Notes under the pieces: generated by a model
What the model was told of the DNA's origin: nothing
The model's input: only the letters and a program-made list of their open reading frames with translations
Database searches by the model: none
Part shown: positions 1 through 43,865 of the stretch, one piece after another
Position numbering within the stretch: position 1 is the first letter of the stretch
Layout of the letters: each line of letters begins with the position of its first letter
Origin: Escherichia phage vB_EcolP_P433.1
DNA length: 43,865 nt
Reading direction: 5' to 3' (one strand)
Sequence record: MN384978.1
Made by a program: the position numbers and the translations under genes

Positions 1-885
1 TTACTTAGTTAATTCTTCTACTGCCTCAGAGATTAAAGGCCATGCCTCGTGTCCTTCACCGTAACCCAGTTTAACCAGTTCGCGGCGTGCCTTGTTAACT
101 GCTGTTTTCTTCGTTGCCTCTTCAGCGCTCAAACCCAAGCGGGCGTAGAAGCAAGAAGATTTGAACTGCGGAAGCATAGGCGCGGCTGCCTTCTTGCTTT
201 CGCGTGCACTGGTTAGCGCGGCGATGCGGTCATTAGCTGCCTGTAATTGCTCAGTAAGTGCCTTAATCTGTGCCAGTAGGCCAGCCATAGCGGCGTGCTC
301 AGTGTTAGCCGTGTTATCAAGTGGGGCGGCTTTTGGCGCTTCAGGCTTGCTTTCCTCTTCCCAAGGTGCTGATTCGTCGTTGTCCGGCTCGCTCACGGGT
401 GGCACTGCCTGCGGCTCTTGCGTTTCCTGTGATTCTGCGGCATCAGCCGCGTTCTCCTGCGGTTTTACTGTCTCTGCCTTAGATTGTACCATCTCGGCCT
501 TCGGCTCTTTCTTAGGCTCAATCAGGACGTTTACGGCGTTAGTATCCAGCTTGCCACCTGCGGCGAGTTCTGCGGCCTTCTCCATGATAATATCCTCATC
601 AGCGAAAGGAACAAGCGCCAACATTACACGCATCGCCACGCCTTTGAAGCGGTCATCACCCTCAAAGACACGCGCTACGCTCATCAGCTTGTAACATTGT
701 GCCTTCTTGATGCCGAATTCTGATTCTACATAAGCTAAAAAGTCTTTTTGACCTTCAAAGTCACCGCGTAGCTCATTCAGACAAGATCCAACCCGAAGAT
801 AAGAAGTGCCGATATTGTCTAAGTGTTGTTTGATCTCAGCGGTTGCAGCTTCACGAACAGAAACGAGGATGTTTTCAGTAGTCAT
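1..885 (-). CDS. hypothetical early protein (294 aa)
   Basis: Minus-strand ORF whose stop codon is window positions 1-3; ATG at 885 preceded by AGGTGA RBS; acidic and Pro/Glu-rich central region; no recognisable domain. Sits directly upstream of the RNA polymerase if the window is circular. Confidence 0.55.
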   Translation of the reverse strand: MTTENILVSVREAATAEIKQHLDNIGTSYLRVGSCLNELRGDFEGQKDFLAYVESEFGIKKAQCYKLMSVARVFEGDDRFKGVAMRVMLALVPFADEDIIMEKAAELAAGGKLDTNAVNVLIEPKKEPKAEMVQSKAETVKPQENAADAAESQETQEPQAVPPVSEPDNDESAPWEEESKPEAPKAAPLDNTANTEHAAMAGLLAQIKALTEQLQAANDRIAALTSARESKKAAAPMLPQFKSSCFYARLGLSAEEATKKTAVNKARRELVKLGYGEGHEAWPLISEAVEELTK

Positions 886-952
886 ATAGTCACCTATTGG
901 TTTATTGAGATAAAACTTAATCGGGCGCTAACAAGTAACGCCCTGTTAAGTC

Positions 953-975
953 TTCTCTTATAGTGTCAGATGAGT
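953..975 (-). promoter_or_regulatory. degenerate phage-promoter-like sequence (ACTCATCTGACACTATAAGAGAA)
   Basis: Keeps the GACACTATA core but has A at +1 and TCT at -12 to -10; probably weak or non-functional. Confidence 0.2.
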
Positions 976-1078
976 AGCTTGTATGTAGTTCCTAGCACTT
1001 CCTCACGAATCTGGGCAAATCGCAAGGAACACTTCAGGGTTACACCATCGGAAAAGATGAAGTTATATTGCTTTTCCA

Positions 1079-1414
1079 TCACTCTTCTTCCTCTTCTTCG
1101 TCTTCATACCAAACCACATCACTGTCATTTGGTACATCATTATAAAGCGCCTCATAAATGCGAGCCTGTAGGATCTTGGTTACATCCTTGGTGTCAGGGA
1201 TCAAGCCGGCATCATCGAATTCAATATCAATCCCGTCGGCCGCCATCACAGTAAAGATTTCATGATAATAGTGCGGTACGTTGTCATCTACAACCTCATG
1301 CAGCGCATCAGAATAATCATCATCTTCACGGATATGATCATACTGAATGCGCTCGTTGAACGCTTCAACAGTTGCAGCCAAAAGGTTGTAGTAAGCGTTA
1401 GCATTGCGTTCCAT
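1079..1414 (-). CDS. ocr: Ocr-like DNA-mimic anti-restriction protein (T7 gene 0.3 homolog, 111 aa)
   Basis: Very acidic protein ending in a poly-Glu run; the segment [44 protein letters not shown] closely matches T7 Ocr as remembered ([45 protein letters not shown]); GAGGA RBS before the ATG at 1414. Confidence 0.8.
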   Translation of the reverse strand: [111 protein letters not shown]

Positions 1415-1458
1415 GATTTAATCCTCATTAGTCAGTTAGTTGGGTTGCATTTAACAGT

Positions 1459-1488
1459 AGGTTACTACCTTGACGCATGACTGTCAAC
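1459..1488 (-). promoter_or_regulatory. possible host sigma70 promoter (TTGACA-N18-TAACCT)
   Basis: -35 hexamer TTGACA (reverse complement of 1483-1488) and a weak -10 about 18 bp downstream, upstream of ocr. Confidence 0.3.
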
Positions 1489-1558
1489 ACCGTATCTAGT
1501 ATCGCCCGATAAAGGCTAGGCAACGTGTTTATAGCGTTCTGCCTCTCGCTTGATGCTT

Positions 1559-1587
1559 AATGTAACCTTGTATGCCGTGGCTGTCAA
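1559..1587 (-). promoter_or_regulatory. host sigma70-type early promoter (TTGACA-N17-TACATT)
   Basis: Consensus -35 TTGACA (rc of 1582-1587), 17-bp spacer, -10 TACATT (rc of 1559-1564); minus strand, upstream of ocr. Confidence 0.5.
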
Positions 1588-1595
1588 TAGTTAAT

Positions 1596-1820
1596 TTAGA
1601 GATTTGTTGTGATTACTTCATCGTAATCATAATCTTCACTACCTAGATACTCGGTAATCACCTGATTGTCATACTCAGTTACTAAGGTAACGCGGTAATA
1701 ATCTCTGTCATAGTCCAGAAGAAAGGTTGTGAGGTCAGCGGTTACGCCAGCCTGTTCCATGTCTTCTAGTAGTCGGCGTGCTTCACTTCCTGAATTAAGA
1801 AAGATTTCGTGCTTATGCAT
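1596..1820 (-). CDS. hypothetical acidic early protein (74 aa)
   Basis: ORF with ATG at 1820 overlapping the stop of the upstream small ORF (ATGCATAA); acidic, Tyr/Asp-rich C-terminus. Confidence 0.5.
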   Translation of the reverse strand: MHKHEIFLNSGSEARRLLEDMEQAGVTADLTTFLLDYDRDYYRVTLVTEYDNQVITEYLGSEDYDYDEVITTNL

Positions 1821-1987
1821 TGGTTAGCTCCTTCATCAAGTCACGTTTCTGGTTAACTGTATCGGTCCAACCTTCGTTAAGAAATCGGTGATACAAGGCT
1901 AACTCATCATTCGTAAGTAATTCGTTGTTACGAATCATATAGCATAACAGAGTGAAGAGAACGGACAGTTCCCGGTTATTTAATGTC
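1813..1987 (-). CDS. small hypothetical early protein (57 aa, MTLNNRELSVLFTLLCYMIRNNELL...)
   Basis: Not in the ORF track (below its length cutoff); ATG at 1987 preceded by GAGG RBS; stop overlaps the start of the next gene; lies downstream of the sigma70-type promoter at 2108-2136. Confidence 0.35.
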
Positions 1988-2107
1988 ATGGTGATACCTC
2001 ATTTAATAAGTAATACCACGGCATACACAGGTTACACTAAGCAAATTGTTAAAGAGCAAGGTAACTTAGTTACCTACCGTTTGGCTATGTTGCCTCCCGA
2101 TGGCTGT

Positions 2108-2136
2108 AATGTACTGCGAGTTATTGCCTGTGTCAA
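2108..2136 (-). promoter_or_regulatory. host sigma70-type early promoter (TTGACA-N17-TACATT)
   Basis: -35 TTGACA (rc of 2131-2136), 17-bp spacer, -10 TACATT (rc of 2108-2113); same hexamers as the promoter at 1559-1587. Confidence 0.5.
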
Positions 2137-2202
2137 CACTAAATTTCACTAAGATAGATTATTTATGTGATACCTGTCACAACTGCTAGATAATCCTAGG
2201 TT

Positions 2203-2218
2203 GTCTAACATGTTAGAC
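2203..2218. repeat. perfect 16-bp palindrome GTCTAACATGTTAGAC
   Basis: Read directly; A-for-C variant of the GTCTCAC-NN-GTGAGAC palindrome family found at six other sites. Confidence 0.5.
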
Positions 2219-2359
2219 TAAGGAAAAGCAATAGATACAAGGCTAGGATAGGTTAGGCGGGCTAGGCTTCTGGTGTCCCTCCTACTGCATCTTATTACTA
2301 TTCTCTTTCTTTAGCGGTCTACCGACCGCGACCTATTCGCATCTTATAGCGTAGCTATG

Positions 2360-2650
2360 CAATCACTAAGATAAGGCACTAAGGCTTACTAAGGCACACT
2401 ACTAAGTCACTACTAAGGTAAGAACTAAGGCTTTAACTAAGGCAACCCACTAAGGTTAGCATAAGCTATCCCTCAGGTTTATACCAAGGATATACGAGCG
2501 CGGTGAGTGTAGCGTAACGTAGTGTAGCGAAACGAACAGATATCCCACCAACGTCCACCCTGTCAATACCTCATAAACGCCCTGAATGGCCTCAGGAGTG
2601 CACTAAGAGGCTTCACTAAGGCAATCACCTTGTCCATCACTAAGCCAACC
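2360..2650. repeat. array of at least 11 ACTAAG(G) heptamer repeats (CCTTAGT on the coding strand) in two clusters
   Basis: Copies read at about 2365, 2377, 2389, 2402, 2413, 2424, 2438, 2452, 2601, 2616 and 2640 in a non-coding region; resembles the CCTAAAG heptamer arrays next to T7 terminal repeats. Confidence 0.6.
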
Positions 2651-2844
2651 CTAGGCCTTCCTAGGCCGCCTACCGCGTTCCACCTTGCTAGTACATAGGA
2701 AAGCCTGGGCCTGTACCAGTTCACTAGTACACTCCCAAGGCCACCCTATGGGGGACATCCCGGCGAGGGCGAGGGCGAGACACCTCACACACGCCTATAT
2801 CAAAATTTTGACTTTGGTTAATCCTTGTACAACACTAAGGTTTC

Positions 2845-2940
2845 CTACACTTCAGTCTTAAGTGCACAAGCTATTGCTACAGGAAGAATACAGAAACCTA
2901 CACATACACCTAAGAGGAAACTAATCAATTCTACTAACAT
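2845..2940 (-). CDS. possible small hydrophobic peptide (31 aa, MLVELISFLLGVCVGFCILPVAIACALKTEV)
   Basis: ATG at 2940 preceded by AGGAGG at 5-nt spacing; single predicted transmembrane helix; starts 14 nt after the upstream small ORF. Confidence 0.3.
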   Translation of the reverse strand: MLVELISFLLGVCVGFCILPVAIACALKTEV

Positions 2941-2954
2941 GTTACCTCCTTTGA

Positions 2955-3110
2955 TTACACTAAGTCGAATCCCTTGGGTTGCTTCAGGTAAGCCTGTACA
3001 GTTCCACCAAGAACCTTCTGGCTAGCCAGTGCAGACTCTTCAGTGTCATGTATCTTCCTGAGTACCTTACGTTTGAATGGGCCGACTCCATAAGTATGAA
3101 TCCAAATCAT
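2955..3110 (-). CDS. possible small protein (51 aa, MIWIHTYGVGPFKRKVLRK...)
   Basis: ATG at 3110 preceded by AGGAGG at 4-nt spacing; just downstream of the last tailspike gene. Confidence 0.3.
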   Translation of the reverse strand: MIWIHTYGVGPFKRKVLRKIHDTEESALASQKVLGGTVQAYLKQPKGFDLV

Positions 3111-3134
3111 CAAACCTCCTTAGTACTACATCAA

Positions 3135-3152
3135 GGCAGACCGAAGCCTGCC
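3135..3152 (-). terminator. stem-loop GGCAGGC-UUCG-GUCUGCC 10 nt after the tailspike stop
   Basis: 7-bp stem with UUCG tetraloop on the minus-strand transcript; no strong U-tract, so terminator function is uncertain. Confidence 0.3.
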
Positions 3153-3161
3153 ATTTGTGTA

Positions 3162-4619
3162 TTAGTAAACCAACTTAACCCTGTACGCCACAGCCCTGTT
3201 ACCAGAAGTGCCGACACGAGAAATACGAAGTGTACCCTCAGGGTTTATCTTTGTGCTCACTGGCTCAGCCGCAGTACCATCGATTGATGCAATGGCAACA
3301 ATAGTTGCAGCAGCGAGTGCCTTGGTTCTCAAGCCTACATCGACAAACGTAAGACCATCAGGGATGATAGCAACACCTTCCTGTAAGTCAGGGTGGGTAG
3401 GGCTGTCAACACTTGTTAGCTTACACTGTGGCGTAGTCAGGGTTACGCCTACTACATGAGAGCAGCCACGCAAATGCAGTGAGCTATTCCCCATGTTGCT
3501 AATTAGCATCACGTTATTTGTACGAGTACCCAAGAAGTCACAGTCAGTCGCAGTGATACCCTCCACAGAATCGATAAGGAGATCACCCTGCTGGGCTGAG
3601 TCAATATCATTGAACTGGAATGTTACATTGGTCAGACGCATGTTCTTAGGTGCATTAGCCCCACGCTTAGTGACATACAAACCAAAGTAGCGGCTGTCAG
3701 AGATACAAGTACCATTGATACGCAGGTTGTCACAAGCGCCAACCACTTCGATGCACGCTTCACTGCCAGAGTGGTTTGAAGAGTAGTAACCGAAGTCAAT
3801 CTTCACATCTTTGGCATCCTCCAGATACAGCGCCTGTCCACCTGCAAGGTCACTCATGCAGGAGTTGAACCACGTCCAGCGAGTCCCTATGATCTCAATA
3901 GCCTTACGATTCTTGGCGCTGTTGCCACATGAGTAGACTAGCTCATTTGTGAACATCAAACCCTCTGTGACACTAGAAACACCTGCAGACACGTCTTCAC
4001 TTGCATGGATAGCAGTATAACAATCAGAGTACGTGTTGTTGAAGAAGTGAGAGTTGATCTGTCCACCACCAGAGAATACCGCATAGTTGCTTGCTGCAAA
4101 GCGGTTATTCTGGATAGTAAGCTCAGCTGATGATTTACCTTTCTCACAGAAGACGCACGCATCGTAGAATGCAAACGAGTTGTCGCGCACAGTGATTAGC
4201 GGGCCTTCGATACGGATTGCCATAGTGTTGTTGCTATCCTTTCCGCCACCTACGAAGTTCAGACCTTCGATAACAGTGAATGCCGCACGAGGTATCAGAG
4301 TGGAGCCATTGTGTGTCTTCAATGTTGCACCGTACTTACCATCACTATATAGCCGGATGGCAGATGTAATTATAAGGTCAGTTACAATGTATGGCGTGTC
4401 TTTAGGCGGAACATAGACACCAGCACCCATACCTCCTGCGCGATATGCTGCTTTGATAGCTGCACGGAACGCAGGTGTGTCATCGGTAACACCATCACCC
4501 TTTGCACCAAAATCGGTGACACTAATCTGCTCACTAAGCTTCTCAGGGAGCAGTCTCAGAATAGCTGCATCGTATAGCGCCTTGTATTTCACGAAGGCAG
4601 CACCTAGCTTTTGAATCAT
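3162..4619 (-). CDS. tailspike, probable depolymerase with pectate-lyase-like right-handed beta-helix (485 aa)
   Basis: N-terminal motif ISVTDFGAKGDGVTDDTPAFRAAIKAA typical of beta-helix glycanases; AGGAGGG RBS before the ATG at 4619; position at the genome right end as in SP6/K1-5-type phages. Confidence 0.75.
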   Translation of the reverse strand: MIQKLGAAFVKYKALYDAAILRLLPEKLSEQISVTDFGAKGDGVTDDTPAFRAAIKAAYRAGGMGAGVYVPPKDTPYIVTDLIITSAIRLYSDGKYGATLKTHNGSTLIPRAAFTVIEGLNFVGGGKDSNNTMAIRIEGPLITVRDNSFAFYDACVFCEKGKSSAELTIQNNRFAASNYAVFSGGGQINSHFFNNTYSDCYTAIHASEDVSAGVSSVTEGLMFTNELVYSCGNSAKNRKAIEIIGTRWTWFNSCMSDLAGGQALYLEDAKDVKIDFGYYSSNHSGSEACIEVVGACDNLRINGTCISDSRYFGLYVTKRGANAPKNMRLTNVTFQFNDIDSAQQGDLLIDSVEGITATDCDFLGTRTNNVMLISNMGNSSLHLRGCSHVVGVTLTTPQCKLTSVDSPTHPDLQEGVAIIPDGLTFVDVGLRTKALAAATIVAIASIDGTAAEPVSTKINPEGTLRISRVGTSGNRAVAYRVKLVY

Positions 4620-4703
4620 GTACCCTCCTTTTCTGAAAGGCTACCACCATGATAACCTTTAAGAAAAGTTGCGTATAAGCGCGGCGTAAGCCGCGACTGT
4701 CTA

Positions 4704-6758
4704 TTATAACCATTCAGGCACAATAACCTCTCCCATTGAGAAGTTTGCTGCCTCACCTTCTCTACTGCACAAACGATACTTCTTATCTACTACTTCCCGT
4801 GTGTCTGTAGAAACTATGTTGTAGCAGATGTTATTAGCTGCTCTATGAACATAAGAATTTACTACTGGCTTACTTCCATCACCTTTTGCACGCGTACCAT
4901 CAATGAAGCAAGATTCTACAAGTAACAGGCCAGCAACTAAGTTGTTGCCTGTATCCCAGTCCAATATAGTCTCATTAAACTCTACACGACCTTGTGCATA
5001 AGTGGTTCCACCAGAGTAGCCTGCAAATCGACGAACGATACCACCTTTATTCTTGATGTAACTACGAGTATTGAAAGTGACAAGGTTCTTGTATTCAATA
5101 TCCATATTACATTCAAAACCTATAATACAACTTGCATATTCGTTACGATAACCTATATAAGCATCAACCTTACAACCTTTAGAGTAAGCAGGTGTAAGTT
5201 TTACAATAGGAACTTCACGAGTTGTTGCATCATGATATGATAGCGCGTATTCATAGCGGGCATTCTTTCCATGGAATACACTCCCTGTGAAGTCTATCAG
5301 TGTAGGCATCACAAAGTCACGCAATATAGGTGACACACTAGTCTTGAAGTTATTCTTGTAAGATACAATATTCAAGGTAACAGCATCAGGCCAGTGGATC
5401 TCTGATTCCACTATAATCTTACGAGGAAGATGCAATGCGCGAGGTTGAACCGGATTACCAGATGATAACACATTATCAGAACGGCACAGAATAAGGTCAA
5501 CAATACCTGTCTTTCCTTCTGGTACTCGTATGCTACCACCTTTGACAATAATGTCACCTTTGTGCTCACCATAATCAGTACGAACACCAAAGGACATAAT
5601 GTTGGAGTTAATGATACGAGTCTGCTCATCGAAGGCACCAGTGCCAACTAAGACACCTTCTTTTACAGTAGAATTATCTACTAGAACTCCAGAGGAGCCG
5701 TAGTGTAAGTGAAAGCTAGGGACAACAGAGTCACGAAGTACCACATCACGGCAGTAGTTACCATCAGCGAAACGCCATCCAGAACCACATGTGCAACCTA
5801 AGAAGGAATGCTTCAATGTATATTCCATAAGGATGGAATAACGAGAGTTATTATCAGGCTGAGGCCCGCCACTCATATTAACATGCCAGTTGACACCATA
5901 TGTATCTCCGCTTGATAATATGCTACGATCAACAGGTACTGAAATGTTACTATCAACCACGCCGTACACATTTACCTTAGAGCGAGTAATGTTGAATGCC
6001 CACTTTGTAACTGCGCCTTTGAACTTAGGAAGCACAACAGTGATGTACGATGCAGGCAACTTATACAAGGTGCAAGTAACACCGCTATTATATGTGTTCT
6101 TGAATGTATAAGCCAGATTACCTGACTTAGTCATCAAGTTAACCTCACATTTCATTCTGGCATCATATCTACCATTAAGGTAGCGATAAAGATCAACCTC
6201 TTGGCTGGTGATCTTAACCAAACTATTATCCCAGCCATCAAGACTTTCTGACACATTAAGTTGATTACTTAACTCTGTCAAAGGGTAGTTAATTACAGTG
6301 AAAGACTTAGACACATCAGTTCGCTCATCTGCCAATGTAACATTGCCACCTGTTAGGTTAAATGTCAAATTACTCAAGTCCATGTCACCATATAGTGTCA
6401 CGTCCTTGTTGATATTAATCTCGGTAGGTACAGAAGCGTAAACCTTGATACCATAACCTCTCAGTTGAGAAAATACCGTATTTAGGCCATCTGCATCTTT
6501 GGTAGGTAAGAGGGTAAGAAGATCAACACCTTTGGATGTGTCAATAATTGAAGTCCACTTACCTTCACCAATACCTTCTGTGAAGGGACTTGAACCGGGA
6601 TTCACAGTATGAGGGTAATCACCAGACCATACATAAATGTCTCTATTAAACAGGAACATATCAGCCATGCCTTGTGCCACACCACCACCCTCAAAGGTGT
6701 TTAATGTTGGTACATTAAGACTGAGTACATTACGTCCTGCACGTGTTAATCCAGCCAT
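4704..6758 (-). CDS. tailspike / receptor-binding protein (about 684 aa)
   Basis: Large Ser/Thr/Asn/Gly-rich ORF; the track start at 6818 is TTG, so the start is placed at the ATG at 6758 with TAGGAG RBS; directly downstream of the phage promoter at 6838-6860. Confidence 0.7.
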   Translation of the reverse strand: MAGLTRAGRNVLSLNVPTLNTFEGGGVAQGMADMFLFNRDIYVWSGDYPHTVNPGSSPFTEGIGEGKWTSIIDTSKGVDLLTLLPTKDADGLNTVFSQLRGYGIKVYASVPTEININKDVTLYGDMDLSNLTFNLTGGNVTLADERTDVSKSFTVINYPLTELSNQLNVSESLDGWDNSLVKITSQEVDLYRYLNGRYDARMKCEVNLMTKSGNLAYTFKNTYNSGVTCTLYKLPASYITVVLPKFKGAVTKWAFNITRSKVNVYGVVDSNISVPVDRSILSSGDTYGVNWHVNMSGGPQPDNNSRYSILMEYTLKHSFLGCTCGSGWRFADGNYCRDVVLRDSVVPSFHLHYGSSGVLVDNSTVKEGVLVGTGAFDEQTRIINSNIMSFGVRTDYGEHKGDIIVKGGSIRVPEGKTGIVDLILCRSDNVLSSGNPVQPRALHLPRKIIVESEIHWPDAVTLNIVSYKNNFKTSVSPILRDFVMPTLIDFTGSVFHGKNARYEYALSYHDATTREVPIVKLTPAYSKGCKVDAYIGYRNEYASCIIGFECNMDIEYKNLVTFNTRSYIKNKGGIVRRFAGYSGGTTYAQGRVEFNETILDWDTGNNLVAGLLLVESCFIDGTRAKGDGSKPVVNSYVHRAANNICYNIVSTDTREVVDKKYRLCSREGEAANFSMGEVIVPEWL

Positions 6759-6837
6759 ATAATCTCCTATTACTTCCCAACCCTCACCATGAAGATTGGC
6801 TAGTAATAGGCCGCTCAAAAGAACGGCACTATCTTAT

Positions 6838-6860
6838 CCCTCCTATAGTGTCCAGTAAAT
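6838..6860 (-). promoter_or_regulatory. phage RNAP promoter ATTTACTGGACACTATAGGAGGG
   Basis: Read as reverse complement on the plus strand; 23-nt match to the SP6-type core GACACTATAG; upstream of the first tailspike gene. Confidence 0.75.
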
Positions 6861-6889
6861 TATAAGACACTGATACATAAAGCTATGTA

Positions 6890-7087
6890 TTAATTGTATC
6901 CGCGTTCTAGCGAAAGAATGTACAAACCTAATTTTGTAGCGTCAGGCTTACTGAAGCAGACCTTATCGTCCACCTCGTAAACTGCCGTCAGCGTCGGCTT
7001 CAGTGGCCTTACCTTTGGAGTCTCTGGTAACTCCGTCTGACACCCTGAAGTGATCAGCGAACCAATCAGCAGGGTTGTCGCTAGCAT
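6890..7087 (-). CDS. small lipoprotein, candidate o-spanin (65 aa from the internal ATG)
   Basis: MLATTLLIGSLITSGC is a signal peptide plus lipobox-like Cys, followed by a Pro-rich stretch (LPETPKVRPLKPT); GAGG RBS before the ATG at 7087; lies in a different frame overlapping ORF 6963-7184. Confidence 0.4.
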   Translation of the reverse strand: MLATTLLIGSLITSGCQTELPETPKVRPLKPTLTAVYEVDDKVCFSKPDATKLGLYILSLERGYN

Positions 7088-7176
7088 GATTCGCCTCACT
7101 CTGTGCCTCCTTCTCTTCCTTCTTCTTCTTAGCGGCAAGCAGCAGACCAATAAGGCCTGCCAATAACTCAAGCACC

Positions 7177-7326
7177 TTATTCACAAGTGATTACTTGGCA
7201 TACCACGTCAGTGACGGAACCTTCCGTACCTTCACCAAGGTCTACACCAAGACCTACAGAGACAAGTGCAATCACCAGTGCAATCAATGCACCTACCACC
7301 TTCTTAGACTTAAACAGCTTTTTCAT
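7177..7326 (-). CDS. small membrane protein (49 aa, MKKLFKSKKVVGALIALVIALVSVGLGVDL...), possible holin/antiholin or spanin N-terminal part
   Basis: Not in the ORF track; ATG at 7326 preceded by AGGGAG RBS; one clear transmembrane helix; immediately downstream of the endolysin gene. Confidence 0.4.
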   Translation of the reverse strand: MKKLFKSKKVVGALIALVIALVSVGLGVDLGEGTEGSVTDVVCQVITCE

Positions 7327-7434
7327 TGCATCTCCCTTTCCATTGAGCTAGCAAATCCGAGTAGTTCTGCCAATCCTCATAGTTACCTGCCTCGGCAGCT
7401 TGAGCAACCATGCGCTCGCACCATTCAATACATC

Positions 7435-7797
7435 TTACCATCGTGCACACCCATCACGTACATCAATATGGGTGAAGGAATTATACTTACCAATACCATA
7501 CTTGCCTTGGTATTTACTAGTAAGATACTTATGCACTTCAGATGGTGAGATGCCAGACACTTTAATATCAGCAGCCTTACCAGTAAGATGCATAGAGTTC
7601 TTGGCCCCGCCCACCTTAGCATTGTGCTTGGCACAGCGATGACCAGAGGTAATAACCACAGGAGCACCAAAGTGCTCACGAACATCTGTGACTACCTGTA
7701 GTAACTCAGCATCAACAGTGGATGTACCGCACCCACAACGGCAAGCGAACTCTTTACGCTTGAAGTATTTGTTAAGCACTATACTACTCCTAGGCAT
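7435..7797 (-). CDS. endolysin, peptidase M15 (zinc D-Ala-D-Ala carboxypeptidase-like) family
   Basis: FKRKEFACRCGCG...ITSGHRCAKHNAKVGGAKNSMHLTGKAADI matches the Peptidase_M15_3 signature. Confidence 0.8.
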   Translation of the reverse strand: MPRSSIVLNKYFKRKEFACRCGCGTSTVDAELLQVVTDVREHFGAPVVITSGHRCAKHNAKVGGAKNSMHLTGKAADIKVSGISPSEVHKYLTSKYQGKYGIGKYNSFTHIDVRDGCARW

Positions 7798-7830
7798 TGC
7801 CCGTCTAATTACTAACGAGAGATTATATTA

Positions 7831-8118
7831 TCACTCAGCGGGGGTAACAGCAGTTACTTCCATGGTAGTGGCATCCCATGGTGACTCAGGCAGTGCATCT
7901 CGTGCTACAGCGATATACAGCGAACCCTCTGCTTTCTTCACAGCAACCATGGCACCTTTTTGTTTACCAGAAAGGTGGTGGATGTTAATCGGGTGCGCTT
8001 TAGATTTAAGGTCTGCCTCTGCTACCACCGGTAATGGCAGTGCAGTTGCAATAGTTTGAACATCCTTAACACGGAAGGATTGCCCGGTTACAGTGTTTGC
8101 ATCTCCATACTTAGCCAT
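7831..8118 (-). CDS. hypothetical protein (96 aa)
   Basis: Start placed at the internal ATG at 8118 (MAKYGDANTV) because of the AAGAGGAG RBS; track ORF extended to 8199. Confidence 0.45.
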   Translation of the reverse strand: MAKYGDANTVTGQSFRVKDVQTIATALPLPVVAEADLKSKAHPINIHHLSGKQKGAMVAVKKAEGSLYIAVARDALPESPWDATTMEVTAVTPAE

Positions 8119-8134
8119 ATCTATTCTCCTCTTA

Positions 8135-8416
8135 TTATACTGGAACAATACTTTCTGCTGTCTTTGTCTGATCCCACTCACTTGTAGGTCCACTTCCACG
8201 AGACAACATCAGCACTCCCTCTTCTGTTACAATCATAGCTCCAATTTGCTTACCAGACTTTGTTGTGTCATTAATAACACTAGCTTGCTTTGCTGGATTA
8301 TATAAGGCATTATCAGTGTTAACACTTGGAACCATTAAGTGTTCACTAACTGGTTGTACCTGTTTTCTGTCATATCGGCCTGTAAGTGGCTGATTACTGT
8401 ATTCGTTAGCCATCAT
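8135..8416 (-). CDS. hypothetical protein (93 aa)
   Basis: ATG at 8416 with TAGGAG RBS; first gene downstream of the promoter at 8548-8570. Confidence 0.45.
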   Translation of the reverse strand: MMANEYSNQPLTGRYDRKQVQPVSEHLMVPSVNTDNALYNPAKQASVINDTTKSGKQIGAMIVTEEGVLMLSRGSGPTSEWDQTKTAESIVPV

Positions 8417-8547
8417 ATCTCCTATTATAGTTAACTATAGTAAGGAAGTAAGGAATAGGGTGTACAGGAGTACACCCATACTAAGGCATACCTATATAAC
8501 CTAGGTTAACCTATATTATCCTTGTTATTCTCTTATTCTCTGGGCCT

Positions 8548-8570
8548 TCCTTCTATAGTGTCCAGTAATT
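8548..8570 (-). promoter_or_regulatory. phage RNAP promoter AATTACTGGACACTATAGAAGGA
   Basis: Read as reverse complement; overlaps the terL stop codon; followed by a 130-nt AT-rich leader. Confidence 0.7.
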
Positions 8571-9300
8571 AATAAGTCCTTGAAATCCTTGCAGAAATGG
8601 TGTTTCGATTGGAAGACTTACTCCGGTAATTTTGCCCATACACTCGCCGCTGCATCGCCACAGAAGTGTTGGTTACTTTTCGCTCAGTCCCGTAATCTCC
8701 ATAGAGCATGGCCCTGCGGAGGTGAGGTGTGTTCATAGCTTGGATGTAATCGCGCATCTCTTGCGCTCTGAGGCGATTAATCCGTGTAACCTCATCATAG
8801 TCTATCTGAGAAGTTAATTGCCGTATAGCGCCGTACAGAGCGTCTAAGCGGTCATCGTGCCGGAGGCTGTTCTTCTCGATCGTGATGTTCGACATTTGAT
8901 TGAAAAGGCTATAGGACATGCGTAGCTCAAGCGGATAGTTCTGTACTGACTCAAAGTCAGACTTGACCATCTCAGCATTGAAGATGAGCCTGTGGGCCGC
9001 CATGAGTGGCTCCAGTGTCTCAATGATACGCAACTCTTTCTGTCCTGTGGCGTAATCCTCTTCCAGCGTTACAGGCCACTCTCGTTCAAAGTACGGCTTA
9101 ATTACGGCCTCAAACGCGCCATGACCGAAGTTTTTCTCTATGAATACCTCTTTAACACCCGCCTGCTTTGCGGACTGCACAATGCGATTCAGGGACGATT
9201 CGCGGTATCCACCCGGTACACCGAAGCACTGATACACGTAAATGAATGTGCCGTGCAGGAAGACAATCGCTACACCCGTTTCGTCCCCGTTCTTACCTCC
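8569..9300 (-). CDS. terL: terminase large subunit, exon 2 (nuclease domain, 243 aa)
   Basis: Frame begins GGKNGDETGVAIVFLHG, i.e. mid-way through the conserved nuclease motif, with no ATG or RBS of its own; in frame with exon 1 if the 9301-10046 insert is spliced out. Confidence 0.7.
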   Translation of the reverse strand, partial: GGKNGDETGVAIVFLHGTFIYVYQCFGVPGGYRESSLNRIVQSAKQAGVKEVFIEKNFGHGAFEAVIKPYFEREWPVTLEEDYATGQKELRIIETLEPLMAAHRLIFNAEMVKSDFESVQNYPLELRMSYSLFNQMSNITIEKNSLRHDDRLDALYGAIRQLTSQIDYDEVTRINRLRAQEMRDYIQAMNTPHLRRAMLYGDYGTERKVTNTSVAMQRRVYGQNYRSKSSNRNTISARISRTY

Positions 9301-9826
9301 CGGTTTGAACGTGACGTGCGAGCCAACCCTTGTGGTGTTTACGCAAACCACGTGCCACCTTACGCATATTCTGAGGTGTTAGGTTGTGCTCTTTACAGAA
9401 GTCAGTAATGCAAGTTACAAGAAACTCTTCACCATCTGGAGAAGTGAATATGTAATCTTTGCCAGTACCTTTGTTGTAAGGTGTCATGCCTTTCTTGAAC
9501 TCAGTAGCAACAGACAAGTGCTGTCCTTTCTTTATTTCAGTGGCAATACTTATGCGTTCACCTTTCTCGATGTTACCTGCTTTGCGATAACCACCTTTAC
9601 CCTTATTCCAACCAATGTTGTCATGTGGGCGTAGCTTTTCTTCTAGTGCATAACACTCTTCTTTGCTACCAGTGAATAAGATAACGTACTCGCGGCCATC
9701 ACAAAGACGGCCTGCGCACTTGTGCTCTCTCATACGCTTCTTAATATCGGAGGTTACACCAATATAACCTTGCATTACATCAGTTTCACCAACAACACGA
9801 ATATGATAAACTTTATGCTCTGTCAT
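9293..9826 (-). CDS. GIY-YIG homing endonuclease (177 aa) encoded inside the terL intron
   Basis: KVYHIRVV...GYIGVT...RMREH GIY-YIG module at the N-terminus; NUMOD3-like repeats (ISIATEIKKGQHLSVATEFKKG); AGGGAG RBS before the ATG at 9826; stop codon lies 8 nt inside terL exon 2. Confidence 0.8.
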   Translation of the reverse strand: MTEHKVYHIRVVGETDVMQGYIGVTSDIKKRMREHKCAGRLCDGREYVILFTGSKEECYALEEKLRPHDNIGWNKGKGGYRKAGNIEKGERISIATEIKKGQHLSVATEFKKGMTPYNKGTGKDYIFTSPDGEEFLVTCITDFCKEHNLTPQNMRKVARGLRKHHKGWLARHVQTGR

Positions 9827-10046
9827 ATTTAACTCCCTTCAATTGTTACGTTAATTCGCTACTTTAACTTCCACTAGTCACCTAGTGGGTCGGACTATAT
9901 CTTAGGCTTGCGCCTCCCTCTGTTTCAGACCGCTTGGCCTTACAGTTAGTCTCTACACGTTCCTATCATTGCAACAGGCTTCGCTCGGTATTGTCTCAGT
10001 GAGAGTTCCACCGAATTAAGAGGGTTTTACGCTGGCAGAGGTGTTT
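9301..10046 (-). mobile_element. putative group I intron (746 nt) interrupting terL
   Basis: P1 pairing between exon end GCUGGU and internal guide GCCAGC; P10 pairing between exon-2 start GGAGG and CCUCU; terminal G at 9301; R-like AGAGACUAACUG (rc of 9943-9954) and S-like AAGAUAUAGUCC (rc of 9891-9902) core elements; splicing restores one 632-aa terminase frame. Confidence 0.65.
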
Positions 10047-11213
10047 ACCAGCAGGGTCAATATACATAATCTTACGGGTAACAGCACCCCATTCATACGG
10101 TCGGGCCACAGGCCGATACATGACATCTGTAGGCTTATTGCCATACTTCGGTGCGTCGCCAATGATGTTAATAGAATCATTGCTCCACGTAGGCATCACA
10201 GGAACTTCCTCTGTACCGAATGAAGTGAAGATGAGGTTGTTCAAGCGAAGTGGGTAGCGGTCAGCGTCCATCATGCGAGTGTTAAGCATAAACTGAAGCT
10301 GGAACTTAGCCGCACCCTGCGATATTTCCTTCTCGATCAGGACATCATCATCATACATTTCAGGTGCACAAGGAGCACCACTGTTACCGTCTAACCCATA
10401 ACCAGAGCGAAGTGCTGGGTTATCCTTCATATCCTGCACAATCATAGGCGCAAGGAAGTCACCATAGCATTGCTCCTGCTCCACTGAAGGGTAACGTGCA
10501 GTCCAGATACGAACAGAGTAACCACGAGCAGGTAAGTTATTGTAGATAGAGTTTACGTTCTGAGGTGTACCAAGGTAGATAATATCACCAAACTGGTTGA
10601 TAGATTCAAACTCTTTGGTCAATTCCTCAAGTAAGGCACGGCCTGCTGCTGTACGAGCATTCTGCATCGACTCAACGTCATCTGCAAGGATGATATCTGC
10701 ACGAGCACCCTGCATGCCTGCTTCGATTGAATAGCAGGATACAGAAGGTGACTTATCGCTACCACGTAAAGTGTAGTGAATCTCGAATGCCTTAACGGAT
10801 GCACGGTCTCCTGCGTAAATATCCGGTAACATAAACTCAAGGAAGTCTAAGCCACGAAAGATTTTAACTACCCAACCTGCGATTTCCTCTGCTCGCTTGG
10901 CGTTTTGGGATACAACCATTATACGCTTATGCGGTTCATGGATAATACGGAATACCGTATAGATTGCTGATAGTGTTGTCTTAGCGATACCACGAGGCGC
11001 TTCGATGAGTCGATACTTGTGTCCGTAGAATAGGAACTTCAAGATATCAGCCTGCATACGAATCAGATGAGGGTTGCCTGCAATCAAGTTATGAATAACT
11101 GTGTCTGCAAAGAGAAGCAAACCTTCCGCTGTATAGGGAAAGGTCTGCTGTAGTTCCTGTAGCATCTCCCATCTGGCAAGAGCCTCCGCTTGTGATTCTC
11201 TTGCCTTAGCCAT
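10047..11213 (-). CDS. terL: terminase large subunit, exon 1 (ATPase domain, 389 aa)
   Basis: Walker A PRGIAKTT and Walker B DIILADDVE; ends ...KIMYIDPAG at the proposed 5' splice site; the track ORF continues 16 codons into the intron before a stop at 9996. Confidence 0.75.
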
Positions 11214-11515
11214 TAATTATCCTCTTTTGTAAACTGAATGATCTTGCCACTAGATGCCTCTCGGATAGCCTTGAGACGCTTAGATAGCTTGGACTCTTCC
11301 TGCTGTGCAGCAGGTGTAGCTGTAATTCCATTATCAAGAACCCACTTACACATGGCACCAATGTCCTTACCGGATACTAAGTGTAGTGCTGCATCTGGGT
11401 CTTCTTCTATAGTGTCCAGTATTGCCTGTGCTTTCTTATTAAAGATCTTGGTAATAGCACCATGCAGAATGCCAACCTCATCTTCTGTAGCTGCATGTTT
11501 ATTGTGTACGCTCAC
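11213..11515 (-). CDS. terS: putative terminase small subunit (100 aa)
   Basis: Assigned by position between holin and terL as in T7 (gene 18); GTG start with AGGAGA RBS; no motif-level support. Confidence 0.5.
   Translation of the reverse strand: MSVHNKHAATEDEVGILHGAITKIFNKKAQAILDTIEEDPDAALHLVSGKDIGAMCKWVLDNGITATPAAQQEESKLSKRLKAIREASSGKIIQFTKEDN
11402..11424 (-). promoter_or_regulatory. weak phage-promoter-like sequence CAATACTGGACACTATAGAAGAA inside terS
   Basis: Matches the consensus from -13 to +6 but diverges at -17 to -15; lies inside the coding sequence. Confidence 0.4.
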
Positions 11516-11693
11516 GTTTATCTCTCCTAGCTTTGTATTTTACATAAAACCAATCGCCAATTTGTAATACAGTATAAATGAATGTAGCTATAAGAACCCA
11601 ATCATTCCAACTGATACCGAGGAAGTACCCACCTGAGACTAATGCAGGTGGCGCAAGCTTCACACCACTATCTACCAGTTCGGAGTTAATCAT
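11499..11693 (-). CDS. holin, T7 gp17.5-like (64 aa)
   Basis: GISWNDWVLIATFIYTVLQIG resembles T7 gp17.5 (GLSLNEWFYVAAIAYTVVQIG as remembered); single transmembrane helix with a basic C-terminus; same position as T7 gene 17.5. Confidence 0.7.
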   Translation of the reverse strand: MINSELVDSGVKLAPPALVSGGYFLGISWNDWVLIATFIYTVLQIGDWFYVKYKARRDKRERTQ

Positions 11694-11701
11694 TGCACCT
11701 C

Positions 11702-12664
11702 CTATGCAGTAATCACGTTAACAGACATGTGGCAAGCAGGTACACCCTCAGAGAAAGTAATTACACTACCATTAATTTGATATGTAGACATAGGTTGGAA
11801 TAACCCATCTAAGTACACATCAATGTGCTTGAATGCCACTCCTAAGTTCACTTCAGTAGTGCCTTCCTCTAAATCTTTATTGAACTCGATGAAGGCATTA
11901 GGTGCTGAGGTTGCAGTGCGACTACCAATAAGTACGTAGACTTCTGTGCCTCGCATAAGTGGTTCAGCAAAAGTAATAGTGCTATTAGCCACAGTAACAG
12001 CCTTGGCTAGTTCATGCTGCAAAACACCATTCAGGTACACTAAGGCATCATCAAAAATATAAGGTGGGCGAATTACAGTCTCGCCACCTGCCGCAGTAGT
12101 AAACCAAGGTACGGTTCGGTGTGCAATACCAGAGGTCATGCCTGCTTTCAATCCAGCAATAGCCAAATCTTGCTGGTTGTTCCAGTCTGTATGCTTCTTG
12201 TCAATGGCATCAAGTTGTCCCAAGTTGACTGCATCACCCGGCTCTGTGCCATCTGCAAGGTTTGTAATCTTATTACCACCCCATGACACGTTCTGCTTAA
12301 CGAAGTAGCCTTCTGGGTAAAACCCATCTAGAATCTCTTGGGTTATCTCTAGGATATGAATAAAGGAGCCATTTAAGGACTTCATATCCAGAGCAACACC
12401 GCGGTCAAACTCTGCATATGGGTACTCCTTTTGCACCACCCTTCGAATGCGGAACTTCAAACCCTCAACTGGTGCTACATCAAAAGTAATCTGGTGTGTG
12501 CCAGATAATTGCCAACCAGATGTGATCTCTTCCCAAGATCCAGCTTGGAAAAATTCTACTGTCACATCTGAGGCACGAAGATAACCTTTCTCCCTACCAG
12601 CAAAGCTAAAGGGATAGGTGACTTGCGTACCATCTGCTGTGTGTTCTGTGAAAGTATAACTCAT
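11702..12664 (-). CDS. tail-fibre adaptor protein with T7 gp17 N-terminal-like domain (320 aa)
   Basis: Motif GGNKITNLADGTEPGDAVNLGQL typical of podophage fibre N-terminal domains; follows the internal virion proteins; too short to be a full fibre, so probably anchors the two tailspikes. Confidence 0.7.
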   Translation of the reverse strand: MSYTFTEHTADGTQVTYPFSFAGREKGYLRASDVTVEFFQAGSWEEITSGWQLSGTHQITFDVAPVEGLKFRIRRVVQKEYPYAEFDRGVALDMKSLNGSFIHILEITQEILDGFYPEGYFVKQNVSWGGNKITNLADGTEPGDAVNLGQLDAIDKKHTDWNNQQDLAIAGLKAGMTSGIAHRTVPWFTTAAGGETVIRPPYIFDDALVYLNGVLQHELAKAVTVANSTITFAEPLMRGTEVYVLIGSRTATSAPNAFIEFNKDLEEGTTEVNLGVAFKHIDVYLDGLFQPMSTYQINGSVITFSEGVPACHMSVNVITA

Positions 12665-15600
12665 CAGTCCTCCAATAAGTCTACACTGGCTTTAGTCATC
12701 TGACCTACACCAATAGTATTTGCCAAAGGAACAAGGCGACGCACCTTGTCCACCAATTGCCTCGTAGATACATCATCATCACCACTGGCATACTTAACCA
12801 GTGCTTGTGACAAATTAAATGTATCACCGATTACGCCAGCACCCGCTACCAAATCGCCGAATCCTTGCTGACGGAAACCCATACGTCCAGGTGCTTGCAT
12901 CATAGCGTCAGGCATTAACCCAAAGGTGGCCAAAGCATCACCAGCAAGACCAAAACCTGCAACTTGTGGTAGTTTATTAAAGACACCCATAGCGATGTTC
13001 TGTGTCTCAAACTTGTCCCTCAAGAACTTGTCTCTGTCTTCCCGACCTATTGCTTGCATCTGCATCTGTAATGCATAAGATGCATAACCTAGCAAGGTGG
13101 ACCATGCAAGTATCTGTGCAGCCTTAATCTTATCACCTCGTAAATCATGGATTAACTGTTTCTCAATAGAGACAATAGAGAATGACTTAAACTGTGTTAA
13201 TGCCTTTCCCCACCATTTATTCATCCAGATACCTTCGTCGCCGATGAAGTTACGTTGAATAAGACGACCTGACATTCTTCGCACAGCAACACCCACTATC
13301 TCTCTCAGGTCTGGCTCCATAGCATCAAAGTTCATCATACGAACCTTTTCTCCATTGTACTCAGCGTACAGTGGGTTATCATCAAAGTGACGTTTAAGTC
13401 TCTTCATGACATCTTCGCTCAGGCCTACCTCTTCAAGGTCTGCTTTAGGTAATTGTCGCTCACCCATCAAGTGTTGCTTTAGTCTCTTGTTGATAGAGCG
13501 AGCTACAATTTTCTCTGAGCCACCTTGTACTGCTTTAAACCCAGAGAGAACCGTGTTGATTCGACTACCCATAGATAACCCATTATCTATAATAGCAGAC
13601 AGCTTACCTAGGTTATCTGCAGTTTCTCCAAACTCATCATGACGAACGTTCCATCCTGTGAGCCAGTTATCCTCTCCTATATAACCTAAGAGTTCCTCCA
13701 TTTCTCGCAGTTCAGGTTCAAGCAATTCACCTTGAGCCGTGCCACCCTTACGGGCCGCTCTTGAACGTAAGAACTTCGTGGCAGGTACAGACTTCAGCAC
13801 AGTGCCTAACCCCATCTTAGAGATTGCACGTGCCAGTTCTGGTATCTGAGCGAAGCCCATCTGCCCTAATCGTAACAATCCTGTAATCTCACGGACACGT
13901 CGAGTGCCCCTGACAATCCCAGAGTTAGGGTCGGCGTCAATAGTGTTACCGTAAATTAGTTTAACGGAATCTCTGAGCATCTCTGCTTCAGCCCTAAGCT
14001 GTTTGATTGCCTTAGCATTTGACCCAGCCATATTGCGACCTGCGCGTTCTGCGGCATCTATTGCATTCAGCACAGATTGGCGAGTAGGGAAACCCATGGC
14101 AGCCAATGCAGCGCCACCTGCCGCCTCTTTGCCGTAGTTCTCAGCCAACTCTCCTACGTTGGTGTTAAGTAAATCCTGCACCTTCAAACCACCGTATTCG
14201 GCTTGCGTATTAATACCCATGCTAGCTTTAGCTCGATTCGATACTGATTCAGCCATTTCTGCTAATTCCGTGCCTTCAATGAAATTATCAATGATGTGGT
14301 CCGGTACTCCTGCTTTCTTCAGATCCTCAATTAGTTGAGCCTGTTGCTGCTGAGACACCACTCTATCGAATGCAACACGGCTAGAGAGAGTAGAGTCAGA
14401 TGCGCGAATATACTGTACCTTGGCTAGTGCATCCGCAGCTTTCTTACCAAGTTTGTACTTGCCTGTCTGATAACCTTTAGATAGCAAGTGAATGACAGCT
14501 TCACTGCTACCTAACTTGTTAACTGCCTCCGTAACCTTGATACCATCATAGATAACTGGAATATAATCTTTAGCTGATTGCACATTCTCGAATCCATGCT
14601 CACCTGCTTGCTTACGAAGCTCTAGTGCTTTCTTGAGCTTATCTGCGATACCTTCGGCTGCAAGTTTAACACCACGAGGTGTATCTTCTGGTATGCCACG
14701 AACAATTGCGGTATAAATCTGATTATTGAAATCTCGTGTAGTTGCAGGGTTAAGATAGTCTACCGCACGTAGGTTGTTATCTTTGATGTATTGAGAGAAG
14801 CCATCATTGTACCTATTACGTTCGGCATGACGGATAAGGTTGCCATACACATCTGATAAGATAGAAGCTGTCTTACCTTGATATGCACCACCTTGAGCAT
14901 TTTCAAGCAAACGAAGACCCAGACCTCTGAACACAGGGTTTTCTGAGTTAAGAATTACAGAAGACACTGAACCTAGGCCTTTAAGATTAATAGGCCGCAC
15001 CTCTGACTGGTATGCTTCTCGTGCCAAGTCATCCATAAGTTCTTCCAGATTTTTAGATAAGTCAAACTGTTCACCTGCAATATCTGAACCTTCAACACGT
15101 TTAGCACCAACAGAGTCGTCTGCTCGTTGCTTAATTGCATCTTCTGCAACTTGTTCAGCATGTGTTTCAGTAGGTGTTTTCTTACGTTCGGCACGGAGTG
15201 CATCTACTACATCGCGCACTGCACGTGACATCTCCACCTTACGTGCTGGTGCGTCTAAACCCAGTTCCTTTATTTGAGCCTCACGAGACAGTGAAGAGAA
15301 CCTTTTAAGTTCCTCCTTGGCCTTGCCTACGTTATTTATACGAGACAACTTAGCATTCAACTCATCAAGGCGAGCTTGTAAATCTGCCAGTGGTTCATCA
15401 AACCTACGTGCTAATGCTTTCTTCTGAACATCCAAATCCAATCTGTCAGCAGCAGATTTAGGCGCACCCTTAGCAGCGGCAGCTTCTGCTACAGCATCTA
15501 TTTTCTTCCCTTTGAGTGTTGCTGCTTCTGCTTCAAGTTGACGTATCTGCTTCTTCAGTTGCCCTTTCTCACTAGCACTCATTCTTACCGACGCATTGGC

Positions 15601-16467
15601 CTTCAAGTTGTCTGTATGAGAGAGAATTGCCATGTCTGCATCTACCTCTCTCGCACGAAGTGGTTCGTAATTACGAGCAGCCATATAAGCATCATACTCC
15701 ATAGCCTCCCGTACAGCACGAGCAGCAGATGAGTCAAATTCATCAGCACCTTTTACTACAGTATCTAAGTCATCAATTACAGTATCTGCTTGTTCTGTAG
15801 CTGCACGAGATCCAGCACTGGATATGCGCTCCCTAGTTAAAGCACCAATAGTGCCACCCATGATCATACCAAAACCAGCGGCAGCTAACACATCGTCTAT
15901 CCCTCGCTGGTAATCACCCTGTGCCAGTACCGCCTCTAGTGCGGCATTTTCAGCACCTGACAGAGCAGCAGTCTTGATAATTCTACCCAGACGCCCTACT
16001 TTGACAGCACCAGCTACAGGCGCAGCCACGAGAGAGGCAGCCCAACCTACAGGGTCAAGGATGCCAGCAGCAATCTGCGCACTGAAGCCTGTGAAACCAT
16101 TACGTGCTAAGATGTCTGCCCTGTCTTTATCAGCAGCAGCATTAGACATACGGAATTGCAACTCTTCTGGAGACTTCACATCCTTAACTATGTCTTTAGC
16201 TATTTCATACCCATACAACTTAGATAGTTCATCTTTAGTTGACTCAGGTACTTCATAACCTTCTTGTTCAGCAAACTCTGTAGTGTGACGCTCATAGGCA
16301 CGTTGTCCACCATACAACGCCCACTCACTTTCTAGTGCTGTTTGAAATACTTTATCCTTGGACCTCTGCGCTTCAGCCTTGCGCTCGGCCTCAGCAACTT
16401 GAGAGAAGGTAGGCGGTAACTTGCGTTGAGTCACCGCCACCCAGTTTTGGTTAATACTATCAACCAT
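12664..16467 (-). CDS. large internal virion / ejection protein, gp16-like (1267 aa)
   Basis: Size and position match T7 gp16; Ala-rich with long predicted helical segments. Confidence 0.7.
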   Translation of the reverse strand: MVDSINQNWVAVTQRKLPPTFSQVAEAERKAEAQRSKDKVFQTALESEWALYGGQRAYERHTTEFAEQEGYEVPESTKDELSKLYGYEIAKDIVKDVKSPEELQFRMSNAAADKDRADILARNGFTGFSAQIAAGILDPVGWAASLVAAPVAGAVKVGRLGRIIKTAALSGAENAALEAVLAQGDYQRGIDDVLAAAGFGMIMGGTIGALTRERISSAGSRAATEQADTVIDDLDTVVKGADEFDSSAARAVREAMEYDAYMAARNYEPLRAREVDADMAILSHTDNLKANASVRMSASEKGQLKKQIRQLEAEAATLKGKKIDAVAEAAAAKGAPKSAADRLDLDVQKKALARRFDEPLADLQARLDELNAKLSRINNVGKAKEELKRFSSLSREAQIKELGLDAPARKVEMSRAVRDVVDALRAERKKTPTETHAEQVAEDAIKQRADDSVGAKRVEGSDIAGEQFDLSKNLEELMDDLAREAYQSEVRPINLKGLGSVSSVILNSENPVFRGLGLRLLENAQGGAYQGKTASILSDVYGNLIRHAERNRYNDGFSQYIKDNNLRAVDYLNPATTRDFNNQIYTAIVRGIPEDTPRGVKLAAEGIADKLKKALELRKQAGEHGFENVQSAKDYIPVIYDGIKVTEAVNKLGSSEAVIHLLSKGYQTGKYKLGKKAADALAKVQYIRASDSTLSSRVAFDRVVSQQQQAQLIEDLKKAGVPDHIIDNFIEGTELAEMAESVSNRAKASMGINTQAEYGGLKVQDLLNTNVGELAENYGKEAAGGAALAAMGFPTRQSVLNAIDAAERAGRNMAGSNAKAIKQLRAEAEMLRDSVKLIYGNTIDADPNSGIVRGTRRVREITGLLRLGQMGFAQIPELARAISKMGLGTVLKSVPATKFLRSRAARKGGTAQGELLEPELREMEELLGYIGEDNWLTGWNVRHDEFGETADNLGKLSAIIDNGLSMGSRINTVLSGFKAVQGGSEKIVARSINKRLKQHLMGERQLPKADLEEVGLSEDVMKRLKRHFDDNPLYAEYNGEKVRMMNFDAMEPDLREIVGVAVRRMSGRLIQRNFIGDEGIWMNKWWGKALTQFKSFSIVSIEKQLIHDLRGDKIKAAQILAWSTLLGYASYALQMQMQAIGREDRDKFLRDKFETQNIAMGVFNKLPQVAGFGLAGDALATFGLMPDAMMQAPGRMGFRQQGFGDLVAGAGVIGDTFNLSQALVKYASGDDDVSTRQLVDKVRRLVPLANTIGVGQMTKASVDLLED

Positions 16468-16501
16468 GGTACCTCCTAGTTAATGTCATTCATAAAGGCA
16501 T

Positions 16502-16517
16502 GTCTCACATGTGAGAC
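16502..16517. repeat. palindrome GTCTCAC-AT-GTGAGAC (18-bp perfect with flanks)
   Basis: Read directly; lies between the stop of the 981-aa gene and the RBS of the 1267-aa gene, flanked by the conserved GTTATACTCAAGG and CCTTTATGAAT boxes. Confidence 0.6.
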
Positions 16518-16534
16518 AAACCTTGAGTATAACA

Positions 16535-19480
16535 CTAGCTCAGTTTAATCCTACCAATCTGAGCATTAGGCACTAATGCGCCTTTCTTTGGAGGATACAC
16601 TTGCATCCATCCATCTTTACCAATCTGGTTGTAGATAGACTTATTAACGAATGCCTCTGACATTTGACCAGAGAACTTGACATACATAGAGCCATCCTCT
16701 CGTGTTTCCACTTCACTAATCTTAGGGACTGCACCACCGCTCTGTGCTAGGTTGTAGGCCTCTGCTCTGCGTACTAAAAGGGCCGGACTACGTTTACCTT
16801 CTGTGGATGCAGTAGATAGCATTTCGATGAACCCATCTGTAAACTTTCCAGCCTTGAATGCGGCGTAAGCCTTAGGTGCATTTTGGATACCACCTTTGCC
16901 TAAGTTATAAGATAAATCCATCAACCCACGTTGCACACCTGGATGCATGTCTTCAAAAGACACAGCCCAGCCTGCGGTACTAGGCACGTGGCTTTTCAAG
17001 TCTTGTTGCAGTAAGCGCATAGCGCGTTCAGGGGTTAACTGCGACTGTCCCGGATTGAATGGAACTTTGTCTGTACCAATCATAATGTACCCGTTCTTCT
17101 TCTCTTCGTCCGTAAGGAAATGACCATACCCTACAGATTGACCGTGTGCATCTTTGTAAGGTGTATAAACACCAGCTACTCTGTCAAAACCCACATTGGC
17201 ACTGTTCTCAGCTTTGGCTACATAATTATAGAAGTCCATATTATTCCTCTTATACCCAAACTCAAAGTTTGCTGGTAGGTTCTCACCTGATGCAAAGGCT
17301 GGTGACATTAAGAAGTCAGCAATCCCACGTGATCCTACAGTTTTGGCTGTAGTCTTTGCAGGCGGTTGTGCTTGGTATCCACCTGCACCCCACATCCTCA
17401 TTTGCTGTGCTTCAAAATTCTTACGCCCCTCATCCCGTGATTTAACTTCTGCATCATACCGTTGCTTAAGTAAGGATTGCCCTTTGATTTCAGACAAGGG
17501 CATTGCCTGTGTAACAGGTACACGACCAGAGCCTGCACGTATGGTAAAGAGTCCACGCTGCGCATCTACATCAAAATACAAATCCCCTTCTTCTAAGCCG
17601 CCTGATGCATCAAGAAGTGCTTGCTTGTTGTTATCCATATATTGACGTAGTGCCAGAGGCAGGTCGTTCTGGTTTACTCCTATAGTGTCACCTAATGTGC
17701 GAACATCACCTTTCACCAGAACACCTTGGGTAAAGAAACCCTCAGATAGCTGTGTATACTGGCTAGTCAAGTAGGATTTAAGATGACGTTTAATCGTGTC
17801 ATTATTATGGCCTGCAACCTTCATTGCTCTCGCAATTGTACTGGCTTCCTCCAGCATAATGTCACGACCCATCTCGCTCATGTTATCTCCACGAGTAAGC
17901 CAACTACCCCCTGCCACATCACTGACAACCCCATCTACATCCTCATTCAGTTCTTTAAGTACAGAACCTTGTAGTCTCTCTCCGCGAGAGGCATTCTGTG
18001 CAAACTCGATAGCTTGACCTGCATTATACCCCATGCGAGTTGCTAAGTCGTAGTTCTCTACAAAGGCATACTCCTTATCTCCCATGACAGCACGACGTGC
18101 ATCTTCTGGGATAGAGTCACGCGCTCGCATAATAGTCTGTAATGCTTCAGGCTCAACCTTCATATCTTTAAGGTTGGCAGAGGATAACTGCATAAGCGAC
18201 GAATATCTTTCCTTAATGATTGGGTCTTCAATAAGTTGTTGCCCCAGTTTAAGATAACGCATCTGCTCGTACCTACCACGAATAGCTTCAGCTTGTTCTC
18301 CGGTTGCACCAGTGCGGGCAATTTCATCTTCTGCCAACTTAGTATAAGTGGTAACTAATGCCTCTGCGTAAGCCTTCCTGTCATCTTTGCTAATGTCCTG
18401 CAAACCTAGAGGGGAGTCAGATTCTCCTCGTTTAATGAGGTCTTCCAGTTTTGCTGCCTCTGCATTAACCTTAGCTTGCCTATCGAAGATAGCTTTGATT
18501 TCACTATCAGACCAAGCAGTACCCCCGGTCAACTCATTGTGATTCTGCATTACCTGAAGTAACTCTTCACGAGTAAGTTGCCCTGCATCGAATGCCTTTA
18601 TAGCAGCATCCTTCTTCTCGAAGAGGGCGACCTGATTCTGTGCAGCCCAAGTCCTATTAGCTTGAATTTCTCCAGTTTGCAAAGCACCAACACGGTCGTA
18701 CAAAGAGACACCCTTATCATCCACCAGTGCTTTGGTGCCCTGAATAAGACTATCATCTCCTACTGCCGCCCTATCAGATGCAATCTTAGCAACCATTTGA
18801 TCAAACTCAGGTTTACTAAGACCCATTGCCAGTGCTTCTTTTTGTAGCTGAATGAGTGCTGCACCAGTGGCATCAGGTGCTACATCCTTTGTAGCCATGA
18901 TAATACGAGCCTGCATAGATTGCATACGCGCTTCTTCTTCTTGACGAAGTTTAGCCTCTGCTCTCGTAGCGGTGATTCGAGGTTGCTGCTCCATGAACGC
19001 GTTAGTGACAATCCTCATAGAATCCTTGTCACCACGAAGCTCTGGATAGCTTTGCCACAATCTATTTTGTACCTCATTACGAGATTGAACTACATAGTTT
19101 TCCCAATCTTCGTCACTGCCTTGAAATCGCTGTGCTTCTGCCTGTAGAGCAGCTGTCTGTGCGATTACATCATTTTGCAAACTAACCAGCATATGAGCAC
19201 GAGCACCACCTACTGTTGCATCCTCAGATGGCACCATACCAGATAATGCCCTGTCCATCTGGCGTACCTTATCTTCCTCAACCTTCTGATTAAGGATTCC
19301 AGTAGTAACATCAGCTACACTACTAGCTGCTTGAATAAGGTCTTCGATAAATCTACTACCGGAGTTAGAAGCCACGCCAGCATCAACACCACCCACTTGC
19401 TGGGGTGCAAAAGTCATGACATTAGGGGAAGTAGCCCGCACTTGTGGCAGTCCTTGTACTGCTTGTCTCTCAATTGCCAT
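16535..19480 (-). CDS. internal virion protein with C-terminal lysozyme-like (T4-lysozyme/GH24-type) domain (981 aa)
   Basis: Around aa 750-910 (about 16750-17235) the segment AENSANVGFDRVAGVYTPYKDAHGQSVGYGHFL matches the T4 lysozyme catalytic region (E...YKDTEGYYTIGIGHLL); position corresponds to T7 gp15. Confidence 0.7.
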   Translation of the reverse strand: MAIERQAVQGLPQVRATSPNVMTFAPQQVGGVDAGVASNSGSRFIEDLIQAASSVADVTTGILNQKVEEDKVRQMDRALSGMVPSEDATVGGARAHMLVSLQNDVIAQTAALQAEAQRFQGSDEDWENYVVQSRNEVQNRLWQSYPELRGDKDSMRIVTNAFMEQQPRITATRAEAKLRQEEEARMQSMQARIIMATKDVAPDATGAALIQLQKEALAMGLSKPEFDQMVAKIASDRAAVGDDSLIQGTKALVDDKGVSLYDRVGALQTGEIQANRTWAAQNQVALFEKKDAAIKAFDAGQLTREELLQVMQNHNELTGGTAWSDSEIKAIFDRQAKVNAEAAKLEDLIKRGESDSPLGLQDISKDDRKAYAEALVTTYTKLAEDEIARTGATGEQAEAIRGRYEQMRYLKLGQQLIEDPIIKERYSSLMQLSSANLKDMKVEPEALQTIMRARDSIPEDARRAVMGDKEYAFVENYDLATRMGYNAGQAIEFAQNASRGERLQGSVLKELNEDVDGVVSDVAGGSWLTRGDNMSEMGRDIMLEEASTIARAMKVAGHNNDTIKRHLKSYLTSQYTQLSEGFFTQGVLVKGDVRTLGDTIGVNQNDLPLALRQYMDNNKQALLDASGGLEEGDLYFDVDAQRGLFTIRAGSGRVPVTQAMPLSEIKGQSLLKQRYDAEVKSRDEGRKNFEAQQMRMWGAGGYQAQPPAKTTAKTVGSRGIADFLMSPAFASGENLPANFEFGYKRNNMDFYNYVAKAENSANVGFDRVAGVYTPYKDAHGQSVGYGHFLTDEEKKNGYIMIGTDKVPFNPGQSQLTPERAMRLLQQDLKSHVPSTAGWAVSFEDMHPGVQRGLMDLSYNLGKGGIQNAPKAYAAFKAGKFTDGFIEMLSTASTEGKRSPALLVRRAEAYNLAQSGGAVPKISEVETREDGSMYVKFSGQMSEAFVNKSIYNQIGKDGWMQVYPPKKGALVPNAQIGRIKLS
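17675..17697 (-). promoter_or_regulatory. SP6-type promoter CATTAGGTGACACTATAGGAGTA inside the internal-virion-protein gene
   Basis: Identical to the SP6 consensus from -15 to +1 (TTAGGTGACACTATAG), unlike the other promoters here which carry CTG or CCG at -12 to -10. Confidence 0.5.
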
Positions 19481-20205
19481 TAAACACCTCTTGTTCCAGA
19501 TGAATATGTACGAGAATCTGTTAAGGCTTTACCTAAAGCCATACCTGATTTACTACCTGTTACATAGGCAGATGCAAGACTTGGAATACCTTGAACCAAA
19601 GTACTTACGGCAGAAGGTTTCTTAAACTCACGCATCTGCATCTGTCCTCCGCGTTGGATAGCCTTAAGCTGATTAGTGAAATTAATCTTCTGATTCTCAT
19701 AGTTATCAATAATTGTACTCTGGTTTCTCCCTCCCTCTGCTGCCAAGTCATTCAGCATAGAAGCTACAGAGTTACCACCAGTACCAGTTGCACCTGCAAG
19801 TAATGCAACCTGTGCTCGCTGCTGTAGCAGTGAAGCCTGATTGCTTATTGCATCTGAGTGATACTGTTTAACAGCAGAGCGTTCTGCATCTGCCACTGTC
19901 TTATATGCTTCTTGTGTAGCAATTAACTGCTGCCGCCATTGCTCCTCCTGAGCTTTCTTCATGGCTTTGGCTTCATCGCTTCCACTAAAAAGATTGCCCA
20001 GAAGACCAAGACCTTGCATACCTGCACTAAGCAAGCCTGCATTGGAGAAGCCACCAGTGGAACCACTTAGGAAACCTCCCACGGAACCTAGTAAACCTCC
20101 ACCACCTGCTGCGGCAGAACCTCCAGCAGCGGCTGCTGCACCGCTACCTGCAAACATACTACCTAGAGAAGACATACCAGACATAACGGCTGAACCTATA
20201 GCCAT
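19480..20205 (-). CDS. internal virion protein, Gly/Ala/Ser-rich (241 aa)
   Basis: Start at the ATG overlapping the upstream stop (TAATG) with AGGAGG RBS; low-complexity Gly-rich N-terminal half; gp13/gp14-like by position. Confidence 0.5.
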   Translation of the reverse strand: MAIGSAVMSGMSSLGSMFAGSGAAAAAGGSAAAGGGGLLGSVGGFLSGSTGGFSNAGLLSAGMQGLGLLGNLFSGSDEAKAMKKAQEEQWRQQLIATQEAYKTVADAERSAVKQYHSDAISNQASLLQQRAQVALLAGATGTGGNSVASMLNDLAAEGGRNQSTIIDNYENQKINFTNQLKAIQRGGQMQMREFKKPSAVSTLVQGIPSLASAYVTGSKSGMALGKALTDSRTYSSGTRGV

Positions 20206-22607
20206 TAGACCCTCCTTTTGGTTGGATTGTAGCTTCCTTCCCACTCAATATCACGAAGCTGGAATGTGTGAGGTGACTCTACAATAATACGATAAACAAC
20301 ATCCGTGCTCTTAGCTCTCAGTGGGAATCTGAAGACACCCTCTCTTGGTTCAACATAACCTACTGTATTGTTGAGAGCGCCACCTATGCGGTTTGATGCT
20401 AACACCCTGCGTACTTTACCACTCTTCACATTCTTAACTTCCAATGAGAAGTCTGGATACATATCTAGGTTAAGGTGAACCAACCCCACAACTGGCACAT
20501 CAATATAAGATACGCGGTCTTGATTATCTCTAATAACCACAGGTGTAGGTTCAAACTCTTGAGGATAAATCTGACCAACAATGACTTTTGCCTTTACGTG
20601 GTTATCATCGTACATATCAAAAGTTGTAGATAAAGTGTTATCACCGGGGTTGTATTTGAATAAGAAAGAGCCGCCAATATATGAATCCCAGCCTTCTATT
20701 AAGATGCAATCCAAGAGTTCTGGGTTAGTAGGGACCCAAGGGAGTGGTTCAGATACCCATTCGTCTTCTGCTTTGAAATGCTGGAAGATTAACTCTGCCT
20801 GCCTGTCCATTCGGATGCGGTCATTCAAACCATAGGTCAAGGCATCACCCATATCCATCTTCTCCAGATAGACACCATTACCTCTCTCAAGGAGCAGGTA
20901 AAGTAATTCACCAGAATAAAACATACCTCGCACCTTTGTACCCAAAGGCCACTCCCACACATGCCAAGCTGATTGAACACGGTCTGTGCCCTGCCATAAC
21001 CAATCATAACAGTAAATTATATTATGATACTTATCTGTAGTGACAAGCAGTCTGTTGACATTGGTGCTTGCTGCCATGTTAGTAATGTTACCTTCGATGA
21101 GCTTGTTCACATGGCTTGTGATTGCCTGTGCTTTCTTAGTGTCACTATAAGAGTCTGTATAGAACTCTCGTACACCAGAGTAGGCTCCATCATTTGTAGC
21201 GAACATTACGGATTCACCAGTGGCAACTGGCTTAACTTTGTTGTTCACCTCAAATGTAGTTACAGGTTTGAGTAAGGCATTAGACTTCTCCAGCGGTTTA
21301 TCTCCCGGCAAGATAAATTGAGATTTATCAGAGAACAGCACAGTCGCACCATCTAAGGTCACTGCATGTTTCAACTGGTAAACTTCACTCGCATCTGAGA
21401 AGATATCGAATGGATCGGTAGCCAAAGCCGAGATAACCGTGTAACGGAAGAAATCAAAGAAGTAGGAAGTGCGTGATGCAATGACAGCTTCACCTGCTGT
21501 AAAGCATAAACGATTCTGCACCATGAACATCCCGCCAATTGTCTGGGGAACTTCTTCATCAATGAAAGATGGCATAGGGTTAGTGAGGTCATCGCCTACC
21601 TTGCGGTCTTCCCAATCTCCTTGCCTAATCTTAAATTGAGCAATACCATCAATAATGCCAGTACGCTCAATGATATAAGGCATAGTGCCTTTATCAAAAC
21701 CAAGCAATACGTCAGCAGCAACTGTCTCTTGCCAAGATACTAAATTGCCCTCTTTTGGCTCTGCTTCCAACCAATAACGTGACTCGGGTTTGCTTCCAGT
21801 GGGCCACACCTGTACTTTATACCCTTCAGGTGCACGAGAAGGAAGGAGATCAGTAGAGCTGACCTTATTCTTGATAGCCACTAGATCTTTTCCCTTTGCA
21901 CCATCGGTGGTTGTTACTGTAAAACTTGCACCATCACGTCTTTCTATAAATATACTTGTACCATCTCTTTGTATTTCATAATCACCAACACCACTCCATT
22001 GCTGCAACTTAGAGTACAATTCAGAAGTGATATGTTCCGTTCGAATTTGTTCAACCTGCTCTGCGCTTCCACCATCCGGTGTTTTAAAACTAGCAGCGTT
22101 GGCACCATTAATTATAATGGAATAAGATGTACCGTATTGACCATATGCACAAAACACAATGGCTTTGTTTCCAACTTTGGATGACTTTCTGTTACTGGCT
22201 TTAACTACCTTCCTGCGGTTAAGCATGAAAGTAACATCAGCTATCGTCATAAATTGCACATCTTCTCTTGGGTTTATCACCTCAGCCAAGTAAGTCATAG
22301 GTGCATCTTGTGAGGTCACATTGCATTTGCGCCCATACTTATCGAATATCTCAGGGACTTGTCCTTTCTTCAATGTGAAGAAATACTCTTCATCACCATC
22401 ACCTCTGCGATAATGGTGTGTGGCCATATCATCAGTACCCGCATCAAGTATCTTTGCAATATGAGTTGTACCCATGCGTGATTGCGTGCCATTCACCACA
22501 TCAGGTATCATATTAATCATAGCCGTACACTGACCATCCAAGCGTACCGCTGGAGGTTGCTGGCTAATCCCTTGGATTTGTCTGCCTAATGAACCTTGTA
22601 CTTCCAT
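20205..22607 (-). CDS. tail tubular protein B, gp12-like (800 aa)
   Basis: Size and position match T7 gp12 (794 aa); start at the ATG overlapping the upstream stop (TAATG). Confidence 0.7.
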   Translation of the reverse strand: MEVQGSLGRQIQGISQQPPAVRLDGQCTAMINMIPDVVNGTQSRMGTTHIAKILDAGTDDMATHHYRRGDGDEEYFFTLKKGQVPEIFDKYGRKCNVTSQDAPMTYLAEVINPREDVQFMTIADVTFMLNRRKVVKASNRKSSKVGNKAIVFCAYGQYGTSYSIIINGANAASFKTPDGGSAEQVEQIRTEHITSELYSKLQQWSGVGDYEIQRDGTSIFIERRDGASFTVTTTDGAKGKDLVAIKNKVSSTDLLPSRAPEGYKVQVWPTGSKPESRYWLEAEPKEGNLVSWQETVAADVLLGFDKGTMPYIIERTGIIDGIAQFKIRQGDWEDRKVGDDLTNPMPSFIDEEVPQTIGGMFMVQNRLCFTAGEAVIASRTSYFFDFFRYTVISALATDPFDIFSDASEVYQLKHAVTLDGATVLFSDKSQFILPGDKPLEKSNALLKPVTTFEVNNKVKPVATGESVMFATNDGAYSGVREFYTDSYSDTKKAQAITSHVNKLIEGNITNMAASTNVNRLLVTTDKYHNIIYCYDWLWQGTDRVQSAWHVWEWPLGTKVRGMFYSGELLYLLLERGNGVYLEKMDMGDALTYGLNDRIRMDRQAELIFQHFKAEDEWVSEPLPWVPTNPELLDCILIEGWDSYIGGSFLFKYNPGDNTLSTTFDMYDDNHVKAKVIVGQIYPQEFEPTPVVIRDNQDRVSYIDVPVVGLVHLNLDMYPDFSLEVKNVKSGKVRRVLASNRIGGALNNTVGYVEPREGVFRFPLRAKSTDVVYRIIVESPHTFQLRDIEWEGSYNPTKRRV

Positions 22608-23344
22608 TAACGATCCTCCCATGGACGAAGTGTCCAATTGTCATAAGGTGAATGAGAGTAAGCAGGTACATTCTGAGAGCCACCAGCCATGATGCCAAAC
22701 TGACGCTGAGTAGGGTTATGTACTAACATGTTCAACCTCTTCTGCGACATTTGTTCAGACTGCACATCCATAAGAAGCTGGGTAGCAATCTGCTGTGCTG
22801 TAGCCAGTTTAGTTTTGTCTGCATCCTTAGATACAATAAACTCTGCCGCAGCTTGATATGCAATTGCTTGCATTACACTTGTAGGGAGGTGCTCATAAGG
22901 GAGCAGTGTAAGTAAGGTAAGTCGCAGCATACCATTTGCATTAACATGCTTGCGCATATCAAAGGTGTGACTCCAAGTAGAGTACAATTTACCCGCGCGC
23001 ATAGTCATCGGGACTTTCTTCTCACCCAAAGCATAACATTGCAACACAGCAAGGCAATTATTGGGTAGGTTAACCTCACCATTTGCGTCTGGTGCAATTT
23101 GCCAGTTAGGTTCACGGTTGAACCACCAGCCACCGCCTTTGTTATACTGGAAGCGCTGAGACACAATATCAATCATCTTGCTTGCATCTTCTGCATCCAA
23201 GTCACCAGAGTCGAGAGAATCCACACCCTCACGACCAATGGCTCGCATACACAAGTTGACCGCTTCAAGTTTACTATCAATAATCTGGAAGGCCACATCT
23301 TCCATCATGTGTCCTACTTTACTGGTTTGTTTAATTACAGGCAT
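22607..23344 (-). CDS. tail tubular protein A, gp11-like (245 aa)
   Basis: Follows the capsid gene and terminator; start placed at ATG 23344 with AGGAGG RBS (track start at 23359 is not ATG). Confidence 0.65.
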   Translation of the reverse strand: MPVIKQTSKVGHMMEDVAFQIIDSKLEAVNLCMRAIGREGVDSLDSGDLDAEDASKMIDIVSQRFQYNKGGGWWFNREPNWQIAPDANGEVNLPNNCLAVLQCYALGEKKVPMTMRAGKLYSTWSHTFDMRKHVNANGMLRLTLLTLLPYEHLPTSVMQAIAYQAAAEFIVSKDADKTKLATAQQIATQLLMDVQSEQMSQKRLNMLVHNPTQRQFGIMAGGSQNVPAYSHSPYDNWTLRPWEDR

Positions 23345-23354
23345 GAACCCTCCT

Positions 23355-23391
23355 AACAAAAAGAGCCCTACCTACGCAAGGTAGATAGGGC
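23355..23391 (-). terminator. hairpin plus U-tract terminator after the major capsid gene
   Basis: 11-bp stem (GCCCUAUCUAC / GUAGGUAGGGC, one G.U) with a 5-nt loop followed by UCUUUUUGUU on the transcript; same place as T7 T-phi. Confidence 0.6.
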
Positions 23392-23398
23392 ATAGGTA

Positions 23399-24604
23399 TT
23401 ACTCAGCAGGTTTCATTGCAGTCGGCTTAATGTCATTAGCCATTACAGCACGAACAGCAGCAACCAAGTCTTCAGCAGACAAGCTAGAAGCAGCGGCAGC
23501 AACCTGAGCAGCATTCTTGACATACACTGCTTTACGCTGTGCACGGTTCAGAACCTGAGTATGCTGTGCGGCCTGAGTTGCAGTAGTGGTAGGCGTGCCA
23601 TTTGTCTCTCGCTTGGTGGTAACTACAGACACTGCCTCCCAACGGTCAGGGATTGCACCTTCAGACATAAAGGTGTCAATGTAATAGGTCTTCTCTTTCT
23701 TCTCATAGAAGATATCACCGGTTACATCAATGGAACGACCAACAAGCAGAGCGTCAGCTGTGAACAGTACAGCGATAGCGCCATTCATTTCTGCAGTCGG
23801 GTCATAACGATAACCGTTGTCTTCATTTGACAGCAGGTGATGTTTCTGACCCTCAGAGAATTTAGGGAAGCGGTTAGACGGGATAACAGGGCAGTTGTAA
23901 GAAGACAGAACAAAACCCTGAATGGTTGCACCAGACTGGCTAATGGTATAGCTCTTGTCAACGATACGGTCTGCATCACGCAGTACGTTGAAGTAGCGCC
24001 ACGGCATCAGGATGGCTACATCGGAGATGTCTACTTCCTGCTCAAGCTGCTGCTCCAGAGCAAACTCTACAGCCGCCATTACATACTGCGGGTTGACCAG
24101 TGCTTCACTTTCTGCAACTTCTACGTTGACAGAGAAGCCATGACCTTTAACACGCGGGTTGGTACGCTTAGCCTGAGTGTTAGCAATACCGCCCAGCAGC
24201 ATCTGCTGAATCAACATTTCATCTTCCATCTTCTTCAGCTGCTTAGCTTGGTTAGTAGCCAGCTTCGGCTTCAGGCTATCAATGTCACCCTGTACGTCAT
24301 GCAGGTGTGCAACAGTGTTACGAGCGATAACAGTGGCATCAATTACCAGTTGGTTTTTATCGGCCTGAGTAGAGGTTGCAGCCGGAGACTGGCCCGGTGC
24401 CAGAACCTGCAACTCGGTTTCACCCAAGTATTTGTTGCTTACAGTATTAGTACCAGTAACAGTCTGAACATCAAAGTATGACATGATGTTCTCACCCTTC
24501 AGGTACTGCTCATTTACCTTACCATTGAATTTCTCAATGAGAAGGCTGTCTACCTCACCGGAAGCGGAGACTGCAACGTTGGTCAGGTTATTCGGCGTAG
24601 ACAT
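23399..24604 (-). CDS. major capsid protein (401 aa)
   Basis: Strong AAGGAGG RBS; directly downstream of a consensus phage promoter and followed by a terminator; follows the scaffold gene as in T7 gene 10. Confidence 0.85.
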   Translation of the reverse strand: MSTPNNLTNVAVSASGEVDSLLIEKFNGKVNEQYLKGENIMSYFDVQTVTGTNTVSNKYLGETELQVLAPGQSPAATSTQADKNQLVIDATVIARNTVAHLHDVQGDIDSLKPKLATNQAKQLKKMEDEMLIQQMLLGGIANTQAKRTNPRVKGHGFSVNVEVAESEALVNPQYVMAAVEFALEQQLEQEVDISDVAILMPWRYFNVLRDADRIVDKSYTISQSGATIQGFVLSSYNCPVIPSNRFPKFSEGQKHHLLSNEDNGYRYDPTAEMNGAIAVLFTADALLVGRSIDVTGDIFYEKKEKTYYIDTFMSEGAIPDRWEAVSVVTTKRETNGTPTTTATQAAQHTQVLNRAQRKAVYVKNAAQVAAAASSLSAEDLVAAVRAVMANDIKPTAMKPAE

Positions 24605-24652
24605 TAATAAACCTCCTTATAAATCAAATTGATAATTTAGGGAGACATTTCT

Positions 24653-24675
24653 CCCTTCTATAGTGTCCAGTAAAT
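24653..24675 (-). promoter_or_regulatory. phage RNAP promoter ATTTACTGGACACTATAGAAGGG (capsid promoter)
   Basis: Read as reverse complement; lies between the scaffold and capsid genes. Confidence 0.8.
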
Positions 24676-24680
24676 ACTGA

Positions 24681-25601
24681 TTAGAGTCCGCGAGCCATCC
24701 CCGCACGGCGTCGAGCATCCAGTTTAGCCTGATACTCAGCAGCAGCTTTCTTGTCTGTACCGAAGCGAGAGCTAAGAGTCATCATCTCACGCAGGTACTG
24801 CTCACGCGAGAGTGGGCCATTATCTTCAGATGCAGCAGCAGGTGCAGATGGTTCAATCAGGTTTGGCTTGTCATCACCCTGTGCAGCCTTGCGGCGACTC
24901 TCCAGTTCACGCACAGCGTACTGCTGGAGGTACTGGTTGCCAGATTCCATCACCGCATTGAATGCTGTGAGTTCGTCATCAGATAGTGCTTCAAGTGCCC
25001 ACACCTCAAGACGTGACCACCCTTCTTCACCACCAACTTCCTTAGAAACATCAGAGAATCTCTGGGTGTTAGCTGCTTCCAGTTCTTTAGCTGCGTTGGC
25101 TTCCTTCAGGAAGAAAGCCTCATTCTGTGCCTTAAGGCCTGACAGGTATGCATCTACTGCAAACTTACCAAAGGCATCATACAGCTTCTGCTTGGTCGCA
25201 TCGGACAGTTCAAACTTGCCATCTTTGGAATAGAGTTCCTTGGCAACCTGCTTAGCATCAATGCCTTTCTCTTTAAGGCTGTCAGTTACATCCTGTGGGA
25301 TGTCTACTGTTACTTCATGTTCTCCGAAGAAGTATTGCACTTCCTCAGTGTCGGTCGCGGTATCATCTGGCTTAGGTTCACCATTCTCTCCGCCATTGTC
25401 TCCTTCTTCTGAAGGCTGTCCAGAAGCTTCTCCTCCGGCGTCTTCAGTAGATTGTGCACCAGCATTGTCATCTTGTACAGCAGTGCCAGCGTCAGCAGGA
25501 GCATCAGTAGTAGCAGCATCAGTTGTTACCTCCTTGGTTTCTACCGGATTTTCTTCAGCAGTAGGATGGGTGGTTGACGGTTCAGTAAATGAGAAAGACA
25601 T
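24681..25601 (-). CDS. scaffolding protein, gp9-like (306 aa)
   Basis: Highly acidic, low-complexity N-terminal third; sits between portal and capsid; start overlaps the portal stop (TAATG) with GGAGG RBS. Confidence 0.7.
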   Translation of the reverse strand: MSFSFTEPSTTHPTAEENPVETKEVTTDAATTDAPADAGTAVQDDNAGAQSTEDAGGEASGQPSEEGDNGGENGEPKPDDTATDTEEVQYFFGEHEVTVDIPQDVTDSLKEKGIDAKQVAKELYSKDGKFELSDATKQKLYDAFGKFAVDAYLSGLKAQNEAFFLKEANAAKELEAANTQRFSDVSKEVGGEEGWSRLEVWALEALSDDELTAFNAVMESGNQYLQQYAVRELESRRKAAQGDDKPNLIEPSAPAAASEDNGPLSREQYLREMMTLSSRFGTDKKAAAEYQAKLDARRRAGMARGL

Positions 25602-27151
25602 TACGCCTCCTTAAGTTCTTGTTGAATTATACCCGGCACGGCCTTAGCCACACCTTCTTCAAGCATCTGTGCTTGCTGTGCTTGCATCTGCGCTTCCTGT
25701 TCTTGTGCCATCTCTTCAGCTGATTTAAGGAACGGCAGTTCAGCAGAGATTTGACCACGTACCCAATCCATATAGTCAGGCCATTTCACAGCAGCTATGA
25801 CAGGCTCAGGCCATTGTAATGGCAGTGACATATACTGCGCGAAGTTAGCCAGTTTATCCAGCTCAGCCATTCGTCCTAAAGCTTCAATACCTGTGATAAT
25901 CACAGGGTCCACTAAGTCACTAGTGAAGGACTCTCCTGCCTCCAGCAGACCCCACATCGCTACTGGCGATTGCATAGTAGTAGCAAAGAGGGAATACACA
26001 CCACCCATGTTCTGCTCAATCTCTAACGCATCTCGCTGGATTTCTACAGCAGTAACACGTTCGGCGTCACGGCGTGTCATTGTCTCCATCATGAAGACGA
26101 CACCGATACGGCGAGTGTATACCTCTAGAACCGCGCTAATAGGTGTGAGGTCTGCATACTTACCTAACTGTACAATATGGATATCTTCTTCTACACCAGT
26201 GACAACCTCACCAGTACCAGAGTTAACAAAGTGGTCAACATCAGTCTGAGCACCCGGACGAATCAGGTACTTAATGTCTGCCATCAGTGCAGCACCACGG
26301 GCAACTGCTTCAGATAGGAATTGGATAACGAATAAATCGCCGGAGTAATCCTCTGCAAGAGGGCGACCCCAATCCTCACCATAGCTTCGCTTCCAAGTTA
26401 ATGGGATGAATGGTAACTTTTCTGATTTGATTTTACTCACCTCACCCACAGGAATATCGTCCGCAGATTGCTTGAGTTCCCAAAATCCATCACCAAGATA
26501 CTTAGCGTGTGTGTACAGCTTGACGCTGTCATCTTCCTTGCACTTCTTACCTTTCAAGCCAACCTCTACTACAGCACGTGTAGCTGGGTCAAAGGTACGT
26601 AAGGCTTTCTCTTGCAGTAAGATAATGTCTAACAGGTCGCCATTGGTATCACGGTTAACAACATAGTGATGCATTGGGATAGCACTGATTGCACCTTTAC
26701 TCGGCTTGTATAGCATACAGCTACCAGCAACAATAAGATGCTTGAATGCTTCTACCACAGCAGGCCGGAATTGACGTTGCTCTAACTCTTTCATTGCCCG
26801 TGTTTCTACTTGAGCAAAGATAGTAGCTAGTTCTGTCTTCTTCAGGCCACGCTGGTTAAGAACCTTCTCACCTTGTGCAGTTAAGTCTACACGGAAGAAG
26901 GAACGCTGTGCAGGGAATAGCACTTGCGCTAGCTTGTTGGCTAGATGGTTAGTTGCCTGAGCACCTACACCTTGCCATCCATTCTGCGAAGTCTCATTAT
27001 CACCTTTGTCATTCATCAGATAGGGCAAGGTTAATCTGGAGTAGTGCTTCGCCCTATCAAGGAAAGAGCTACGTTTAGTGGAGAATTTCTCCCATAGCTT
27101 AGGTATCTTAGATCGCTTACCTCCATACTCCAAATCTGTGCTCTGTTTCAT
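25601..27151 (-). CDS. portal (head-to-tail connector) protein, gp8-like (516 aa)
   Basis: Size and position match T7 gp8 (536 aa); acidic Gln/Glu-rich C-terminal tail. Confidence 0.85.
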   Translation of the reverse strand: MKQSTDLEYGGKRSKIPKLWEKFSTKRSSFLDRAKHYSRLTLPYLMNDKGDNETSQNGWQGVGAQATNHLANKLAQVLFPAQRSFFRVDLTAQGEKVLNQRGLKKTELATIFAQVETRAMKELEQRQFRPAVVEAFKHLIVAGSCMLYKPSKGAISAIPMHHYVVNRDTNGDLLDIILLQEKALRTFDPATRAVVEVGLKGKKCKEDDSVKLYTHAKYLGDGFWELKQSADDIPVGEVSKIKSEKLPFIPLTWKRSYGEDWGRPLAEDYSGDLFVIQFLSEAVARGAALMADIKYLIRPGAQTDVDHFVNSGTGEVVTGVEEDIHIVQLGKYADLTPISAVLEVYTRRIGVVFMMETMTRRDAERVTAVEIQRDALEIEQNMGGVYSLFATTMQSPVAMWGLLEAGESFTSDLVDPVIITGIEALGRMAELDKLANFAQYMSLPLQWPEPVIAAVKWPDYMDWVRGQISAELPFLKSAEEMAQEQEAQMQAQQAQMLEEGVAKAVPGIIQQELKEA

Positions 27152-27152
27152 A

Positions 27153-27362
27153 TCACACCTTCAAGCTAGAAGCTACCGGACGGACAAGGCCGCGCTTACC
27201 TTTTGCAGATGCAGTGGCGTCATCATCTCCTGCACCAATCTGGATATCTTCAGCTTCAGTCTCTGGCTTACGCTCAAGCTGCTGTGCTGGCACTTTCGCT
27301 TCAATACGTGGTGCATCTTGAGCAAGACCGATAGCCTTAAATGCTTTCTTTACAACACCCAT
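27153..27362 (-). CDS. small hypothetical protein (69 aa), possibly gp6.7-like virion protein
   Basis: Position immediately upstream of the portal gene; no motif evidence. Confidence 0.4.
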   Translation of the reverse strand: MGVVKKAFKAIGLAQDAPRIEAKVPAQQLERKPETEAEDIQIGAGDDDATASAKGKRGLVRPVASSLKV

Positions 27363-27371
27363 GTTGTCTCC

Positions 27372-27860
27372 TTAGAACTTCAGGTTATACACAGTGCCAA
27401 ACGGTTCAAAGCCAAGTCGCTTATACATTCGTCCGACACGTTCTTCATTAATACCAGAGGCGATAGATAGACGAACCTCAGAGCATTCGTTATCACTAGC
27501 CCATTGCTTTAGGGCTTTGATGAGACGCATACCAAGTAGTGTCCCTCTCTTCTCTGGTATAATATAAAAGAGAATGTCAGAGGCAACTCTTACAGGTGTC
27601 CAAGGTGCTAACTCGTGATAGCCAGCCCACAGAAAACCTACAATCTGCCCTTCATCTACAGCTACCCATAGGAATAAATCTTCTCTACTAAGAGATGCGC
27701 AAAGATTATGTGCGCTTTGTTCTGCATTCCATGAGGCTGAGTGGTGGGCCACTACCTTGACTTCCTCTTCTACATACTTATTCCCAAGGTTTATAATCTC
27801 AGGGATATCTAGGAATGAAGCGGGACGTATCATTGGACCACCAGTTGTGCTCTGACGCAA
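27372..27860 (-). CDS. GNAT-family N-acetyltransferase (162 aa)
   Basis: C-terminal region KRGTLLGMRLIKALKQWASD...RLGF resembles the acetyl-CoA-binding motif A of GNAT enzymes. Confidence 0.6.
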   Translation of the reverse strand: MRQSTTGGPMIRPASFLDIPEIINLGNKYVEEEVKVVAHHSASWNAEQSAHNLCASLSREDLFLWVAVDEGQIVGFLWAGYHELAPWTPVRVASDILFYIIPEKRGTLLGMRLIKALKQWASDNECSEVRLSIASGINEERVGRMYKRLGFEPFGTVYNLKF

Positions 27861-28012
27861 TCCATGATGTAACGCTTCACTTCATCAACGATTAACTCTT
27901 CATGAGTCTTAGTTACCTTTGGAGAAGATGGCTTGAGAATCATCTCAAGCATCTCCATCCCCTCAAATGAAATCGTCGGTTTCTTCTTCATCTGTACCAT
28001 AGAGTTCCTCAA
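27830..28012 (-). CDS. hypothetical protein (60 aa; start uncertain)
   Basis: ORF between the ligase-side small gene and the GNAT gene; no motif support. Confidence 0.3.
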   Translation of the reverse strand: MRNSMVQMKKKPTISFEGMEMLEMILKPSSPKVTKTHEELIVDEVKRYIMDCVRAQLVVQ

Positions 28013-28178
28013 CTTTTTCTTTGATGGCTTCTACAGAAAGACCTAGTTCTTCTGCATCAGCCAGTAAGTTATACGGCACTTCCATGCCACAGGATAAAGT
28101 TTCAAAGATAGCCTCTGCTACCTCAACTGCACGAGTTGCCTTCATGCTATCAAAAGAAATCTGGTTCATCTTTGTCAT
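27963..28178 (-). CDS. hypothetical small acidic protein (71 aa)
   Basis: ORF in the replication/accessory block with an acidic C-terminus. Confidence 0.35.
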   Translation of the reverse strand: MTKMNQISFDSMKATRAVEVAEAIFETLSCGMEVPYNLLADAEELGLSVEAIKEKVEELYGTDEEETDDFI

Positions 28179-29115
28179 GTCTTAATTCTCCCGCTTTGGG
28201 CAGACGAATGTTGCCCTTGCTTGAATCCTGAAGACCTTTGACTTCAAAGATTTTACCAATGACATTCAATCGCCCGCCATGTTTAATATCGTGGAACATC
28301 TGTTCTGCATCTGCATGAGTCCACCCTTTACCTAACATAGCTTTGATTGTCTTGCCTCCTTTCCATTTGAAAATGAGGTTAGCTACCTTACCTTTGTACT
28401 TACCTTTGCCCTCTTCAAAGCCAATACAAGTAAGGTCATAAGTTACCTTACGTACTTCTTTAGTCTGACGATAACCTTTATGGCCTGCTTCATAGTCGCA
28501 GTCTAGTTTAAACACAGCACCCTCTCGGCCTGCGTCTATTTGCTCTTGCGCAAACGCTTCAACTTCTCGCTCATTATGGCAAGGAGTAATAGGAAGGATA
28601 GCGTTGCACCCGCTAAGATGAGCGCCGATGCGACGATGTAAAGCATCGTAACGTTTGAGATAAGAAACATCAGTGAATCCATCATGGAATGCCTTAATAG
28701 TTAACATATCGAAGAAGTCGATATACAGGTTGTCTTTAATCTGCTGGCCTATGAAATCAAGTGGCTCTGTGCGATTAGGGTTTACCACTCCTGATAGAGC
28801 TTCAAGATAAATATCAACAGCCATAGATTGCAACTCACCAAGATACAGCCCGACAGGAAATACACTAAATGTCTTTTCCAAGGCTTCAACATTTGCGAGC
28901 TTCTTACCAGTACGACCAAAGATGGCAACAACACCATCACTACGGACCACAACAGCACTGAATATTCCATCACGTTTCACCTGTGCATAACATGGAAATG
29001 TAAGTTTCTTCTCAGGTACTTCACCGCGATGTTTCACCAGCATGAATGGGTGATTGCGGTGGTCTTCTGGAAGACCTAAGAACTCAAAGATATTCATATC
29101 AAATATCCTCATCAA
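28150..29115 (-). CDS. ATP-dependent DNA ligase (321 aa)
   Basis: Adenylation motif I KxDG present as VKRDGIF; size comparable to T7 gene 1.3 ligase. Confidence 0.8.
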   Translation of the reverse strand: MMRIFDMNIFEFLGLPEDHRNHPFMLVKHRGEVPEKKLTFPCYAQVKRDGIFSAVVVRSDGVVAIFGRTGKKLANVEALEKTFSVFPVGLYLGELQSMAVDIYLEALSGVVNPNRTEPLDFIGQQIKDNLYIDFFDMLTIKAFHDGFTDVSYLKRYDALHRRIGAHLSGCNAILPITPCHNEREVEAFAQEQIDAGREGAVFKLDCDYEAGHKGYRQTKEVRKVTYDLTCIGFEEGKGKYKGKVANLIFKWKGGKTIKAMLGKGWTHADAEQMFHDIKHGGRLNVIGKIFEVKGLQDSSKGNIRLPKAGELRHDKDEPDFF

Positions 29116-29437
29116 TACATTCGTGACGATGCTTCTGGAACAACTCTTTATAGTAGTCTGCTTTCTTCAGGTCTTCTTCAGTATTGAACTTATTACCTGC
29201 ACGCAGACGATACTTCAAAGCGTTACCCATGCAATAGCCTGCGAATTGCTTCTCTGTCATGCTACGGGCAATGATAGTGATTGCTTCTACACCATCGAAG
29301 AACTCATAGTGCTTCGGCTTCGTAACCATATTGTTGTCCAACACGTTGGACTTAACCTTGGCTTTGCAAGTGTGAGGGTATCTATCGTCCTTCTCTAAGC
29401 AGGCAATGCAGGTATTATCATAATGATGTTGTAACAT
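29099..29437 (-). CDS. hypothetical protein (112 aa), possibly DUF3310-type
   Basis: Start placed at ATG 29437 with GGAGGA RBS (track start 29455 is GTG); Cys/His-rich N-terminus; the KPKHYEF...GNALKYRLRAG motif recalls DUF3310 phage proteins, a tentative match. Confidence 0.4.
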   Translation of the reverse strand: MLQHHYDNTCIACLEKDDRYPHTCKAKVKSNVLDNNMVTKPKHYEFFDGVEAITIIARSMTEKQFAGYCMGNALKYRLRAGNKFNTEEDLKKADYYKELFQKHRHECIDEDI

Positions 29438-29487
29438 ACTAATTCCTCCATTCACTATACAATCAAGGGCAAGCTAATACCTACCCT

Positions 29488-29510
29488 TTGTTCTATAGTG
29501 TCAACTAAAT
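29488..29510 (-). promoter_or_regulatory. phage RNAP promoter variant ATTTAGTTGACACTATAGAACAA
   Basis: GTT at -12 to -10; overlaps the stop of the phosphoesterase gene. Confidence 0.6.
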
Positions 29511-30536
29511 CTTACCAATCCAACGATTGTCACTATTGGTTTGCATCGGGACGATATGAGGTACACCCTCCAGAATAACAACACAACCTAATGCTGGCTT
29601 GTACTTAGATTCGCGCCCATAGGCAAATGCACGAGATGATTCGTCAATTAGACAGCCGCCCTGCACAGCCCAATATTGCTCATGAGTATTACGTGCATAC
29701 TCCACAGACATCTTACCATGCAAGTGACCACACACTAGATTCATACGCTCATGCGCTGCATCTGCTAGGACAGCGCCAGCAGGTTGATGCTTGAATGCTA
29801 CCTGTTCGCCATTCGGCAACTCAAGTACATGCGTATGCTGCCAATCCCACTGATCACCACCTCCCTGCGGGAAGAACACTTCTCGGTATGTACGCAGATA
29901 CTGCACAGGGATGCCTTTGGCGCTTGCCTTACGGAAGTGCATAGAGCCGTGATTAGAATGACACAGGCGCATTACAGGGAACATCTTGTGCAGCTTATGC
30001 ATGAAGACACGGGCCTTCTCTAATTCCATACCAGCGCTATCCAGATTGGGATCCGAGTCATGGAATGACAGGGCATGTTTATCTGCCTCATCACCTAGAT
30101 GAACTACAGTATCTGGACGATAACGTGCTGCCACTGCTGCAAGGAACTCTAAGGTGTCTGGATGCTCATAGGGTGCATGAGTGTCAGGGATTACCAGTAC
30201 ACTTCGATGAGGCGAGTCAGGCAATGGTACAATAGCCAAATCCTCATAGCGGTCAGGAGTCCTGAGCTTACGCTTTTCTTTGATACGCTTATCTTCTTGC
30301 AGAAGGGTCTGGTAATAATCACCATTCTTCTTGGTCTTCTTGAATTGACCATGCCAGTATCGAGCCAGCTGGCGGGTGATCTTCTTACCCACAGGGTGAC
30401 ACGATAATACTCGTGCCATCTCATTATAGTTAACATTACCTTTCTCGTCGGTAGCTTGCTCGATTGCATCAAGTACCTCGGAGTCTTTGTACAAGCTGCG
30501 AAGCTTACCCAACTTTAACCTCCTTCTTTCTTGCAT
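29505..30536 (-). CDS. calcineurin-like metallophosphoesterase (start uncertain)
   Basis: Motifs VIPDTHAPY, HLGDEAD, SNHG and GHLHG fit the D-x-H / GD-x-x-D / GNH signature; the track ORF reaches 30644 and overlaps endonuclease VII, so the start is tentatively placed at ATG 30536. Confidence 0.6.
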   Translation of the reverse strand: MQERRRLKLGKLRSLYKDSEVLDAIEQATDEKGNVNYNEMARVLSCHPVGKKITRQLARYWHGQFKKTKKNGDYYQTLLQEDKRIKEKRKLRTPDRYEDLAIVPLPDSPHRSVLVIPDTHAPYEHPDTLEFLAAVAARYRPDTVVHLGDEADKHALSFHDSDPNLDSAGMELEKARVFMHKLHKMFPVMRLCHSNHGSMHFRKASAKGIPVQYLRTYREVFFPQGGGDQWDWQHTHVLELPNGEQVAFKHQPAGAVLADAAHERMNLVCGHLHGKMSVEYARNTHEQYWAVQGGCLIDESSRAFAYGRESKYKPALGCVVILEGVPHIVPMQTNSDNRWIGKI

Positions 30537-30915
30537 AAGCAAGGCGTGCCTTACGGTTCTTAGCCTCGCGCTTCTCTGCCTCCGTTTGATGTTTGTGATA
30601 TAACTTATCTGTCTGAGGCGTACTATGTAACTTCCAGTATTCATACAGTCGCTCTAACCATTGAAGCTGGAAGTAACGGTTATTACCCGCCTTACCATAA
30701 CCAGAGATAACACCCTTAATCTTTCCTTCTGCACCATTGCAGCCTCGGCATACAACAGCACGGCAGAATCCTGTCTCATGGTCATGGTCAAGTACACGGT
30801 TTACAGGAGTAACAGCCTTGAGACTACCACCGCAGAGTGGACACTTCCACCCTTGCTTTTCTAGTAACTCTTTCTTATAAGCTGCTACCTCCGATGCTTT
30901 CAATTTGCTAACCAT
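30505..30915 (-). CDS. endonuclease VII-type Holliday-junction resolvase (136 aa)
   Basis: CPLCGGSL...LDHDHETGFCRAVVCRGCNGAEGKIK matches the T4 endonuclease VII zinc and catalytic motif (LDHDHE...CNxCN..EG as remembered). Confidence 0.75.
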   Translation of the reverse strand: MVSKLKASEVAAYKKELLEKQGWKCPLCGGSLKAVTPVNRVLDHDHETGFCRAVVCRGCNGAEGKIKGVISGYGKAGNNRYFQLQWLERLYEYWKLHSTPQTDKLYHKHQTEAEKREAKNRKARLAYARKKEVKVG

Positions 30916-31937
30916 TCCGCATCATCTCCCCACAAGATTGGGTTCTTATCGGCTCGCCATATATCTCCTTTGAATCTTGCCATGTGAGCCAAGCGACCAC
31001 ACTCAAGCATCAGGTCAAAGGCTTTACCGATACGATAACCCCCTCGGTAGTTTCTAATCTTAACTTGTCCATGCCCGAACTTAGCCTTGTAAGCACCAAG
31101 CACTGCCATGTACAACTCTTTCTCTGTCTTACAACCTTTGAGAAGATCATAGGCATACTTAGCACCACGACCCGGTATGCCAGAGTAATTATCGATATCA
31201 TCGCCAATAATCATCTGTGCATAATGGAACATGAGGCCAGCACCTTTTAGGTCTTTGACTTGACCATTAGCCTTACGGCGTAACTCGAGCCAACCCATAG
31301 GTTCTACCCACTTCTTCTCTTGACCCGGCTGAAGATGCCAACCGGGAACAATCATTAAATCCTTATCTAAGGAAACGATGCAAGTGTCAGAGAATGCTTT
31401 ATGCTCTGGACTACCGATAGGGAACTCGTTACCTGTATCTTGCTGGAAGCGGCGGTGGCTGTCCCATTGTGCAATGCTCATGAGGTCATCAGCTTCCTCG
31501 CCATCTGCCAAGATTGCACCATGAACCTCTAAGAGGTGCTCTCGCAATTCATAGAAGAAGGGAGGCTTCTCGGTCTTACGTTGACCCTTATAAGGTTTGG
31601 TGAAGGCTAGGCGAACACGGAAGTTAGCTTCTGATTTCGTCATGAATAACTTAGCTGCATCACACTCTGCTGCATACACCCAAGAGTTGAGCAAGGAGTT
31701 CACACGGTCACATGCTTGCTTACACTCAGGTGTATCTTTGATTGATGGGACTTGTCCTGACTTAACACGAGTTGTAGCTCGTACATAAGTCATGTCACTG
31801 ATTGTATAACCTACGATGTAGGGTAGCATATCAGCATCTATTAAAGCGATTCTATTACCTTCAGTTGGCCACAGGATGAGATTATTGTCTTCCGATACTG
31901 TAGCTCCGAAGTTGAAGTTTGGTCGCATGTAGGCCAC
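30900..31937 (-). CDS. 5'-3' exonuclease, T7 gp6-like FEN family (345 aa)
   Basis: GDDIDNYSGIPG matches T7 gp6 GDITDGYSGIAG as remembered; acidic cluster IALIDADML near the N-terminus. Confidence 0.8.
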   Translation of the reverse strand: MAYMRPNFNFGATVSEDNNLILWPTEGNRIALIDADMLPYIVGYTISDMTYVRATTRVKSGQVPSIKDTPECKQACDRVNSLLNSWVYAAECDAAKLFMTKSEANFRVRLAFTKPYKGQRKTEKPPFFYELREHLLEVHGAILADGEEADDLMSIAQWDSHRRFQQDTGNEFPIGSPEHKAFSDTCIVSLDKDLMIVPGWHLQPGQEKKWVEPMGWLELRRKANGQVKDLKGAGLMFHYAQMIIGDDIDNYSGIPGRGAKYAYDLLKGCKTEKELYMAVLGAYKAKFGHGQVKIRNYRGGYRIGKAFDLMLECGRLAHMARFKGDIWRADKNPILWGDDAEWLAN

Positions 31938-32137
31938 TCCTTCAAGATGTGCTCTACAACAGACTGAGCCACCTGAAGTGGGCTGAGGTCATAGTGATCA
32001 TCTGTATCGTGCAAATAATCATACTTTAAGAAAACCTCATCATCTAGCCACACTATAACACGAGTTATATAATCTCTGTGTAAGGCACTAAATCGTCTAT
32101 CGTAGTCAGCGCGTAAACGAGATTCAATAGTCGGCAT
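31841..32137 (-). CDS. hypothetical protein (98 aa)
   Basis: ORF overlapping the 5' end of the exonuclease ORF; the real boundaries are uncertain. Confidence 0.35.
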   Translation of the reverse strand: MPTIESRLRADYDRRFSALHRDYITRVIVWLDDEVFLKYDYLHDTDDHYDLSPLQVAQSVVEHILKEWPTCDQTSTSELQYRKTIISSCGQLKVIESL

Positions 32138-32256
32138 AATTCATTCTCCAATAACTATTACGCAAAAGACCCTGCCTACACTAAGGCAGACAGGGCATTA
32201 GATGAGGTGAGCGTGATAGCCACAACTAGGACTAACAGAGGCAACACCTGCTATTA

Positions 32257-32625
32257 TCAAAATTCTTCTTCTTCGCTTACCGGTACTTCCTGTGCAGCTA
32301 CGTCTTCTACTGCTTCAGCTTCTTCGGCAGCCTTAACTTCTTTCACTGGTTTACCAGCAGCAACCCAGTCCAGATATTCAGCTACGATATTAGCCTTACC
32401 AATCTGAGCTTTGTCAGCCTGCTCAGGGAAGCAAGCACGAGCGAACTCCAGACCAGCAGCGAAGTTACCCATGCTGTCAATTTTAGCTTGAGCATCTTCA
32501 CGTGTATCATAAGCCTTAGTGCCAGCTACCAGTTTGTTGGCTTCATCGACGATAACGAAAGACTCAACGGATACCAGATCAGCACCTTTAACAACACGGT
32601 TTACGATAGTTTCAATCTTGAACAT
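32257..32625 (-). CDS. hypothetical protein with acidic C-terminal tail ending in Phe (122 aa)
   Basis: Downstream of the promoter at 32676-32698; C-terminus ...EVPVSEEEEF resembles the polymerase-binding tails of T7 gp2.5 and gp4. Confidence 0.5.
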   Translation of the reverse strand: MFKIETIVNRVVKGADLVSVESFVIVDEANKLVAGTKAYDTREDAQAKIDSMGNFAAGLEFARACFPEQADKAQIGKANIVAEYLDWVAAGKPVKEVKAAEEAEAVEDVAAQEVPVSEEEEF

Positions 32626-32675
32626 ATTAAATTCTCCTTTTGTTTGTTATGGCATTATCGCCGATTAAAATTCTT

Positions 32676-32698
32676 CTCTTCTATAGTGTCCAGTAAAT
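32676..32698 (-). promoter_or_regulatory. phage RNAP promoter ATTTACTGGACACTATAGAAGAG
   Basis: Read as reverse complement; preceded 16 bp upstream by the palindrome at 32714-32729. Confidence 0.75.
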
Positions 32699-32713
32699 AC
32701 CGGACACCGATTT

Positions 32714-32729
32714 GTCTCACACGTGAGAC
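32714..32729. repeat. inverted repeat GTCTCAC-AC-GTGAGAC
   Basis: Read directly; begins 1 nt after the stop of the 72-aa gene and ends 16 bp before the promoter. Confidence 0.6.
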
Positions 32730-32730
32730 T

Positions 32731-32949
32731 TTATAAAACTGTGTTCACCTGAGCAATGTCGTGCGCCGGAAGCGATACGCCGTGGCGTTTCCCCGTAGCC
32801 GGGTCACTGTAGTTCACCACGTGCTGTCCATCGCGCCAGATGTAGTGCAGGTCGGCGTATGTCTCCCCTTCAGAGAAGGAGTGGAAAGTGCCACCTCCGA
32901 GCGTTGTGATACCTTTCTTGCAGTGCAGGGTTACGATTTGTACTTTCAT
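32731..32949 (-). CDS. hypothetical protein (72 aa)
   Basis: ORF immediately after the SSB-like gene; no motif support. Confidence 0.4.
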   Translation of the reverse strand: MKVQIVTLHCKKGITTLGGGTFHSFSEGETYADLHYIWRDGQHVVNYSDPATGKRHGVSLPAHDIAQVNTVL

Positions 32950-32958
32950 CCTTTCTCC

Positions 32959-33765
32959 TTAATATTCCGCGTCCTCATCCATCTCCGGTGCAGGAGTATC
33001 TTCTGCTTCAGGTACTTCCTGTGGAACAGACTCACCAGTATCCAGAGATTTACGATTAGCTGGAGTAGCATCCTCGTCATCTTTCTTCTTGGCTTTCTTC
33101 CACTCTGGGTCTTCTTCACGAGCAGCTTTAATGATTGCTTCTACGTGAGAACCAGCAACAGACAGGTTCTTACCACGAGGTGTTTCATTAAGGAAGTATT
33201 GACGCACCAAGTTAGCTGGGATGTCATCAAGGATTTCTTTGGTCAGCTTGTCGAAGGTGATATGACCTGTCATAGACAGACCTTCTTCTTCAACCTGAGC
33301 AATGACAAGTTTCTTCAGCTTGTCTGGCATACCACCAAAACCTTTCCAGTTAACATACTTGAATGACCCATCGTCATTCTTATCACCGGAGCCAACCATA
33401 GTTGCAGTCAGGCATTCACCAATGAAGTCATCGAAGCCACCAAGCAATTCTTTAGGGTCAACTGCATTCAGGAACTTAGTCAAGGTTGCCTTGTCCCCAG
33501 ACTTCAGAGGCACAGCCATCCACTGTTCCATGCGAGAATCATCTTCATTCTTGTCATCGTCACCCATCAGGACAATCTTAACAAGAACAAAGTTTGCTGG
33601 CTTCTTAACTTCAGTGGTATTACCTTTCTTAAAGATATCTTGGAAGGAACCCACATGAATGATGCCAGAGATTACTGCTTCGTGATCACCAACTTCAGGG
33701 TTCTTAAATACTTTACCTTCAGATTTAGTAACCTGAGCACCAAAATCAAAATCACCACGTGCCAT
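32959..33765 (-). CDS. putative single-stranded DNA-binding protein (268 aa)
   Basis: Extremely acidic C-terminal tail ending in an aromatic residue (...PEMDEDAEY) like T7 gp2.5; assignment otherwise positional. Confidence 0.45.
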   Translation of the reverse strand: MARGDFDFGAQVTKSEGKVFKNPEVGDHEAVISGIIHVGSFQDIFKKGNTTEVKKPANFVLVKIVLMGDDDKNEDDSRMEQWMAVPLKSGDKATLTKFLNAVDPKELLGGFDDFIGECLTATMVGSGDKNDDGSFKYVNWKGFGGMPDKLKKLVIAQVEEEGLSMTGHITFDKLTKEILDDIPANLVRQYFLNETPRGKNLSVAGSHVEAIIKAAREEDPEWKKAKKKDDEDATPANRKSLDTGESVPQEVPEAEDTPAPEMDEDAEY

Positions 33766-33950
33766 TTATTTAGTCTCCTATTGTCAGTTAGCTTTGTACT
33801 GAGCACAAGCATGTACTCACTAGAAAGCCCGATATAGTATCGGGTTGTGCAAGATGCACAATAAGGTTCAACGCTTTACAATCATAGGACGTGCTTAGGC
33901 TTACGCTCACTGAGCACCTTGGATTTACTGTCTCTGACAAACCCACCCTA

Positions 33951-33973
33951 TTGTTCTATAGTGTCCAGTAATT
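33951..33973 (-). promoter_or_regulatory. phage RNAP promoter AATTACTGGACACTATAGAACAA
   Basis: Read as reverse complement; overlaps the 3' end of the 125-aa ORF, upstream of the SSB-like gene. Confidence 0.65.
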
Positions 33974-34349
33974 ATTTGATCAGATTGTCTAACTCAATTT
34001 CCAGCATAACAATCTCTTTCTTCAGACTGTCAGATGCAGCCTGATGTACAAGAGCAACGGAGGCCTTGTTCTCTTCGAAATCAGCTTTCAGGTTGTCACG
34101 CTCTTGCTGGTGACGTGCCAGCATCTCTTCCACCTCTTTGACTTGACGTGCATTCAGGTCATCACGAGATGCATAGTAGCGGTTATGGCAGTCAATCATT
34201 TGAGAACTACGATGTTCTTCTACATCTACTTGTTCTTCTTCAATTTTGTTGATACGCTCTTGAATTGCAAAGATGGCCTTCTGCTTAAACTTATTAGATA
34301 AGCCACGAAAGTATTGGGCTACGAATACCAGAGTAGTTACCATAGACAT
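33972..34349 (-). CDS. hypothetical protein with hydrophobic N-terminus and coiled-coil-like remainder (125 aa)
   Basis: First gene after the promoter at 34414-34436; MSMVTTLVFVAQYF hydrophobic start. Confidence 0.45.
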   Translation of the reverse strand: MSMVTTLVFVAQYFRGLSNKFKQKAIFAIQERINKIEEEQVDVEEHRSSQMIDCHNRYYASRDDLNARQVKEVEEMLARHQQERDNLKADFEENKASVALVHQAASDSLKKEIVMLEIELDNLIK

Positions 34350-34413
34350 ATTTATATCTCCTATATTTACTTAATTACCTATACTACCTTATAAACCTAG
34401 ATTACCTAGGCTT

Positions 34414-34436
34414 TCCTTCTATAGTGTCCAGTAAAT
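34414..34436 (-). promoter_or_regulatory. phage RNAP promoter ATTTACTGGACACTATAGAAGGA
   Basis: Read as reverse complement; about 70 nt downstream of the DNA polymerase stop. Confidence 0.75.
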
Positions 34437-34504
34437 CATGTTAGACAAAATAAGTGGGAATAAGTTATTCATAAAGGCCACCCGTAAGTGACCTTGAGTA
34501 TAAC

Positions 34505-37051
34505 TCAGTGTGTTTCTTTCCAGCTTGCACCTATCTTATACTCGCCTGCCATCGGGCAACGCATCTTCAGATACTGCCCTGCCCAAGTCATGGCGTCGGC
34601 AATGATATGCCCTGCACGGTGATAACGCCGCTGGCAATGAAGTACACCAGCAGTAGCATCAACACTAACGAGATTTGCAGCAGACCACATACGTCCCTCA
34701 GAATCCACATGAACACGTTTCTCCTCTGCATCGAACACTGCTTTCACAGCGGCCTTCTCTGTTTCAAAACCCTCTAAGGTGAAAGGCAGGTCGTAGTTAA
34801 GATACAAGACCTCTTCTTCAGGAACCTCCATCTGGATTTCATCATGCACGTTAGCTACACCACAAGGGTTTCCCATACTATCTAAGGCCACACCTTCCTT
34901 GCGCATAACTGCAAATGCCTTGACTAATGCGTATTTCATACACAAAGAACCTGTCATCTGGAGTAATACGTTAAGCATAGTGTGCTCTTTAAGTTCACCA
35001 CCAGACATACGGATGCGACCCCAATGCCCATCAGGTGCTTGTAGGTAGCCAAACTTGTTACCTTGTGCAATAACATTCTCGCGAAGACGTGCAAGGGATG
35101 GTAGTTCAATCTCAAATCTTGCCACAACTTCCTTCATTTCTTCCTCAGTAACACCACACACTGCTGCAAGGTTTGCTATACCAGAACCATAGAGGAAAGC
35201 ATATATAAATGTTTTCGCCATATCACGCTTAGGAAGCCCAGCCTTCATCTGGTTATGCGTATGTATATCACCATGCAGTACAATATCTTGGTATTCAGGG
35301 TCATTCATGAAGTGAGACAGCACACGTAGTTCAAGACCTGCACCATCACAACCTAGGATTAGCTTACCTTTACCTGCTATGAATAAATCACGTAAAGGAT
35401 ACAAGCCACGGGCAGGAATATTAACCACGTTACGATGACGCATACGGAACGTAGAAGTGCCAATACTAATAGCAACAGCTGGAACACGCCACTCTCCATC
35501 ATCCTTATCTGACGTAGGCCAGTGTCCATACCTTTCGTAGTATTGCTGCGCATTGACTCCTAGCTCCTTGTTAAATGCTACAGGTACAAGGCCACGACAC
35601 TTTCGTACACCAGCCTGCGAGGGCCACGTTCCTTTCTCGTTGAAGGCTTCAACGTCACCACGGTTGAGTATCTGACCACGACGGGATACGAGTATGTACC
35701 ATGCAGCGATACCCAAGCACCAATCAGGGACTGTTTTACCTTCACGTGCGGCTCTTTCTTGCCATAAAGTAAGGGACTTCTCATTTATCTTACCACTCCA
35801 AGGCTTAGGTAGGACACCATTTTCATCAAGGTATGCTTGCTCTGTGTCGTTGAACTCCACACCTTTCCATCCATAGTCATAGAGCACTTGCTTAACGGTG
35901 TCACGGTTTCCCAAGGGAATCTCTTCAAACGTAACGGGACTGTAAGCGCCAACCCACTTGATGCTTGGCGTGTCATTACGGTTTCCTCTAAGGTGAGGGA
36001 AATCTTTCTTGACAGAAGCACTCCAATCTCCAGACTTAGTTGTGACAGACCATACAGTCTTCCTATCTCCACGGCGCTCCGCATGTAGAAAGTGTGAGGG
36101 GTCGAGTACAGTTGGGATATTATTGTTTCTTCCATACTCATTTGCTTTTTGGCAGGTTTCATTCTTTTCTTCCGGTTTAAAAGGTTTAGACTTGATACGC
36201 ATAGGCATGTGCGGACGGAACGCTGCGACTGTCTCATCAATCTTAGCGTCCAGTTCTTCGCATCGCGCTAATGCCTTGTCGATATCCAGACGGAAGCCAC
36301 GCTCGGCCTGACGGCTCATCTCCAGCGCTACAATGGACTCCATGTGGAAGGCTGTCTCAATGCCTAGGCCAGTACGTTTATTCACGCCACGGCGTTTGTG
36401 CTCCGTCCATTCCCCATTAAATAGCCAGAGGAATAGGTCACGACCAATCGCCACGTCCTCACGTACGCGATGCACCATGTGGTCGGTCAGTTTAGACCAA
36501 TCTTCGTTCTCCGGCTTATAGCGGCCTATACGGATGCCGTGCGCCTCAATTGAGTGAGGGGCAACGTTACCCATACCTTTGGCATAAGCCTGAGGAGGGA
36601 GGCGTCTATCGGGGTTTAACAGGCGGCTCATGACCAGCGTATCCATGACGCGTACCGGACACAGGTCAGCACGGAGTCTGCCCTTGCCGCGCTTCTCGGT
36701 ATAGTTAAAGCCTTTCCAGATATCAGGGAATGCTTTCTCAAAGAGAAGCCCGTCATACCCTAGGAAGTTCTGTGACACGATAGCTTCACAGTGCTTCAGG
36801 AAGTTAACGCCGTCAACTAAGTCACCATCTTGATGCCCTTCCCACTCCTTCAGGCGTTCTCTTGCTTCAGGGTCACGCATCTCATATGGGTCAAAGAAGA
36901 GGAATTCCTCAGTGGTGAGCAAGTCCATGCAGCAAATGATGTGCACATCTTCGCGGTGTCCATATCGGATAGCATCAAGAAGACCCTTAGCCTCCGCATC
37001 CATTACTAGGATGCGGCCTTCTGCTTCCTTCTTCCAATCAATAATCTTCAT
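34505..37051 (-). CDS. DNA polymerase, family A with 3'-5' exonuclease domain (848 aa)
   Basis: Exo motif VMDAEAKGL; polymerase motif A GCDGAGLELRVL, motif B KTFIYAFLYGSG, motif C VHDEIQMEV, all close to the T7 gp5 equivalents. Confidence 0.9.
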   Translation of the reverse strand: MKIIDWKKEAEGRILVMDAEAKGLLDAIRYGHREDVHIICCMDLLTTEEFLFFDPYEMRDPEARERLKEWEGHQDGDLVDGVNFLKHCEAIVSQNFLGYDGLLFEKAFPDIWKGFNYTEKRGKGRLRADLCPVRVMDTLVMSRLLNPDRRLPPQAYAKGMGNVAPHSIEAHGIRIGRYKPENEDWSKLTDHMVHRVREDVAIGRDLFLWLFNGEWTEHKRRGVNKRTGLGIETAFHMESIVALEMSRQAERGFRLDIDKALARCEELDAKIDETVAAFRPHMPMRIKSKPFKPEEKNETCQKANEYGRNNNIPTVLDPSHFLHAERRGDRKTVWSVTTKSGDWSASVKKDFPHLRGNRNDTPSIKWVGAYSPVTFEEIPLGNRDTVKQVLYDYGWKGVEFNDTEQAYLDENGVLPKPWSGKINEKSLTLWQERAAREGKTVPDWCLGIAAWYILVSRRGQILNRGDVEAFNEKGTWPSQAGVRKCRGLVPVAFNKELGVNAQQYYERYGHWPTSDKDDGEWRVPAVAISIGTSTFRMRHRNVVNIPARGLYPLRDLFIAGKGKLILGCDGAGLELRVLSHFMNDPEYQDIVLHGDIHTHNQMKAGLPKRDMAKTFIYAFLYGSGIANLAAVCGVTEEEMKEVVARFEIELPSLARLRENVIAQGNKFGYLQAPDGHWGRIRMSGGELKEHTMLNVLLQMTGSLCMKYALVKAFAVMRKEGVALDSMGNPCGVANVHDEIQMEVPEEEVLYLNYDLPFTLEGFETEKAAVKAVFDAEEKRVHVDSEGRMWSAANLVSVDATAGVLHCQRRYHRAGHIIADAMTWAGQYLKMRCPMAGEYKIGASWKETH

Positions 37052-37190
37052 ACATTAACTCCGTTTCAATTTGGTAATCAGGGATTTCACGATTATCTCG
37101 CGGGTCAATGTAATGAAATTCTGTGTTAACTTCCCGCGATTCAATTTCATCACGTAGTTTAATGAGGTCTTGCATAGTAAATTTAGTCAT
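37038..37190 (-). CDS. possible small protein (48 aa, MTKFTMQDLIKLRDEIESREV...) overlapping the DNA polymerase start
   Basis: Not in the ORF track; ATG at 37190 preceded by GGAGGT RBS; overlaps the polymerase start by 14 nt. Confidence 0.35.
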   Translation of the reverse strand: MTKFTMQDLIKLRDEIESREVNTEFHYIDPRDNREIPDYQIETELMYEDY

Positions 37191-37221
37191 TTGATACCTC
37201 CAATCAATATGATGAAAGGCT

Positions 37222-37237
37222 GTCTCACGTGTGAGAC
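37222..37237. repeat. inverted repeat GTCTCAC-GT-GTGAGAC (18-bp perfect palindrome 37221-37238)
   Basis: Read directly; starts about 10 nt after the stop of the 68-aa gene, preceded by GTCAAGG and followed by GCCTTTCAT. Confidence 0.6.
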
Positions 37238-37247
37238 AACCCTTGAC

Positions 37248-37454
37248 TTATCGACTGCGTGTTACAGTTAATTTCTGGCCCATGTATTTACCTTGGTGTG
37301 GCTCCCAAGTTGCCTCCTTGATAACCTGTTCACGCGTCAGGCTATTCTTCTTTGCTTCAGCCATAGTTAACTGTGCAAACAGGAAGGCTTGGTTGGTAAT
37401 TTGCGCTTGCAGGTCTTCGTGACCATCAAACATCTTAAGGCTGTGTTTAGACAT
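37248..37454 (-). CDS. hypothetical protein (68 aa)
   Basis: ATG start at 37454 overlapping the end of the upstream ORF; no motif support. Confidence 0.4.
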   Translation of the reverse strand: MSKHSLKMFDGHEDLQAQITNQAFLFAQLTMAEAKKNSLTREQVIKEATWEPHQGKYMGQKLTVTRSR

Positions 37455-37701
37455 AAGAGATTGCTACCTCTACTTTACTACCTTCCCAATGACCGTGACC
37501 ACCATCATTGCTTAGTGTAGTGCCTACACCCCAGCCAATACCATTATCGTTCACATAAATAGTTCGACCTTCTTGATAAGATACAACAAAGACCATGCCT
37601 TTAGCGTTAAAACTTACAATACGCATACGGCCTTTAAATGTGCCACGACGTAACTGCTTCTGAGCACGCTTGATACAGCGTTTGATTGCACGTTGTTTCA
37701 T
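37447..37701 (-). CDS. hypothetical basic protein (84 aa)
   Basis: AAGGAG RBS before the ATG at 37701; Arg/Lys-rich N-terminus. Confidence 0.45.
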   Translation of the reverse strand: MKQRAIKRCIKRAQKQLRRGTFKGRMRIVSFNAKGMVFVVSYQEGRTIYVNDNGIGWGVGTTLSNDGGHGHWEGSKVEVAISYV

Positions 37702-37711
37702 GATTAACTCC

Positions 37712-38377
37712 TTAAATATTCACGTAGGTTTCTTCAGTAACGATAGGGCAATAGACTAGGTGAGCTTCATTGACAATGAAGCCAAGTAAACCCTGCTTCT
37801 TGATAATGTGATTAACTATAGCTGCAAAGTTCTTATTAGCTACATTACGAGGCGCACCCTGTTCTGTGATTGCATGGTCAATATCCATGATTCGCACAGG
37901 CACATTCGGATGCATCATAGCTTCGCCAATCTTCACCATAGCTTGCCCTGTGGATTTACCTAATGCACGAGTATTAAACTGTGTAACACCTAATGCAGTG
38001 CCACATAGCTTAATCATTTCACTTTGAGTCTTACCAGTGACTACATTGCGTCGCTCTTTCTTGAGTGTGGTGCGTGTACTACTCATAGGGTTATTGGAAG
38101 AGTTAAATACTTTCAACATCTGACTAGTGCAACGCGCACACACATGAGATTCGTTGACACTGTGTGTACAGGTGCATTGATGTGTTGGGTCTTCCACCTT
38201 CTCAAGGTATTTATGGACACAGGATTTAATGTAACCCTCTTCTACTTGGCTTTGTTGGTAACGAATATAGTATAAGTCCTTTGTTTTACTAATGACTACA
38301 CCTATCTCACGTTTGTGGTTGGAATATTTGTTTATGTTACGAACTTTGTCACCTACATTCAATACTAATTTATACAT
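37712..38377 (-). CDS. hypothetical protein with Cys/His zinc-ribbon-like motif (about 221 aa)
   Basis: HQCTCTHSVNESHVCARC cluster; start placed at ATG 38377 with GGAG RBS (track start is TTG). Confidence 0.5.
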   Translation of the reverse strand: MYKLVLNVGDKVRNINKYSNHKREIGVVISKTKDLYYIRYQQSQVEEGYIKSCVHKYLEKVEDPTHQCTCTHSVNESHVCARCTSQMLKVFNSSNNPMSSTRTTLKKERRNVVTGKTQSEMIKLCGTALGVTQFNTRALGKSTGQAMVKIGEAMMHPNVPVRIMDIDHAITEQGAPRNVANKNFAAIVNHIIKKQGLLGFIVNEAHLVYCPIVTEETYVNI

Positions 38378-38416
38378 AATCAATCTCCAGTTATTTAATG
38401 TACTTAATAAGAGCCT

Positions 38417-38432
38417 GTCTCACGTGTGAGAC
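38417..38432. repeat. inverted repeat GTCTCAC-GT-GTGAGAC with extended arms
   Basis: Read directly; about 20 nt after the primase-helicase stop; the transcript could form a stem of about 11 bp. Confidence 0.6.
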
Positions 38433-38453
38433 AAGCCCTGATAAATACACTAA

Positions 38454-40442
38454 TCAGAACTCACTTTCTTCATCGAAGCCGGTCTCTTCTATAGTGTCCG
38501 GTAAATCCGGTACTTCTTGTTGCCTTGCTTCCCCTGTATCAAATGACTTAGTACGGGCTTGTGGTTCCATTAAACGTCCGGTTTGAATGTCACCCTTAAG
38601 CATGACCTTGGTTCCAGTGTAGATACCTTGGTCGCGGTCTTTGACACATGAGATGTACGTGGTAGTCCTTTCATCAAGCGTTTCAGCTCTTGTATTACGC
38701 TCAATCCCCAAGGCGTAAGATGCCCAGAATCCGATAGCACCTGAGCCTCGGAAGTCAGAAAGGATAACTTCGCCACCTTCTTCGTGCTGGACTCGGTTTC
38801 CCGCAGGGCGAGTAAGGTGCGAGACAAGGAATATAGTAACTGGGTGTCTGTCTTTGATAGTACCAATCCGCTTGACGCATTCATCAAGTGCACCAACCTT
38901 CCCACCAAAAGCACGCTCATCTAATTTAATCCCCGTTAAGTTATCAATGATGATATTAGAAATACCCATAGCCTCAAACTCAAGGCAAGTCTGCTCTACC
39001 TTCTCCATTGAGTAGTCACCTTCTAGGTCAGCTACGAAGAGCTTCCCTGTATCAGCGACATAGTCAATGGCAGCATTAGCTTCTTCCTCAGTATAGTCGA
39101 ACACCTCGCGGTATCCATCTTCTTTCGGGTCGTTGGTTGGCGGTAGTTCAATACGCTTATCAATCCACTTGCCGATAAAAGCACGAGACACTTTGACCAT
39201 CGGGTCTTCTGTAGAAATAATGCCTACGGATTCACCGTGTTCTTCGATGAGGTGCTTAACCACTTCACGGAGGAACTCAGTCTTACCTACACCAGAGCCT
39301 GCGCCTACAATGATAAGCTGGTTCTTACGGATACCTAGCGTTACTTTGTTCAGCTTAGGCCAAGGCCATGACAGCCCTTGCTCTGGTCGTGCGGCCTTAA
39401 GTTTATCCCTTTGAGATGCAATAGATTTAATCTGGCTACCAAAGACTTCATCAGACGACTTGGCATTAAACCACGCATCTACAAATTCTTTAGCCTTGCC
39501 AGCCATCAATGCCTTATTGGCATCTTTGCACCCAGAAGGGTACTCAAGAATATAGGATTTGCCGGGAAAGAGGCGAGCCGCTTGTTGGTTCTGCTTCTGC
39601 CCTACTTCATCCCCATCGAAGCCCCAAATAATCTTCTTGAATTGGGCGATGTGTTCACGGTTCTGCACAATCTCTTCAAGGCAAGATTCACCCTTATTAA
39701 CAGACCATACGTGGTAGGGCTGGCCTTCCCACTTAGTGCCTTTGGCAGAATCAAGGAGCATCTGTTGTGCTGCTAGTGCATCAAGCTCTCCGCCTACAAT
39801 AAGCAAGCAATCCTTCCGTCTTCCCTTGTCTAACACGTGAGACAAAGTATTCATACCGAAAAGATCTTGCATACCAAAGAGCTTACCTAGGTGACCAAAC
39901 TTAAAGTCTTTAGGTAAGGTACGGCACTTAGCGCCTACTAGCTCACCTCTCTCGAAGCGTGGATAGTAATGCCGTGAGACTCTACCCTCTTCATCGTGTC
40001 CGACACGTACATCATACAATGCGCAAATGTCGCCGCGAATGTGTCGGGAAACAAGATTCTTACGCTTAAGCGTGAGGAACCATTCAACATCAAGTTTCCA
40101 CTCTGCTTCTTGGTCTGCCCTTTCTTGCTCATTCATGACCTCCCAACGGTCTTTCATACGCATACCACCAAGTGCGATGGCTCGCAGCTTAGGGTCGCTT
40201 ATCTTCCCTTCCCTCTCCATCTCTTTGAATTGAGAAGGTGTGTATTTTATGTTGCCAGTAATAGGCAACTCGGTGATCTCGATACCGCCGTCTGGCTTGT
40301 GGTAGTATGGCTTGCCATTATCATGGAAGTGACCACGGTTACAATAGCCAGCACCATCATCAAATATCATGAGATGGTTGCCGGATTTATCGTGTCCATT
40401 CTTCTGGCAAGCAGGGCACGGGATGTTATTAATAATAGCCAT
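38454..40442 (-). CDS. DNA primase-helicase, T7 gp4-like (662 aa)
   Basis: N-terminal zinc ribbon CPACQ...YCNRGHF; helicase Walker A GAGSGVGKTEF; acidic C-terminal tail ending in Phe (...TGFDEESEF) as in T7 gp4. Confidence 0.9.
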   Translation of the reverse strand: MAIINNIPCPACQKNGHDKSGNHLMIFDDGAGYCNRGHFHDNGKPYYHKPDGGIEITELPITGNIKYTPSQFKEMEREGKISDPKLRAIALGGMRMKDRWEVMNEQERADQEAEWKLDVEWFLTLKRKNLVSRHIRGDICALYDVRVGHDEEGRVSRHYYPRFERGELVGAKCRTLPKDFKFGHLGKLFGMQDLFGMNTLSHVLDKGRRKDCLLIVGGELDALAAQQMLLDSAKGTKWEGQPYHVWSVNKGESCLEEIVQNREHIAQFKKIIWGFDGDEVGQKQNQQAARLFPGKSYILEYPSGCKDANKALMAGKAKEFVDAWFNAKSSDEVFGSQIKSIASQRDKLKAARPEQGLSWPWPKLNKVTLGIRKNQLIIVGAGSGVGKTEFLREVVKHLIEEHGESVGIISTEDPMVKVSRAFIGKWIDKRIELPPTNDPKEDGYREVFDYTEEEANAAIDYVADTGKLFVADLEGDYSMEKVEQTCLEFEAMGISNIIIDNLTGIKLDERAFGGKVGALDECVKRIGTIKDRHPVTIFLVSHLTRPAGNRVQHEEGGEVILSDFRGSGAIGFWASYALGIERNTRAETLDERTTTYISCVKDRDQGIYTGTKVMLKGDIQTGRLMEPQARTKSFDTGEARQQEVPDLPDTIEETGFDEESEF
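38484..38506 (-). promoter_or_regulatory. phage RNAP promoter ATTTACCGGACACTATAGAAGAG inside the 3' end of the primase-helicase gene
   Basis: CCG sub-class at -12 to -10; lies within the last codons of the helicase ORF. Confidence 0.6.
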
Positions 40443-40660
40443 TAGTTCACCTTAATAGTTCTGGGTTGGTACGAGTCAGCTTTTCTACGCTTAGAGATAA
40501 ACTGCTTTGCATCACTTTCGGTGCAGAAGATAGCCTCTGTATCAGTATATCCAATAGGCATCATACATGTGACCCATATTAAGCCTAATACTTTACGTTG
40601 CACTATGTAACACTCTTGCCCGTGACTATTTAAACAGGTCTTGATTCTGTATTTAGCCAT
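40442..40660 (-). CDS. hypothetical protein (72 aa)
   Basis: ATG at 40660; its stop overlaps the primase-helicase start (TAATG). Confidence 0.45.
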   Translation of the reverse strand: MAKYRIKTCLNSHGQECYIVQRKVLGLIWVTCMMPIGYTDTEAIFCTESDAKQFISKRRKADSYQPRTIKVN

Positions 40661-40663
40661 AAC

Positions 40664-40792
40664 TTAGAACTCCCACGCTGCGCGTTTAGATGCACGGTCA
40701 CGGACAGGTTTATTCAGCTTCTTGCCTTTCTTCTGCCCTTCTTCCATGTCAAAACGGTTAGCTTTACGGGTCATCTTCTCAAAGTTACGCAT
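40664..40792 (-). CDS. gp1.1-like small basic protein (42 aa, MRNFEKMTRKANRF...)
   Basis: Not in the ORF track; GGAGA RBS before the ATG at 40792; the N-terminus MRNFEKMT and the length match T7 gene 1.1 product as remembered. Confidence 0.55.
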   Translation of the reverse strand: MRNFEKMTRKANRFDMEEGQKKGKKLNKPVRDRASKRAAWEF

Positions 40793-40817
40793 GGTTAAAT
40801 CTCCAAAGTGAGTTAGT

Positions 40818-40840
40818 CTTATCTATACTGTCCGGTAAAT
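40818..40840 (-). promoter_or_regulatory. phage RNAP promoter variant ATTTACCGGACAGTATAGATAAG
   Basis: G instead of C at -5 and a divergent initiation region; preceded 5 bp upstream by the palindrome at 40846-40861. Confidence 0.55.
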
Positions 40841-40845
40841 ACGAA

Positions 40846-40861
40846 GTCTCACATGTGAGAC
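40846..40861. repeat. inverted repeat GTCTCAC-AT-GTGAGAC
   Basis: Read directly; abuts the upstream edge of the promoter at 40818-40840. Confidence 0.6.
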
Positions 40862-41004
40862 AACCTAGGTCTGCCCTTCCTCTAAGTAGTAATAATAGGA
40901 AGGAAGAAGGTAATAGGTATTCCTAGGTAAACCTATATAACCTTTAATACCTATTATTTCCTTTTATATCCTTATCTTCCCTCCTCTTTCCCATCTCCGA
41001 TGGT

Positions 41005-41027
41005 TTCTCCTATAGTGTCCGGTAAAT
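41005..41027 (-). promoter_or_regulatory. phage RNAP promoter ATTTACCGGACACTATAGGAGAA
   Basis: First phage promoter downstream of the polymerase gene; CCG sub-class. Confidence 0.7.
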
Positions 41028-41031
41028 ATGA

Positions 41032-41047
41032 GTCTCACATGTGAGAC
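41032..41047. repeat. inverted repeat GTCTCAC-AT-GTGAGAC
   Basis: Read directly; about 75 nt after the polymerase stop and 4 bp upstream of the promoter at 41005-41027. Confidence 0.6.
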
Positions 41048-41119
41048 ACTTTATGTTAATGAAATGTTACAGGTAGTGGGTAAAGAAAAGGCCACTCCCG
41101 AAGGAATGGCCTATCAATA

Positions 41120-43802
41120 TTATGCAAAGCAATAGTCAGAAACTAAGATCTCTTCAAGGTTAAACTCCCCTTGCTCCGGCACTTGGATACCAGTATCCAC
41201 TAACCAGCGCTCTTCGTGCTCATCTAACAGGCTTTGCAGGGCATTACGTCCTTGGTACATTTTCACCATTTCTGCCCTTAAGCTATCCCGCAGGTCTGCG
41301 GTGCGGCCTGCATGAGTGCCAAAAGAGTCATGAATAACTGCAATGGATGTTATACCTTTATCCACGAGGTCACATACAGTCAGGATAAGGTGGCTAGCAT
41401 CATGACCATGAACAAAATTAGGAGCCGCTGCACCCATCATCGCCGTTTCATCAACTACGTCTGTTTCAATCTGGAGACTCATCTTGATTTCACCCATCAA
41501 GCAAGTTGATACGCGAAGCATATCGGTTGCCATTATCTTTTGTTGCAAGATGAAGCCAGTAGGCAAGGTGTATTCTAACCCTTCATTTCTTTTAGCTGCG
41601 AATCGTGCTAGTTGGCGAATCATTCTCATCGCCACTATAGGTGCTTTAACAACCTCAGAGATTGAAGGCCAGATTAAAGCCGTCATATAATTATAGGCCG
41701 CACCAGTAGTTAAGTAGTCTTTGCGGTCATTATCAAAAGGGTGCACAGGATTCGCCGTCCGCCCTTCTGCAATAGCTCTTTGCGCCTCTTTTTCTTCCAA
41801 ATCAACGATATAATCAATCACAGACTCACGGCAGGTTAAGCGGGTGGAACCATAAGGCAAGGTCATTACGGGCTTTTTGGTTAAGCCACGAGTGATACCT
41901 ATCATATCCCATGCGCTAGCCATGCTACGCAGTTCTGCTCCTGTAAGTGTCACGCTTCCAGAGGTGAAAGTCTCTGCATCATCTGCATTCATGTAAGCGT
42001 AATTCTTCTGGATAACCACTTGCGCCACCGCCCCATAAATATCTTGCGGTGAGTCTGACGGCTTAAGGTTTACCGCCTTAGCGCCTACTTCATCACGTAG
42101 CATCGCACTATAATGCTGAATACCAGAACAACTACCGTCTTGGTGTACTGGTAAGTGCGTCATGAATTGGTCTTGTGTACCTTCATCCAAAGCATCAAGG
42201 TAACGAGCATACTCAAAGCACCACGCAAGGAATCCATAAGGAGAATCAGCATTTACCCATTGAGTAAAAGTCAGCGGGTCGGCTGCAATATCGCGGCACA
42301 TATCTTGAAATTCGCCATCCAGCACATTAGCGGTGCGCACGTCAAAAGTTTTCTTATCCCAACCCCAGTTATTCGCCCCGTTCACCAAAAACCACTTAAG
42401 CGCCTCAGCGCTGTTTATAGTCTGCCCTTCGGTAAACCGTAGTAGCGCCTTGCCTAAGTCATTTGATTGCGGCGAGAGTGTGCTAGATTGCGCGTATACA
42501 CGGCTGCGGCTGTCCAGTGCATATACGAAGTAAATAGCGTTGAAGTGGCTGTATTTACGGGCCTGCCCGACCATGCGAACGGTTGCCGCCGATTTACTGC
42601 CGCGCTTAGTCTCTGCGGTGTACAGCTTGGTGCATTCACCTTTCCAGTTGATAAATGCGTGCCATTGTTCTGGGGTTAGCATTTCTTTTAGTTCACGACC
42701 GCGCAGGTGTTGGAACTCAAGAGGAACAGGATTAGCGGGCTTGTTCTCCCGGTCGATGAGTGGTTTAAAGGAGGGCACACCATAACCAAGATCGAGGCGG
42801 ATAACATCTTCAACAACCTGCAACACTTCCTTATTAACCTGCCACTTGGTCGCCTGCAAAGCGTTAACAGCCTTGTAAACCGCTGGCATTTGCTTTTTGG
42901 TTAGCTTGCGGACGTGCTCGCGGTTGCCTTTAACCAGACGGATACGGCTTGCCACTTTCTCAGTGTGAAAACCTCCATTAAAAGGGGACACCCAAGGGCG
43001 CGGAGGGATAACGCAAGGTGCATAGGCTGGACTAAGCTGCGCTACGTGCTCTTTGAAGGCCGTTATCCACTCCCCAACGTGTTCACTAGTCTGTAAGTAG
43101 TAAACGCCATGTTTGCCGCCGTTAGTGCGCAAGGTGCGGAGGAAAACAGGCTGCCCGTTGAAGAATACACTATTTTCCAAGATTTCTAGCAAGGTCATGC
43201 CTATTTGCAGCAAGGTATCCTTAGGCCATGCCTCCCAGCGGGAGAAATCAGCGTCACGGTCAGATACAGACTTCTCAGCCACAACTGCTACGTTGTGCGC
43301 ATGGCGATAGGATTTAGTCTTGCTTGCCTTAAGTGACTTCTTAACCTTCTCGAAGTATTTGGCGGCGTGACCTTCCAGCTTGCTAAATCGCACTTGGTCT
43401 TCAATGCGGTCAGCTACATTCATGGCTATGGCTTGCAAGGTTACATCTGTGTTCAACATATCCATGACAATCTTCATCGTGATATAGGCTGCCACTTCAT
43501 TTTCTACGCAGTTAATGAAAGCTAATGCACGAGGTGCACGGCCTCTTTTACCTTCATACTCTTCCTTGTATGCCTGAATACCTTCAGCCATTGGCGCGAT
43601 TAACTCGGATAATAAGCGGCGATTCCAAGCCGTATCCGATTCGTTACCGGATGCAATTTGGCGCTGTTGGTCTGCTTCAAAGCGACGAATACCGCCGTTA
43701 AACATTTCTTCTTCAAGCTGAAGCTGGATAGCGTGTAGGTCTAATACCGCCGTTAAACATTTCTTCTTCAAGCTGAAGCTGGATAGCGTGTAGGTCTTGC
43801 AT
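41120..43802 (-). CDS. single-subunit DNA-dependent RNA polymerase, SP6-type; 5' end disrupted by a 55-bp tandem duplication
   Basis: Near-identity over long stretches to SP6 RNA polymerase as remembered (e.g. [49 protein letters not shown]-terminus ...DYCFA). The RBS-preceded ATG at 43802 encodes [20 protein letters not shown] and then frameshifts; the intact frame 41120-43771 begins only at a TTG. Confidence 0.85.
43688..43797. repeat. perfect direct tandem duplication, 2 x 55 bp (43688-43742 and 43743-43797)
   Basis: Both units read AATACCGCCGTTAAACATTTCTTCTTCAAGCTGAAGCTGGATAGCGTGTAGGTCT; the bases flanking each unit differ, so the repeat is exactly 55 bp. Confidence 0.9.
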
Positions 43803-43865
43803 CTTGTTTACTCCTAGTGAAAGAAAACTTAATAGGTGACACCTAAGAAGATGCCACCGATAAGG

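Follow-up and report, generated by a model that had tools for sequence, protein, structure and literature searches.

Escherichia phage vB_EcolP_P433.1: a probable rotated assembly of a K1-5-like genome with a 55-bp overlap retained close to its opening point

The window

The stretch of DNA analysed here (43,865 nt of record MN384978.1, referred to below as the window) is best described, from its homology with related genomes, as a complete circular permutation of a single-unit K1-5/K1E-like podophage genome, opened just before the RNA polymerase gene. The permutation is a property of the record and not of the virion DNA, and the real genome should be linear, with its predicted ends lying inside the window. 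Very probably the record is a complete, rotated, single-unit assembly that still carries the scar of an overlap of k = 55, seen as a tandem duplication within the 5' end of the polymerase gene. The genome is that of a lytic podophage of the Autographiviridae, subfamily Molineuxvirinae, from the genus Vectrevirus or close to it, and the strand given in the record is opposite to the genes: the minus strand carries every long ORF for which there is a homologue. GC skew is negative throughout the window, as expected with coding on one strand, and it is of no help in locating the ends.

Gene order and closest relatives

The preliminary description had read the coding strand as early genes, then the wrap, then the polymerase, which is the order found: once the window ends are joined, the polymerase gene follows the homologues of K1-5 genes 1-4 and 6. 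It had also proposed a comparison of gene order with SP6-like reference genomes. The entire window proves to be collinear with K1-5 (AY370674.1; Vectrevirus K15) in 16 blocks with a single wrap, so that K1-5 1-3237 corresponds to window 2778-1, K1-5 3238-39380 to window 43865-6745 and K1-5 44099-44370 to window 2831-2556. The aligned segments are 78-94% identical to K1-5; the internal virion protein genes align only in part, and the tail-spike module not at all. The tail-spike modules are unrelated (39.4-43.8 kb in K1-5, about 2831-6745 in the window), and K1-5 gene 5 has no counterpart in the window. The tail spike of the window is 485 aa long, and neither it nor the gene 6 product gave a match in look-ups of the exact protein. 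The K1-5 record starts at the left physical end and includes both 234-bp repeats, whereas the window holds a single copy and starts 2,780 nt inside that map. The length of 43.9 kb, taken earlier to be right for an SP6-like genome, falls within the 43.3-46.1 kb of the relatives' records.

K1E (AM084415.1) and the window have in common a large-terminase gene interrupted by the same intron, of group I and with an HNH gene (40A/40.5/40B; 97.2% identity). K1E departs from the window in its tail spikes, in the central part of the terminal repeat and in some of its early genes. Among GenBank records, Citrobacter phage vB_CroP_CrRp3 (MG775042.2 / NC_047920.1) matches best overall, covering 77% of the window's 25-kb late half at 84.2% identity. 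This is far under species-level identity, and the window phage is therefore distinct from all the records in the phage collection of August 2025. In Logan contigs, the capsid matches are 94-97% identical. The vB_CroP_CrRp3 record is also permuted relative to K1-5. Permuted records are commonplace in the group, with many GenBank relatives opened at various positions: the distance from the record start to the polymerase gene ranges between about 0.9 kb and about 20 kb, or the gene is on the opposite strand.

The early region at the left end of the genome (886..2540, minus strand) was delimited by its alignment to K1-5, in which K1-5 1-1231 corresponds to window 2778-1549 and K1-5 1541-2073 to window 1451-917. 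It consists of a non-coding stretch with short repeats of the CCTTAGT type and sigma-70-like promoters, followed by the homologues of K1-5 genes 1, 2, 3 and 4. Among them, the homologue of gene 3 is an ocr-like gene (1079-1414, minus strand; PHROG 2568, E=2e-52). A sigma-70 scan of the early region gave two good TTGACA-17-TACATT sites, and promoter-like sequences are located at 2136-2108 and 1587-1559; the number of sigma-70-like sites in this region is not above the shuffled expectation and no claim is drawn from it. Ten copies of the promoter of the phage polymerase (TTACTGGACACTATAGAAG) span 6840..41025 on the minus strand (repeat families D1-D3), and the ten sites of this type compare with 0.02 expected; without exception they share this strand and come after the polymerase gene, and none was found in the early region.

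The window ends and the opening point

The first three bases of the window, TTA, are the complement of a TAA stop and close a minus-strand ORF of 294 aa (1..885) in the ORF list, as had been observed before. This ORF is the last early gene before the polymerase, a homologue of K1-5 gene 6 (PHROG 4571, E=7e-130). The K1-5 gene occupies 2353..3237 and encodes 294 aa as well, and the nucleotide identity with K1-5 2342-3237 is 88.8%. Across the wrap, the polymerase starts with the ATG at 43802..43800 (minus strand), and exactly 63 nt remain upstream of it (43803..43865), where the earlier estimate had been about 60 bp. These 63 nt, with an AGGAG ribosome-binding site among them, separate gene 6 from the RNA polymerase gene. 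The spacer between genes 6 and 7 of K1-5 (3238-3300) is also of 63 nt, and 62 of the 63 bases are the same in K1-5 and in the IMG/VR contigs L003 and L006; in the relatives this spacer comes directly after the gene 6 stop.

The two ends of the window thus meet at a junction that is already present in other genomes. In 14 or more GenBank records of related phages, bases 1 and 43865 map to neighbouring positions, and the join neither lacks nor repeats any sequence: 11408/11409 in phage 6948, 4040/4041 in K1E, 3274/3275 in EEc2, and likewise in EEc4, Sem1, vB_EcoP_B, 6949 and seven Vectrevirus records of the series OZ0357xx/OZ0358xx. Besides, the exact 31-mer over the join from 43865 to 1 is present in four IMG/VR contigs, and the alignments continue through it. 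As an exact pattern, the first 54 bases of the window had no match in IMG/VR, JGI metagenomes or GTDB genomes. A prophage or bacterial flanks were considered and ruled out, given that the window ends run into each other in the relatives; tRNAs are absent.

The absence of a terminal repeat common to both ends holds for direct and inverted repeats alike. No prefix of 5-1999 nt equals the suffix of the same length, and BLAST of the first 1 kb against the last 1 kb of the window gave chance matches only, of at most 19 nt.

The earlier proposal of a circularised assembly opened at an arbitrary point was right in its first half, in view of the contiguity of the ends in relatives and the collinearity with K1-5, and needs correction in its second. 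The record was not opened arbitrarily, since the opening coincides exactly with the end of a CDS and lies 68 nt from a 55-bp duplication. A random opening would coincide with a CDS end in about 0.25% of cases, and would come as near as 123 nt to the duplication in about 0.6%.

The 55-bp duplication and the RNA polymerase gene

The duplication, which the preliminary description had passed over, is an exact tandem of 2 x 55 bp (43688-43742 / 43743-43797; TRF period 55, 2.0 copies, score 220, 100% match; repeat family D6), placed within the 5' end of the polymerase gene, which it frameshifts. At the boundary between the copies, GTAGGTCT is followed by AATACCGC (...GCGTGTAGGTCT followed by AATACCGCCG...), and this boundary, searched as an exact DNA pattern, had no match in IMG/VR, JGI metagenomes or GTDB genomes. 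K1-5 and four IMG/VR contigs (L003-L006) have the 55-bp unit only once, and against L004-L006 the alignment is interrupted where the two copies meet. The polymerase gene of K1E is also free of the duplication and aligns to the polymerase region of the window in two pieces. Related to this, the full-length GenBank matches all align in 2-3 pieces, as happens with an insertion in the query, although only the piece counts are considered here. The 43,865 nt of the window equal one unit of 43,810 plus 55. Replication slippage was rejected as the origin of the duplication because no microhomology was found at its borders.

The gene affected is that of the single-subunit RNA polymerase, homologue of K1-5 gp7 (41120..43802, minus strand; PHROG 414, E=2e-287), which is interrupted as written. 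The frame from the authentic ATG ends after 29 codons, and 20 native codons precede the truncation. The long polymerase ORF (883 aa) opens only at TTG 43771 and retains native residues 3-875. When one repeat copy is deleted, a polymerase of 875 aa is obtained, which is the length of K1-5 gp7 and has a matching N-terminus. The apparent disruption of the polymerase is almost certainly a curation error.

The duplication looks like a k-mer overlap between the ends of the circular contig first assembled, left untrimmed. The final default k of SPAdes is 55; the agreement between this value and the length of the repeat could be a coincidence. A comparable case is the assembly of phage 132, where a SPAdes contig with 55-bp overlapping ends was trimmed before being re-opened (PMC8483715). 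In both cases an exact repeat of the final-k length (55 bp) marks the cut of a circular path. The difference is that in phage 132 one copy was trimmed and the molecule then re-opened, whereas in the window the copy was apparently left untrimmed before rotation and so became an internal tandem duplication.

The same rotated circular assembly could instead carry the 55 bp as a real mutation, with low-level polymerase produced by re-initiation at Met15 or from TTG 43771, and this is judged unlikely. The arrangement of the gene offers some ground for it: the TGA that terminates the short upstream ORF lies 8 nt ahead of an in-frame ATG (native Met15), and the 883-aa ORF preserves nearly all the native residues, so that re-initiation at Met15 is conceivable from the sequence and the duplicated gene would not necessarily be dead. 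However, no Shine-Dalgarno sequence precedes TTG 43771, and the polymerase is required for all ten phage promoters. The single copy in K1-5 and the four IMG/VR relatives, the splitting of the GenBank matches (again in terms of piece counts only) and the lack of the border microhomology that replication slippage would leave also count against a real mutation, and so do a repeat length equal to a default assembler k, a window of one unit plus 55 and an opening only 68 nt away. A more specific form of the proposal is very unlikely. In it, the phage would depend for survival on termination-reinitiation at native Met15, which would yield less polymerase, and with a shortened N-terminus; if it were true, the duplication would naturally tune down the switch from early to middle transcription.

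That the window might be a slice of a longer molecule, either a long-read concatemer of several units or a contig with non-phage flanks, and have about the length of one unit by chance, is most improbable. In its favour, any flanks beyond the window are out of sight, and no source contig came up in IMG/VR, JGI metagenomes, GTDB genomes or the Logan/ENA gene index, but every base of the circle is present once, with neither gap nor overlap at the join in the relatives, plus exactly 55 extra, and an arbitrary cut would not be flush with a stop codon. No integrase was detected among the ORFs checked either. SP6-like phages are not known to carry an integrase.

The predicted terminal repeat and the virion ends

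The virion DNA of phages from the K1-5/SP6 group is linear, with fixed direct terminal repeats. In the window, a direct terminal repeat of 240 bp is predicted at 2541..2780 (minus strand) from homology to the repeats of reference genomes, and it is present as a single copy. The reference repeats measure 234 bp in K1-5, 288 bp in K1E, 285 bp in R4596 and 286 bp in mutPK1A2. Window 2541..2780 could be aligned with both ends of K1-5, K1E and R4596 and with the left end of mutPK1A2, both borders being conserved (TCTCGCCCTCGCC... and ...GTGGGMTA); the borders were set by homology, with 76-93% identity in pieces. The left border of the K1E repeat aligns to window 2780. The virion DNA is accordingly predicted to begin, on the left, with window position 2780 (TCTCGCCCTCGCCCTCGCC...) and to finish, on the right, with position 2541 (...GGTGGGATA).

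The single homologue of the repeat is flanked by right-end sequence on one side and by left-end sequence on the other. The right-end unique sequence leading into the repeat (2781..3121, minus strand) contains small ORFs equivalent to K1-5 genes 48/49, and was recognised because K1-5 44099-44151 and mutPK1A2 44156-44498 align unbroken into the repeat. The repeat search revealed no other long direct repeat in the window.

Headful packaging, by which the virion DNA itself would be circularly permuted and terminally redundant, is scarcely credible: a circular assembly map alone would also be given by headful phages, but the window holds a homologue of the fixed terminal repeat with its two borders conserved, the gene order is that of K1-5, the large terminase is of the T7/SP6 type and in the SP6-like phage UAB_Phi78 fixed repeats have been demonstrated experimentally with Bal31 (PMC4837284).

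Proposed assembly history

Taken together with the predicted repeat, a rotated assembly with a retained overlap may have arisen as follows. Short-read assembly would merge the two copies of the terminal repeat, and the genome would then close to a circle in which the collapsed repeat is the one at 2780..2541. A de Bruijn assembler with a final k of 55, for which SPAdes is a match, most likely emitted a contig with identical first and last 55 bases, and this contig would have been broken within the 5' end of the polymerase gene. In a later step it would have been rotated so as to open at the closest gene edge, where the first complete CDS (gene 6) has its low coordinate, with the overlap still untrimmed. 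Such a history would give rise to window ends that are contiguous in relatives without having a common repeat, to an opening flush with a stop codon and to a 55-bp duplication near the end of the window.

Implications

The permutation of the record and its probable scar are routine, ordinary artefacts of assembly. Nevertheless, they affect the way in which this genome is read. The virion DNA is predicted to be of about 44,050 bp, and the coordinates of the window are unfit as a physical map. Read at face value, the polymerase region would give a false pseudogene, or else an 883-aa product with the wrong start codon (TTG). The corrected circle of 43,810 bp is the better basis for gene calling, completeness scoring, clustering and the detection of terminal repeats.

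Adjacency of the record ends in related phages

Rotation of a circle requires that the window's final and initial bases lie side by side in related genomes. The end of the alignment of window 1-4700 was compared with the start of the alignment of window 40000-43865 in record coordinates, and both map to adjacent positions in at least 14 relatives: phage 6948 (11408/11409), DIJ06P1 (12155/12156), Sem1 (20493/20494), EEc2 (3274/3275), PDP21P3 (11489/11490), vB_EcoP_B (19028/19027, opposite strand), T147P1 (11304/11305), EEc4 (3297/3298), NIC06P3 (12568/12569), PDP21P6 (12018/12019), K1E (4040/4041), T147P9 (11717/11718), T205P4 (11404/11405) and phage 6949 (11473/11474). Besides, the 31-mer formed by the window's last 16 and first 15 bases is found exactly in four IMG/VR contigs, with alignments continuous across it.

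Whole-genome comparison with the reference phage K1-5 (AY370674.1) revealed collinearity with a single wrap: K1-5 1-3237 corresponds to window 2778-1, 3238-39380 to 43865-6745 and 44099-44370 to 2831-2556. Gene 6 of K1-5 terminates at 3237 and its polymerase gene begins at 3301, leaving a 63-nt spacer as in the window; 62 of these 63 bases are identical to the window's last 63. Adjacency in relatives and this gene order sustain the preliminary description of the record as a circular permutation of a complete genome, and many GenBank relatives are permuted likewise.

Direct reading of the first and last 600 bases gave a minus-strand ORF of 294 aa (1..885), whose TAA stop is the complement of bases 1-3 (TTA), and a polymerase ATG at 43802..43800, 63 nt from the window end. 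Position 1 thus lies in the stop codon of an early gene, as described, and the proposed distance of about 60 bp to the polymerase ATG was accurate. Every long ORF for which a homologue could be recognised is encoded on the minus strand. The absence of a terminal repeat shared by the window ends was also borne out: no prefix of 5-1999 nt equals an equally long suffix, direct or inverted, and sensitive BLAST between the first and last kilobases yielded no match longer than 19 nt, all attributable to chance. That the window is a slice of a longer molecule is argued against by a join without gap or overlap and a cut flush with the stop codon.

Predicted physical ends

Comparison of record ends showed exact direct terminal repeats in K1-5 (234 bp), K1E (AM084415.1; 288 bp), mutPK1A2 (286 bp) and R4596 (285 bp). 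In a multiple alignment, the left repeat border TCTCGCCCTCGCCCTCGCCGG is conserved and corresponds to window 2780, and the right border, ...TTGACAGGGTG...GTGGGCTA, is also conserved and corresponds to window 2541. Headful packaging, as a rival reading, is argued against by this conservation of fixed-end borders. The 240-bp homologue of the repeat is single-copy in the window, between right-end and left-end unique sequence; no other long direct repeat was detected in a search of the whole window. Exactly such a single internal copy is expected when an assembler merges both terminal repeats of a linear genome into one. In the SP6-like phage UAB_Phi78, fixed terminal repeats of 179 bp have been demonstrated experimentally by Bal31 mapping (PMC4837284). 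Judging from the single collapsed copy and, by analogy, from UAB_Phi78, the permutation is a property of the record and not of the virion DNA; the alignment supports true ends internal to the window, predicted at 2780 and 2541.

A non-coding stretch just inward of the predicted left terminal repeat (window 2230-2540, minus strand) is dense in short repeats of the CCTTAGT/CTTAGTG type, which Tandem Repeats Finder (TRF) reported at 2240-2534. Short repeat arrays adjoin the terminal repeats of T7-group genomes, and those of the window look alike.

Relatives and gene content

Megablast against 50,697 phage records found no identical record and matched many K1-5/K1E-like (Vectrevirus) phages of Escherichia, Citrobacter, Klebsiella and Salmonella. 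The best match was Citrobacter phage CrRp3 (84% identity over 77% of the window's late half); for the polymerase region, identity to many records is about 90%. Nearer than any GenBank record found are the phages of four sequencing runs (SRR33881050, SRR31323900, SRR33880926 and SRR33881017; Logan contigs L007-L010), which encode a capsid protein identical to that of the window and show 94-97% nucleotide identity in their aligned parts; the SRR33881050 contig (L007) measures 44,266 bp. Proteins with PHROG matches are the polymerase, an early protein of the ocr-like type, the two large-terminase halves, a tail-fibre adaptor, an endolysin and one tail spike. The counterpart of K1-5 gene 5 (2100-2288) is missing (window 895-917 versus K1-5 2073-2342), and the homologues of genes 4 and 6 are separated by only about 22 nt.

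The large-terminase gene is in two parts, N-terminal (405 aa, 9996..11213) and C-terminal (260 aa, 8569..9351), split by an insertion of 746 nt relative to K1-5 (9301-10046, minus strand). This insertion contains a group I intron (Rfam RF00028, 10078..9871; 63.6 bits, gathering score 50) together with an HNH homing-endonuclease ORF (9293..9826) extending 8 nt into the downstream exon. K1-5 lacks the element, whereas K1E carries it at 97% identity, annotated 40A/40.5/40B; it is also present in about 15 further records of Escherichia, Klebsiella, Salmonella and Lelliottia phages.

The tail-spike module, which spans 2831-6745 on the minus strand with ORFs of 704 aa (4704..6818) and 485 aa (3162..4619), shares no nucleotide homology with K1-5 gp46/gp47. 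It gave only weak PHROG matches to tail-spike/depolymerase families, with a weak tail-fibre match for the second putative spike, and its sequence probably reflects specificity for another host capsule or O-antigen.

Ten copies of the phage-polymerase promoter (TTACTGGACACTATAGAAG, 0-3 mismatches) are located between 6840 and 41025, all on the minus strand, versus 0.02 expected; an eleventh, more divergent, lies at about 40812-40842. The early region and the sequence upstream of the polymerase gene contain none. A 35-nt element (repeat family D4) centred on the perfect palindrome TGTCTCAC(G/A)TGTGAGACA has four apparently intergenic copies (16492-16526, 37212-37246, 38407-38441 and 40836-40870), which may form hairpins for RNA processing or termination.

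Duplication in the polymerase gene and proposed assembly history

Tandem Repeats Finder and a repeat finder detected a 55-bp sequence duplicated exactly in tandem (43688-43742 and 43743-43797) that starts five bases past the polymerase ATG, whereas K1-5 and the IMG/VR relatives have a single copy. The frame from the authentic ATG runs for 20 residues, shifts and stops nine codons later, and the long polymerase ORF does not open until a TTG within the upstream copy. Deletion of one copy restores an 875-aa protein with the length of K1-5 gp7 and a matching N-terminus. Since an in-frame ATG (native Met15) follows 8 nt after the premature TGA, a real duplication is conceivable, though improbable. 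Against it, the repeat is k-sized, the window length is one unit (43,810 bp) plus exactly 55, microhomology is missing at the borders and the relatives examined lack the duplication. The evidence supports an assembly scar, by which the polymerase gene only seems to be disrupted.

When SPAdes outputs a circular path, the two ends overlap by exactly the final k, and 55 is the default final k of SPAdes for short reads and of metaSPAdes. The window opens 68 nt away from the scar, precisely at the edge of the first complete CDS on that side; a random cut would fall this near the scar with a chance of about 0.6%, and flush with a CDS with about 0.25%. The opening point, originally regarded as arbitrary, is therefore not so. 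In one published phage announcement, a 55-bp end overlap was trimmed and the genome then re-opened (PMC8483715). In the simplest history that we infer here, the original contig break would have fallen within the polymerase gene, and a later step would have rotated the contig to the first gene boundary, leaving the overlap untrimmed.

The circular-permutation reading is thus supported in a refined form, with internal true ends predicted at 2780/2541, a non-arbitrary opening and a 55-bp assembly scar that makes the polymerase gene look broken. Permutation of this kind is ordinary and already well known, and the usefulness of the finding is in curation.

Follow-up and report, generated by a model that had tools for sequence, protein, structure and literature searches.

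Positions 1079 to 2136 of the genome of Escherichia phage vB_EcolP_P433.1 (MN384978.1) hold, on the minus strand, an ocr gene, two small ORFs upstream of it, and two candidate promoters of the sigma-70 type. The window analyzed was the whole 43,865-nt stretch of that record, in which all long ORFs lie on the minus strand; the feature coordinates given below refer to this strand. Megablast placed the genome among the K1-5/K1E-like members of Vectrevirus (Autographiviridae, Molineuxvirinae), the nearest records being approximately 91-92% identical across 25 kb; over the early region, identity was approximately 85-89%. Because the two ends of the window adjoin each other in relatives, the window represents the whole genome in reverse orientation and circularly permuted. 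The physical left end of the genome lies near position 2780, the point where the first base of the K1-5 genome aligns.

Read in the direction of its genes, the early region consists of promoter candidate P1, a gp1-like ORF, a gp2-like ORF, promoter candidate P2, ocr, a gp4-like ORF, a hairpin, a gp6-like ORF, and the gene for the phage RNA polymerase (RNAP), which is followed by two phage promoters, a gp1.1-like ORF, a 72-aa ORF, and the primase/helicase gene. This order corresponds to gp1-gp7 of K1-5 without a gp5 homologue and is close to gp3-gp8 of SP6; gene order is common to vB_EcolP_P433.1, K1-5, K1E, CrRp3, PSK8, and AAPEc6. The gp1-like ORF (58 aa, 1813..1989) matched phrog_9275 (E=2e-39) and is 67% identical to SP6 gp3, and the gp2-like ORF (74 aa, 1596..1820) matched phrog_6403 (E=3e-24) and is acidic, with 17 D+E and 5 K+R. 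A likeness of the latter protein to PPR repeats was considered and rejected, since its PDB matches to designer PPR proteins added up a single 22-residue stretch across successive repeats, none of the individual stretches was significant, and the Pfam PPR_2 model, whose cutoff is 30 bits, scored 13. The gp4-like ORF (37 aa, 966..1079; phrog_11746, E=5e-29) is 74% identical to its SP6 counterpart, and its ATG shares one base with the TGA stop codon of ocr (TGATG); the ORF as listed starts with GTG, and the phrog_11746 alignment begins at residue 2 of it. A weak hairpin (943..923) separates the gp4-like ORF from the gp6-like ORF (294 aa, 1..885; phrog_4571, E=7e-130), which is 66% identical to SP6 gp7 and directly precedes the RNAP gene once the window is circularized. 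Searches of PDB and Pfam returned no structural relative and no family for this 294-aa protein. The gp1-, gp2-, gp4-, and gp6-like small early proteins all have homologues in SP6 and are specific to the SP6 group; neither they nor the 72-aa protein had a homologue in the early regions of T7, EcoDS1, K1F, or SH3. Only ocr and gp1.1 in the early region have counterparts in T7.

The ORF at 1079..1414, with a GAGGA ribosome-binding site 8 nt 5′ of its ATG, encodes a 111-aa protein that the first-pass annotation had taken for a homologue of Ocr, the product of T7 gene 0.3, and database searches confirmed this reading. The protein matched Pfam PF08684 'DNA mimic ocr' with E=2.1e-32 (112 bits, well over the cutoff of 25, with positions 5-97 of the 101-position profile covered), PHROG 2568 'ocr-like anti-restriction' with E=2e-52, and the T7 gp0.3 structures 1s7z and 2y7c with E~5e-28 (phmmer), residues 7-110 aligning against 7-110. 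It is 50% identical to T7 Ocr and colinear with it over the whole length. The charge pattern expected of a DNA mimic was also found: the 111 residues include 32 D+E and 6 K+R (net charge -26), and 27 of the 34 acidic positions of T7 Ocr are kept acidic, including all five of E59, D62, E64, E66, and D67. These five lie in the acidic patch 59-67 of T7 Ocr, shown by mutagenesis to be critical (PMC3439906). A central segment, I53-F54-x-V56-M57-A58, was conserved in all Ocr homologues aligned. The AlphaFold2 single-sequence model of the protein was poor (pLDDT 61), with three long helices, and a Foldseek search of the PDB with this model gave three T7 Ocr chains as the top matches, at TM scores of only 0.41-0.46. 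Given the quality of the model, these matches largely reflect sequence; the Ocr fold is instead predicted from the sequence, which along its full length is 50% identical to that of a protein of solved structure. The exact protein is already in GenBank as QFR58598.1, named "Orc protein", from phage vB_EcolP_P433.1. Sequence comparison thus identifies the ORF as a genuine full-length Ocr homologue.

The resemblance to T7 gp0.3 (PDB 1S7Z) extends to the setting, since in both phages host-type promoters precede this early gene near the end of the genome that leads. There are several differences. T7 Ocr has a different N-terminal helix sequence, the vB_EcolP_P433.1 protein has 6 residues fewer ahead of the acidic tail, and ocr is the third early gene in vB_EcolP_P433.1, with a promoter candidate of its own, whereas in T7 it is the first. 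By homology to T7 gp0.3, the protein would form an acidic helical dimer that imitates approximately 24 bp of bent B-form DNA, and such a dimer would be expected to accumulate and to block type I restriction-modification (R-M) and BREX while the greater part of the genome is still unexposed, protecting the unmodified phage DNA. Target sites are present in the genome, where we counted 7 EcoKI, 11 EcoBI, 4 EcoAI, 7 EcoR124I, and 43 GGTAAG sites. The excess of GGTAAG over EcoKI sites would suit a different emphasis, in which the main role of the protein is inhibition of BREX, or binding of host RNAP as an aid to shut-off of host transcription, rather than type I anti-restriction. T7 Ocr is also seen bound to E. 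coli RNAP in PDB entries 6r9b and 6r9g, which were among the structure matches, and T7 Ocr is reported to inhibit BREX (PMC7261183). These activities, however, do not exclude one another, as each depends on the same DNA mimicry, and the vB_EcolP_P433.1 protein has lost nothing of the acidic patch that EcoKI binding requires, so that we consider such a shift of the main role unlikely and retain type I anti-restriction as the predicted function.

Two sites with the sequence TTGACA-N17-TACATT face the early genes, P1 at 2108..2136, upstream of the gp1-like gene, and P2 at 1559..1587, approximately 145 nt upstream of ocr. Both lie on the gene strand, match 10 of 12 consensus positions, and have a 17-nt spacer. 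The exact pattern was found twice, where 0.36 occurrences were expected, and two matches also arose in 6 of 100 shuffled sequences; a generic sigma-70 scan of positions 800-3200 was not above chance (4 found against 5.0 expected from shuffles). Since these scan statistics are weak, the real support for promoters is conservation: P1 and P2 recur at homologous positions in six relatives, K1-5, PSK8, CrRp3, K1E (KY435490), AAPEc6, and SP6. Across seven SP6-like phages including SP6, the -35 hexamer of P1 and an upstream TTAGTG are invariant, the -10 hexamer reads TAC(A/T)(T/A)T, and the spacer varies. P2 is nearly invariant, including its spacer, in K1-5, PSK8, CrRp3, K1E (KY435490), and AAPEc6, and takes the form TTGACT-N18-TACATT in SP6. 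The two host-type promoter sites reported in the first-pass annotation were recovered at the same positions. A third promoter-like site (1487..1459, TTGACA-N17-TAACCT) was absent at the homologous position in every relative compared and was treated as a chance match. Regarding the transcripts, the leaders of ocr (1405-1555) and of the gp1-like gene (1980-2102) folded no better than shuffled sequences (z = -0.09 and -1.35, respectively), and this lack of significant RNA structure gives no support for RNase III processing of the kind seen in T7.

Conservation of P1 and P2 could also have a cause other than promoter activity, for example a use as recombination anchors or as DNA-entry or packaging signals. 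P2 is conserved over its whole length and marks the upstream edge of a variable segment described below, and the generic scan was not above chance, both of which fit such a use. In P1, however, the spacer changes between phages and the hexamers do not, as would be expected for a promoter, and both sites face early genes with 17-nt spacing and A/T-rich upstream flanks at the location where T7 has A1-A3. An SP6-type phage, moreover, needs the host polymerase to express its own RNAP gene, as is established for the T7 supergroup. We thus regard a purely non-promoter function as very improbable, and P1 and P2 as host sigma-70 early promoter candidates. On entry of the left end of the genome into the cell, sigma-70 RNAP of the host would start at P1 (2136..2108) and P2 (1587..1559) and would transcribe the gp1-like, gp2-like, ocr, gp4-like, and gp6-like genes and the phage RNAP gene.

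The single-subunit RNAP gene occupies 41120..43802 and is frameshifted by a perfect 55-nt tandem duplication at 43688-43797. Removal of one copy restores an 875-aa ORF with 85% identity to SP6 RNAP and 34% to T7 RNAP, and relatives carry the 55-nt unit as a single copy. Because 55 is a common k-mer length of assemblers, the duplication likely arose on circularization of the assembly, and it is probably an artefact; this flags a probable assembly error in the RNAP gene of the deposited vB_EcolP_P433.1 genome.

Between the RNAP gene and the next ORF lie two phage-RNAP promoters, the first ATTTACCGGACACTATAG (41010..41027) and the second ATTTACCGGACAGTATAG (40823..40840), the latter just upstream of the gp1.1-like gene. 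Such sites were found 10 times against 0.04 expected. The gp1.1-like ORF itself (40664..40792) lies approximately 330 nt 3′ of the RNAP stop codon, outside the 1079-2136 interval, and encodes 42 aa of which 14 are K+R. The proposal that a gp1.1-like peptide follows the polymerase held: the sequence matched Pfam PF08200 (Phage_1_1) with E=8.2e-16 (58.6 bits against a cutoff of 21) and is 56% identical to T7 gp1.1 and 74% identical to the last 42 residues of SP6p09. Identity within Vectrevirus is 95-100%, and gp1.1-like sequence is present in 272 phage records. As in T7, where gp1.1 also has 42 aa and is the first gene after the RNAP gene, two phage promoters precede it (phi1.1A and phi1.1B in T7), and this conserved small basic protein would be expressed from them directly after the RNAP gene. 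T7 gp1.1 is followed by gp1.2, a dGTPase inhibitor, whereas vB_EcolP_P433.1 has no gp1.2 homologue there and carries the SP6-group-specific 72-aa ORF instead.

The first-pass annotation went on to read Ocr, the host sigma-70 promoters, and gp1.1 as early functions of T7 type within a genome that is otherwise like SP6, on the premise that Ocr is not known to have been described for SP6. That premise is incorrect. SP6 gp5 (NP_853565.1) is annotated as ocr-like in RefSeq, matches the Pfam ocr family with E=2.8e-64, and is 77% identical to T7 Ocr; it occupies the same genomic slot as the vB_EcolP_P433.1 gene. SP6 also has a gp1.1 homologue (SP6p09, annotated in RefSeq) and both promoters. Both Ocr and the 1.1 protein have been reported for Vectrevirus-type phages (PMC5582158; PMC13005862). 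The closest counterparts of the gene, encoding the Ocr-like gp3 of K1-5 (YP_654101.1) and K1E (NC_007637) and the Ocr of PSK8 and CrRp3, share 90-94% amino-acid identity with vB_EcolP_P433.1 Ocr, from which they differ by few substitutions, and they likewise lie between gp2 and gp4, with P2 upstream and a short poly-Glu tail. Since SP6 and every Vectrevirus genome examined have the same features, the region is not a peculiar mosaic, and since the exact protein had already been deposited as well, the finding is an ordinary one: Ocr and gp1.1 homologues and host-type early promoters are already known and standard in SP6-, K1-5-, and K1E-like phages. Very probably, then, this is what an early (class I) region normally looks like in a podovirus of the SP6 group, here a K1-5/K1E-like Vectrevirus, with Ocr predicted to serve anti-restriction.

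Within this ordinary region, ocr alone departs from the genome backbone. Ocr sequences fell into two allele classes. Class A, with an N-terminus MERNANAYY..., includes vB_EcolP_P433.1, K1-5, PSK8, CrRp3, and reference K1E, together with the T7-like Kayfunavirus phages EcoDS1, K1F, and SH3. Class B, with an N-terminus MAMSNMTY..., includes T7, SP6, and the Vectrevirus genomes AAPEc6 and KY435490. Both classes thus occur in Molineuxvirinae and in Studiervirinae. Identity between the classes was 45-51% in the Ocr matrix. Within class A, the proteins of vB_EcolP_P433.1, K1-5, PSK8, and CrRp3 are 85-93% identical among themselves, reference K1E Ocr is 93% identical to that of vB_EcolP_P433.1 (tblastn), and the Kayfunavirus proteins of EcoDS1, K1F, and SH3 are 82-84% identical to it in amino acids and 75-77% in nucleotides; those of K1F and SH3 carry an extra C-terminal extension of approximately 59 aa (169 aa in total). 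Within class B, AAPEc6 and KY435490 are 60-65% identical to T7 and SP6. For RNAP, in comparison, vB_EcolP_P433.1 is 85% identical to SP6 and 34% identical to T7 or Kayfunavirus. SP6, with a close backbone, therefore carries an Ocr only 50% identical to that of vB_EcolP_P433.1, whereas the Kayfunavirus phages share its allele class on an unrelated backbone. The disagreement between the two matrices indicates that the ocr allele tree is discordant with the genome backbone.

The limits of the exchanged segment could be located by blastn. Compared to KY435490 and AAPEc6, similarity ends at 1549, just 3′ of the -10 hexamer of P2, and returns at 1103 or 1099, within the codons of the poly-Glu tail, so that a variable cassette of leader and most of the ocr ORF (1104..1548) is replaced in the class-B Vectrevirus genomes. 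The leader between P2 and ocr also differs in length within class A; between conserved blocks it measures 98 nt in vB_EcolP_P433.1 and approximately 310 nt in K1-5. Compared to Kayfunavirus, nucleotide similarity is limited to the ocr ORF (1414..1082-1108). Hence ocr behaves as an exchangeable cassette between a conserved P2 and a conserved poly-Glu tail and gp4. The suggestion of a T7-like mosaic in the early region holds only in this narrower sense, for ocr; the history of the promoters and of gp1.1 is that of the SP6-group backbone.

The age of the exchange can be judged from the class-A sequences. All 28 database matches to Ocr at 90-95% identity were in genomes of 43.7-46.1 kb, and, among the matches listed, those at 83-86% identity were 38-41 kb T7-like genomes. 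The Vectrevirus proteins form a 90-94% subgroup of their own, apart from a Studiervirinae subgroup at approximately 80-86%, and the separation of these subgroups indicates that the exchange is old, not recent. A recent graft of Ocr, host promoters, and gp1.1 as T7-derived modules onto an SP6-type backbone normally devoid of them would account for an Ocr far nearer to that of Kayfunavirus than the backbones are, with nucleotide similarity limited to the ocr ORF, but it is scarcely credible given the separate Vectrevirus subgroup, the fact that SP6, K1-5, K1E, CrRp3, PSK8, and AAPEc6 all carry ocr, gp1.1, and the two promoters in corresponding places, and the course of gp1.1 identity along the SP6-group backbone. 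For the promoters and gp1.1 it is refuted. Features found throughout the SP6 group and separate Ocr subgroups together mean that any transfer was old and affected ocr only.

Ocr has been described as a counter-defence protein that is also a trigger of PARIS, Ronin, and EcoR22I (bioRxiv 10.1101/2023.04.06.535777), and this double role could favour turnover of its alleles. A speculative extension, to which we attach little confidence, is that the two classes are kept as a swappable cassette because they differ in the defences they block or in their triggering of the abortive systems that sense Ocr (PARIS, Ronin, and EcoR22I). Both classes keep F54, the residue whose mutation allows T7 Ocr to evade PARIS. 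If the classes do differ in this way, a phage could escape anti-anti-restriction immunity through replacement of its ocr allele. These results, in addition to correcting the premise that SP6 lacks Ocr, document ocr as a polymorphic, exchangeable cassette with defined breakpoints, and this polymorphism is relevant to host-range prediction for therapeutic K1-type phages when the target strains have type I R-M, BREX, or PARIS.

The 5′ end of the RNA polymerase gene (minus strand) contains a perfect tandem duplication of 55 nt at 43688-43797, in which 43688-43742 is identical to 43743-43797, and the open reading frame is frameshifted by it past codon 21. Relatives carry a single copy of this unit, and removal of one copy from the window restored an ORF of 875 aa that is 85% identical to SP6 RNA polymerase. 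The duplication probably arose as an artefact of assembly or circularisation with k=55, in which case the true length of the deposited genome would be 43,810 bp.

Eight perfect or near-perfect 16-nt palindromes of the form GTCT(C/A)AC(A/G)(T/C)GT(G/T)AGAC were found in the window (2203-2218, 16502-16517, 32714-32729, 37222-37237, 38417-38432, 39828-39843, 40846-40861 and 41032-41047), against a chance expectation of 0.01. Three of the eight are located 4-15 nt upstream of phage RNA polymerase promoters (41027, 40840 and 32698), and another one, which is kept in KY435490 and AAPEc6, lies approximately 67 nt upstream of the candidate host promoter P1 (2108-2136, minus strand). These palindromes could form hairpins for processing or termination, or they could be bound by a protein. 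Short direct repeats of the (C)ACTAAGG type were also seen in the sequence, forming arrays in non-coding DNA at 2340-2660 that adjoins the genome end, and they recall the short repeat arrays flanking the terminal repeat of T7.

Two further observations concern early proteins encoded on the minus strand. The gp2-like protein (1596-1820, 74 aa), encoded directly upstream of the host-type promoter P2 and ocr, is strongly acidic, with 17 D+E residues compared to 5 K+R, and shares only 24% identity with its counterpart in SP6. Perhaps it is a further small protein with a counter-defence or mimic role. The gp6-like protein of 294 aa (1-885) is encoded in the slot immediately ahead of the RNA polymerase gene, which is the position of the gp0.7 kinase in T7. 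Its conserved N- and C-terminal parts are joined by an acidic, low-complexity linker rich in Pro, Glu and Ala, and no relative was found in Pfam or PDB. Between this gene and the gp4-like gene lies a hairpin (923-943, minus strand) that is GC-rich, GGGCG...CGCCC, and has a poor T-tail; it may act as a weak terminator or processing site. K1-5 and SP6 have an extra small gene (gp5/gp6) at this site.

The product of ocr (1079-1414) is misnamed 'Orc protein' in the public record, and its homologues in several Vectrevirus GenBank records, for which MG775042.2, MG004687.1 and OR424384.1 are listed, carry the label 'protein kinase'. These labels are annotation errors. In Kayfunavirus, the Ocr proteins of K1F (gp0.3, L009 1114-1623) and SH3 (gp2, L010 950-1459) are 169 aa each and consist of a class-A Ocr domain, the class found in the window, followed at the C-terminus by an extension of some 59 aa that all SP6-like phages lack, as do EcoDS1 and T7. 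Two GenBank records titled 'Escherichia phage K1E' contain different ocr classes: the reference record NC_007637.1 has a class A gene (2346-2654, 93% to the window), whereas KY435490.1 has a class B gene (1927-2283, 49% to the window), the class of T7 and SP6. This difference indicates that ocr polymorphism is present between very close isolates or stocks.

What the first reader, a model, noticed from the sequence alone, without database searches (positions are those of the whole stretch)
2203..41047. Seven copies of a 16-18 bp palindrome GTCTCAC-NN-GTGAGAC, each just after a stop codon and several abutting phage promoters
Near-identical inverted repeats occur at 16502-16517, 32714-32729, 37222-37237, 38417-38432, 40846-40861 and 41032-41047, with an A-variant (GTCTAAC-AT-GTTAGAC) at 2203-2218 and a one-mismatch copy inside the helicase gene near 39826-39845. 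All six canonical copies are intergenic, starting 1-75 nt after a stop codon on the coding strand. Three (32714, 40846, 41032) end 4-16 bp upstream of the -17 edge of a phage promoter. Seven 16-bp matches in 44 kb is far beyond chance. As RNA they form 7-11 bp hairpins, so they could be RNase III-type processing sites or pause/termination signals; the strict 2-bp-spaced dyad symmetry also fits an operator for a dimeric DNA-binding protein acting next to promoters. Neither role is established here.
Basis: seen in the sequence. Interest (0 to 1): 0.65.

Follow-up and report, generated by a model that had tools for sequence, protein, structure and literature searches.

The report
Conserved hairpin module capping RNase III sites
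The repeated palindrome is a real 16-base hairpin module shared by all SP6/K1-5-like phages: three copies cap T7-type RNase III RNA-processing sites, while the rest stand alone, mostly just before phage promoters, and what reads them is unknown.

Summary
The window holds six exact copies of GTCTCAC-NN-GTGAGAC (0 expected by chance) and two near copies.

The window is a K1-5-like phage, reverse-complemented, with its genes on the minus strand.

Three copies (16502, 37222, 38417) form the apex of 70-nt two-stem hairpins. These show strong covariation and sense-strand-only G·U pairs. A covariance model built only from them retrieves six hits in phage T7, and all six lie on RNase III sites. They are therefore T7-type RNase III processing signals.

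The other copies are bare 6-7-bp hairpins:
- Three lie 4-15 nt upstream of phage promoters.
- Two lie inside genes. The gene 9 copy is under nucleotide-level selection.
- One lies near the left end.

RNase III-type hairpins also occur without the palindrome, so the palindrome is a separate module. It is present in every relative with ≥67% primase identity. Its sequence differs between lineages (GTCTCAC, GTCCAAC, GTCTAAC/GTTGGAC, a +1-nt centre, and GTCTACA in a distant relative) and switches at nearly all sites of a genome together.

That concerted pattern implies either a sequence-specific reader or gene conversion. Neither was identified. The palindromes are not terminators.

The parts
38389..38458 (-). 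T7-type RNase III processing hairpin between gp9 (primase/helicase) and gp10. The palindrome at 38417-38432 forms its apex.
   Evidence: The sense strand folds at -31.5 kcal/mol against -17.2 for the antisense strand. The covariance-model score is 79 bits on the minus strand against 40.8 on the plus strand. Covariation is shown.
37194..37263 (-). T7-type RNase III processing hairpin between gp11 and gp12. The palindrome at 37222-37237 forms its apex.
   Evidence: 75.7 bits.
16474..16543 (-). T7-type RNase III processing hairpin between gp35 and gp36. The palindrome at 16502-16517 forms its apex. The flanks read UACUCAAGG...CCUUUAUGA, as in T7 R0.5, R1.1 and R18.5.
   Evidence: 75.4 bits.
34453..34514 (-). 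A fourth T7-type RNase III hairpin that lacks the palindrome. Its upper stem is GGUCACUUACGGGUGGCC.
   Evidence: 19.4 bits, full-length match; fold; conserved in K1-5, K1E and SP6.
41032..41047 (-). Bare palindrome 'post7a', lying between the early terminator TE and the first phage promoter (41010-41027).
   Evidence: The covariance model gives only a local match.
40846..40861 (-). Bare palindrome 'post7b', at the end of a 166-nt non-coding leader and 5 nt upstream of the second phage promoter (40823-40840). It is syntenic with T7 R1.1.
   Evidence: Gene 8 is a T7 gp1.1 homologue.
32714..32729 (-). Bare palindrome 'post17', 1 nt after the gp17 stop codon and 15 nt upstream of the promoter at 32681-32698. 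That promoter is itself embedded in a second hairpin (32685-32708).
39828..39843 (-). Intragenic copy in gp9. On the sense strand it reads GTCTCACGTGTTAGAC and encodes S-H-V-L-D.
   Evidence: Third-codon positions are frozen in 27 distinct relatives. No extended structure is conserved.
29336..29351 (-). Intragenic copy of the sister allele, GTCCAACGTGTTGGAC, in gp23 (DUF3310). It encodes S-N-V-L-D.
   Evidence: Orthologous copies occur in SP6 and phD2B.
2203..2218 (-). Left-end copy, GTCTAACATGTTAGAC, the intermediate allele. It lies upstream of the early promoter region and 21 nt before a CRP-type site.
34437..34446 (-). Half copy, GTCTAACATG, abutting the promoter at 34419-34436.
41089..41112 (-). 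Canonical intrinsic terminator (TE) after the RNA polymerase gene. It is listed to show that the palindrome is not the terminator.

Best explanation
The palindromes are copies of a 16-nt hairpin module, GUCYMAC-RY-GUKRGAC, that is specific to SP6/K1-5-like phages (Molineuxvirinae) and most likely works as a folded single strand in the transcript.

Capped copies (shown by computation). The three copies at 16502, 37222 and 38417 form the apex of ~70-nt hairpins. Each hairpin has a lower stem, an asymmetric internal loop and an upper stem. In fold and flanking sequence these hairpins are homologous to the RNase III processing signals of phage T7.

Capped copies (inferred). Host RNase III cuts once on the 3' side of the internal loop, about 10 nt 3' of the palindrome, at the ...CCUUUAU^GA-type position. 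The cut separates the gp35|gp36, gp11|gp12 and gp9|gp10 messages. It leaves the upstream mRNA ending in a stable hairpin.

Bare copies. The other copies are 6-7-bp hairpins that RNase III alone should not cut. Three sit between the end of a transcription unit and the next phage promoter, two sit inside genes, and one sits at the left end. My inference is that they act as 3'-end or insulator hairpins in read-through RNA, or as the binding site of a factor that recognises this particular hairpin.

Concerted change. The module changes sequence at nearly all sites of a genome together. This means something reads its sequence, or the copies homogenise by gene conversion.
For: RNA fold of the three capped copies:
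- The sense strand folds at -31.5, -28.1 and -27.7 kcal/mol, against -17.2, -21.6 and -21.8 for the antisense strand.
- In 27 orthologous or paralogous sites from 9 genomes, 24 pairs are predicted and 14 show compensatory changes.
- 96.5% of cells are paired. The covariation score is 0.537 against 0.196 in shuffles (0 of 500 reach it), and slid controls give at most 0.12.
- 82 G·U cells can pair only on the sense strand, against 6 A·C cells.

Kinship with T7 RNase III signals:
- A covariance model built only from these sites finds six hits in T7 with filters off, all on the + strand. They lie at R18.5, R0.5, R0.3, R4.7, R1.1 and R6.5, and nothing else scores below E=1 (T7 folds).
- U·G and U-A pairs lie directly below the palindrome (20/27 and 26/27 sequences). 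These match the UA/UG distal box that PMC1540722 describes as a positive determinant for RNase III.

The palindrome is a separable module:
- RNase III-type hairpins without it occur in the window, SP6, Era103 and Premi.
- Bare palindromes occur without the RNase III scaffold.

Function of the bare copies:
- The copy in gp9 keeps 4 of 6 third-codon positions invariant in 27 distinct sequences. The other two are the allele positions. Flanking third positions average 1.09 bits of entropy.
- Positions 4/13 and 5/12 always stay complementary although their identity changes (C-G, U-A or U·G; A-U or C-G). Two alleles coexist in single genomes. This pattern fits a hairpin better than independently read duplex half-sites.
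- From post7b onward, 12 G·U hybrids occur against 0 C·A hybrids.
Against: - No experimental transcript ends or cleavage data exist for this phage group in the literature I could search.
- The bare copies have no conserved extension, so they do not meet the two-helical-turn rule for RNase III.
- The post7a and left-end copies lie where sense transcription should be low. There, C·A hybrids are as common as G·U hybrids (9 against 6).
- The centre is R-Y in all 161 two-nucleotide centres surveyed. That symmetric constraint is easier to explain for duplex DNA than for an RNA loop.
- The G·U orientation bias could instead come from C-to-T deamination of the non-template strand.
- In the distant relative L158 the palindrome is abundant but no RNase III-type scaffold is found. 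The link to RNase III is therefore not the ancestral or general feature.
Confidence: 0.6

Rival explanations
1. The 16-bp dyad is a duplex-DNA operator for a dimeric, phage-encoded protein that co-evolves with its sites. It would bind next to early and middle promoters, to shut them off or to mark replication promoters. It appears at the apex of RNase III hairpins only because that is the one place a palindrome can be inserted without breaking the RNA fold.
For: - The sequence switches together at nearly all sites of a genome, in at least five lineage-specific versions. These include GTCTACA-NN-TGTAGAC, present 10 times in the distant relative L158.
- The most deeply conserved copies are those next to promoters: the two after the RNA polymerase gene, the one before gp18/gp16, and the left end near sigma-70 -35 boxes.
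- The centre is R-Y in all 161 two-nucleotide centres surveyed.
- The core allele follows the genome background rather than the flanking DNA.
- gp6 is conserved in all these phages and has a DUF3102-like N-terminal domain plus a coiled coil. This is a weak lead.
Against: - No HTH or RHH domain was found in 20 small proteins.
- No protein groups the two A-allele lineages together.
- Spacing to the promoter varies from 2 to 15 nt among orthologues.
- The A and B alleles coexist in one genome, as do 2-nt and 3-nt centres. A rigid dimer would not be expected to tolerate this.
- Isolated half-sites are not enriched: 3 observed against about 5 expected.
- The arms co-vary rather than varying independently.
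Confidence: 0.22
2. The palindromes are intrinsic (class I) terminators or pause sites, as annotated for the orthologous sites in Proteus phage Premi.
For: - The Premi GenBank record marks the orthologues of the post9, post11 and post35 copies as terminators.
- A loose scan flags 41032 and 40846, because the promoter's ATTTA follows the stem.
Against: - No U-run directly follows any stem.
- Class I termination needs a hairpin followed by a U-rich tract (PMC11347151).
- A separate strong terminator lies 41 nt upstream of the first copy.
- The copies at 38417, 37222, 32714 and 16502 are not flagged at all.
- The long hairpins match RNase III signals instead.
Confidence: 0.06
3. The copies are kept alike by gene conversion or by template switching at quasi-palindromes, with only a generic requirement for a stable hairpin and no specific reader. 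This would resemble bacterial REP elements without their transposase.
For: - The K1-5 post11 site carries a B-type core inside flanks identical to the window's A-type site.
- The window's post35 site has SP6-like flanks but an A-type core.
- The centre toggles between AC and GT at orthologous sites, as expected from inversion of the centre.
Against: - 16 bp is very little homology for conversion.
- Five stem pairs are invariant across lineages whose primases are 67-98% identical.
- The intragenic copy is under purifying selection at synonymous sites.
- Upper stems of the core-less hairpins (this window, SP6, Era103, Premi) and of the T7 sites are not uniform, which suggests RNase III does not require this sequence.
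Confidence: 0.12

Closest known systems
Phage T7 RNase III processing signals (R0.3, R0.5, R1.1, R4.7, R6.5, R18.5)
   Same: - The two-stem hairpin with an asymmetric internal loop is the same.
- The shared motifs are AGUG...A.UCAAGG at the 5' side and CCUUUAU.A...CAUU at the 3' side.
- U·G and U-A pairs occur in the upper stem.
- The position is the same, between a stop codon and the next ribosome-binding site.
- Some sites lie next to phage promoters.
- The model built from the window's family retrieves six T7 sites and nothing else.
   Different: - Three of the four sites here carry an extra 7-bp cap that is invariant within a genome. It sits above the region RNase III needs. Sequences above the distal box are dispensable in T7 R1.1 (PMC1540722).
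- T7 upper stems vary from site to site and T7 has no repeated palindrome.
- The same cap also occurs alone at six other places in the window.
Bacterial REP (repetitive extragenic palindromic) elements
   Same: - Both are short palindromes placed after stop codons.
- Both have a sequence that is uniform within a genome and differs between lineages.
- Both are potential 3' stabilisers of mRNA. This comparison rests on my own knowledge.
   Different: - The element here is a 16-nt phage element.
- No RAYT-type transposase is present.
- Several copies lie inside genes or directly before promoters.
Repressor-operator and polymerase-promoter pairs that co-evolve in phages
   Same: All sites in a genome change sequence together, as the phage promoters do in these same genomes.
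   Different: - No cognate protein was identified.
- Two alleles and two centre spacings coexist in one genome.
Rho-independent terminators (annotation of the orthologues in Proteus phage Premi)
   Same: Both are stem-loops placed after a gene end.
   Different: - No U-tract follows the stem.
- Sequence and fold match RNase III signals instead.

Membership tests
T7-type RNase III processing signal | Irregular hairpin of about two helical turns, with the upper and lower stems separated by an asymmetric internal loop | tested here: met
   Met for 16502, 37222 and 38417: a 13-bp upper stem, a 2x3 or similar internal loop, and a 9-12-bp lower stem. Not met for 41032, 40846, 32714, 39828, 29336 and 2203, where the covariance model gives only local matches.
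T7-type RNase III processing signal | Sequence and structure homology to experimentally defined T7 sites | tested here: met
   The model built only from SP6-like sites hits T7 at 36811-36874, 1422-1486, 847-908, 13848-13910, 5842-5905 and 18496-18580, all on the + strand, at E from 5.5e-5 to 0.015. No other hit scores below E=1. The identification of these positions as R18.5, R0.5, R0.3, R4.7, R1.1 and R6.5 rests on my recollection of the Dunn & Studier coordinates, checked by folding.
T7-type RNase III processing signal | Structure is maintained in the RNA of the coding strand | tested here: met
   82 G·U cells against 6 A·C cells. The covariance model scores 75-79 bits on the sense strand and 29-41 bits on the antisense strand.
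T7-type RNase III processing signal | Distal-box UA/UG pairs and an AU-rich proximal box (PMC1540722) | tested here: inconclusive
   U·G (20/27) and U-A (26/27) pairs lie just below the palindrome, and AAGG/CCUU forms the base of the upper stem. Their distance from the predicted cut differs by 1-2 bp from T7 R1.1.
T7-type RNase III processing signal | Cleavage by RNase III in vivo or in vitro | not testable with these tools
   No transcript-end data for this phage group were found in the searchable literature.
Intrinsic (class I) terminator | GC-rich hairpin immediately followed by a U-run | tested here: not met
   Only 41032 and 40846 pass a loose scan, through the promoter's ATTTA. The other four copies are not flagged. 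The genuine terminator is at 41089-41112.
Operator of a dimeric DNA-binding protein | Dyad symmetry | tested here: met
   The arms are 7+7 bp and the centre is R-Y in all 161 two-nucleotide centres surveyed.
Operator of a dimeric DNA-binding protein | A cognate DNA-binding protein encoded nearby, or co-varying with the site | tested here: not met
   Pfam finds no DNA-binding domain in 20 small proteins. No protein identity pattern follows the allele. gp6 is only a weak DUF3102-like lead.
Operator of a dimeric DNA-binding protein | Fixed geometry: constant half-site spacing and constant position relative to the promoter | tested here: not met
   Centres of 2 nt and 3 nt coexist in Premi and L148. 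Spacing to the promoter ranges from 2 to 15 nt.

The most novel reading that the evidence does not exclude
The 16-nt module is the recognition site of an unidentified sequence-specific factor, probably phage-encoded. The factor would co-evolve with all of its sites, as phage RNA polymerases do with their promoters. It would mark the ends of transcription units and the replication-type promoters, acting either on the RNA hairpin or on DNA. This would be a second, hidden layer of regulation in SP6-like phages that T7 lacks.
Probability: 0.3. Interest if true: 0.8.

Novelty: new variant of a known kind. Interest (0 to 1): 0.55.

Why it matters
- It extends the T7 model of RNase III mRNA processing to the SP6/K1-5 group on comparative evidence. 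It also corrects database annotations that call these hairpins terminators.
- It separates out a second element, the invariant cap. This cap is conserved in every relative examined with ≥67% primase identity, is selected even inside genes, and changes in concert between lineages. No known function accounts for it.
- If a specific reader exists, it would be a new regulatory component of a phage group used for phage therapy (K1 and K5 capsule phages) and for SP6 polymerase expression systems.
- The modules mark natural boundaries that could serve as insertion or insulator points in phage engineering.

Tried and rejected
- **Rfam.** No family matches at any palindrome. The only significant hit in the window is a group I intron elsewhere.
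- **Literature.** No held paper prints the palindrome sequence. No held paper links RNase III to SP6-like phages. The 2004 SP6 and K1-5 genome papers are not held, so I cannot say whether they mention the repeat. The deposited SP6, K1-5 and K1E records annotate nothing at these sites.
- **Terminators.** Rejected for lack of a U-run.
- **Extended structure around the gp9 copy.** Not conserved.
- **A reader gene linked to the allele.** No protein places Era103 with the K1-5 group.
- **DNA-binding domains.** Pfam, PHROGs and PDB sequence searches of gp6, gp16, gp18 and other small proteins gave nothing usable.
- **Homologue search for gp6.** It returned only proteins at least 90% identical, so I did not attempt a structure prediction.
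- **Primase recognition site.** Rejected from memory: SP6 primase is reported to use GCA, which the palindrome lacks.
- **Host transcription-factor operator.** Unlikely, because the same family occurs in phages of E. coli, Salmonella, Klebsiella, Proteus, Pectobacterium, Erwinia and Lelliottia.
- **Isolated half-sites.** Not enriched.


Full report
**What the window is.** The window is a complete, circularly permuted and reverse-complemented genome of a K1-5/K1E-like coliphage (Vectrevirus, Molineuxvirinae, the SP6 group). It is about 91% identical to K1-5. Its gp6 protein is identical to that of Escherichia phage vB_EcolP_P433.1, found on a 43,865-bp contig. All genes lie on the minus strand, so "sense" below means the minus strand.

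**The observation.**
- GTCTCACNNGTGAGAC occurs six times exactly, against 0 in 100 shuffles.
- Two further copies have one or two mismatches.
- A perfect copy of a sister sequence, GTCCAACGTGTTGGAC, lies at 29336-29351 inside gp23.
- A half copy abuts the promoter at 34419-34436.
- Five canonical copies start 1-72 nt after a stop codon.
- The sixth, at 40846, lies 258 nt after the polymerase stop codon, at the end of a non-coding leader.
- Eleven phage promoters were found on the sense strand. Three are preceded by a palindrome at 4, 5 and 15 nt.

**Conservation.** I examined nine annotated relatives: K1-5, K1E, SP6, K1-ULIP33, POP72, phD2B, Kp7, Premi and Era103.
- Each has 4-9 copies at the same syntenic positions. 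These are two copies after the RNA polymerase gene, one about 600 nt into the primase/helicase gene, one each after gp9, gp11, gp17 and gp35, and one near the left end.
- In 27 further IMG/VR loci, every phage whose primase is at least 67% identical carries 4-8 copies within about 20 kb.
- The sequence comes in lineage-specific versions:
  - GTCTCAC/GTGAGAC in the K1-5 group and the Era103 group.
  - GTCCAAC/GTTGGAC in most others.
  - GTCTAAC/GTTGGAC in the SP6 group.
  - A 3-nt centre in Proteus phages.
- Positions 4/13 and 5/12 change, but they remain complementary.
- A more distant relative, L158 (primase 55% identical), has its own version, GTCTACA-NN-TGTAGAC. It occurs ten times in 22 kb: after the polymerase gene, directly before phage promoters, upstream of sigma-70 -35 boxes and inside genes.
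- More distant Autographiviridae and T7 have none.

**Three copies are RNase III signals.**
- On the sense strand only, the copies at 38417, 37222 and 16502 extend into a 13-bp upper stem, an asymmetric internal loop and a 9-12-bp lower stem.
- An alignment of the 27 orthologous and paralogous sites gives 24 consensus pairs, 14 of them with compensatory changes.
- 96.5% of cells are paired. The covariation score is 0.537 against 0.196 in shuffles (0 of 500 reach it), and it is at most 0.12 when the partners are slid.
- G·U cells outnumber A·C cells 82 to 6. The fold therefore exists in the RNA of the coding strand.
- The flanks read ...AGUG..A.UCAAGG[upper stem]CCUUUAU.A..CAUU.., which is the motif of the T7 RNase III sites.
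- A covariance model built only from the SP6-group sites was run over T7 with filters off. It returned six hits, all on the coding strand. They lie at the sites I recall as R18.5, R0.5, R0.3, R4.7, R1.1 and R6.5, and nothing else scored below E=1.
- T7 precursor RNAs are cut by RNase III at such sites. R1.1 is cut at a single phosphodiester (PMC4858673).
- Internal loops restrict cleavage to one strand and leave a protective 3' hairpin (PMC1540722).
- Directly below the palindrome lie U·G and U-A pairs, which are the pair types of the RNase III distal box (PMC1540722).
- I therefore place these three copies, with about 0.85 confidence, among T7-type RNase III processing signals. Cleavage itself remains an inference.

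**The palindrome is a separate module.**
- The window has a fourth T7-type hairpin at 34453-34514 with an ordinary T7-like upper stem and no palindrome.
- SP6, Era103 and Premi have such core-less sites too.
- Conversely, the copies at 41032, 40846, 32714, 39828, 29336 and 2203 match the model only locally. The gp9 copy has no conserved extension.
- In T7 R1.1, sequence above the distal box is not needed for cleavage (PMC1540722). RNase III therefore does not explain why the cap is invariant.

**The bare copies are still functional.**
- In the gp9 copy, four of six third-codon positions are invariant in 27 distinct sequences, and the other two are the allele positions. Flanking third positions average 1.09 bits of entropy.
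- All intragenic copies use the frame G|TCY|MAC|NNG|TTR|GAC, which encodes S-(N/H)-x-L-D. A perfect GTCTCAC/GTGAGAC copy in that frame would create a TGA stop codon. This explains the one-mismatch copy in gp9.
- The copy at 41032 is not a terminator. A canonical terminator lies 41 nt upstream of it.
- The copy at 40846 is syntenic with T7 R1.1. It lies between two promoters after the polymerase gene and before a homologue of T7 gene 1.1.

**Concerted change.**
- The allele follows the genome rather than the neighbouring DNA. The window's gp35 and gp36 genes, and the hairpin flanks between them, are SP6-like, yet the core there is the K1-5 type.
- K1-5 has a GTCCAAC core inside flanks identical to the window's GTCTCAC site.
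- No protein groups the two GTCTCAC lineages (the K1-5 group and Era103) together.
- No DNA-binding domain was found among the small proteins.
- gp6 is conserved throughout, including in L158. It has a weak DUF3102-like N-terminal domain and a coiled coil. This is only a lead.

**RNA or DNA for the bare copies?**

Points favouring a folded single strand:
- The arms co-vary.
- Two alleles and two centre lengths coexist in one genome.
- From the second post-polymerase copy onward, G·U hybrids occur 12 times and C·A hybrids never.

Points favouring duplex DNA:
- All 161 two-nucleotide centres surveyed are R-Y.
- The most deeply conserved copies lie next to promoters.
- The left-end and post-terminator copies lie in poorly transcribed DNA and show C·A hybrids as often as G·U hybrids.

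The G·U bias could also arise from deamination of the non-template strand. I rate the hairpin/RNA reading at about 0.6, the operator reading at about 0.2, and the rest split between homogenisation without a reader and termination or pausing.

**Verdict.** The finding is real and far beyond chance. Part of it is ordinary once compared with T7, because three copies cap RNase III processing signals. The remainder is a conserved hairpin cap that changes in concert across a genome. It also stands alone before promoters and inside genes. Known systems do not explain it, and I found no description of it in the literature I could search.

Noticed in passing
window 9871-10078 (-): A group I intron (Rfam RF00028, 63.6 bits, E 5.7e-14) splits the large terminase gene into ORFs 9996-11213 and 8569-9351. 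A 177-aa ORF (9293-9826) lies between them, as with the homing endonuclease gp40.5 of K1E.
   Followed up: partly
window 2166-2181: A perfect CRP-type palindrome, TGTGACAGGTATCACA, lies 21 nt downstream (sense) of the left-end palindrome, in front of the early promoter region. Similar sequences are visible in K1E and SP6.
   Followed up: partly
window 32685-32708 (-): The promoter before gp18 is embedded in a hairpin. The hairpin's 5' arm complements promoter positions about -12 to -3. The arm co-varies with the promoter sequence in SP6, K1-ULIP33, POP72, phD2B and Premi.
   Followed up: partly
window 40862-41010 (-): A 166-nt non-coding transcript runs from the first phage promoter to the second palindrome. 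It is AT- and purine-rich and strongly folded (-47.8 kcal/mol). It is syntenic with the T7 primary replication origin (phi1.1A/B), and the next gene is a T7 gp1.1 homologue.
   Followed up: partly
window 12664-19480 (-): gp35 and gp36 (internal virion proteins) are 80% and 87% identical to SP6 but only 46% and 39% identical to K1-5. The rest of the genome is K1-5-like, so this is a mosaic segment.
   Followed up: no
window 1-885 (-): gp6 is an early protein conserved in all relatives, including L158. It has a weak DUF3102-like N-terminal domain, an acidic linker, a coiled coil and a very conserved C-terminal region of about 60 aa. That region resembles a J-domain without the HPD motif.
   Followed up: partly
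window 32959-33765 and 32257-32625 (-): gp16 and gp18 end in acidic tails with a terminal aromatic residue (...DEDAEY and ...SEEEEF). This resembles the C-terminus of the T7 single-stranded DNA-binding protein gp2.5.
   Followed up: no
L158 (IMGVR_UViG_3300027711_000003), 1717-20923: A distant relative carries its own repeated palindrome, GTCTACA-NN-TGTAGAC, 10 times exactly and once with a single mismatch. The centres are unconstrained (CC, GG, AT, AC, GT). Its promoters are of the ..CACTATAAGAGA type.
   Followed up: partly
window 32169-32196 (-): A strong terminator-like hairpin with a T-run (GCCCTGTCTGCC...GGCAGGGT CTTTTG) lies between gp18 and gp19.
   Followed up: no

Follow-up and report, generated by a model that had tools for sequence, protein, structure and literature searches.

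Heptamer arrays at the predicted concatemer junction of the SP6/K1-5-like phage vB_EcolP_P433.1

Introduction

The genome record of Escherichia phage vB_EcolP_P433.1 (MN384978.1), the 43,865 nucleotides of which are here called the window, contains at positions 2360-2650 a conspicuous accumulation of one short motif, ACTAAG(G), and the locus raises the question of what these copies mark and by what they might be read. A preliminary description made from the letters alone had proposed that the physical ends and the terminal repeat of the virion DNA probably lie in or beside the array. As is outlined below, comparison with related phages indicates that the ACTAAG arrays very probably mark the concatemer junction of an SP6/K1-5-like phage, and terminal repeats of the relatives with both ends on record do map by homology to 2541-2780, in agreement with that proposal.

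Identity and assembly state of the record

Judged from its sequence, P433.1 is an SP6/K1-5-like podophage (Molineuxvirinae, Vectrevirus-like). All large open reading frames of the record are on the minus strand, and the junction region is 76-87% identical to Vectrevirus genomes (K1-5, K1E, VEc3, CrRp3, and others). Over 20 kb of structural genes, identity to the nearest records is only about 84%, which makes P433.1 a new relative, at species level, within the SP6/K1-5 group.

At its first codons the RNA polymerase gene carries an exact tandem duplication of 55 bp (43688-43742/43743-43797) that shifts the reading frame; when one of the two copies is deleted, an SP6-like N-terminus of the polymerase is regained. 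The duplication is probably the untrimmed k=55 overlap of an assembly that was circularised and later rotated, and the unit length would then be 43,810. A check of the whole sequence revealed that the predicted terminal-repeat sequence is present once in the record. A single repeat copy together with a 55-bp closure overlap agrees with the self-closure of an assembly from a phage that has short direct terminal repeats, and the record thus appears to be a complete short-read assembly, circularly permuted, with the two copies of the terminal repeat collapsed into one.

Number, position, and strand of the heptamers

An exact-match scan of MN384978.1 (43,865 nt) yielded 11 copies of ACTAAG on the plus strand within 2360-2650. 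They form two clusters, to which degenerate and outlying copies can be added:

2365, 2378, 2388, 2401, 2412, 2424, 2436, 2449, plus strand: starts of the 8 exact ACTAAG copies of cluster A
2602, 2615, 2639, plus strand: starts of the 3 exact ACTAAG copies of cluster B
2365-2455, minus strand: cluster A read in genome orientation, 8 x (C)CTTAGT, 87-176 nt inside the left unique end
2602-2645, minus strand: cluster B read in genome orientation, 3 x CTTAGT within the predicted terminal repeat, the inner edge of which is 61-103 nt downstream
2483-2489 and 2460-2466, minus strand: two degenerate heptamers, CCTTGGT and GCTTATG, aligned to CCTTAGG/GCTTAGG of K1-5
2036-2041, 2148-2153, and 2217-2222, minus strand: extra CTTAGT copies near the early host-type promoter, at positions conserved in K1-5 and SP6
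2834-2839 and 2959-2964, minus strand: 2 exact CTTAGT copies on the right-unique side, with CTTAGG/CTTAAG variants within 185 nt

The preliminary description had counted at least 11 copies in two clusters separated by about 140 bp, which agrees with the 8 + 3 exact copies and the 147 nt found between clusters A and B. In plus-strand order the 8 copies of cluster A are spaced by 13, 10, 13, 11, 12, 12, and 13 nt, and 7 of the 11 copies within 2360-2650 are directly followed by G. Since the minus strand encodes all genes, the motif reads (C)CTTAGT(G/A) in genome orientation. In the left unique end the array comprises 8 exact and 2 degenerate heptamers (2365-2489), 52-176 nt downstream of the inner edge of the repeat.

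The array region, with 11 copies, is the 300-nt window of highest ACTAAG density in the whole sequence. Outside 1900-3000 the background on the plus strand is 0.35 copies per kb, from which 0.10 copies are expected in 291 nt; the 11 copies observed correspond to a Poisson P of about 3e-19, which is an approximately 100-fold enrichment confined to one strand. Outside 1900-3000 the two strands carry 15 copies each, the expectation from composition being about 11. Tandem Repeats Finder reports only weak, partial arrays at the locus, the reason being that a core of 6-7 nt sits among unrelated spacers of 4-7 nt. The array consists of conserved heptamers with unrelated spacers rather than of a tandem duplication.

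The surroundings of the array had been described as the only long non-coding stretch (about 2150-3100), lying between the last tailspike gene and the first host-type promoter. The region from about 1990 to 2954 is indeed the longest stretch free of minus-strand open reading frames, but a second one of 459 nt exists at 40661-41119, and the promoter lies where it had been placed, but two small open reading frames intervene between the tailspike gene and the repeat:

3162-4619: tailspike gene, upstream of both small open reading frames and of the repeat
2955-3113, minus strand: small conserved open reading frame of 52 aa (phrog_3955), matching K1-5 gene 48
2845-2940, minus strand: small conserved open reading frame for a hydrophobic peptide of 31 aa, MLVELISFLLGVCVGFCILPVAIACALKTEV, at the position of K1-5 gene 49/SP6 gp52
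2136-2108, minus strand: host-type promoter TTGACA-17-TACATT, from the promoter scan

Relatives have a CTTAGTG heptamer near the ribosome-binding site of the open reading frames 2845-2940 and 2955-3113. The second-longest ORF-free stretch (40661-41119) extends from the RNA polymerase gene (41120-43771) to the open reading frame 38454-40442, which is primase/helicase-sized, and it contains a phage promoter core at 41010-41017; by analogy with T7, the primary replication origin might be located in this gap.

Predicted terminal repeat and genome ends

By homology with K1-5, SP6, and five other records that contain both genome ends, the repeat was placed at approximately 2541-2780:

2541-2780, minus strand: predicted direct terminal repeat of 240 bp, homologous to the repeats of K1-5, SP6, Mt1B1_P10, mutPK1A2, and P3a

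Homology transfer puts the left end at 2780 (TCTCGCC...) and the right end at 2541. Comparison of the record ends gave exact repeat lengths of 234 bp for K1-5 (AY370674), 174 bp for SP6, and 160 bp for T7, and annotated lengths are 267 bp for Mt1B1_P10, 286 bp for mutPK1A2, and 283/284 bp for Raoultella P3a. The records of 6 relatives start at the equivalent of P433.1 2778-2780, and TCTC, which is found in P433.1 at 2780, likewise opens the left ends of T7, T3, K1F, and SP6. The left-end junction of P433.1 falls at 2781/2780, between ...GTGTGAGGTG and TCTCGCCC, after a conserved junction block. In every relative with mapped ends, short exact repeats occupy this same locus.

The inner boundary of the repeat falls between clusters A and B, cluster B being inside the repeat, and the two clusters thus bracket what becomes the right end of the virion DNA. 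It should be noted that the exact ends are less certain than their location. In the case of UAB_Phi78, the ends were mapped by Bal31 digestion and run-off sequencing (PMC4837284), and, relative to the SP6 equivalents, its repeat of 179/180 bp has its start 16 nt and its end 10 nt earlier. Either there is a real difference in the cut site between these close relatives or one of the mappings is imprecise. The exact ends in P433.1 are, because of this offset of 10-16 nt, uncertain at about that scale.

Elements around the junction

Several conserved elements surround the two boundaries of the predicted repeat and follow the array:

2535-2541, minus strand: ATCTGTT, lying across the inner edge of the repeat; class II pause/termination signal of T7-type RNA polymerases
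2781-2830, minus strand: conserved right-unique block before the left-end cut (AACCAAAGTCAAAATTTTGATATAGGCGTGTGTGAGGTG), nearly invariant in 9 relatives
2744-2754, minus strand: palindrome CCCCCATAGGG, 27-37 nt from the left end, common to T7 (CCCCCATAGGGGG) and SP6
2314-2364, minus strand: post-array module directly after the last heptamer, consisting of GATTGC, hairpin 1, AAGATGC-NNN-TAGGT, and hairpin 2
2346-2358, minus strand: hairpin 1, ATAGC/GCTAT
2314-2329, minus strand: hairpin 2, GCGGTC/GACCGC

The pause/termination signal ATCTGTT has been described for T7-type polymerases (bioRxiv 10.1101/2021.01.11.426313; PMC9157156). In K1-5 (234), SP6 (174), T7 (160/161), and T3 (231/232) it is found at or next to the repeat end, and it likewise adjoins the repeat end in Mt1B1_P10, mutPK1A2, and P3a. 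In K1F, the repeat of which is 179 bp long (PMC4925675), ATCTGTA follows at 180 right after the repeat, and in UAB_Phi78 the annotated repeat end is 10 nt off ATCTGTT. The most conserved parts of the junction are the 50 nt before the left end (2781-2830), for which the relatives include SP6, Klebsiella K44PH129C1, and Proteus PM93, and the 40 nt before ATCTGTT. In the region as a whole, no non-coding sequence is better conserved than these blocks at the two repeat boundaries, whereas the middle of the repeat shows many indels in the alignment of the relatives.

The post-array module covaries. For hairpin 1 there are four compensatory alleles across the lineages, namely ATAGC(T)/(A)GCTAT, ACATGC/GCATGT, ACAAGC/GCTTGT, and ATATGC/GCATAT, and for hairpin 2 there are two, GCGGTC/GACCGC and GCTTGC/GCAAGC, while the linker AAGATGC-NNN-TAGGT is invariant. 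The module may form a structure in DNA or RNA, or it may be a palindromic site for a protein. A scan of IMG/VR with the hairpin-linker motif returned mostly chance matches, and only those with upstream CTTAGT arrays were kept; Rfam, searched over 1900-3200 at a permissive threshold, gave no match.

Some further observations were made in this region. Two copies of a direct repeat, ATAAGATGC(G/A)(A)(A/G)TAGG, lie about 50 nt apart on the minus strand (2332-2347 and 2281-2295); one copy is the linker of the hairpin module, and SP6 has the repeat as well. Just after ATCTGTT, at 2506-2534, there is a 15-nt direct repeat (AGTGTAGCG-A/T-AACG, plus strand), in a stretch with indels and a varying repeat number among the relatives. 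The sequence TTGACA(G), inside the repeat at 2561-2566 on the minus strand and 25 nt upstream of ATCTGTT, was found in every SP6-like relative examined and is absent in T7. It was considered as the start of a sigma-70 promoter (2566-2561) and rejected: the best candidates for the -10 element, ATATCT and TATCTG, miss key positions, and the promoter scan was negative.

Conservation of heptamer cores and spacers

The region from ATCTGTT to the hairpins was aligned for 15 phages, of which 12 are Vectrevirus-like (P433.1 included), 2 belong to Zindervirus, and 1 is an unclassified Klebsiella phage of the Molineuxvirinae. Across this set the 48 columns of the CTTAGT cores of P433.1 have a mean pairwise identity of 0.94, and 37 of the 48 are invariant; the corresponding values for the 42 spacer columns are 0.61 and 3 of 42 (Fisher P 5e-12 versus the cores). 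Because both classes of columns come from one alignment, the contrast is controlled for relatedness. The spacing of the heptamers, in genome orientation 13, 12, 12, 11, 13, 10, and 13 nt, is preserved across the aligned phages, and the consensus of the array is (T/A)(T/A)(A/G)C-CTTAGT-(G/A).

An array after ATCTGTT is also present in Proteus phage PM93 (Acadevirus), SP6, UAB_Phi78, and a Klebsiella phage, and the copies of cluster B are conserved in the Vectrevirus relatives. Invariant cores among drifting spacers are the pattern of a sequence-specific protein-binding array, and we infer that the heptamer cores would be read by a sequence-specific protein.

Comparison with SP6, K1-5, T7, and other phages

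The closest counterpart of the array is found in K1-5 (AY370674), which has the same CTTAGT core on the same strand in the same copy number, with 3 copies inside the repeat and 8 exact ones after it, at offsets from ATCTGTT of +88 to +172 compared with +87 to +171 in P433.1. Other Vectrevirus genomes likewise agree with P433.1 in the number, positions, and spacing of the copies of cluster A. SP6 (NC_004831) has the same core and strand with 7 copies after the repeat and 1 inside. Both phages share with P433.1 the flanking junction blocks and the downstream hairpin module, and they differ from it in the spacers and by indels in the middle of the repeat, in the length of the repeat (240 bp predicted versus 234 in K1-5 and 174 in SP6), and, in the case of K1-5, in the leading degenerate copies (CTTAGG instead of CCTTGGT/GCTTATG). 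The element is the same as that in K1-5 and SP6, the sequences of which have been public since about 2004, and is the SP6-group variant of the T7 arrays.

The preliminary description had referred to arrays of CCTAAAG next to the terminal repeats of T7, and these are indeed there: CCTAAAG is found at 17, 41, and 60 inside the 160-bp repeat, ATCTGTT at 161, and the array from 175, i.e., beginning 15 nt past the repeat with a spacing of about 13 nt. The T7 heptamers are said to have been described by Dunn and Studier in 1983 as a repeat series left and right. P433.1 resembles T7 in the TCTC left end, in a palindrome about 30 nt in (CCCCATAGGG), in three heptamers inside the repeat, in ATCTGTT at the repeat end, and in a one-strand array with a spacing of 12-13 nt that precedes the early host promoters within the left unique end. 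The differences are that the heptamer is CCTTAGT rather than CCTAAAG, that the array starts 52-87 nt after ATCTGTT rather than 8 nt, that the heptamers within the repeat lie in its inner half rather than in its outer third, and that P433.1, unlike T7, has no phage promoter of the phiOL type after the array. The right-side array of T7 has only a weak counterpart in P433.1 (2 exact copies). Heptamers of the CCTAAAG/CTTAAAG type are common to T3 and T7, and in T3 they flank the 231-bp terminal repeat. In the first 1 kb of phiKMV neither ATCTGTT nor an array of the P433.1 type was found, which shows that this junction architecture is not universal in the Autographiviridae.

A similar arrangement may be seen in an unrelated phage. 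The pac site of phage P1 reportedly consists, according to Sternberg and Coulby, of hexamer repeats on both sides of the terminase cut, and the likeness is that two clusters of one short motif bracket the position of terminase cleavage. This is an analogy only, P1 belonging to an unrelated family, with an unrelated motif, a site regulated by methylation, and headful packaging.

Promoters reading towards the junction and terminase genes

Phage promoters of the SP6 type read towards the junction, the last core being at 6843-6850 on the minus strand. Between this promoter and 2541 no terminator above chance was found, and the promoter scan revealed no dedicated phiOR-like promoter adjoining the junction. 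The possibility that the heptamer is the upstream half of an SP6-type promoter (ATTTAG-G/T-T...) was discarded, there being no CACTATAG core after any copy; this reading was also rejected on the ground that the T7 heptamer is unlike the T7 promoter.

The genes of the packaging enzyme are also on the minus strand:

11213-11515, minus strand: gene for the terminase small subunit, 100 aa (phrog_891, E 9e-26)
9996-11213, minus strand: N-terminal part of the large terminase (phrog_17672, E 6e-245)
8569-9351, minus strand: C-terminal part of the large terminase (phrog_15524, E 3e-127)

Between the two halves of the large terminase an open reading frame for an HNH endonuclease is located (9293-9826, minus strand), and Rfam finds a group I intron at 9871-10078 (RF00028, 63.6 bits, E 6e-14). 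The large terminase gene thus looks as if it were split by a group I intron that carries a homing endonuclease. According to PMC9860248, pacB in the concatemer is recognised by gp18, a small terminase.

Possible function and alternative explanations

What the heptamers would do at this place can be outlined as follows. ATCTGTT at the inner edge of the repeat would correspond to the position at which T7 RNA polymerase stalls before the concatemer is processed, and the heptamers would be conserved cis-elements on both sides of this edge. The packaging and processing machinery might land, as at the pac site of P1, on the repeated heptamers flanking the right-end cut. The small terminase (ORF 11213-11515) would be the candidate reader. 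To this explanation as a whole, i.e., junction, arrays, and a role as packaging site, we assign a probability of roughly 0.75, in which most of the weight lies on location and identity. That the terminase itself binds the heptamers specifically is a tentative proposal, which we would regard as somewhat doubtful. T3 and T7 reportedly package their own DNAs specifically and discriminate each other's, and yet they share the heptamers, which argues against the heptamers being the specificity determinant of the terminase (pacB). In addition, the right-unique side has only 2 exact copies, and the interval of about 12 nt differs from a helical turn, so that a simple array bound on one face of the helix is not obvious. 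A function of the heptamers in T7 or in SP6-like phages is not stated in the accessible literature, and a literature search for CCTAAAG or CCTTAGT gave only unrelated primer matches.

Although the packaging reading is preferred, there are other roles for a sequence-specific array at the left end that deserve consideration. The heptamers might be elements of left-end replication: they could serve for priming, or as a secondary origin through which the last lagging-strand primer is set near the repeat, in which case single-stranded repeat tails would form and then anneal into concatemers. The asymmetric position of the array just inside the left end, where it adjoins the conserved double hairpin, would suit such a role, and in T7 the corresponding region holds a secondary origin near phiOL, which is annotated at 405. 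Several plus-strand copies are also followed by GCA (ACTAAGGCA), which we take to be the recognition triplet of the SP6 primase; however, the invariant part is CTTAGT and not the flanking GCA, G being found two positions before the core in only 38% of the copies. Moreover, three copies are within the repeat and others on the right-unique side, where a role in replication fits less, and there is no phage promoter nearby although origins of the T7 type need one. A replicative function is for these reasons considered unlikely. Slightly less likely still is a function in infection, in which the heptamers would bind an ejected internal virion protein or a host factor at the leading left end, and the bound factor would hold, protect, or meter this end until host RNA polymerase engages the early promoter. 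In favour of it, the array is situated after the entering end (2780) and before the first host promoter (2136-2108), the copies at 2217, 2148, and 2036 reach up to and around this promoter at conserved positions, and copies of the CTTAAAG type are present at the early promoters of T7.

Two further explanations would take away from the array its function or its connection with the genome ends. The repeats might have arisen by chance or by slippage or be part of a small coding gene, and indeed a CDS for a "hypothetical protein" covers the repeat or array in relatives (CrRp3_cds6, Mt1B1_P10, UAB78_001), and P433.1 has an open reading frame of 53 aa with a GTG start at 2563-2724. However, the alignment of the repeat shows indels of many lengths, the curated records of K1-5 and SP6 have no gene at this locus, Tandem Repeats Finder sees no simple tandem array, the enrichment is roughly 100-fold and limited to one strand, and the cores are invariant against diverging spacers across four genera-level lineages. 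The pattern of conservation largely refutes this explanation, which of all those considered is the least probable. Hardly more probable is that the array is not at the ends of P433.1, the termini being elsewhere or the genome being a permuted, terminally redundant headful genome. The record itself, from a circularised assembly, holds no information on physical ends, but the terminase is of the T7/SP6 type, the relatives with mapped ends all have their short exact repeats at this locus, and non-coding conservation in the region is highest in the blocks at the repeat boundaries.

It is also possible, though we regard it as less likely than not, that the CTTAGT copies on either side of the inner edge of the repeat and the covarying double hairpin (2314-2364) form a single cis-acting left-end module of the Molineuxvirinae. 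The heptamers of such a module would be a two-sided landing site around the right-end cut for the small terminase or another phage protein, and the hairpins would act, as structured DNA or RNA, to signal duplication of the repeat or left-end replication. An experimental dissection of a left-end module of the Molineuxvirinae was not found in the literature searched.

Significance

The findings have practical consequences for annotation. The genome should be oriented and cut at about 2780 on the minus strand and a second copy of the 240-bp repeat be added at the right end, and the "hypothetical proteins" annotated across the junction region in database records are very probably not genes. A probable assembly artefact that breaks the RNA polymerase gene has also been exposed. 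To a T7 specialist the finding will be unsurprising, the arrays being an ordinary feature of the SP6/K1-5 group. The contrast between conserved cores and free spacers over several genera speaks clearly for the heptamers being read by a protein, and the arrays are a well-defined target for experiments on terminase binding and DNA packaging.

Follow-up and report, generated by a model that had tools for sequence, protein, structure and literature searches.

Two small open reading frames (ORFs) downstream of the last tailspike gene of Escherichia phage vB_EcolP_P433.1 are almost certainly real late genes. Judged from the sequence and from its relatives, both are probably translated, non-essential accessory genes in the most distal part of the last late transcript, the 51-aa product being soluble and the 31-aa product being a membrane peptide that occupies an interchangeable slot. 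The window, that is, the whole stretch of DNA that was analyzed (43,865 nucleotides), represents the complete genome of a Vectrevirus in circularly permuted form (SP6/K1-5 group, Autographiviridae, T7 supergroup). All genes of the window are carried by the minus strand, which is referred to as the coding strand. The nearest records are those of phage PSK8 and of the vB_EcoP_B/C/D/R series, with ~88-90% identity over approximately half of the right-hand 12 kb. Since the direct terminal repeat begins near position 2780, the region 2845-3110 represents the extreme right end of the unique sequence. No further ORF separates the two small ones from the terminal repeat, in agreement with an earlier note on this DNA, which had located them 3' of the last tailspike gene at the extreme right end of the map. 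The features discussed below are compiled in Table 1.

Table 1. Positions of the two small genes and of the surrounding elements in the window.
Feature	Position	Strand	Remarks
Start of the direct terminal repeat, TCTCGCCCTCGCCCTCGCC	2762-2780	-	Base 1 of the K1-5 record aligns to position 2778; the 'redundant repeat' annotated in mutPK1A2 begins at the homologous position
Box AACCAAAGTCAAAATTTTGATATAGGCGTGTGTG	2786-2819		Conserved in SP6-like phages; adjoins the terminal repeat, marks the end of the slot and lies outside the genes
CTTAGTG heptamer	2833-2839	-	5 nt past the stop codon of the 31-aa ORF; downstream boundary of the 31-aa module
31-aa gene, MLVELISFLLGVCVGFCILPVAIACALKTEV	2845-2940	-	Predicted single-pass membrane mini-protein with a G11xxxG15 motif
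Shine-Dalgarno sequence AGGAGG of the 31-aa ORF	2945-2950	-	Ahead of the ATG
CTTAGTG heptamer	2958-2964	-	Contributes the final codons (L-V-stop) of the 51-aa ORF; bounds the 31-aa module on its upstream side
51-aa gene, MIWIHTYGVGPFKRKVLRKIHDTEESALASQKVLGGTVQAYLKQPKGFDLV	2955-3110	-	Member of phrog_3955; small soluble protein, predicted beta-beta-alpha-beta fold
Shine-Dalgarno sequence AGGAGG of the 51-aa ORF	3115-3120	-	Ahead of the ATG
Hairpin GGCAGGC-UUCG-GUCUGCC, 7 bp	3135-3152	-	Between the tailspike stop codon and the first Shine-Dalgarno sequence
Second tailspike gene, 485 aa	3162-4619	-	K1-5 gp47-type N-terminus and pectate-lyase-like domain PF12708; upstream of the small ORFs
First tailspike gene	4704-6818	-	
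Nearest upstream SP6-type promoter, TACTGGACACTATAG	6843-6857	-	Promoter pattern match and PWM
Rz-like spanin, LITSGC	6890-7084	-	phrog_8971
Holin, 49 aa	7177-7326	-	phrog_4712
M15 endolysin	7435-7797	-	
Holin	11499-11693	-	phrog_920

The earlier note had described ATG-initiated ORFs of 51 and 31 aa at the positions given in Table 1, separated by 14 nt, and both the coordinates and the spacer (2941-2954) were confirmed. It had further reported an AGGAGG located 4-5 nt before each start codon. The motif is indeed present in front of both ORFs, and the distance is exactly 4 nt in either case. The same spacing is found at the capsid, scaffold, and tailspike genes. The pattern AGGAGG-N3-8-ATG occurs at 10 sites in the 43.9 kb, all of them on the coding strand, compared with 2.1 ± 1.5 sites in shuffled sequences. 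Two of these sites open the 51-aa and the 31-aa ORF, and seven of the remaining eight open real late genes, including those for the capsid, the scaffold, a 1267-aa internal protein, a tailspike, and a holin. As two AGGAGG-ATG sites only 170 nt apart each open an ORF, their occurrence is not attributable to chance. Each small ORF would be translated independently from its own perfect Shine-Dalgarno (SD) sequence. A TTG one codon 5' of the ATG of the 51-aa ORF would give a product of 52 aa; its use as a start codon is unlikely, because it lies too near the SD. A nested 35-aa ORF (2984-3091) and two antisense ORFs on the plus strand (2825-3025 and 2979-3287) were rejected as spurious, as they are not conserved in diverged relatives.

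To place the two ORFs in a transcript, promoter sequences were identified in the window. Eleven SP6-type promoters of the form TAC(T/C)GGACACTATAG were found, all on the coding strand. A PWM of these 11 promoters detected none between positions 6857 and 2000, where the best score was -9.8 compared with 28-47 for the real sites. With no phage promoter between 6857 and the small ORFs, the last late transcript is expected to end with these two cistrons at its 3' terminus. The most probable source of this transcript is the promoter at 6857, from which transcription would run through both tailspike genes into the small ORFs. Such late expression of the two ORFs would fit a membrane- or lysis-related role better than a role in early host takeover.

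A stem-loop at 3135-3152 had also been noticed previously. The hairpin is present, and the terminator-like T-rich tail ascribed to it in a scan belongs to the plus strand, while the coding strand carries no U-run. Accordingly, neither a promoter nor a terminator of their own was assigned to the small ORFs, as no SP6-type promoter lies nearby and the coding-strand hairpin lacks a U-run. A hairpin occupies this position in 27 related loci as well. Its arms occur in the variants GGGCAGAC/GTTTGCTC, GGGCTGGC/GTTGGCCC, and GGGTTGGC/GTTGACCC, and the C-G to T-A change in the arms is compensatory.

The 51-aa ORF unquestionably represents a real protein family that is present in hundreds of unrelated phage genomes. 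It matches the profile of phrog_3955, a widespread family in coliphages, with an E-value of 1.2e-23 (residues 1-47 aligned with positions 1-47 of the 48 in the profile), and tblastn matches were obtained in 831 phage records, including Vectrevirus, T1-like Drexlerviridae, Webervirus, rV5-like, and G7C-like phages. The protein P4331_7 on the record of phage vB_EcolP_P433.1 is identical to the 51-aa product, and homologues annotated as 'hypothetical' are found in mutPK1A2 (mutPK1A2_p62), vB_EcoP_B (B_34, 98% identity), and VEc3 (VEc3_57, 82% identity). Among 13 distinct Vectrevirus alleles, pN/pS was 0.11-0.25 at a pS of 0.6-0.8, a sign of strong purifying selection. The core motif of phrog_3955, I-W-x-H-T-Y-G-x-G ... 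A-x-x-S-Q-x-V-L-G-G, forms invariant columns in the alignment. Grouping of the 51-aa protein with Paramuribaculum proteins of 350-400 aa in a 90% cluster was disregarded, as it looks like a clustering artefact.

The AF2 model of the 51-aa protein is confident (mean pLDDT 84.7) and shows a beta-beta-alpha-beta fold. Viral fold matches in BFVD were obtained at a TM of ~0.8 and included members of the family; all of them are uncharacterised except for one that is named as a MazZ-domain protein. A fold search of the PDB with the same model gave nothing better than an E-value of 2.5. In several longer relatives (P0017 and P0025), the dATP/dGTP pyrophosphohydrolase domain PF04447 is fused C-terminally to a domain of the 51-aa type. 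The product would be a soluble, basic mini-domain, which in other phages is found as the N-terminal part of pyrophosphohydrolases of the MazZ/DUF550 type and of further small proteins. It presumably serves as a small binding module.

The 31-aa product had been described as a single hydrophobic helix, which is in line with its best 17-residue Kyte-Doolittle mean of 2.64. Homologues were detected only in mutPK1A2, K1A, and PSK8 (3 of 50,697 phage records; 81-87% amino acid identity), and only in PSK8 is the gene annotated (PSK8_00022). The reading frame is intact in all three. Pairwise pN/pS values were 0.10-0.35 in the own frame compared with 0.5-2.5 in the other two frames, and the minimal changes by codon position (5/2/9) show an excess at the third position. 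The synonymous excess corresponds to binomial p-values of 0.0025-0.06, which are modest and derive from three non-independent comparators. The amino acid changes are either conservative (L/I/M, V/I) or located at the ends of the peptide, and G11-x-C13-x-G15-x-C17 is invariant among the homologues. Conservation of the reading frame and codon substitution in relatives, put forward earlier as a check on the two ORFs, support both frames and are consistent with the presence of two genuine small genes.

Searches of PHROG and Pfam with the 31-aa peptide returned only sub-threshold noise, and the exact sequence is absent from a collection of 15 billion proteins. A host origin of the 31-aa cassette was rejected, as no match was obtained in 5,426 E. 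coli genomes or elsewhere in phages. The peptide contains a lipobox-like V-A-I-A-C25, and a reading as a lipoprotein or o-spanin was therefore considered and likewise rejected. Its first seven residues (MLVELIS) contain neither Lys nor Arg and thus provide no positively charged n-region, the mature part would consist of just 7 residues, a real spanin is encoded at 6890-7084, and the V-A-I-A-C motif sits at different helix positions in three families of peptides (A, C, and F) that occupy the same genomic position in related phages.

This position, the last slot before the terminal repeat, was surveyed in all viral and metagenomic contigs carrying the box AGTCAAAATTTTGATRTAGGCGTG as well as in the annotated ends of SP6, K1-5, mutPK1A2, vB_EcoP_B, PSK8, and VEc3. 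The survey yielded 27 distinct right ends that were aligned, and mini-ORF families from 33 related loci. A tailspike gene comes first, in most cases with a gp48-like ORF of 47-51 aa behind it, and then the hairpin; the 51-aa module and the last mini-ORF, each of which is optional, follow in this order ahead of the box and the terminal repeat. The gp48-like ORF that is usual in relatives was not found in the window. In the aligned right ends, the 31-aa ORF lies between the joint formed by CTTAGTG and the SD and the AACCAAAGTCAAAATTTTGAT box. An exact pattern search recovered the box AACCAAAGTCAAAATTTTGATATAGGCGTGTGTG from 15 viral and 10 metagenome contigs. The box includes a perfect palindrome (TCAAAATTTTGA, 2800-2811) and is probably an element of the concatemer junction.

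The last mini-ORF differs between otherwise close phages, and 10 families were distinguished. These comprise the window type (family A), which is also found in mutPK1A2, K1A, and PSK8; MKDLLLALLCTACIYGPLLVYLYLAGIILV of vB_EcoP_B and two contigs; MYIPMEAVVGIACLLVGFVIGLIAQ (family C), which is SP6 gp52 and its variants; MDKITIDKLTYYLLWAGCILNVTGFILGLFMK; MLYIMVGSLWVIMAFFFLAWLLGWRPSCS; MLKDGWVSYDPTDPKNWLQVIAIACAGSLLAALMYSLWMYTK (family F), which is K1-5 gp49; MKGYDPIQFIFIFVALELAALGLVCGYYLVFG; and three further families, one of them hydrophobic and two hydrophilic. A 17-residue hydrophobic window of at least 1.9 was present in eight of the 10 families, while only 13% of the 25-45-aa ATG ORFs on the coding strand of the window reach 1.8 (binomial p ~3e-6 for the enrichment in the slot). 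Family C showed a pN/pS of 0.22 at a pS of 0.58, and family F is nearly invariant across eight variants on more than 20 contigs. The prevalence of the helix, together with the selection seen in the SP6 gp52 and K1-5 gp49 families, indicates that the slot is selected for a membrane helix and not for a particular sequence. In approximately 10 of the 27 distinct right ends, the slot lacks a membrane ORF.

These data also bear on the possibility that the membrane mini-ORFs, although translated, are of recent origin and close to neutral, the resident strong SD in the heptamer-rich concatemer-junction region making ORFs of any short sequence recombined behind it, with hydrophobic products being tolerated. 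The ORFs would then have arisen de novo and would have no established function. Such an origin would be compatible with each family being an ORFan confined to the slot (family A was found in none of the E. coli genomes and in just 3 of the 50,697 phage records), with the lack of a PHROG for most slot families, with an SD-like backbone that is present even where there is no ORF, and with the cysteine-rich composition, which is typical of ORFs in random sequence. Family D, moreover, has a pN/pS of 1.06, calculated from only five changes. However, families A and C are under purifying selection in the correct frame only, the proportion of hydrophobic products (8 of 10 compared with 13%) is far above that of random ORFs of the same strand, and family F is nearly invariant. 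We therefore regard near-neutrality of these ORFs as quite improbable.

The 51-aa ORF and the membrane ORF do not always occur together. PSK8 carries the membrane ORF without the 51-aa ORF, and the reverse is true of VEc3 and of three further loci (L008, L013, and L027). In the aligned right ends the two modules assort independently, and appear to be gained, lost, and swapped separately. Between the window and mutPK1A2, the 51-aa ORF is identical at 155 of 156 positions and the adjoining 31-aa ORF at 85 of 96, a step which places a mosaic joint within the spacer of 14 nt. Every module joint carries CTTAGTG(TAA) followed by AAAGGAGGT. CTTAGTG is the repeat unit of the concatemer-junction region, with 20 copies in the genome compared with seven expected; 10 of the 20 are located in 2035-2964, all in one orientation. 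An SD-like sequence is also found in 'empty' slots, as in L014, which has AAAGGAGGTCAC without an ORF, and in VEc3, which has AAAGGTGGTCAC. Empty slots keep the hybrid CTTAGTGTAACCAAAGGTGGTCAC, as expected after deletion between repeats. The persistence of SD-like sequence in empty slots suggests that part of the SD signal may belong to the DNA backbone.

Could the region then be non-coding altogether, the hairpin, the heptamers, and the AGGAGG-like motifs acting as cis elements in concatemer processing, packaging, or stability of the mRNA 3' end, with the ORFs being incidental? The embedding of the ORFs in the CTTAGTG array of the concatemer junction, the covariation in the conserved hairpin, and the orphan SD in L014 would all suit such elements. 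However, no Rfam covariance model matched 2000-3400 at E <= 1, and the 396-nt region folds no better than shuffled sequences (z = 0.12). Furthermore, the 51-aa ORF belongs to a protein family found across hundreds of unrelated phage genomes, and a DNA element cannot explain a frame-specific synonymous excess or an enrichment of transmembrane helices. A purely non-coding role is thus extremely improbable.

A further possibility is that the slot acts as a cradle for membrane mini-proteins, in which a resident perfect SD flanked by heptamers of the concatemer junction repeatedly captures or creates unrelated single-helix ORFs of 25-45 aa through short-repeat recombination, selection keeping those that tune the membrane potential or the timing of lysis. 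We consider this extension of the slot model unlikely. If true, it would make the de novo or cassette-like birth of functional microproteins observable in a lytic phage.

With regard to the function of the 31-aa peptide as an accessory membrane protein, a modulation of membrane potential or lysis timing is tentatively put forward as the leading candidate, by analogy to what has been suggested genetically for T7 gene 19.5; taken by itself, this role is less likely than not. The peptide might insert into the inner membrane via SRP with YidC or SecYEG, for which E. coli YohP provides a precedent, accumulate late in the cytoplasmic membrane, and self-associate through its GxxxG motif. It could then lower or tune the membrane potential and thereby shift the time of holin triggering. 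Holin triggering is sensitive to the membrane potential. The finding that unrelated helices replace one another in the slot points to a generic membrane property rather than to a specific protein interface. Since a full lysis set (two holins, an endolysin, and a spanin) is encoded elsewhere in the window, the 31-aa peptide should not be needed for lysis. The existence of this set counts against a role in lysis timing, as do the lack of a holin-type charged tail and the many relatives without the peptide. As a holin itself, the 31-aa product would be atypical: it has a transmembrane domain, but its C-terminus is just K-T-E-V, with no charged domain, it matches no holin profile, and its gene is not beside that of the endolysin, which is 4.2 kb away.

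Alternatively, the 31-aa peptide and its slot-mates could be specific binders of a host or phage membrane protein, acting in superinfection exclusion or blocking a membrane-bound component of defence or uptake, in which case an arms race would account for their turnover. Among phages with ~88-90% identity in other regions, the slot is hypervariable, it adjoins the host-range (tailspike) modules, and a GxxxG motif is found in four of seven membrane families. Such a motif is also suited to hetero-association with the helix of a target, which is known from small-protein regulators of bacteria. Nevertheless, the type of peptide does not track the type of tailspike: three endosialidase phages (K1-5, mutPK1A2, and vB_EcoP_B) differ from one another in their peptide, and a single type of peptide is common to the window and PSK8, both with other spikes. 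Late expression, as deduced from the promoter map, would be poor timing for counter-defence, a fast lytic cycle gains little from exclusion, and a conserved specific target is hard to reconcile with a slot that holds unrelated sequences. Specific binding is therefore unlikely, though less so than the remaining alternatives to a generic effect on the membrane.

The 51-aa gene is already catalogued, as phrog_3955, and annotated in several relatives, while the 31-aa gene is a new and rare member of a positionally defined set with SP6 gp52 and K1-5 gp49 as type examples. The analysis corrects the annotation, as the 31-aa gene has been overlooked in most relatives. It also presents the small ORFs at the right end of SP6-like phages as a set of membrane peptides that is conserved in position and variable in sequence, in the form of cassettes bounded by heptamers, almost all of them coding for a membrane helix. 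Phages of this group are used therapeutically against encapsulated E. coli. If the peptides modulate lysis timing or membrane energisation, they would provide simple, swappable handles on burst size and latent period. In addition, payloads could be inserted safely into the slot.

Both small genes can be compared with known systems. Among the small proteins of phrog_3955, the 51-aa ORF is a full-length member. The N-terminal domain of the Eaa/DUF550 (MazZ-like, PF04447) proteins has the same predicted fold; these proteins carry a pyrophosphohydrolase domain, whereas the 51-aa ORF stands alone without it.

The closest counterparts of the 31-aa ORF in position are SP6 gp52 (25 aa, NP_853612, phrog_37692) and K1-5 gp49 (42 aa, YP_654150), which occupy the same slot, past the conserved hairpin and the CTTAGTG-AAAGGAGGT joint and directly before the AACCAAAGTCAAAATTTTGAT box and the terminal repeat. 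Like the 31-aa ORF, each has a strong SD and encodes a single transmembrane helix. No significant similarity of the 31-aa peptide to either protein was detected by tblastn; an in-frame 12-nt stretch, ATAGCTTGTGCA (I-A-C-A), is the only one shared by the 31-aa ORF and K1-5 gp49, which differs from the 31-aa peptide by a hydrophilic N-terminus of 18 residues. SP6 gp52 and K1-5 gp49 have reportedly been annotated since 2003-2004, and only table entries were found for them in the literature that was searched.

A similar arrangement is found in T7, where gene 19.5 (49 aa) is the last gene before the right terminal repeat. Like the 31-aa ORF, it has a strong SD, encodes a product predicted to span the membrane, and adjoins heptamer repeats and elements for concatemer processing. 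T7 gene 19.5 has its own promoter, phiOR, whereas the PWM detected none for the 31-aa ORF in 2000-3600. There is no sequence similarity between T7 gp19.5 (phrog_2193) and the 31-aa peptide. The best match to gp19.5 in the window is the 49-aa phrog_4712 'holin' (7183-7272 in the gene at 7177-7326), which is weak (BLASTP E 7e-4, profile E 0.03). T7 gp19.5 is non-essential and was mutated both in adaptations to the loss of the holin and in those to the loss of the endolysin (PMC2680503). A secondary holin-like role or a role in lysis timing was proposed for gene 19.5, because it was repeatedly mutated upon loss of the holin or of the lytic activity of gp16 (PMC2680503).

In terms of the product alone, the 31-aa peptide resembles E. 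coli YohP (27 aa). Insertion of YohP depends on SRP together with YidC or SecYEG, and the protein reduces the proton motive force (PMC7549839, PMC12719787). YohP and the type I toxin peptides are of similar size and, like the 31-aa peptide, consist of a single transmembrane helix with no soluble domain. The 31-aa peptide differs from them in being phage-encoded, in having no sequence relationship to them, and in showing no sign of an antisense RNA regulator. Finally, the holins, represented in the window by phrog_920 and phrog_4712, are a class of small, membrane-embedded, and late proteins that is highly diverse, with unrelated sequences doing the same job, and in this respect they resemble the peptides of the slot.

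The right end of the genome differs from that of its relatives in a patchwise manner. Compared with mutPK1A2 (L001), the 51-aa ORF is identical at 155 of 156 positions and the neighbouring 31-aa ORF at 85 of 96, with a sharp step in divergence at the 14-nt spacer between them; the hairpin region upstream of the 51-aa ORF is likewise diverged. From these alignments, the 51-aa module looks like a patch that was exchanged recently. In SP6, K1-5, mutPK1A2, PSK8, VEc3 and most contigs, the last tailspike gene is overlapped or followed by a gp48-like ORF (MPLIKSVKQ..., 47-51 aa). This ORF is missing from the window (3111-3161), in which tblastn gave no match to it.

The window holds 20 copies of the heptamer CTTAGTG (7.1 expected), and 10 of them are grouped in a single orientation on the minus strand within the concatemer-junction and terminal-repeat region. 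Among the related right ends (L001-L032), every small-ORF module is bounded by CTTAGTG copies, and in most relatives the heptamer flanks the hairpin itself. CTTAGTG is a possible recombination joint at which cassettes are gained or lost. The structure of the hairpin is kept in 27 related loci, where it stands at the corresponding point, after the tailspike or gp48 gene and ahead of the small-ORF modules, with compensatory changes in its arms (GGGCAGAC/GTTTGCTC, GGGCTGGC/GTTGGCCC and GGGTTGGC/GTTGACCC). No U-run follows the hairpin.

Features of the right end and the lysis genes
Feature	Position	Strand	Remarks
CTTAGTG cluster	2035-2964	-	10 copies
Conserved box	2786-2819
Palindrome TCAAAATTTTGA	2800-2811		12 bp, perfect; within the box
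Hairpin	3135-3152
Tailspike gene (second spike)	3162-4619	-	pectate-lyase-like fold, PF12708
Tailspike gene	4704-6818	-
73-aa membrane-anchored ORF	within 6890-7184	-	phrog_9219; out-of-frame overlap with spanin
64-aa Rz-like spanin, lipoprotein type	within 6890-7184	-	phrog_8971; LITSGC lipobox
49-aa 'holin'	7177-7326	-	phrog_4712; adjoins endolysin
64-aa second holin-family gene	11499-11693	-	phrog_920, E 5e-27; perfect SD

The slot peptides ahead of the terminal repeat are otherwise unrelated in the window and K1-5 (L021), but share an in-frame 12-nt stretch, ATAGCTTGTGCA (I-A-C-A; within 2863-2880 and L021 3541-3558, respectively); SP6 gp52 has ATCGCTTGT (I-A-C). This stretch may be a leftover of shared ancestry or a recombination joint. 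The slot ORF of one relative, L015 (IMGVR_UViG_3300045988_001199), is broken by a run of 33 T about 60 nt ahead of the conserved box, resulting in a poly-Phe tail; the run probably arose as an error of assembly or sequencing, the alternative being a tract prone to slippage.

The nearest genomes give poor coverage of both tailspike bodies (megablast coverage ≤61% over the right 12 kb), and the spike pair has no representative in the phage collection.

The 49-aa 'holin' is similar to the C-terminal half of T7 gp19.5 (L022 2390-2539; BLASTP E 7e-4), with which it has the motif VVCxxxTC in common, and gp19.5 as query matches phrog_4712 at E 0.03. If true, this likeness would back the published proposal of gp19.5 as a second holin (PMC2680503). 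The embedded layout of the 73-aa ORF and the spanin recalls Rz/Rz1. Since the phrog_920 gene is distant from the endolysin, the lysis genes are scattered, in agreement with the dispersed lysis genes described for the SP6-like phage KBNP1315 (PMC4640515).

The palindrome is located ~20 nt ahead of the terminal repeat, and the box containing it is conserved nearly base for base across SP6, K1-5 and all fetched relatives. The palindrome is a candidate site for concatemer processing or packaging, comparable with the T7 M-hairpin. The CTTAGTG cluster appears analogous to the CCTAAAG/CCTAAGG repeat arrays that adjoin the terminal repeat of T7 (L022 2620-2850).

Follow-up and report, generated by a model that had tools for sequence, protein, structure and literature searches.

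The window analysed here, 43,865 nucleotides of sequence record MN384978.1, is the whole genome, as its reverse complement, of Escherichia phage vB_EcolP_P433.1, a Vectrevirus whose host is the ETEC strain P433. At the right end of the genome, downstream of the endolysin, holin and spanin genes lie, in this order, two large adjoining tailspike genes (table 1), here called spike 1 and spike 2; both open reading frames, like that of the adaptor, were confirmed where the original prediction had placed them, with homologues at E = 0 for spike 1 and down to 1e-197 for spike 2. Published work places the phage among the Vectreviruses, near K1-5 (PMC13493500), and in our backbone comparison its structural genes are 83–85% identical to those of Vectreviruses; tailspikes go unmentioned in the P433.1 paper. 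The large terminase gene contains a group I intron with a homing endonuclease, 98.7% identical to that of K1E, a phage that has the same kind of adaptor system as P433.1 in addition to this intron; because of the K1E copy, the intron was dropped as a novelty.

Table 1. Features of the two-spike cassette and of the adaptor gene in P433.1 (nucleotide positions refer to the window; aa, residues of the respective protein)
Feature	Position	Strand	Remarks
Putative phage-RNA-polymerase promoter, ATTTACTGGACACTATAGGAG	6840-6860	-	81 nt before the ATG of spike 1
Tailspike 1	4704-6758	-	684 aa; gp46 position
Docking heptapeptide MAGLTRA, spike 1	nt 6738-6758	-	gp46-type
Divergent Tail_spike_N (PF18668)-like domain, spike 1	aa ~20-72, nt ~6543-6701	-	
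Predicted right-handed beta-helix body, spike 1	aa ~112-535		Followed by a C-terminal beta domain
Inter-spike linker, conserved	4620-4703	-	84 nt; holds hairpin and spike 2 ribosome-binding site
G+C-rich terminator-like hairpin in linker	4680-4695		
Tailspike 2	3162-4619	-	485 aa; gp47 position
Docking undecapeptide MIQKLGAAFVK, spike 2	nt 4587-4619	-	gp47-type; short helical neck next
Pectate-lyase-like beta-helix, spike 2	aa ~31 to ~410		
C-terminal beta-sandwich, spike 2	aa ~412-485		
Hairpin directly downstream of spike 2, cassette end	3135-3152	-	
Adaptor, homologue of K1-5/SP6 gp37	11702-12664	-	320 aa; gp17 position; PF03906, PF05662 and DUF4183 matches

The mechanical reading frame of spike 1 spans 4704–6818 and opens at a TTG; this start was dropped for the ATG at 6758, which is preferred because of its ribosome-binding site (AGGAG, 5 nt upstream) and its conserved N-terminus. 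The start MA-x-LT-[KR] is common to the gp46-position proteins of K1-5, LL11, CrRp3, PSK8 and the relative in contig L006, and the heptapeptide of P433.1 agrees with that of K1-5 (MAKLTKP) at four of seven positions and with that of CrRp3 at five of seven. Past these first residues, a direct comparison with the K5 lyase found no similarity. Homologues of spike 1 share 55–60% identity with it; no characterised enzyme is closer than ~55%, and the relatives are without known substrate. Searches by sequence gave no match among solved structures at E <= 1 and none in NCBIfam. Structure prediction, proposed earlier as a check on both spikes, yielded a confident beta-helix tailspike model for each, and among the closest structural neighbours of the predicted spike 1 model, spikes of the capsule or LPS lyase type predominate. 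Relatives of spike 1 occur in 3 of 5426 complete E. coli genomes (65% nucleotide identity, 55% of the query); these three carry no serotype information, and the attempt to deduce a target serogroup from them yielded nothing.

Spike 2, which is preceded by the sequence AAGGAGGG, is 100% identical to protein P4331_8. Its undecapeptide is identical to MIQRLGSSLVK of K1-5 and SP6 at 7 of 11 positions, two of the four differences being conservative (R/K, L/F); in SP6 this peptide appears when the reading frame is read from an upstream ATG. Residues 32–252 match PF12708 (Pect-lyase_RHGA_epim) at 46 bits, the cut-off being 27, so the pectate-lyase-like signature that had been claimed for this protein is genuine. 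The predicted model resembles hydrolase-type and epimerase/lyase-type helices alike. Relatives of spike 2 were found in none of the 5426 complete E. coli genomes, no characterised enzyme is closer than ~35–40% identity, and here too the relatives have no known substrate.

BLASTP between the two spikes returned nothing significant, and their GC contents differ. Prophage homologues of the spikes are also carried by a set of Enterobacter hormaechei genomes. The two spikes have no N-terminal segment in common, so that the shared adaptor-binding segment for which the original prediction proposed to look is absent: each spike has its own position-specific peptide. The docking roles of the heptapeptide and undecapeptide go back to Leiman et al. 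2007, as cited in PMC6872550. The unrelated sequences of the spikes are consistent with two receptor specificities.

The protein at the gp17 position had been described as 320 residues long with just an N-terminal fibre domain. Its length and this domain stand: PF03906, the T7 gp17-like tail-attachment domain of Pfam (T7 tail fibre N-terminal domain), covers residues 3–153, with a short YadA-stalk-like segment at 132–157. The "just" does not, as residues ~190–320 appear to carry two further small domains, putatively for docking, with a DUF4183 match at 205–242. Residues 190–248 and 261–311 match locally to the N-terminal parts of fibres and spikes of solved structure, and the C-terminal domains resemble branching regions of solved fibre or tailspike chains (9k4a residues 191–249; 7rej residues 191–241), all of which is consistent with a C-terminal half made of two small repeated domains; in adaptors of the K1-5/SP6 type the C-terminal docking domains have been described as T4gp10-like (PMC6872550). 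The protein is 76% identical to K1-5 gp37 across 320 of 320 residues and 94% identical to the adaptor of phage PSK8. Identity to K1-5 drops from 82–93% over residues 1–180 to 56–69% over residues 181–320. It also matches chain e of PDB 7y22, a "tail adaptor protein", with E 2.5e-87; an attribution of this entry to Klebsiella phage Kp9 was dropped, as a preprint points to Kp7, not Kp9, as the origin of the adaptor. The P433.1 adaptor has no receptor-binding C-terminus and falls within the ~300–320 residues that characterise adaptors of this system.

The window has eight matches to the 21-mer at 6840–6860, every one of them on the minus strand, against a chance expectation of 0, and we infer that it works as the promoter of the spike cassette. 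A promoter sought in the 84-nt linker was absent there. The linker of K1-5 is 85 nt long, and in LL11 the equivalent site is annotated "terminator". Across the cassette, DNA homology to K1-5, LL11, CrRp3 and SP6 is found only in three places: the block 6745–7299 (86–93% identical to K1-5, LL11 and CrRp3), the block 4581–4706 (86–93% identical to K1-5, LL11, SP6 and CrRp3), and positions <=3130, where homology to other Vectreviruses picks up again. It thus covers no more than the first 4–5 codons of spike 1 and the first 13 of spike 2. Judged from these alignments, the classic cassette junctions are the promoter together with the opening codons of spike 1, the linker, and the stretch that follows spike 2. 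Related contigs indicate that the spikes are reshuffled independently: contig L006, from read set SRR26665439, combines the same spike 1 (98% amino acid identity) with a different N-terminus at the gp47 position, and contig L007 has a relative of spike 2 (60%) beside a different spike at the gp46 position.

Adaptors with two spikes have been on record from K1-5, K1E and SP6 since 2002–2017, so that the arrangement in P433.1 is nothing new in principle. K1-5 is likewise a Vectrevirus, with the same gene order, a gp37 adaptor that also has 320 residues, a promoter ahead of gp46, a hairpin in its linker and both types of docking peptide. The spike bodies differ: those of K1-5 are the K5 lyase (gp46) and the K1 endosialidase (gp47), and those of P433.1 are unrelated to either. 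The K5 lyase is without a Tail_spike_N-like domain, whereas spike 1 has one between the heptapeptide and the helix, and K1-5 gp47 has 811 residues against the 485 of spike 2, to which the extra K1-5 sequence does not align. SP6, a Zindervirus with ~76% backbone identity to P433.1, shares the adaptor and two-spike architecture and the conserved junctions, although its spikes, a P22-like endorhamnosidase (gp46) and a serogroup C2/C3 spike (gp47), have unrelated bodies; it provides the model of V-paired spikes whose rotation depends on the host (PMC6966330). In G7C gp66 and gp63.1 and in CBA120 TSP1-4, Tail_spike_N (PF18668) is the N-terminal domain of spikes that dock on a branch, and spike 1 has a divergent copy of it. 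The T4 gp10-like docking domains of these phages also appear to have matching domains in the P433.1 adaptor, but there the platform for docking belongs to a larger spike, whereas in P433.1 it is a stand-alone adaptor without a receptor-binding domain of its own.

All hallmarks of the K1-5/SP6 type that can be tested by sequence are present, and the K1-5-type adaptor arrangement proposed originally is borne out by the gp37 identity, the docking peptides, the promoter, the linker and the two unrelated beta-helix bodies. Very probably, the adaptor and the two spikes form the receptor-recognition apparatus of a K1-5/SP6-type podovirus, docking and cassette exchange included. In such an apparatus, trimers of the adaptor would join the tail via the T7 gp17-like N-terminal domain, and the C-terminal half would offer two separate docking sites, one taken by spike 1 through MAGLTRA and the other by spike 2 through MIQKLGAAFVK, so that two different trimeric beta-helix spikes would form a V at each of the six tail positions. 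Both spike genes would be transcribed late from the one phage promoter, and the linker hairpin may attenuate read-through into spike 2. We further infer that both spikes are carried on the virion as active enzymes with two receptor specificities: each would bind, and most probably cleave, a different surface polysaccharide, the candidate targets on ETEC P433 being the K101 capsule and the O20 O-antigen. For the Smith and Huggins phage set, the resistance determinant listed is capsular polysaccharide (PMC6070868); a literature search for K101 or O20 depolymerases turned up only the host serotype. The spike bodies would be exchangeable cassettes, with recombination at the three conserved junctions swapping each independently and thereby re-targeting the phage.

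It is possible, though on balance unlikely, that the spikes act serially on one host, the K101 capsule being stripped before the O20 O-antigen is engaged, so that host range is not widened. The isolation host has both antigens, its serotype being O20:K101:987P (PMC6909661), and the reported host range is narrow, other E. coli serotypes in the published panel being uninfected (PMC13493500); that panel revealed no second host. The lyase-type neighbours of spike 1 and the hydrolase- and epimerase/lyase-like helix of spike 2 would also suit serial use, but such fold matches cannot tell substrates apart, and the spikes of K1-5 and SP6 serve alternative hosts, with one engaging at a time (PMC6966330). 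Moreover, homologues of spike 1 are found in P22-like prophages and the tailspikes of P22, HK620 and Sf6 bind O-antigen (PMC6966330), which fits poorly with spike 1 as a capsule spike.

We consider it improbable that only one of the spikes is functional, the other being a passenger from an earlier host association. The precedent is K1E, whose gp46-position protein is truncated and inactive (PMC6966330), and the narrow host range would agree with it; in addition, the copy of spike 1 in L006 is frameshifted, which, if real, means that spike 1 can be dispensable, but misassembly of this metagenomic contig may be the cause. In P433.1, a full spike of 684 residues stands in place of the K1E remnant, neither reading frame is truncated, docking peptides and ribosome-binding sites are intact, the confidently predicted beta-helices are complete, and each family's 24-sequence alignment has many invariant polar and charged positions, with Asp, Glu, Arg, Lys and His among them. 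That one of the genes encodes a soluble, non-structural polysaccharide-degrading enzyme is highly implausible: neither spike has yet been identified in virions and the Pfam family matched by spike 2 is a general glycosidase/epimerase one, but both proteins begin with the position-specific docking peptides of virion spikes, homologous bodies also sit behind other phage anchors (the P22 head-binding domain PF09008 and Tail_spike_N PF18668), and the PHROG matches of both are tail spike or tail fibre families.

Within the favoured reading of an adaptor with two docked spikes, a more elaborate version, which we regard as speculative and rather doubtful, would combine serial use, with removal of the K101 capsule followed by engagement of the O20 O-antigen, with a two-point attachment of spike 1 through both its K1-5-type heptapeptide and its G7C/CBA120-type Tail_spike_N domain. 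If true, this attachment would be a hybrid of the two known docking modes for a second receptor-binding protein.

P433.1 is a historic therapy phage of Smith and Huggins that is back in use in pig trials against ETEC. Its two exchangeable cassettes, with their junctions mapped, show where host range can be engineered or predicted, and the spikes represent two uncharacterised families of candidate depolymerases, for which the K101 capsule or the O20 antigen may be the target.

All long ORFs of the window lie on the minus strand (ORF listing, whole window), in the order RNA polymerase, DNA polymerase, portal, capsid, tail tube, internal virion proteins, 320-aa "fibre", terminase, lysis genes, and two large ORFs, which is the SP6/K1-5 order; early genes, including ocr, occupy the left end. 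The structural block shows 83–85% identity to Vectrevirus genomes (CrRp3, LL11, and others) and ~76% to SP6. The ORF in the gp47 position (spike 2) matches [quoted passage not shown] at 100% identity, and the window is thus this published genome, reverse-complemented and circularly permuted. A physical genome end appears near 2790, with repeat motif TCTCGCCCTCGCCCTCGCC. The 2026 paper on accession MN384978, which makes no mention of tailspikes, describes a Vectrevirus near K1-5, the Smith and Huggins phage against ETEC strain P433; no other E. coli serotype under test could be infected (PMC13493500). The serotype of P433 is O20:K101:987P (PMC6909661).

Features of the P433.1 genome
Feature	Coordinates	Strand	Details
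ocr	1079-1414		early gene
Apparent genome end	near 2790	-	repeat motif
Homology block 3	at or below 3130		downstream of spike 2
Spike 2	3162-4619	-	gp47 position, 485 aa
Homology block 2	4581-4706		linker and first 13 codons of spike 2
Spike 1	4704-6758	-	gp46 position, 684 aa
Homology block 1	6745/6751-7299		lysis genes, promoter, first 4-5 codons of spike 1
Promoter consensus, exact copy	6840-6860	-	one of eight; 0 expected by chance
Other promoter copies	8550-8570, 24655-24675, 32678-32698, 33953-33973, 34416-34436, 38486-38506, 41007-41027	-	consensus match
Small tandem ORFs	8135-8416, 7831-8199	-	phrog_2725
Large terminase	within 8572-11213	-	split gene
Terminase insertion	9301-10046	-	746 nt
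Intron ORF	9293-9826		177 aa
Adaptor	11702-12664	-	320 aa; PF03906 at aa 3-153

The observation of an adaptor with two tailspikes was confirmed, an ORF check recovering the two large ORFs and the gp17-position ORF where the original prediction had placed them, and its K1-5-type interpretation is supported by adaptor homology, docking peptides, and cassette junctions. The adaptor aligns gap-free with K1-5 gp37 across 320 aa (76% identity), is 94% identical to that of PSK8, and is matched by a solved "tail adaptor protein" chain (7y22_e, E 2.5e-87). Identity to K1-5 falls from 82–93% at aa 1–180 to 56–69% at aa 181–320. The predicted length and N-terminal fibre domain (PF03906) held, but not the claim that it carries just that domain: the C-terminal half gives a DUF4183 match and local matches to the N-terminal branching regions of fibres and spikes with solved structures, which would agree with the T4 gp10-like docking domains described for gp37 (PMC6872550).

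In K1-5, the K5 lyase docks by its heptapeptide MAKLTKP at the middle of the adaptor, and the endosialidase by its undecapeptide MIQRLGSSLVK at the C-terminal part (PMC6872550, citing Leiman et al. 2007). The mechanical ORF of spike 1 begins at TTG 6818, a start displaced by ATG 6758, which lies 5 nt after an AGGAG site and yields the conserved gp46-type N-terminus MAGLTRA; this is identical in the metagenomic Vectrevirus contig L006, and the corresponding starts are MAKLTKP (K1-5, LL11), MAGLTKV (CrRp3), and MARLTRP (PSK8). Spike 2 follows a strong ribosome-binding site and begins MIQKLGAAFVK, with 50% identity to K1-5 gp47 over the first 66 aa; LL11, CrRp3, PSK8, L006, a further contig (L007), and SP6 (from an upstream ATG) show the undecapeptide pattern too. 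The RefSeq start of the SP6 second spike (NC_004831, L004:8745-10262) is an internal GTG that leaves out this conserved peptide, whereas a start 30 nt further upstream, at an ATG, yields MIQRLGSSLVK. A shared adaptor-binding segment, proposed as a check, was not found at the two spike N-termini; these are unlike, so that each spike would be addressed to its own adaptor site.

The spike bodies themselves differ. The pectate-lyase-like signature predicted for spike 2 was recovered (PF12708, 46 bits, aa 32–252). For spike 1, Pfam returned nothing above threshold and the solved structures offered no sequence relative. Its homologues include E. coli P22-like prophage tailspikes with a PF09008 head-binding domain (~60% identity), the myovirus ECO1230-10 tail spike (55%), a phage Paul fibre (48%), and a Proteus podovirus PM16 virion protein (41%). 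Alignment places aa 21–72 of spike 1 over the PF18668 Tail_spike_N domain that its homologues carry; the layout is therefore heptapeptide, Tail_spike_N-like domain, and helix. The two spikes share no significant similarity, and their GC contents are 0.408 (spike 1) and 0.480 (spike 2; genome, 0.455); independent acquisition is the simplest reading.

Local blastn of 2000–7300 against K1-5, LL11, CrRp3, and SP6 returned homology in only three blocks, and megablast against 50,697 phage records covered 8–9% of 3000–7000, all at cassette junctions. L006 (Logan, SRR26665439) encodes a 98% identical spike 1, and its gp47-position gene diverges directly past the undecapeptide; L007 carries a 60% identical spike 2 relative behind an unrelated gp46-position spike; PSK8 combines the closest adaptor with two other spike bodies. 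Judged from these sequences, the two spikes appear to reassort independently. The L006 spike 1 copy (L006:5629-7680) is split by frameshifts into 51-aa and 559-aa ORFs; either the contig is misassembled here or the spike is decaying, a situation like that in K1E.

The phage RNA polymerase promoter consensus ATTTACTGGACACTATAGRAG occurs eight times genome-wide, with no copy ahead of spike 2. Because one copy precedes spike 1 and the 84-nt inter-spike linker holds a G+C-rich hairpin at the site annotated as a terminator in LL11, the spikes are probably cotranscribed, perhaps with attenuation between them.

Upstream, the large terminase gene is interrupted at a precise point: in the K1-5 gp40 alignment, a group I intron (Rfam RF00028, 63.6 bits; gathering score 50) separates codon 389 from codon 390. 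Its ORF resembles GIY-YIG and I-HmuI NUMOD-like endonuclease domains weakly, with scores below cut-off. The insertion and the K1E gp40A/40.5/40B intron share 98.7% identity; in K1E, the ORF carries the annotation "putative homing endonuclease". Several Escherichia, Klebsiella, and Salmonella podoviruses also have the intron, which is thus already known. The paralogous small tandem ORFs, counterparts of K1-5 gp41/gp42, have no Pfam match; the label "acetyl-CoA acetyltransferase" of phrog_2725 in PHROGs and related genomes looks doubtful for them.

The adaptor-and-spike architecture encoded by P433.1 is that of K1-5 and SP6; there, cryo-EM revealed six V-shaped spike pairs on gp37, of which only one spike engages at any time (PMC6966330). 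For the Smith and Huggins phages of this set, a review table gives capsular polysaccharide as the resistance determinant (PMC6070868), and P433 bears a K101 capsule as well as O20 antigen; at least one spike is therefore probably a K101 depolymerase. The other may open up an additional host, as in K1-5, or act on another layer of the P433 host itself; in E. coli genome searches, prophage relatives were too few for serogroup correlation. The system is already known and the genome already public; what is new is an uncharacterised pair of spike modules.

Follow-up and report, generated by a model that had tools for sequence, protein, structure and literature searches.

K1E-type promoters, their triplet variants and the cognate RNA polymerase in the Vectrevirus genome of Escherichia phage vB_EcolP_P433.1

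The nearest known counterparts of the promoters analysed here are those recognised by the single-subunit RNA polymerases of the phages K1-5 and K1E, of SP6 and of T7. Expression systems already make use of the K1E-type promoter and its polymerase (PMC6412113, PMC11880802, PMC13029058), and in PMC11880802 (2025) the K1E and SP6 clusters are separated by residues 748, 756 and 758 of the polymerase together with the promoter bases -12 to -8. The SP6 promoter (ATTTAGGTGACACTATAGAAG) carries G-G-T at positions -12 to -10, and the SP6 consensus on which an earlier, sequence-only reading of the DNA studied here had relied is correct, since most sites of the SP6 genome have GGT. T7 likewise encodes a single-subunit polymerase of its own and possesses several co-oriented promoters for it, including two closely spaced, off-consensus promoters directly after the polymerase gene (phi1.1A and phi1.1B) and a consensus promoter before the capsid gene, all of which have counterparts in the genome described below.

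The sequence analysed (43,865 nucleotides, record MN384978.1, hereafter the window) is a complete, permuted Vectrevirus genome whose nucleotide sequence is about 90% identical to those of K1-5 and K1E. A search of IMG/VR with the polymerase returned 17 loci, mostly partial, and unannotated GenBank genomes of Vectreviruses were used for the comparisons instead. Searching the window for ATTTANNNGACACTATAGAAG with up to three mismatches identified exactly 12 matches against 0.06 expected, all of them on the minus strand, which is the coding strand; the motif is exact at four sites and carries one to three mismatches at the other eight. In a position-weight-matrix (PWM) scan of both strands, a check suggested by the sequence-only reading, the 12 sites score 24.6-38.2 bits and everything else scores 12.0 bits or less, the maximum in shuffled sequence being 16.9 bits. 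Such a gap between the 12 sites and the remainder leaves no room for hidden extra promoters or for any on the opposite strand, and chance matches among the 12 were thereby ruled out as well. The twelve promoters claimed from the letters alone are thus real sites and all were found where expected, except that the positions given were 2 nt low and omitted the strand; the common motif ATTTA-NNN-core-AAG does recur at all 12, but exactly at only four.

Nine sites are intergenic and three lie within genes, just 5' of the next gene block. A motif of about 23 bp (-17 to +6) that is repeated far above chance, co-oriented with the genes and accompanied by a cognate polymerase gene in the same genome is characteristic of single-subunit phage polymerases, and by these sequence features the 12 sites are promoters of the phage's own enzyme, with the G of TATAG as the predicted +1. 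The triplet at -12 to -10 is CTG at seven sites, CCG at the three nearest the polymerase gene, and GTT and GGT at one site each, exactly as had been assigned before. A pyrimidine occupies -11 in 11 of the 12, and the strict SP6 type, GGT with G at -11, is found only once.

Comparison with the relatives places this set precisely. Besides K1-5 and K1E, about 20 other genomes and contigs possess positional orthologues of 11 of the 12 sites, and K1-5 and K1E share with the window the same 21-23 bp promoter (ATTTA-CTG/CCG-GACACTATAG-AAG) at orthologous positions, the distribution of CCG, CTG and GTT, and a specificity loop with the same Ser (see below); Supplementary Fig. S3A of PMC13029058 gives a promoter list that is nearly identical. 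The 12 sites are therefore the already known K1E-type variant of the SP6 promoter, with C-Y-G at -12 to -10 as the genus-wide consensus. The SP6 promoter is identical to that of the window at -17 to -13 and -9 to +4 and the two genomes share their organisation and promoter positions, whereas SP6 and four SP6-like contigs have G at -11 at every tabulated site and the window mostly has a pyrimidine. Two differences from K1-5 and K1E were observed: their gene-10-internal promoter (ATTTTGCCGACACTATAG; ATTTTGCC…) is absent from the window in the PWM scan, and the window has an additional GGT site within gp35, since it carries a different gp35/gp36 module.

Downstream of the polymerase gene, P1 (41007..41027 (-), +1 at 41010; ATTTA-CCG-GACACTATAG-GAG; 36.1 bits) is the first promoter, and its triplet is CCG in 22 of 23 Vectrevirus genomes and contigs. 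P2 (40820..40840 (-), +1 at 40823; ATTTA-CCG-GACAGTATAG-ATA; 27.6 bits), just 5' of gene 8, has a core mismatch. P3 (38486..38506 (-), +1 at 38489; ATTTA-CCG-GACACTATAG-AAG), recovered by both motif and PWM, lies within the primase/helicase gene, at its 3' end, and the CCG is read there in frame as a codon for Pro (…LPDTIEE…). Then follow three CTG promoters: P4 (34416..34436 (-), +1 at 34419), 3' of the DNA polymerase gene and 5' of gene 15, whose upstream flank has been exchanged for unrelated sequence, with a breakpoint at the promoter itself, in several relatives; P5 (33953..33973 (-), +1 at 33956; AATTA-CTG-GACACTATAG-AAC), 5' of gene 16; and P6 (32678..32698 (-), +1 at 32681; 38.2 bits), 5' of gene 18. 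These three had been assigned to the structural and late region, but synteny places them in the DNA-metabolism block, with the DNA polymerase gene on one side and the exonuclease and ligase genes on the other. P7 (29490..29510 (-), +1 at 29493; ATTTA-GTT-GACACTATAG-AAC) precedes gene 23; the leaders of P5 and P7 resemble each other.

The remaining sites are P8 (24655..24675 (-), +1 at 24658; CTG), between the scaffolding and major capsid genes; P9i (17677..17697 (-), +1 at 17680; CATTA-GGT-GACACTATAG-GAG), within gp35 and at 24.6 bits the weakest of the 12; P10 (11404..11424 (-), +1 at 11407; CAATA-CTG-GACACTATAG-AAG), within gp39, in which CTG serves in frame as a codon for Leu; P11 (8550..8570 (-), +1 at 8553; AATTA-CTG), after the terminase genes; and P12 (6840..6860 (-), +1 at 6843; CTG), 5' of the tailspike genes. 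A candidate thirteenth, variant site (955..975 (-); ACTCA-TCT-GACACTATAA-GAG, with A at +1; 12.0 bits) is situated in the early region, 5' of genes 5 and 6 and the RNA polymerase gene. It is conserved in K1-5, K1E and SP6, its counterpart in phD2B switches core along with the promoter of that lineage (GCTACTATAA), and it appears as a candidate promoter in PMC13029058.

The polymerase gene (SP6 family; 41120..43747 (-)) encodes a protein 97-98% identical to the K1E polymerase, 85% to SP6 RNA polymerase and 35% to T7 RNA polymerase, in which the catalytic and loop columns are conserved. At the equivalents of T7 residues 746, 748, 756 and 758, its specificity loop (41459..41515 (-)) reads R/S/K/S against R/R/K/S in SP6, so that just one of the four base-contacting positions differs, Ser747, encoded at 41507-41509, aligning with T7 N748. 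Residue N748 reads -11/-10 in T7. The 19-residue loop is identical to those of K1-5 and K1E, which completes the loop comparison proposed earlier. At the N748-equivalent position, each of the 21 Vectrevirus loops examined has Ser and each of the four SP6-like contigs has Arg, and across five lineages this residue covaries with the bases at -12/-11: the lineages with Arg have GGT (SP6), GGG (phD2B) and GTG (K13PH07C1L), those with Ser have CYG (K1E type) and, in the distant phiEa1H, CCA. K13PH07C1L, with Arg, T at -11 and other loop changes, indicates that the covariation is no simple one-base rule.

The sequence-only reading had proposed a shifted specificity. The difference from the SP6 loop and its covariation with -12/-11 bear out part of this proposal, but GGT is not excluded. 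RNAP No. 2049, 98% identical to the window polymerase and with Gly in place of Ser at the Q758 equivalent of the loop, gave in vitro 3.5% signal on TATTTAGGTGACACTATAGAAGAG, about 2% on TATTTACTGGACACTATAGAAGAA and 0.18% on an unrelated promoter, transcribing GGT and CTG promoters about equally in an assay of low overall activity that covered, besides the unrelated promoter, GGT and CTG templates differing at +6 too (PMC13029058, 2026). GGT also occurs naturally in Ser-type genomes, namely at P7 in the No. 2049 genome and at P12 in two Vectreviruses (L010 and L022) that bear a foreign tailspike module. The specificity of the window polymerase thus looks broadened rather than shifted. Ser for Arg at the N748 equivalent may relax the need for G at -12/-11 and confer no exclusive new specificity, and the relaxed enzyme would then accept CTG, CCG and GTT as well as GGT.

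The triplet variants within the genome are probably mostly historical and not temporal classes. P1 and P2 have in common a palindrome-plus-promoter unit of about 45 nt, and their CCG would reflect a duplication of this unit just past the polymerase gene. The CCG of P3 would be set by the Pro codon in the helicase tail and the CTG of P10 by the Leu codon. The lone GGT is a Gly codon of gp35 that probably arrived with a gp35/gp36 internal-virion-protein module of SP6 lineage: the reading frame across P9i is TTA GGT GAC ACT ATA GGA (L-G-D-T-I-G), the site is orthologous to SP6 position 29410, and the mosaic module carrying it (12500..19000 (-), boundaries approximate) is 70-81% identical to SP6, is common to a subset of Vectreviruses at about 89% and has no nucleotide match in K1-5 or K1E. 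At P7, every one of the 13 full Vectrevirus genomes compared has GTT, a variant fixed genus-wide; SP6-like phages have AGT or GGT there. Ancestry, codon constraints and imported modules would together account for the apparent sub-classes better than early-versus-late timing. We assign a probability of roughly 0.7 to the account as a whole, i.e. a K1E-type promoter set, a specificity broadened through the Ser of the loop, and variants of mostly historical origin.

A strictly shifted, orthogonal polymerase that no longer reads GGT, with the gp35 site as a dead relic under coding constraint, would fit the separate clusters of K1E and SP6 in PMC11880802, the lowest PWM score of the 12 and a poor -17 to -13 region at P9i, the conserved LGDTIG motif that the site encodes, and the decay of the gp35 site at two synonymous positions in Vectrevirus LL11 (GGA GAT ACT ATA). 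It is nevertheless improbable, being the least favoured of the explanations weighed here, because the SP6-type promoter was at least as active as the enzyme's own CTG consensus with No. 2049 (PMC13029058), because GGT stands directly 5' of the tailspike genes in the two Ser-type Vectreviruses and, in the No. 2049 genome, 5' of gene 23, and because eight of nine sequences keep the gp35 site unchanged at each of its four synonymous third positions, that of the rare ATA Ile codon among them, although the adjoining codons vary. Distinct early/middle (CCG) and late (CTG) classes comparable to T7 classes II and III, differing in strength or regulation and timing expression, as the sequence-only reading had suggested, are unlikely too, but have more in their favour. 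CCG is restricted to the first three promoters past the polymerase gene, an ordering with a chance of 1/120 among the ten CYG sites, and the arrangement is stable over about 20 Vectrevirus genomes and contigs. It misses, however, the middle/late gene boundary: P4-P7, which are CTG or GTT, serve DNA-metabolism genes, and the sequence classes do not coincide with metabolism and structural blocks as in T7 but differ by a single C/T at -11. Viable phages show switches between C and T at -11 in promoters that are otherwise intact (K1E P11, L024 P8, L027 P4 and L010 P1), so that K1E and L024 each have CCG at a late position and L010 has CTG at P1. T7 has a lysozyme-type polymerase regulator; a tblastn search of the window with gp3.5, the class-switch inhibitor of this type, found no credible match, and the endolysin of the window is a Peptidase_M15_3. 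The duplicated P1/P2 unit and the P3 Pro codon reduce the CCG trio to effectively one or two independent events and can explain the genus-wide split. All Ser-type polymerases belong to a single shallow clade, with identities of at least 95%, so that shared ancestry alone can explain the stability of the split. Methylation or restriction at CCGG or by Dcm was considered as a reason for CCG and found no support.

Conservation at -11 bears on the same question. Pooled over promoters, a permutation test counted four minor alleles among 155 cells where about 15 were expected (P ~0.015), and none of the per-promoter comparisons with flank columns was significant; the stronger proposition of a selected -11 position, no more variable than the core, was dropped on these grounds. 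The sequences thus offer weak evidence of constraint at -11; the higher pooled conservation there than in the flanks would be compatible with C and T differing in function, and the choice between them may modestly affect promoter strength. Off-consensus promoters also occupy the first one or two places past the polymerase gene in SP6-like phages and other lineages, and the second promoter has a core mismatch in all four lineages concerned, which hints at a conserved functional distinction. Such a distinction might take the form of a two-class code enabled by Ser for Arg, in which C at -11 marks origin-proximal or first-entering promoters; this is somewhat less probable than the timing classes, and, if true, C-class promoters would launch replication-gene expression. 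More doubtful still is a role of P1, P2, their palindromes and the AT-rich 187-bp spacer as a replication-origin or genome-entry element, to which CCG would be tied in place of timing. The primary origin of T7 lies near phi1.1A/phi1.1B, and the analogy with P1 and P2 comes from there: the two are closely spaced directly after the polymerase gene and terminator, at a position resembling that origin, with non-coding AT-rich DNA between them, and the palindrome GTCTCACATGTGAGAC precedes both and occurs eight times in all against 0.13 expected, clustered in the replication-gene region. However, this is a proposal by analogy; P3 is also CCG but lies within the helicase gene, the palindrome is found 5' of the CTG promoter P6 as well, and SP6 lacks it entirely.

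The promoters themselves are of little consequence, the K1E type being known, and the CCG/CTG split would become relevant only if shown to tune replication-gene expression. Of greater interest for the engineering of orthogonal polymerases of the SP6 family is a single Arg/Ser difference at the N748 equivalent that tracks -12/-11 in five lineages. Since the Ser-type enzyme appears active on SP6-type promoters, a clean orthogonality of the K1E and SP6 systems is unlikely in that direction. The promoters also act as module junctions, and foreign modules thus carry in their own promoter variants.

With up to three mismatches allowed, the motif ATTTANNNGACACTATAGAAG has exactly 12 matches in the window, where 0.06 would be expected, and all of them are on the minus strand. 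A position-weight matrix was built from the promoter sites and used to scan both strands; the 12 sites score 24.6-38.2 bits and stand clear of the next best match (12.0) and the shuffled-sequence maximum (16.9). The promoter observation is thus correct and far above chance. The +1 positions of the twelve promoters, P1 to P12 in transcription order, are 41010, 40823, 38489, 34419, 33956, 32681, 29493, 24658, 17680, 11407, 8553 and 6843, all on the minus strand. The sequence-only reading had listed the right sites, and every triplet it gave at -12 to -10 holds, though its coordinates were 2 nt low and the strand was omitted. It had also placed the CTG promoters P4-P6 in the structural and late region, but synteny with K1-5, K1E and phD2B puts them in an interval bordered by the DNA polymerase gene on one side and the genes for exonuclease, endonuclease and ligase on the other. 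A further promoter close to the end of gene 10 (ATTTT/C-GCC-GACACTATAG), present at K1-5 9027, K1E 10207 and in the metagenomic genome encoding polymerase No. 2049, is absent from window positions ~37700-38000, where identity to K1-5 and K1E is just ~80%. A promoter-like site, GACACTATAA, is found at 955-975 (minus strand, +1 at 958), in the early region ahead of genes 5 and 6 and the polymerase gene; it has A where the promoters have G at +1, and it is conserved in K1-5, K1E and SP6. In phD2B its core is altered in step with the promoters of that lineage (GCTACTATAA); this points to a genuine site connected with the polymerase, perhaps an autoregulatory one.

The 43,865-bp window represents, in reverse orientation and circularly permuted, the complete genome of a phage in the genus Vectrevirus (SP6-like Autographiviridae, Molineuxvirinae). 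Over 7.9 kb that take in the polymerase, the helicase and the beginning of the DNA polymerase gene, identity is ~90% to K1E, K1-5 and numerous further phages of E. coli K1. All long ORFs lie on the minus strand, including the single-subunit RNA polymerase gene (41120-43747) and gene 6 (1-885), which continues past the low end of the window. Matches to the left (around K1-5 768) and right (around K1-5 44370) ends of K1-5/K1E are less than ~1 kb apart at ~2000-3000, so that the physical ends of the genome, their terminal repeat collapsed, fall at that point of the permuted record. Two tailspike ORFs (485 and 704 aa; 3162-6818, minus strand) are without nucleotide similarity to K1-5, K1E and SP6 except for short N-terminal adaptor stretches, and look like a different host-receptor module. 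The large terminase gene is split by an ORF at 9293-9826 (minus strand). K1E has the same arrangement, its ORF (gp40.5) carrying a homing-endonuclease annotation, and matches this segment at 98% identity; K1-5 and SP6 lack the segment.

The motif scan was repeated on K1-5, K1E and SP6, and an orthology table was compiled for 13 full Vectrevirus genomes and IMG/VR contigs. Essentially every Vectrevirus carries CCG at P1-P3 and CTG at P4-P12, with GTT at P7. The exceptions are CTG at P1 (L010), CCT at P2 (three contigs), CCA at P3 (L008), CCG at P4 (L027), P8 (L024) and P11 (K1E), and GGT at P12 (L010 and L022). In SP6 and four SP6-like contigs, every tabulated site carries G at -11, while -12 and -10 vary (AGG, CGT, GGG, GGA and so on). 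As the pattern is genus-wide, C-Y-G is the K1E-type consensus and not an oddity of this genome.

The polymerase was aligned with those of T7, SP6, K1-5 and K1E, with the invariant T7 R746 and G753 columns as anchors. At the four base-contacting equivalents of T7 746/748/756/758, SP6 reads R/R/K/S, whereas K1-5, K1E and the window all read R/S/K/S (specificity loop at 41459-41515, minus strand), so that the window's loop differs from SP6 at the 748 equivalent and agrees with K1-5. Ser occupies this position in all 21 Vectrevirus loops examined and Arg in 4/4 SP6-like contigs, while among distant lineages phD2B combines Arg with GGG, K13PH07C1L Arg with GTG and phiEa1H Ser with CCA. Two non-sister lineages with Ser thereby share C at -12 and a pyrimidine at -11, and Arg accompanies G at -12, a covariation which supports the loop as the source of the promoter difference. 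There is no simple one-base code, since K13PH07C1L has T at -11 with Arg, plus other loop changes.

The specificity itself, which had been proposed to be shifted, appears instead to be broadened. The No. 2049 enzyme is 98% identical to the window polymerase (856/873) and has Ser at the key position, with Gly at the Q758 equivalent where the window polymerase has Ser. In vitro, with activity expressed relative to T7, the SP6-type TATTTAGGTGACACTATAGAAGAG gave 3.5% and the enzyme's own consensus TATTTACTGGACACTATAGAAGAA about 2%; CTG variants altered at +2 and +5 reached up to 10.6%, and an unrelated promoter gave 0.18% (PMC13029058). The enzyme's activity in this assay was low, the TATTTAGGTGACACTATAGAAGAG and TATTTACTGGACACTATAGAAGAA templates also differ at +6, and CCG lay outside the template set. 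Natural GGT promoters point in the same direction, preceding the tailspike genes in two Ser-type Vectreviruses and gene 23 in the No. 2049 genome. The Arg-to-Ser change would then have relaxed the -12/-11 requirement without replacing it.

The history of the individual promoters bears on the odd triplets. P9, the GGT site at 17680, lies within the gp35/gp36 internal-virion-protein module, a ~6.5-kb segment (~12500-19000) that lacks nucleotide similarity to K1-5/K1E and is 70-81% identical to SP6; a Vectrevirus subset (CC1, R4596, G3A1, P3a, CrRp3, LL11) carries it at ~89% identity. P9 is in frame within gp35 (TTA GGT GAC ACT ATA GGA, L-G-D-T-I-G), orthologous to SP6 position 29410, kept in CC1, R4596, P3a and CrRp3, and decayed at two synonymous positions in LL11. 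The SP6-like segment and this orthology indicate that GGT was imported with an SP6-lineage module. Where P12 is GGT (L010, L022), the upstream flank is Vectrevirus-like (86-90%) and the downstream tailspike module foreign, its first ~90 nt matching an SP6-like contig at 92%; the upstream flank of P4 (34436 and upstream) is swapped for at least four unrelated sequences among relatives, with homology breaking exactly at the upstream edge of the promoter. Judged from these breaks, promoters evidently serve as recombination junctions between modules. P1 and P2 look like a tandem duplication, because both contain a ~45-nt unit consisting of the palindrome TGTCTCACATGTGAGACT, a short spacer and ATTTACCGGACA. 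The CCG of P3 encodes Pro, in frame, within the C-terminal tail of the helicase (…VPDLPDTIEE…), whereas SP6 has GGT there and reads …LGDTIEE…; the CTG of P10 is likewise an in-frame Leu codon, in gp39. The three CCG sites thus count as one or two independent events, one of them protein-constrained.

A strong intrinsic terminator (41089-41112, minus strand) immediately follows the polymerase stop codon, and 3' of it come a palindrome, P1, an AT-rich non-coding 187-bp spacer (40841-41006, minus strand), another copy of this palindrome and P2. The arrangement is analogous, in position only, to the primary origin region of T7 with phi1.1A/phi1.1B. The 16-bp palindrome, GTCTCACATGTGAGAC, occurs in 8 copies with up to two mismatches against 0.13 expected in the window (41032-41047, 40846-40861, 39828-39843, 38417-38432, 37222-37237, 32714-32729, 16502-16517 and 2203-2218). 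The copies are mostly intergenic and cluster in the replication-gene region, immediately upstream of P1, P2 and P6; K1-5 has 6 and K1E 8, whereas SP6 and phD2B have none. The role of the palindrome may be that of an RNA hairpin or of an operator bound by a dimeric protein. The leaders of many promoters also hold a short conserved inverted repeat within ~5-25 nt downstream (P1 at 40991-41003, P4, P7, P8, P12; CCATCGGAGATGG at P1 and GGGAGAAATGTCTCCC at P8 are examples), which would give the transcripts 5' stem-loops.

The positional sub-classes are real, and CCG and CTG had been suggested to mark early/middle and late promoters, respectively. Some functional distinction is favoured by the first promoters after the polymerase gene, which are off-consensus in SP6-like phages also, and by the second promoter, whose core is mismatched in four lineages (GACAGTATAG, GACACTATTG, GCTACTATGG, GCTAGTATAG). 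However, the split does not track the middle/late gene boundary, and CCG works at late positions of viable phages, such as P11 of K1E. T7 lysozyme is the factor behind the switch from class II to class III promoters in T7; a tblastn search of the window gave no credible match to it, and the endolysin found is a Peptidase_M15_3. History and coding constraint account for the sub-classes better than temporal classes do.

The evidence for selection on -11 is suggestive only. Averaged over promoters, -11 varies in 1-3% of genomes against 10-30% for many flank columns; per-promoter comparisons with flank columns are not significant, because many of these columns are also invariant at this shallow divergence. 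A pooled permutation comparing -11 cells with random columns from +9 to +40 gave 4 minor alleles in 155 cells against about 15 expected (P about 0.015; 0.07 for P1-P3 and 0.12 for P4-P12). The Ser-type polymerases form one tight clade of at least 95% identity, so that shared ancestry may also explain this stability.

PMC11880802 (2025) already keeps 'K1E' and 'SP6' apart as polymerase-promoter clusters on the basis of residues 748/756/758 and bases -12 to -8, and a nearly identical promoter list has been printed for a related metagenomic genome (PMC13029058, 2026). The twelve sites make up an already known promoter set, the K1E type, in a Vectrevirus genome.
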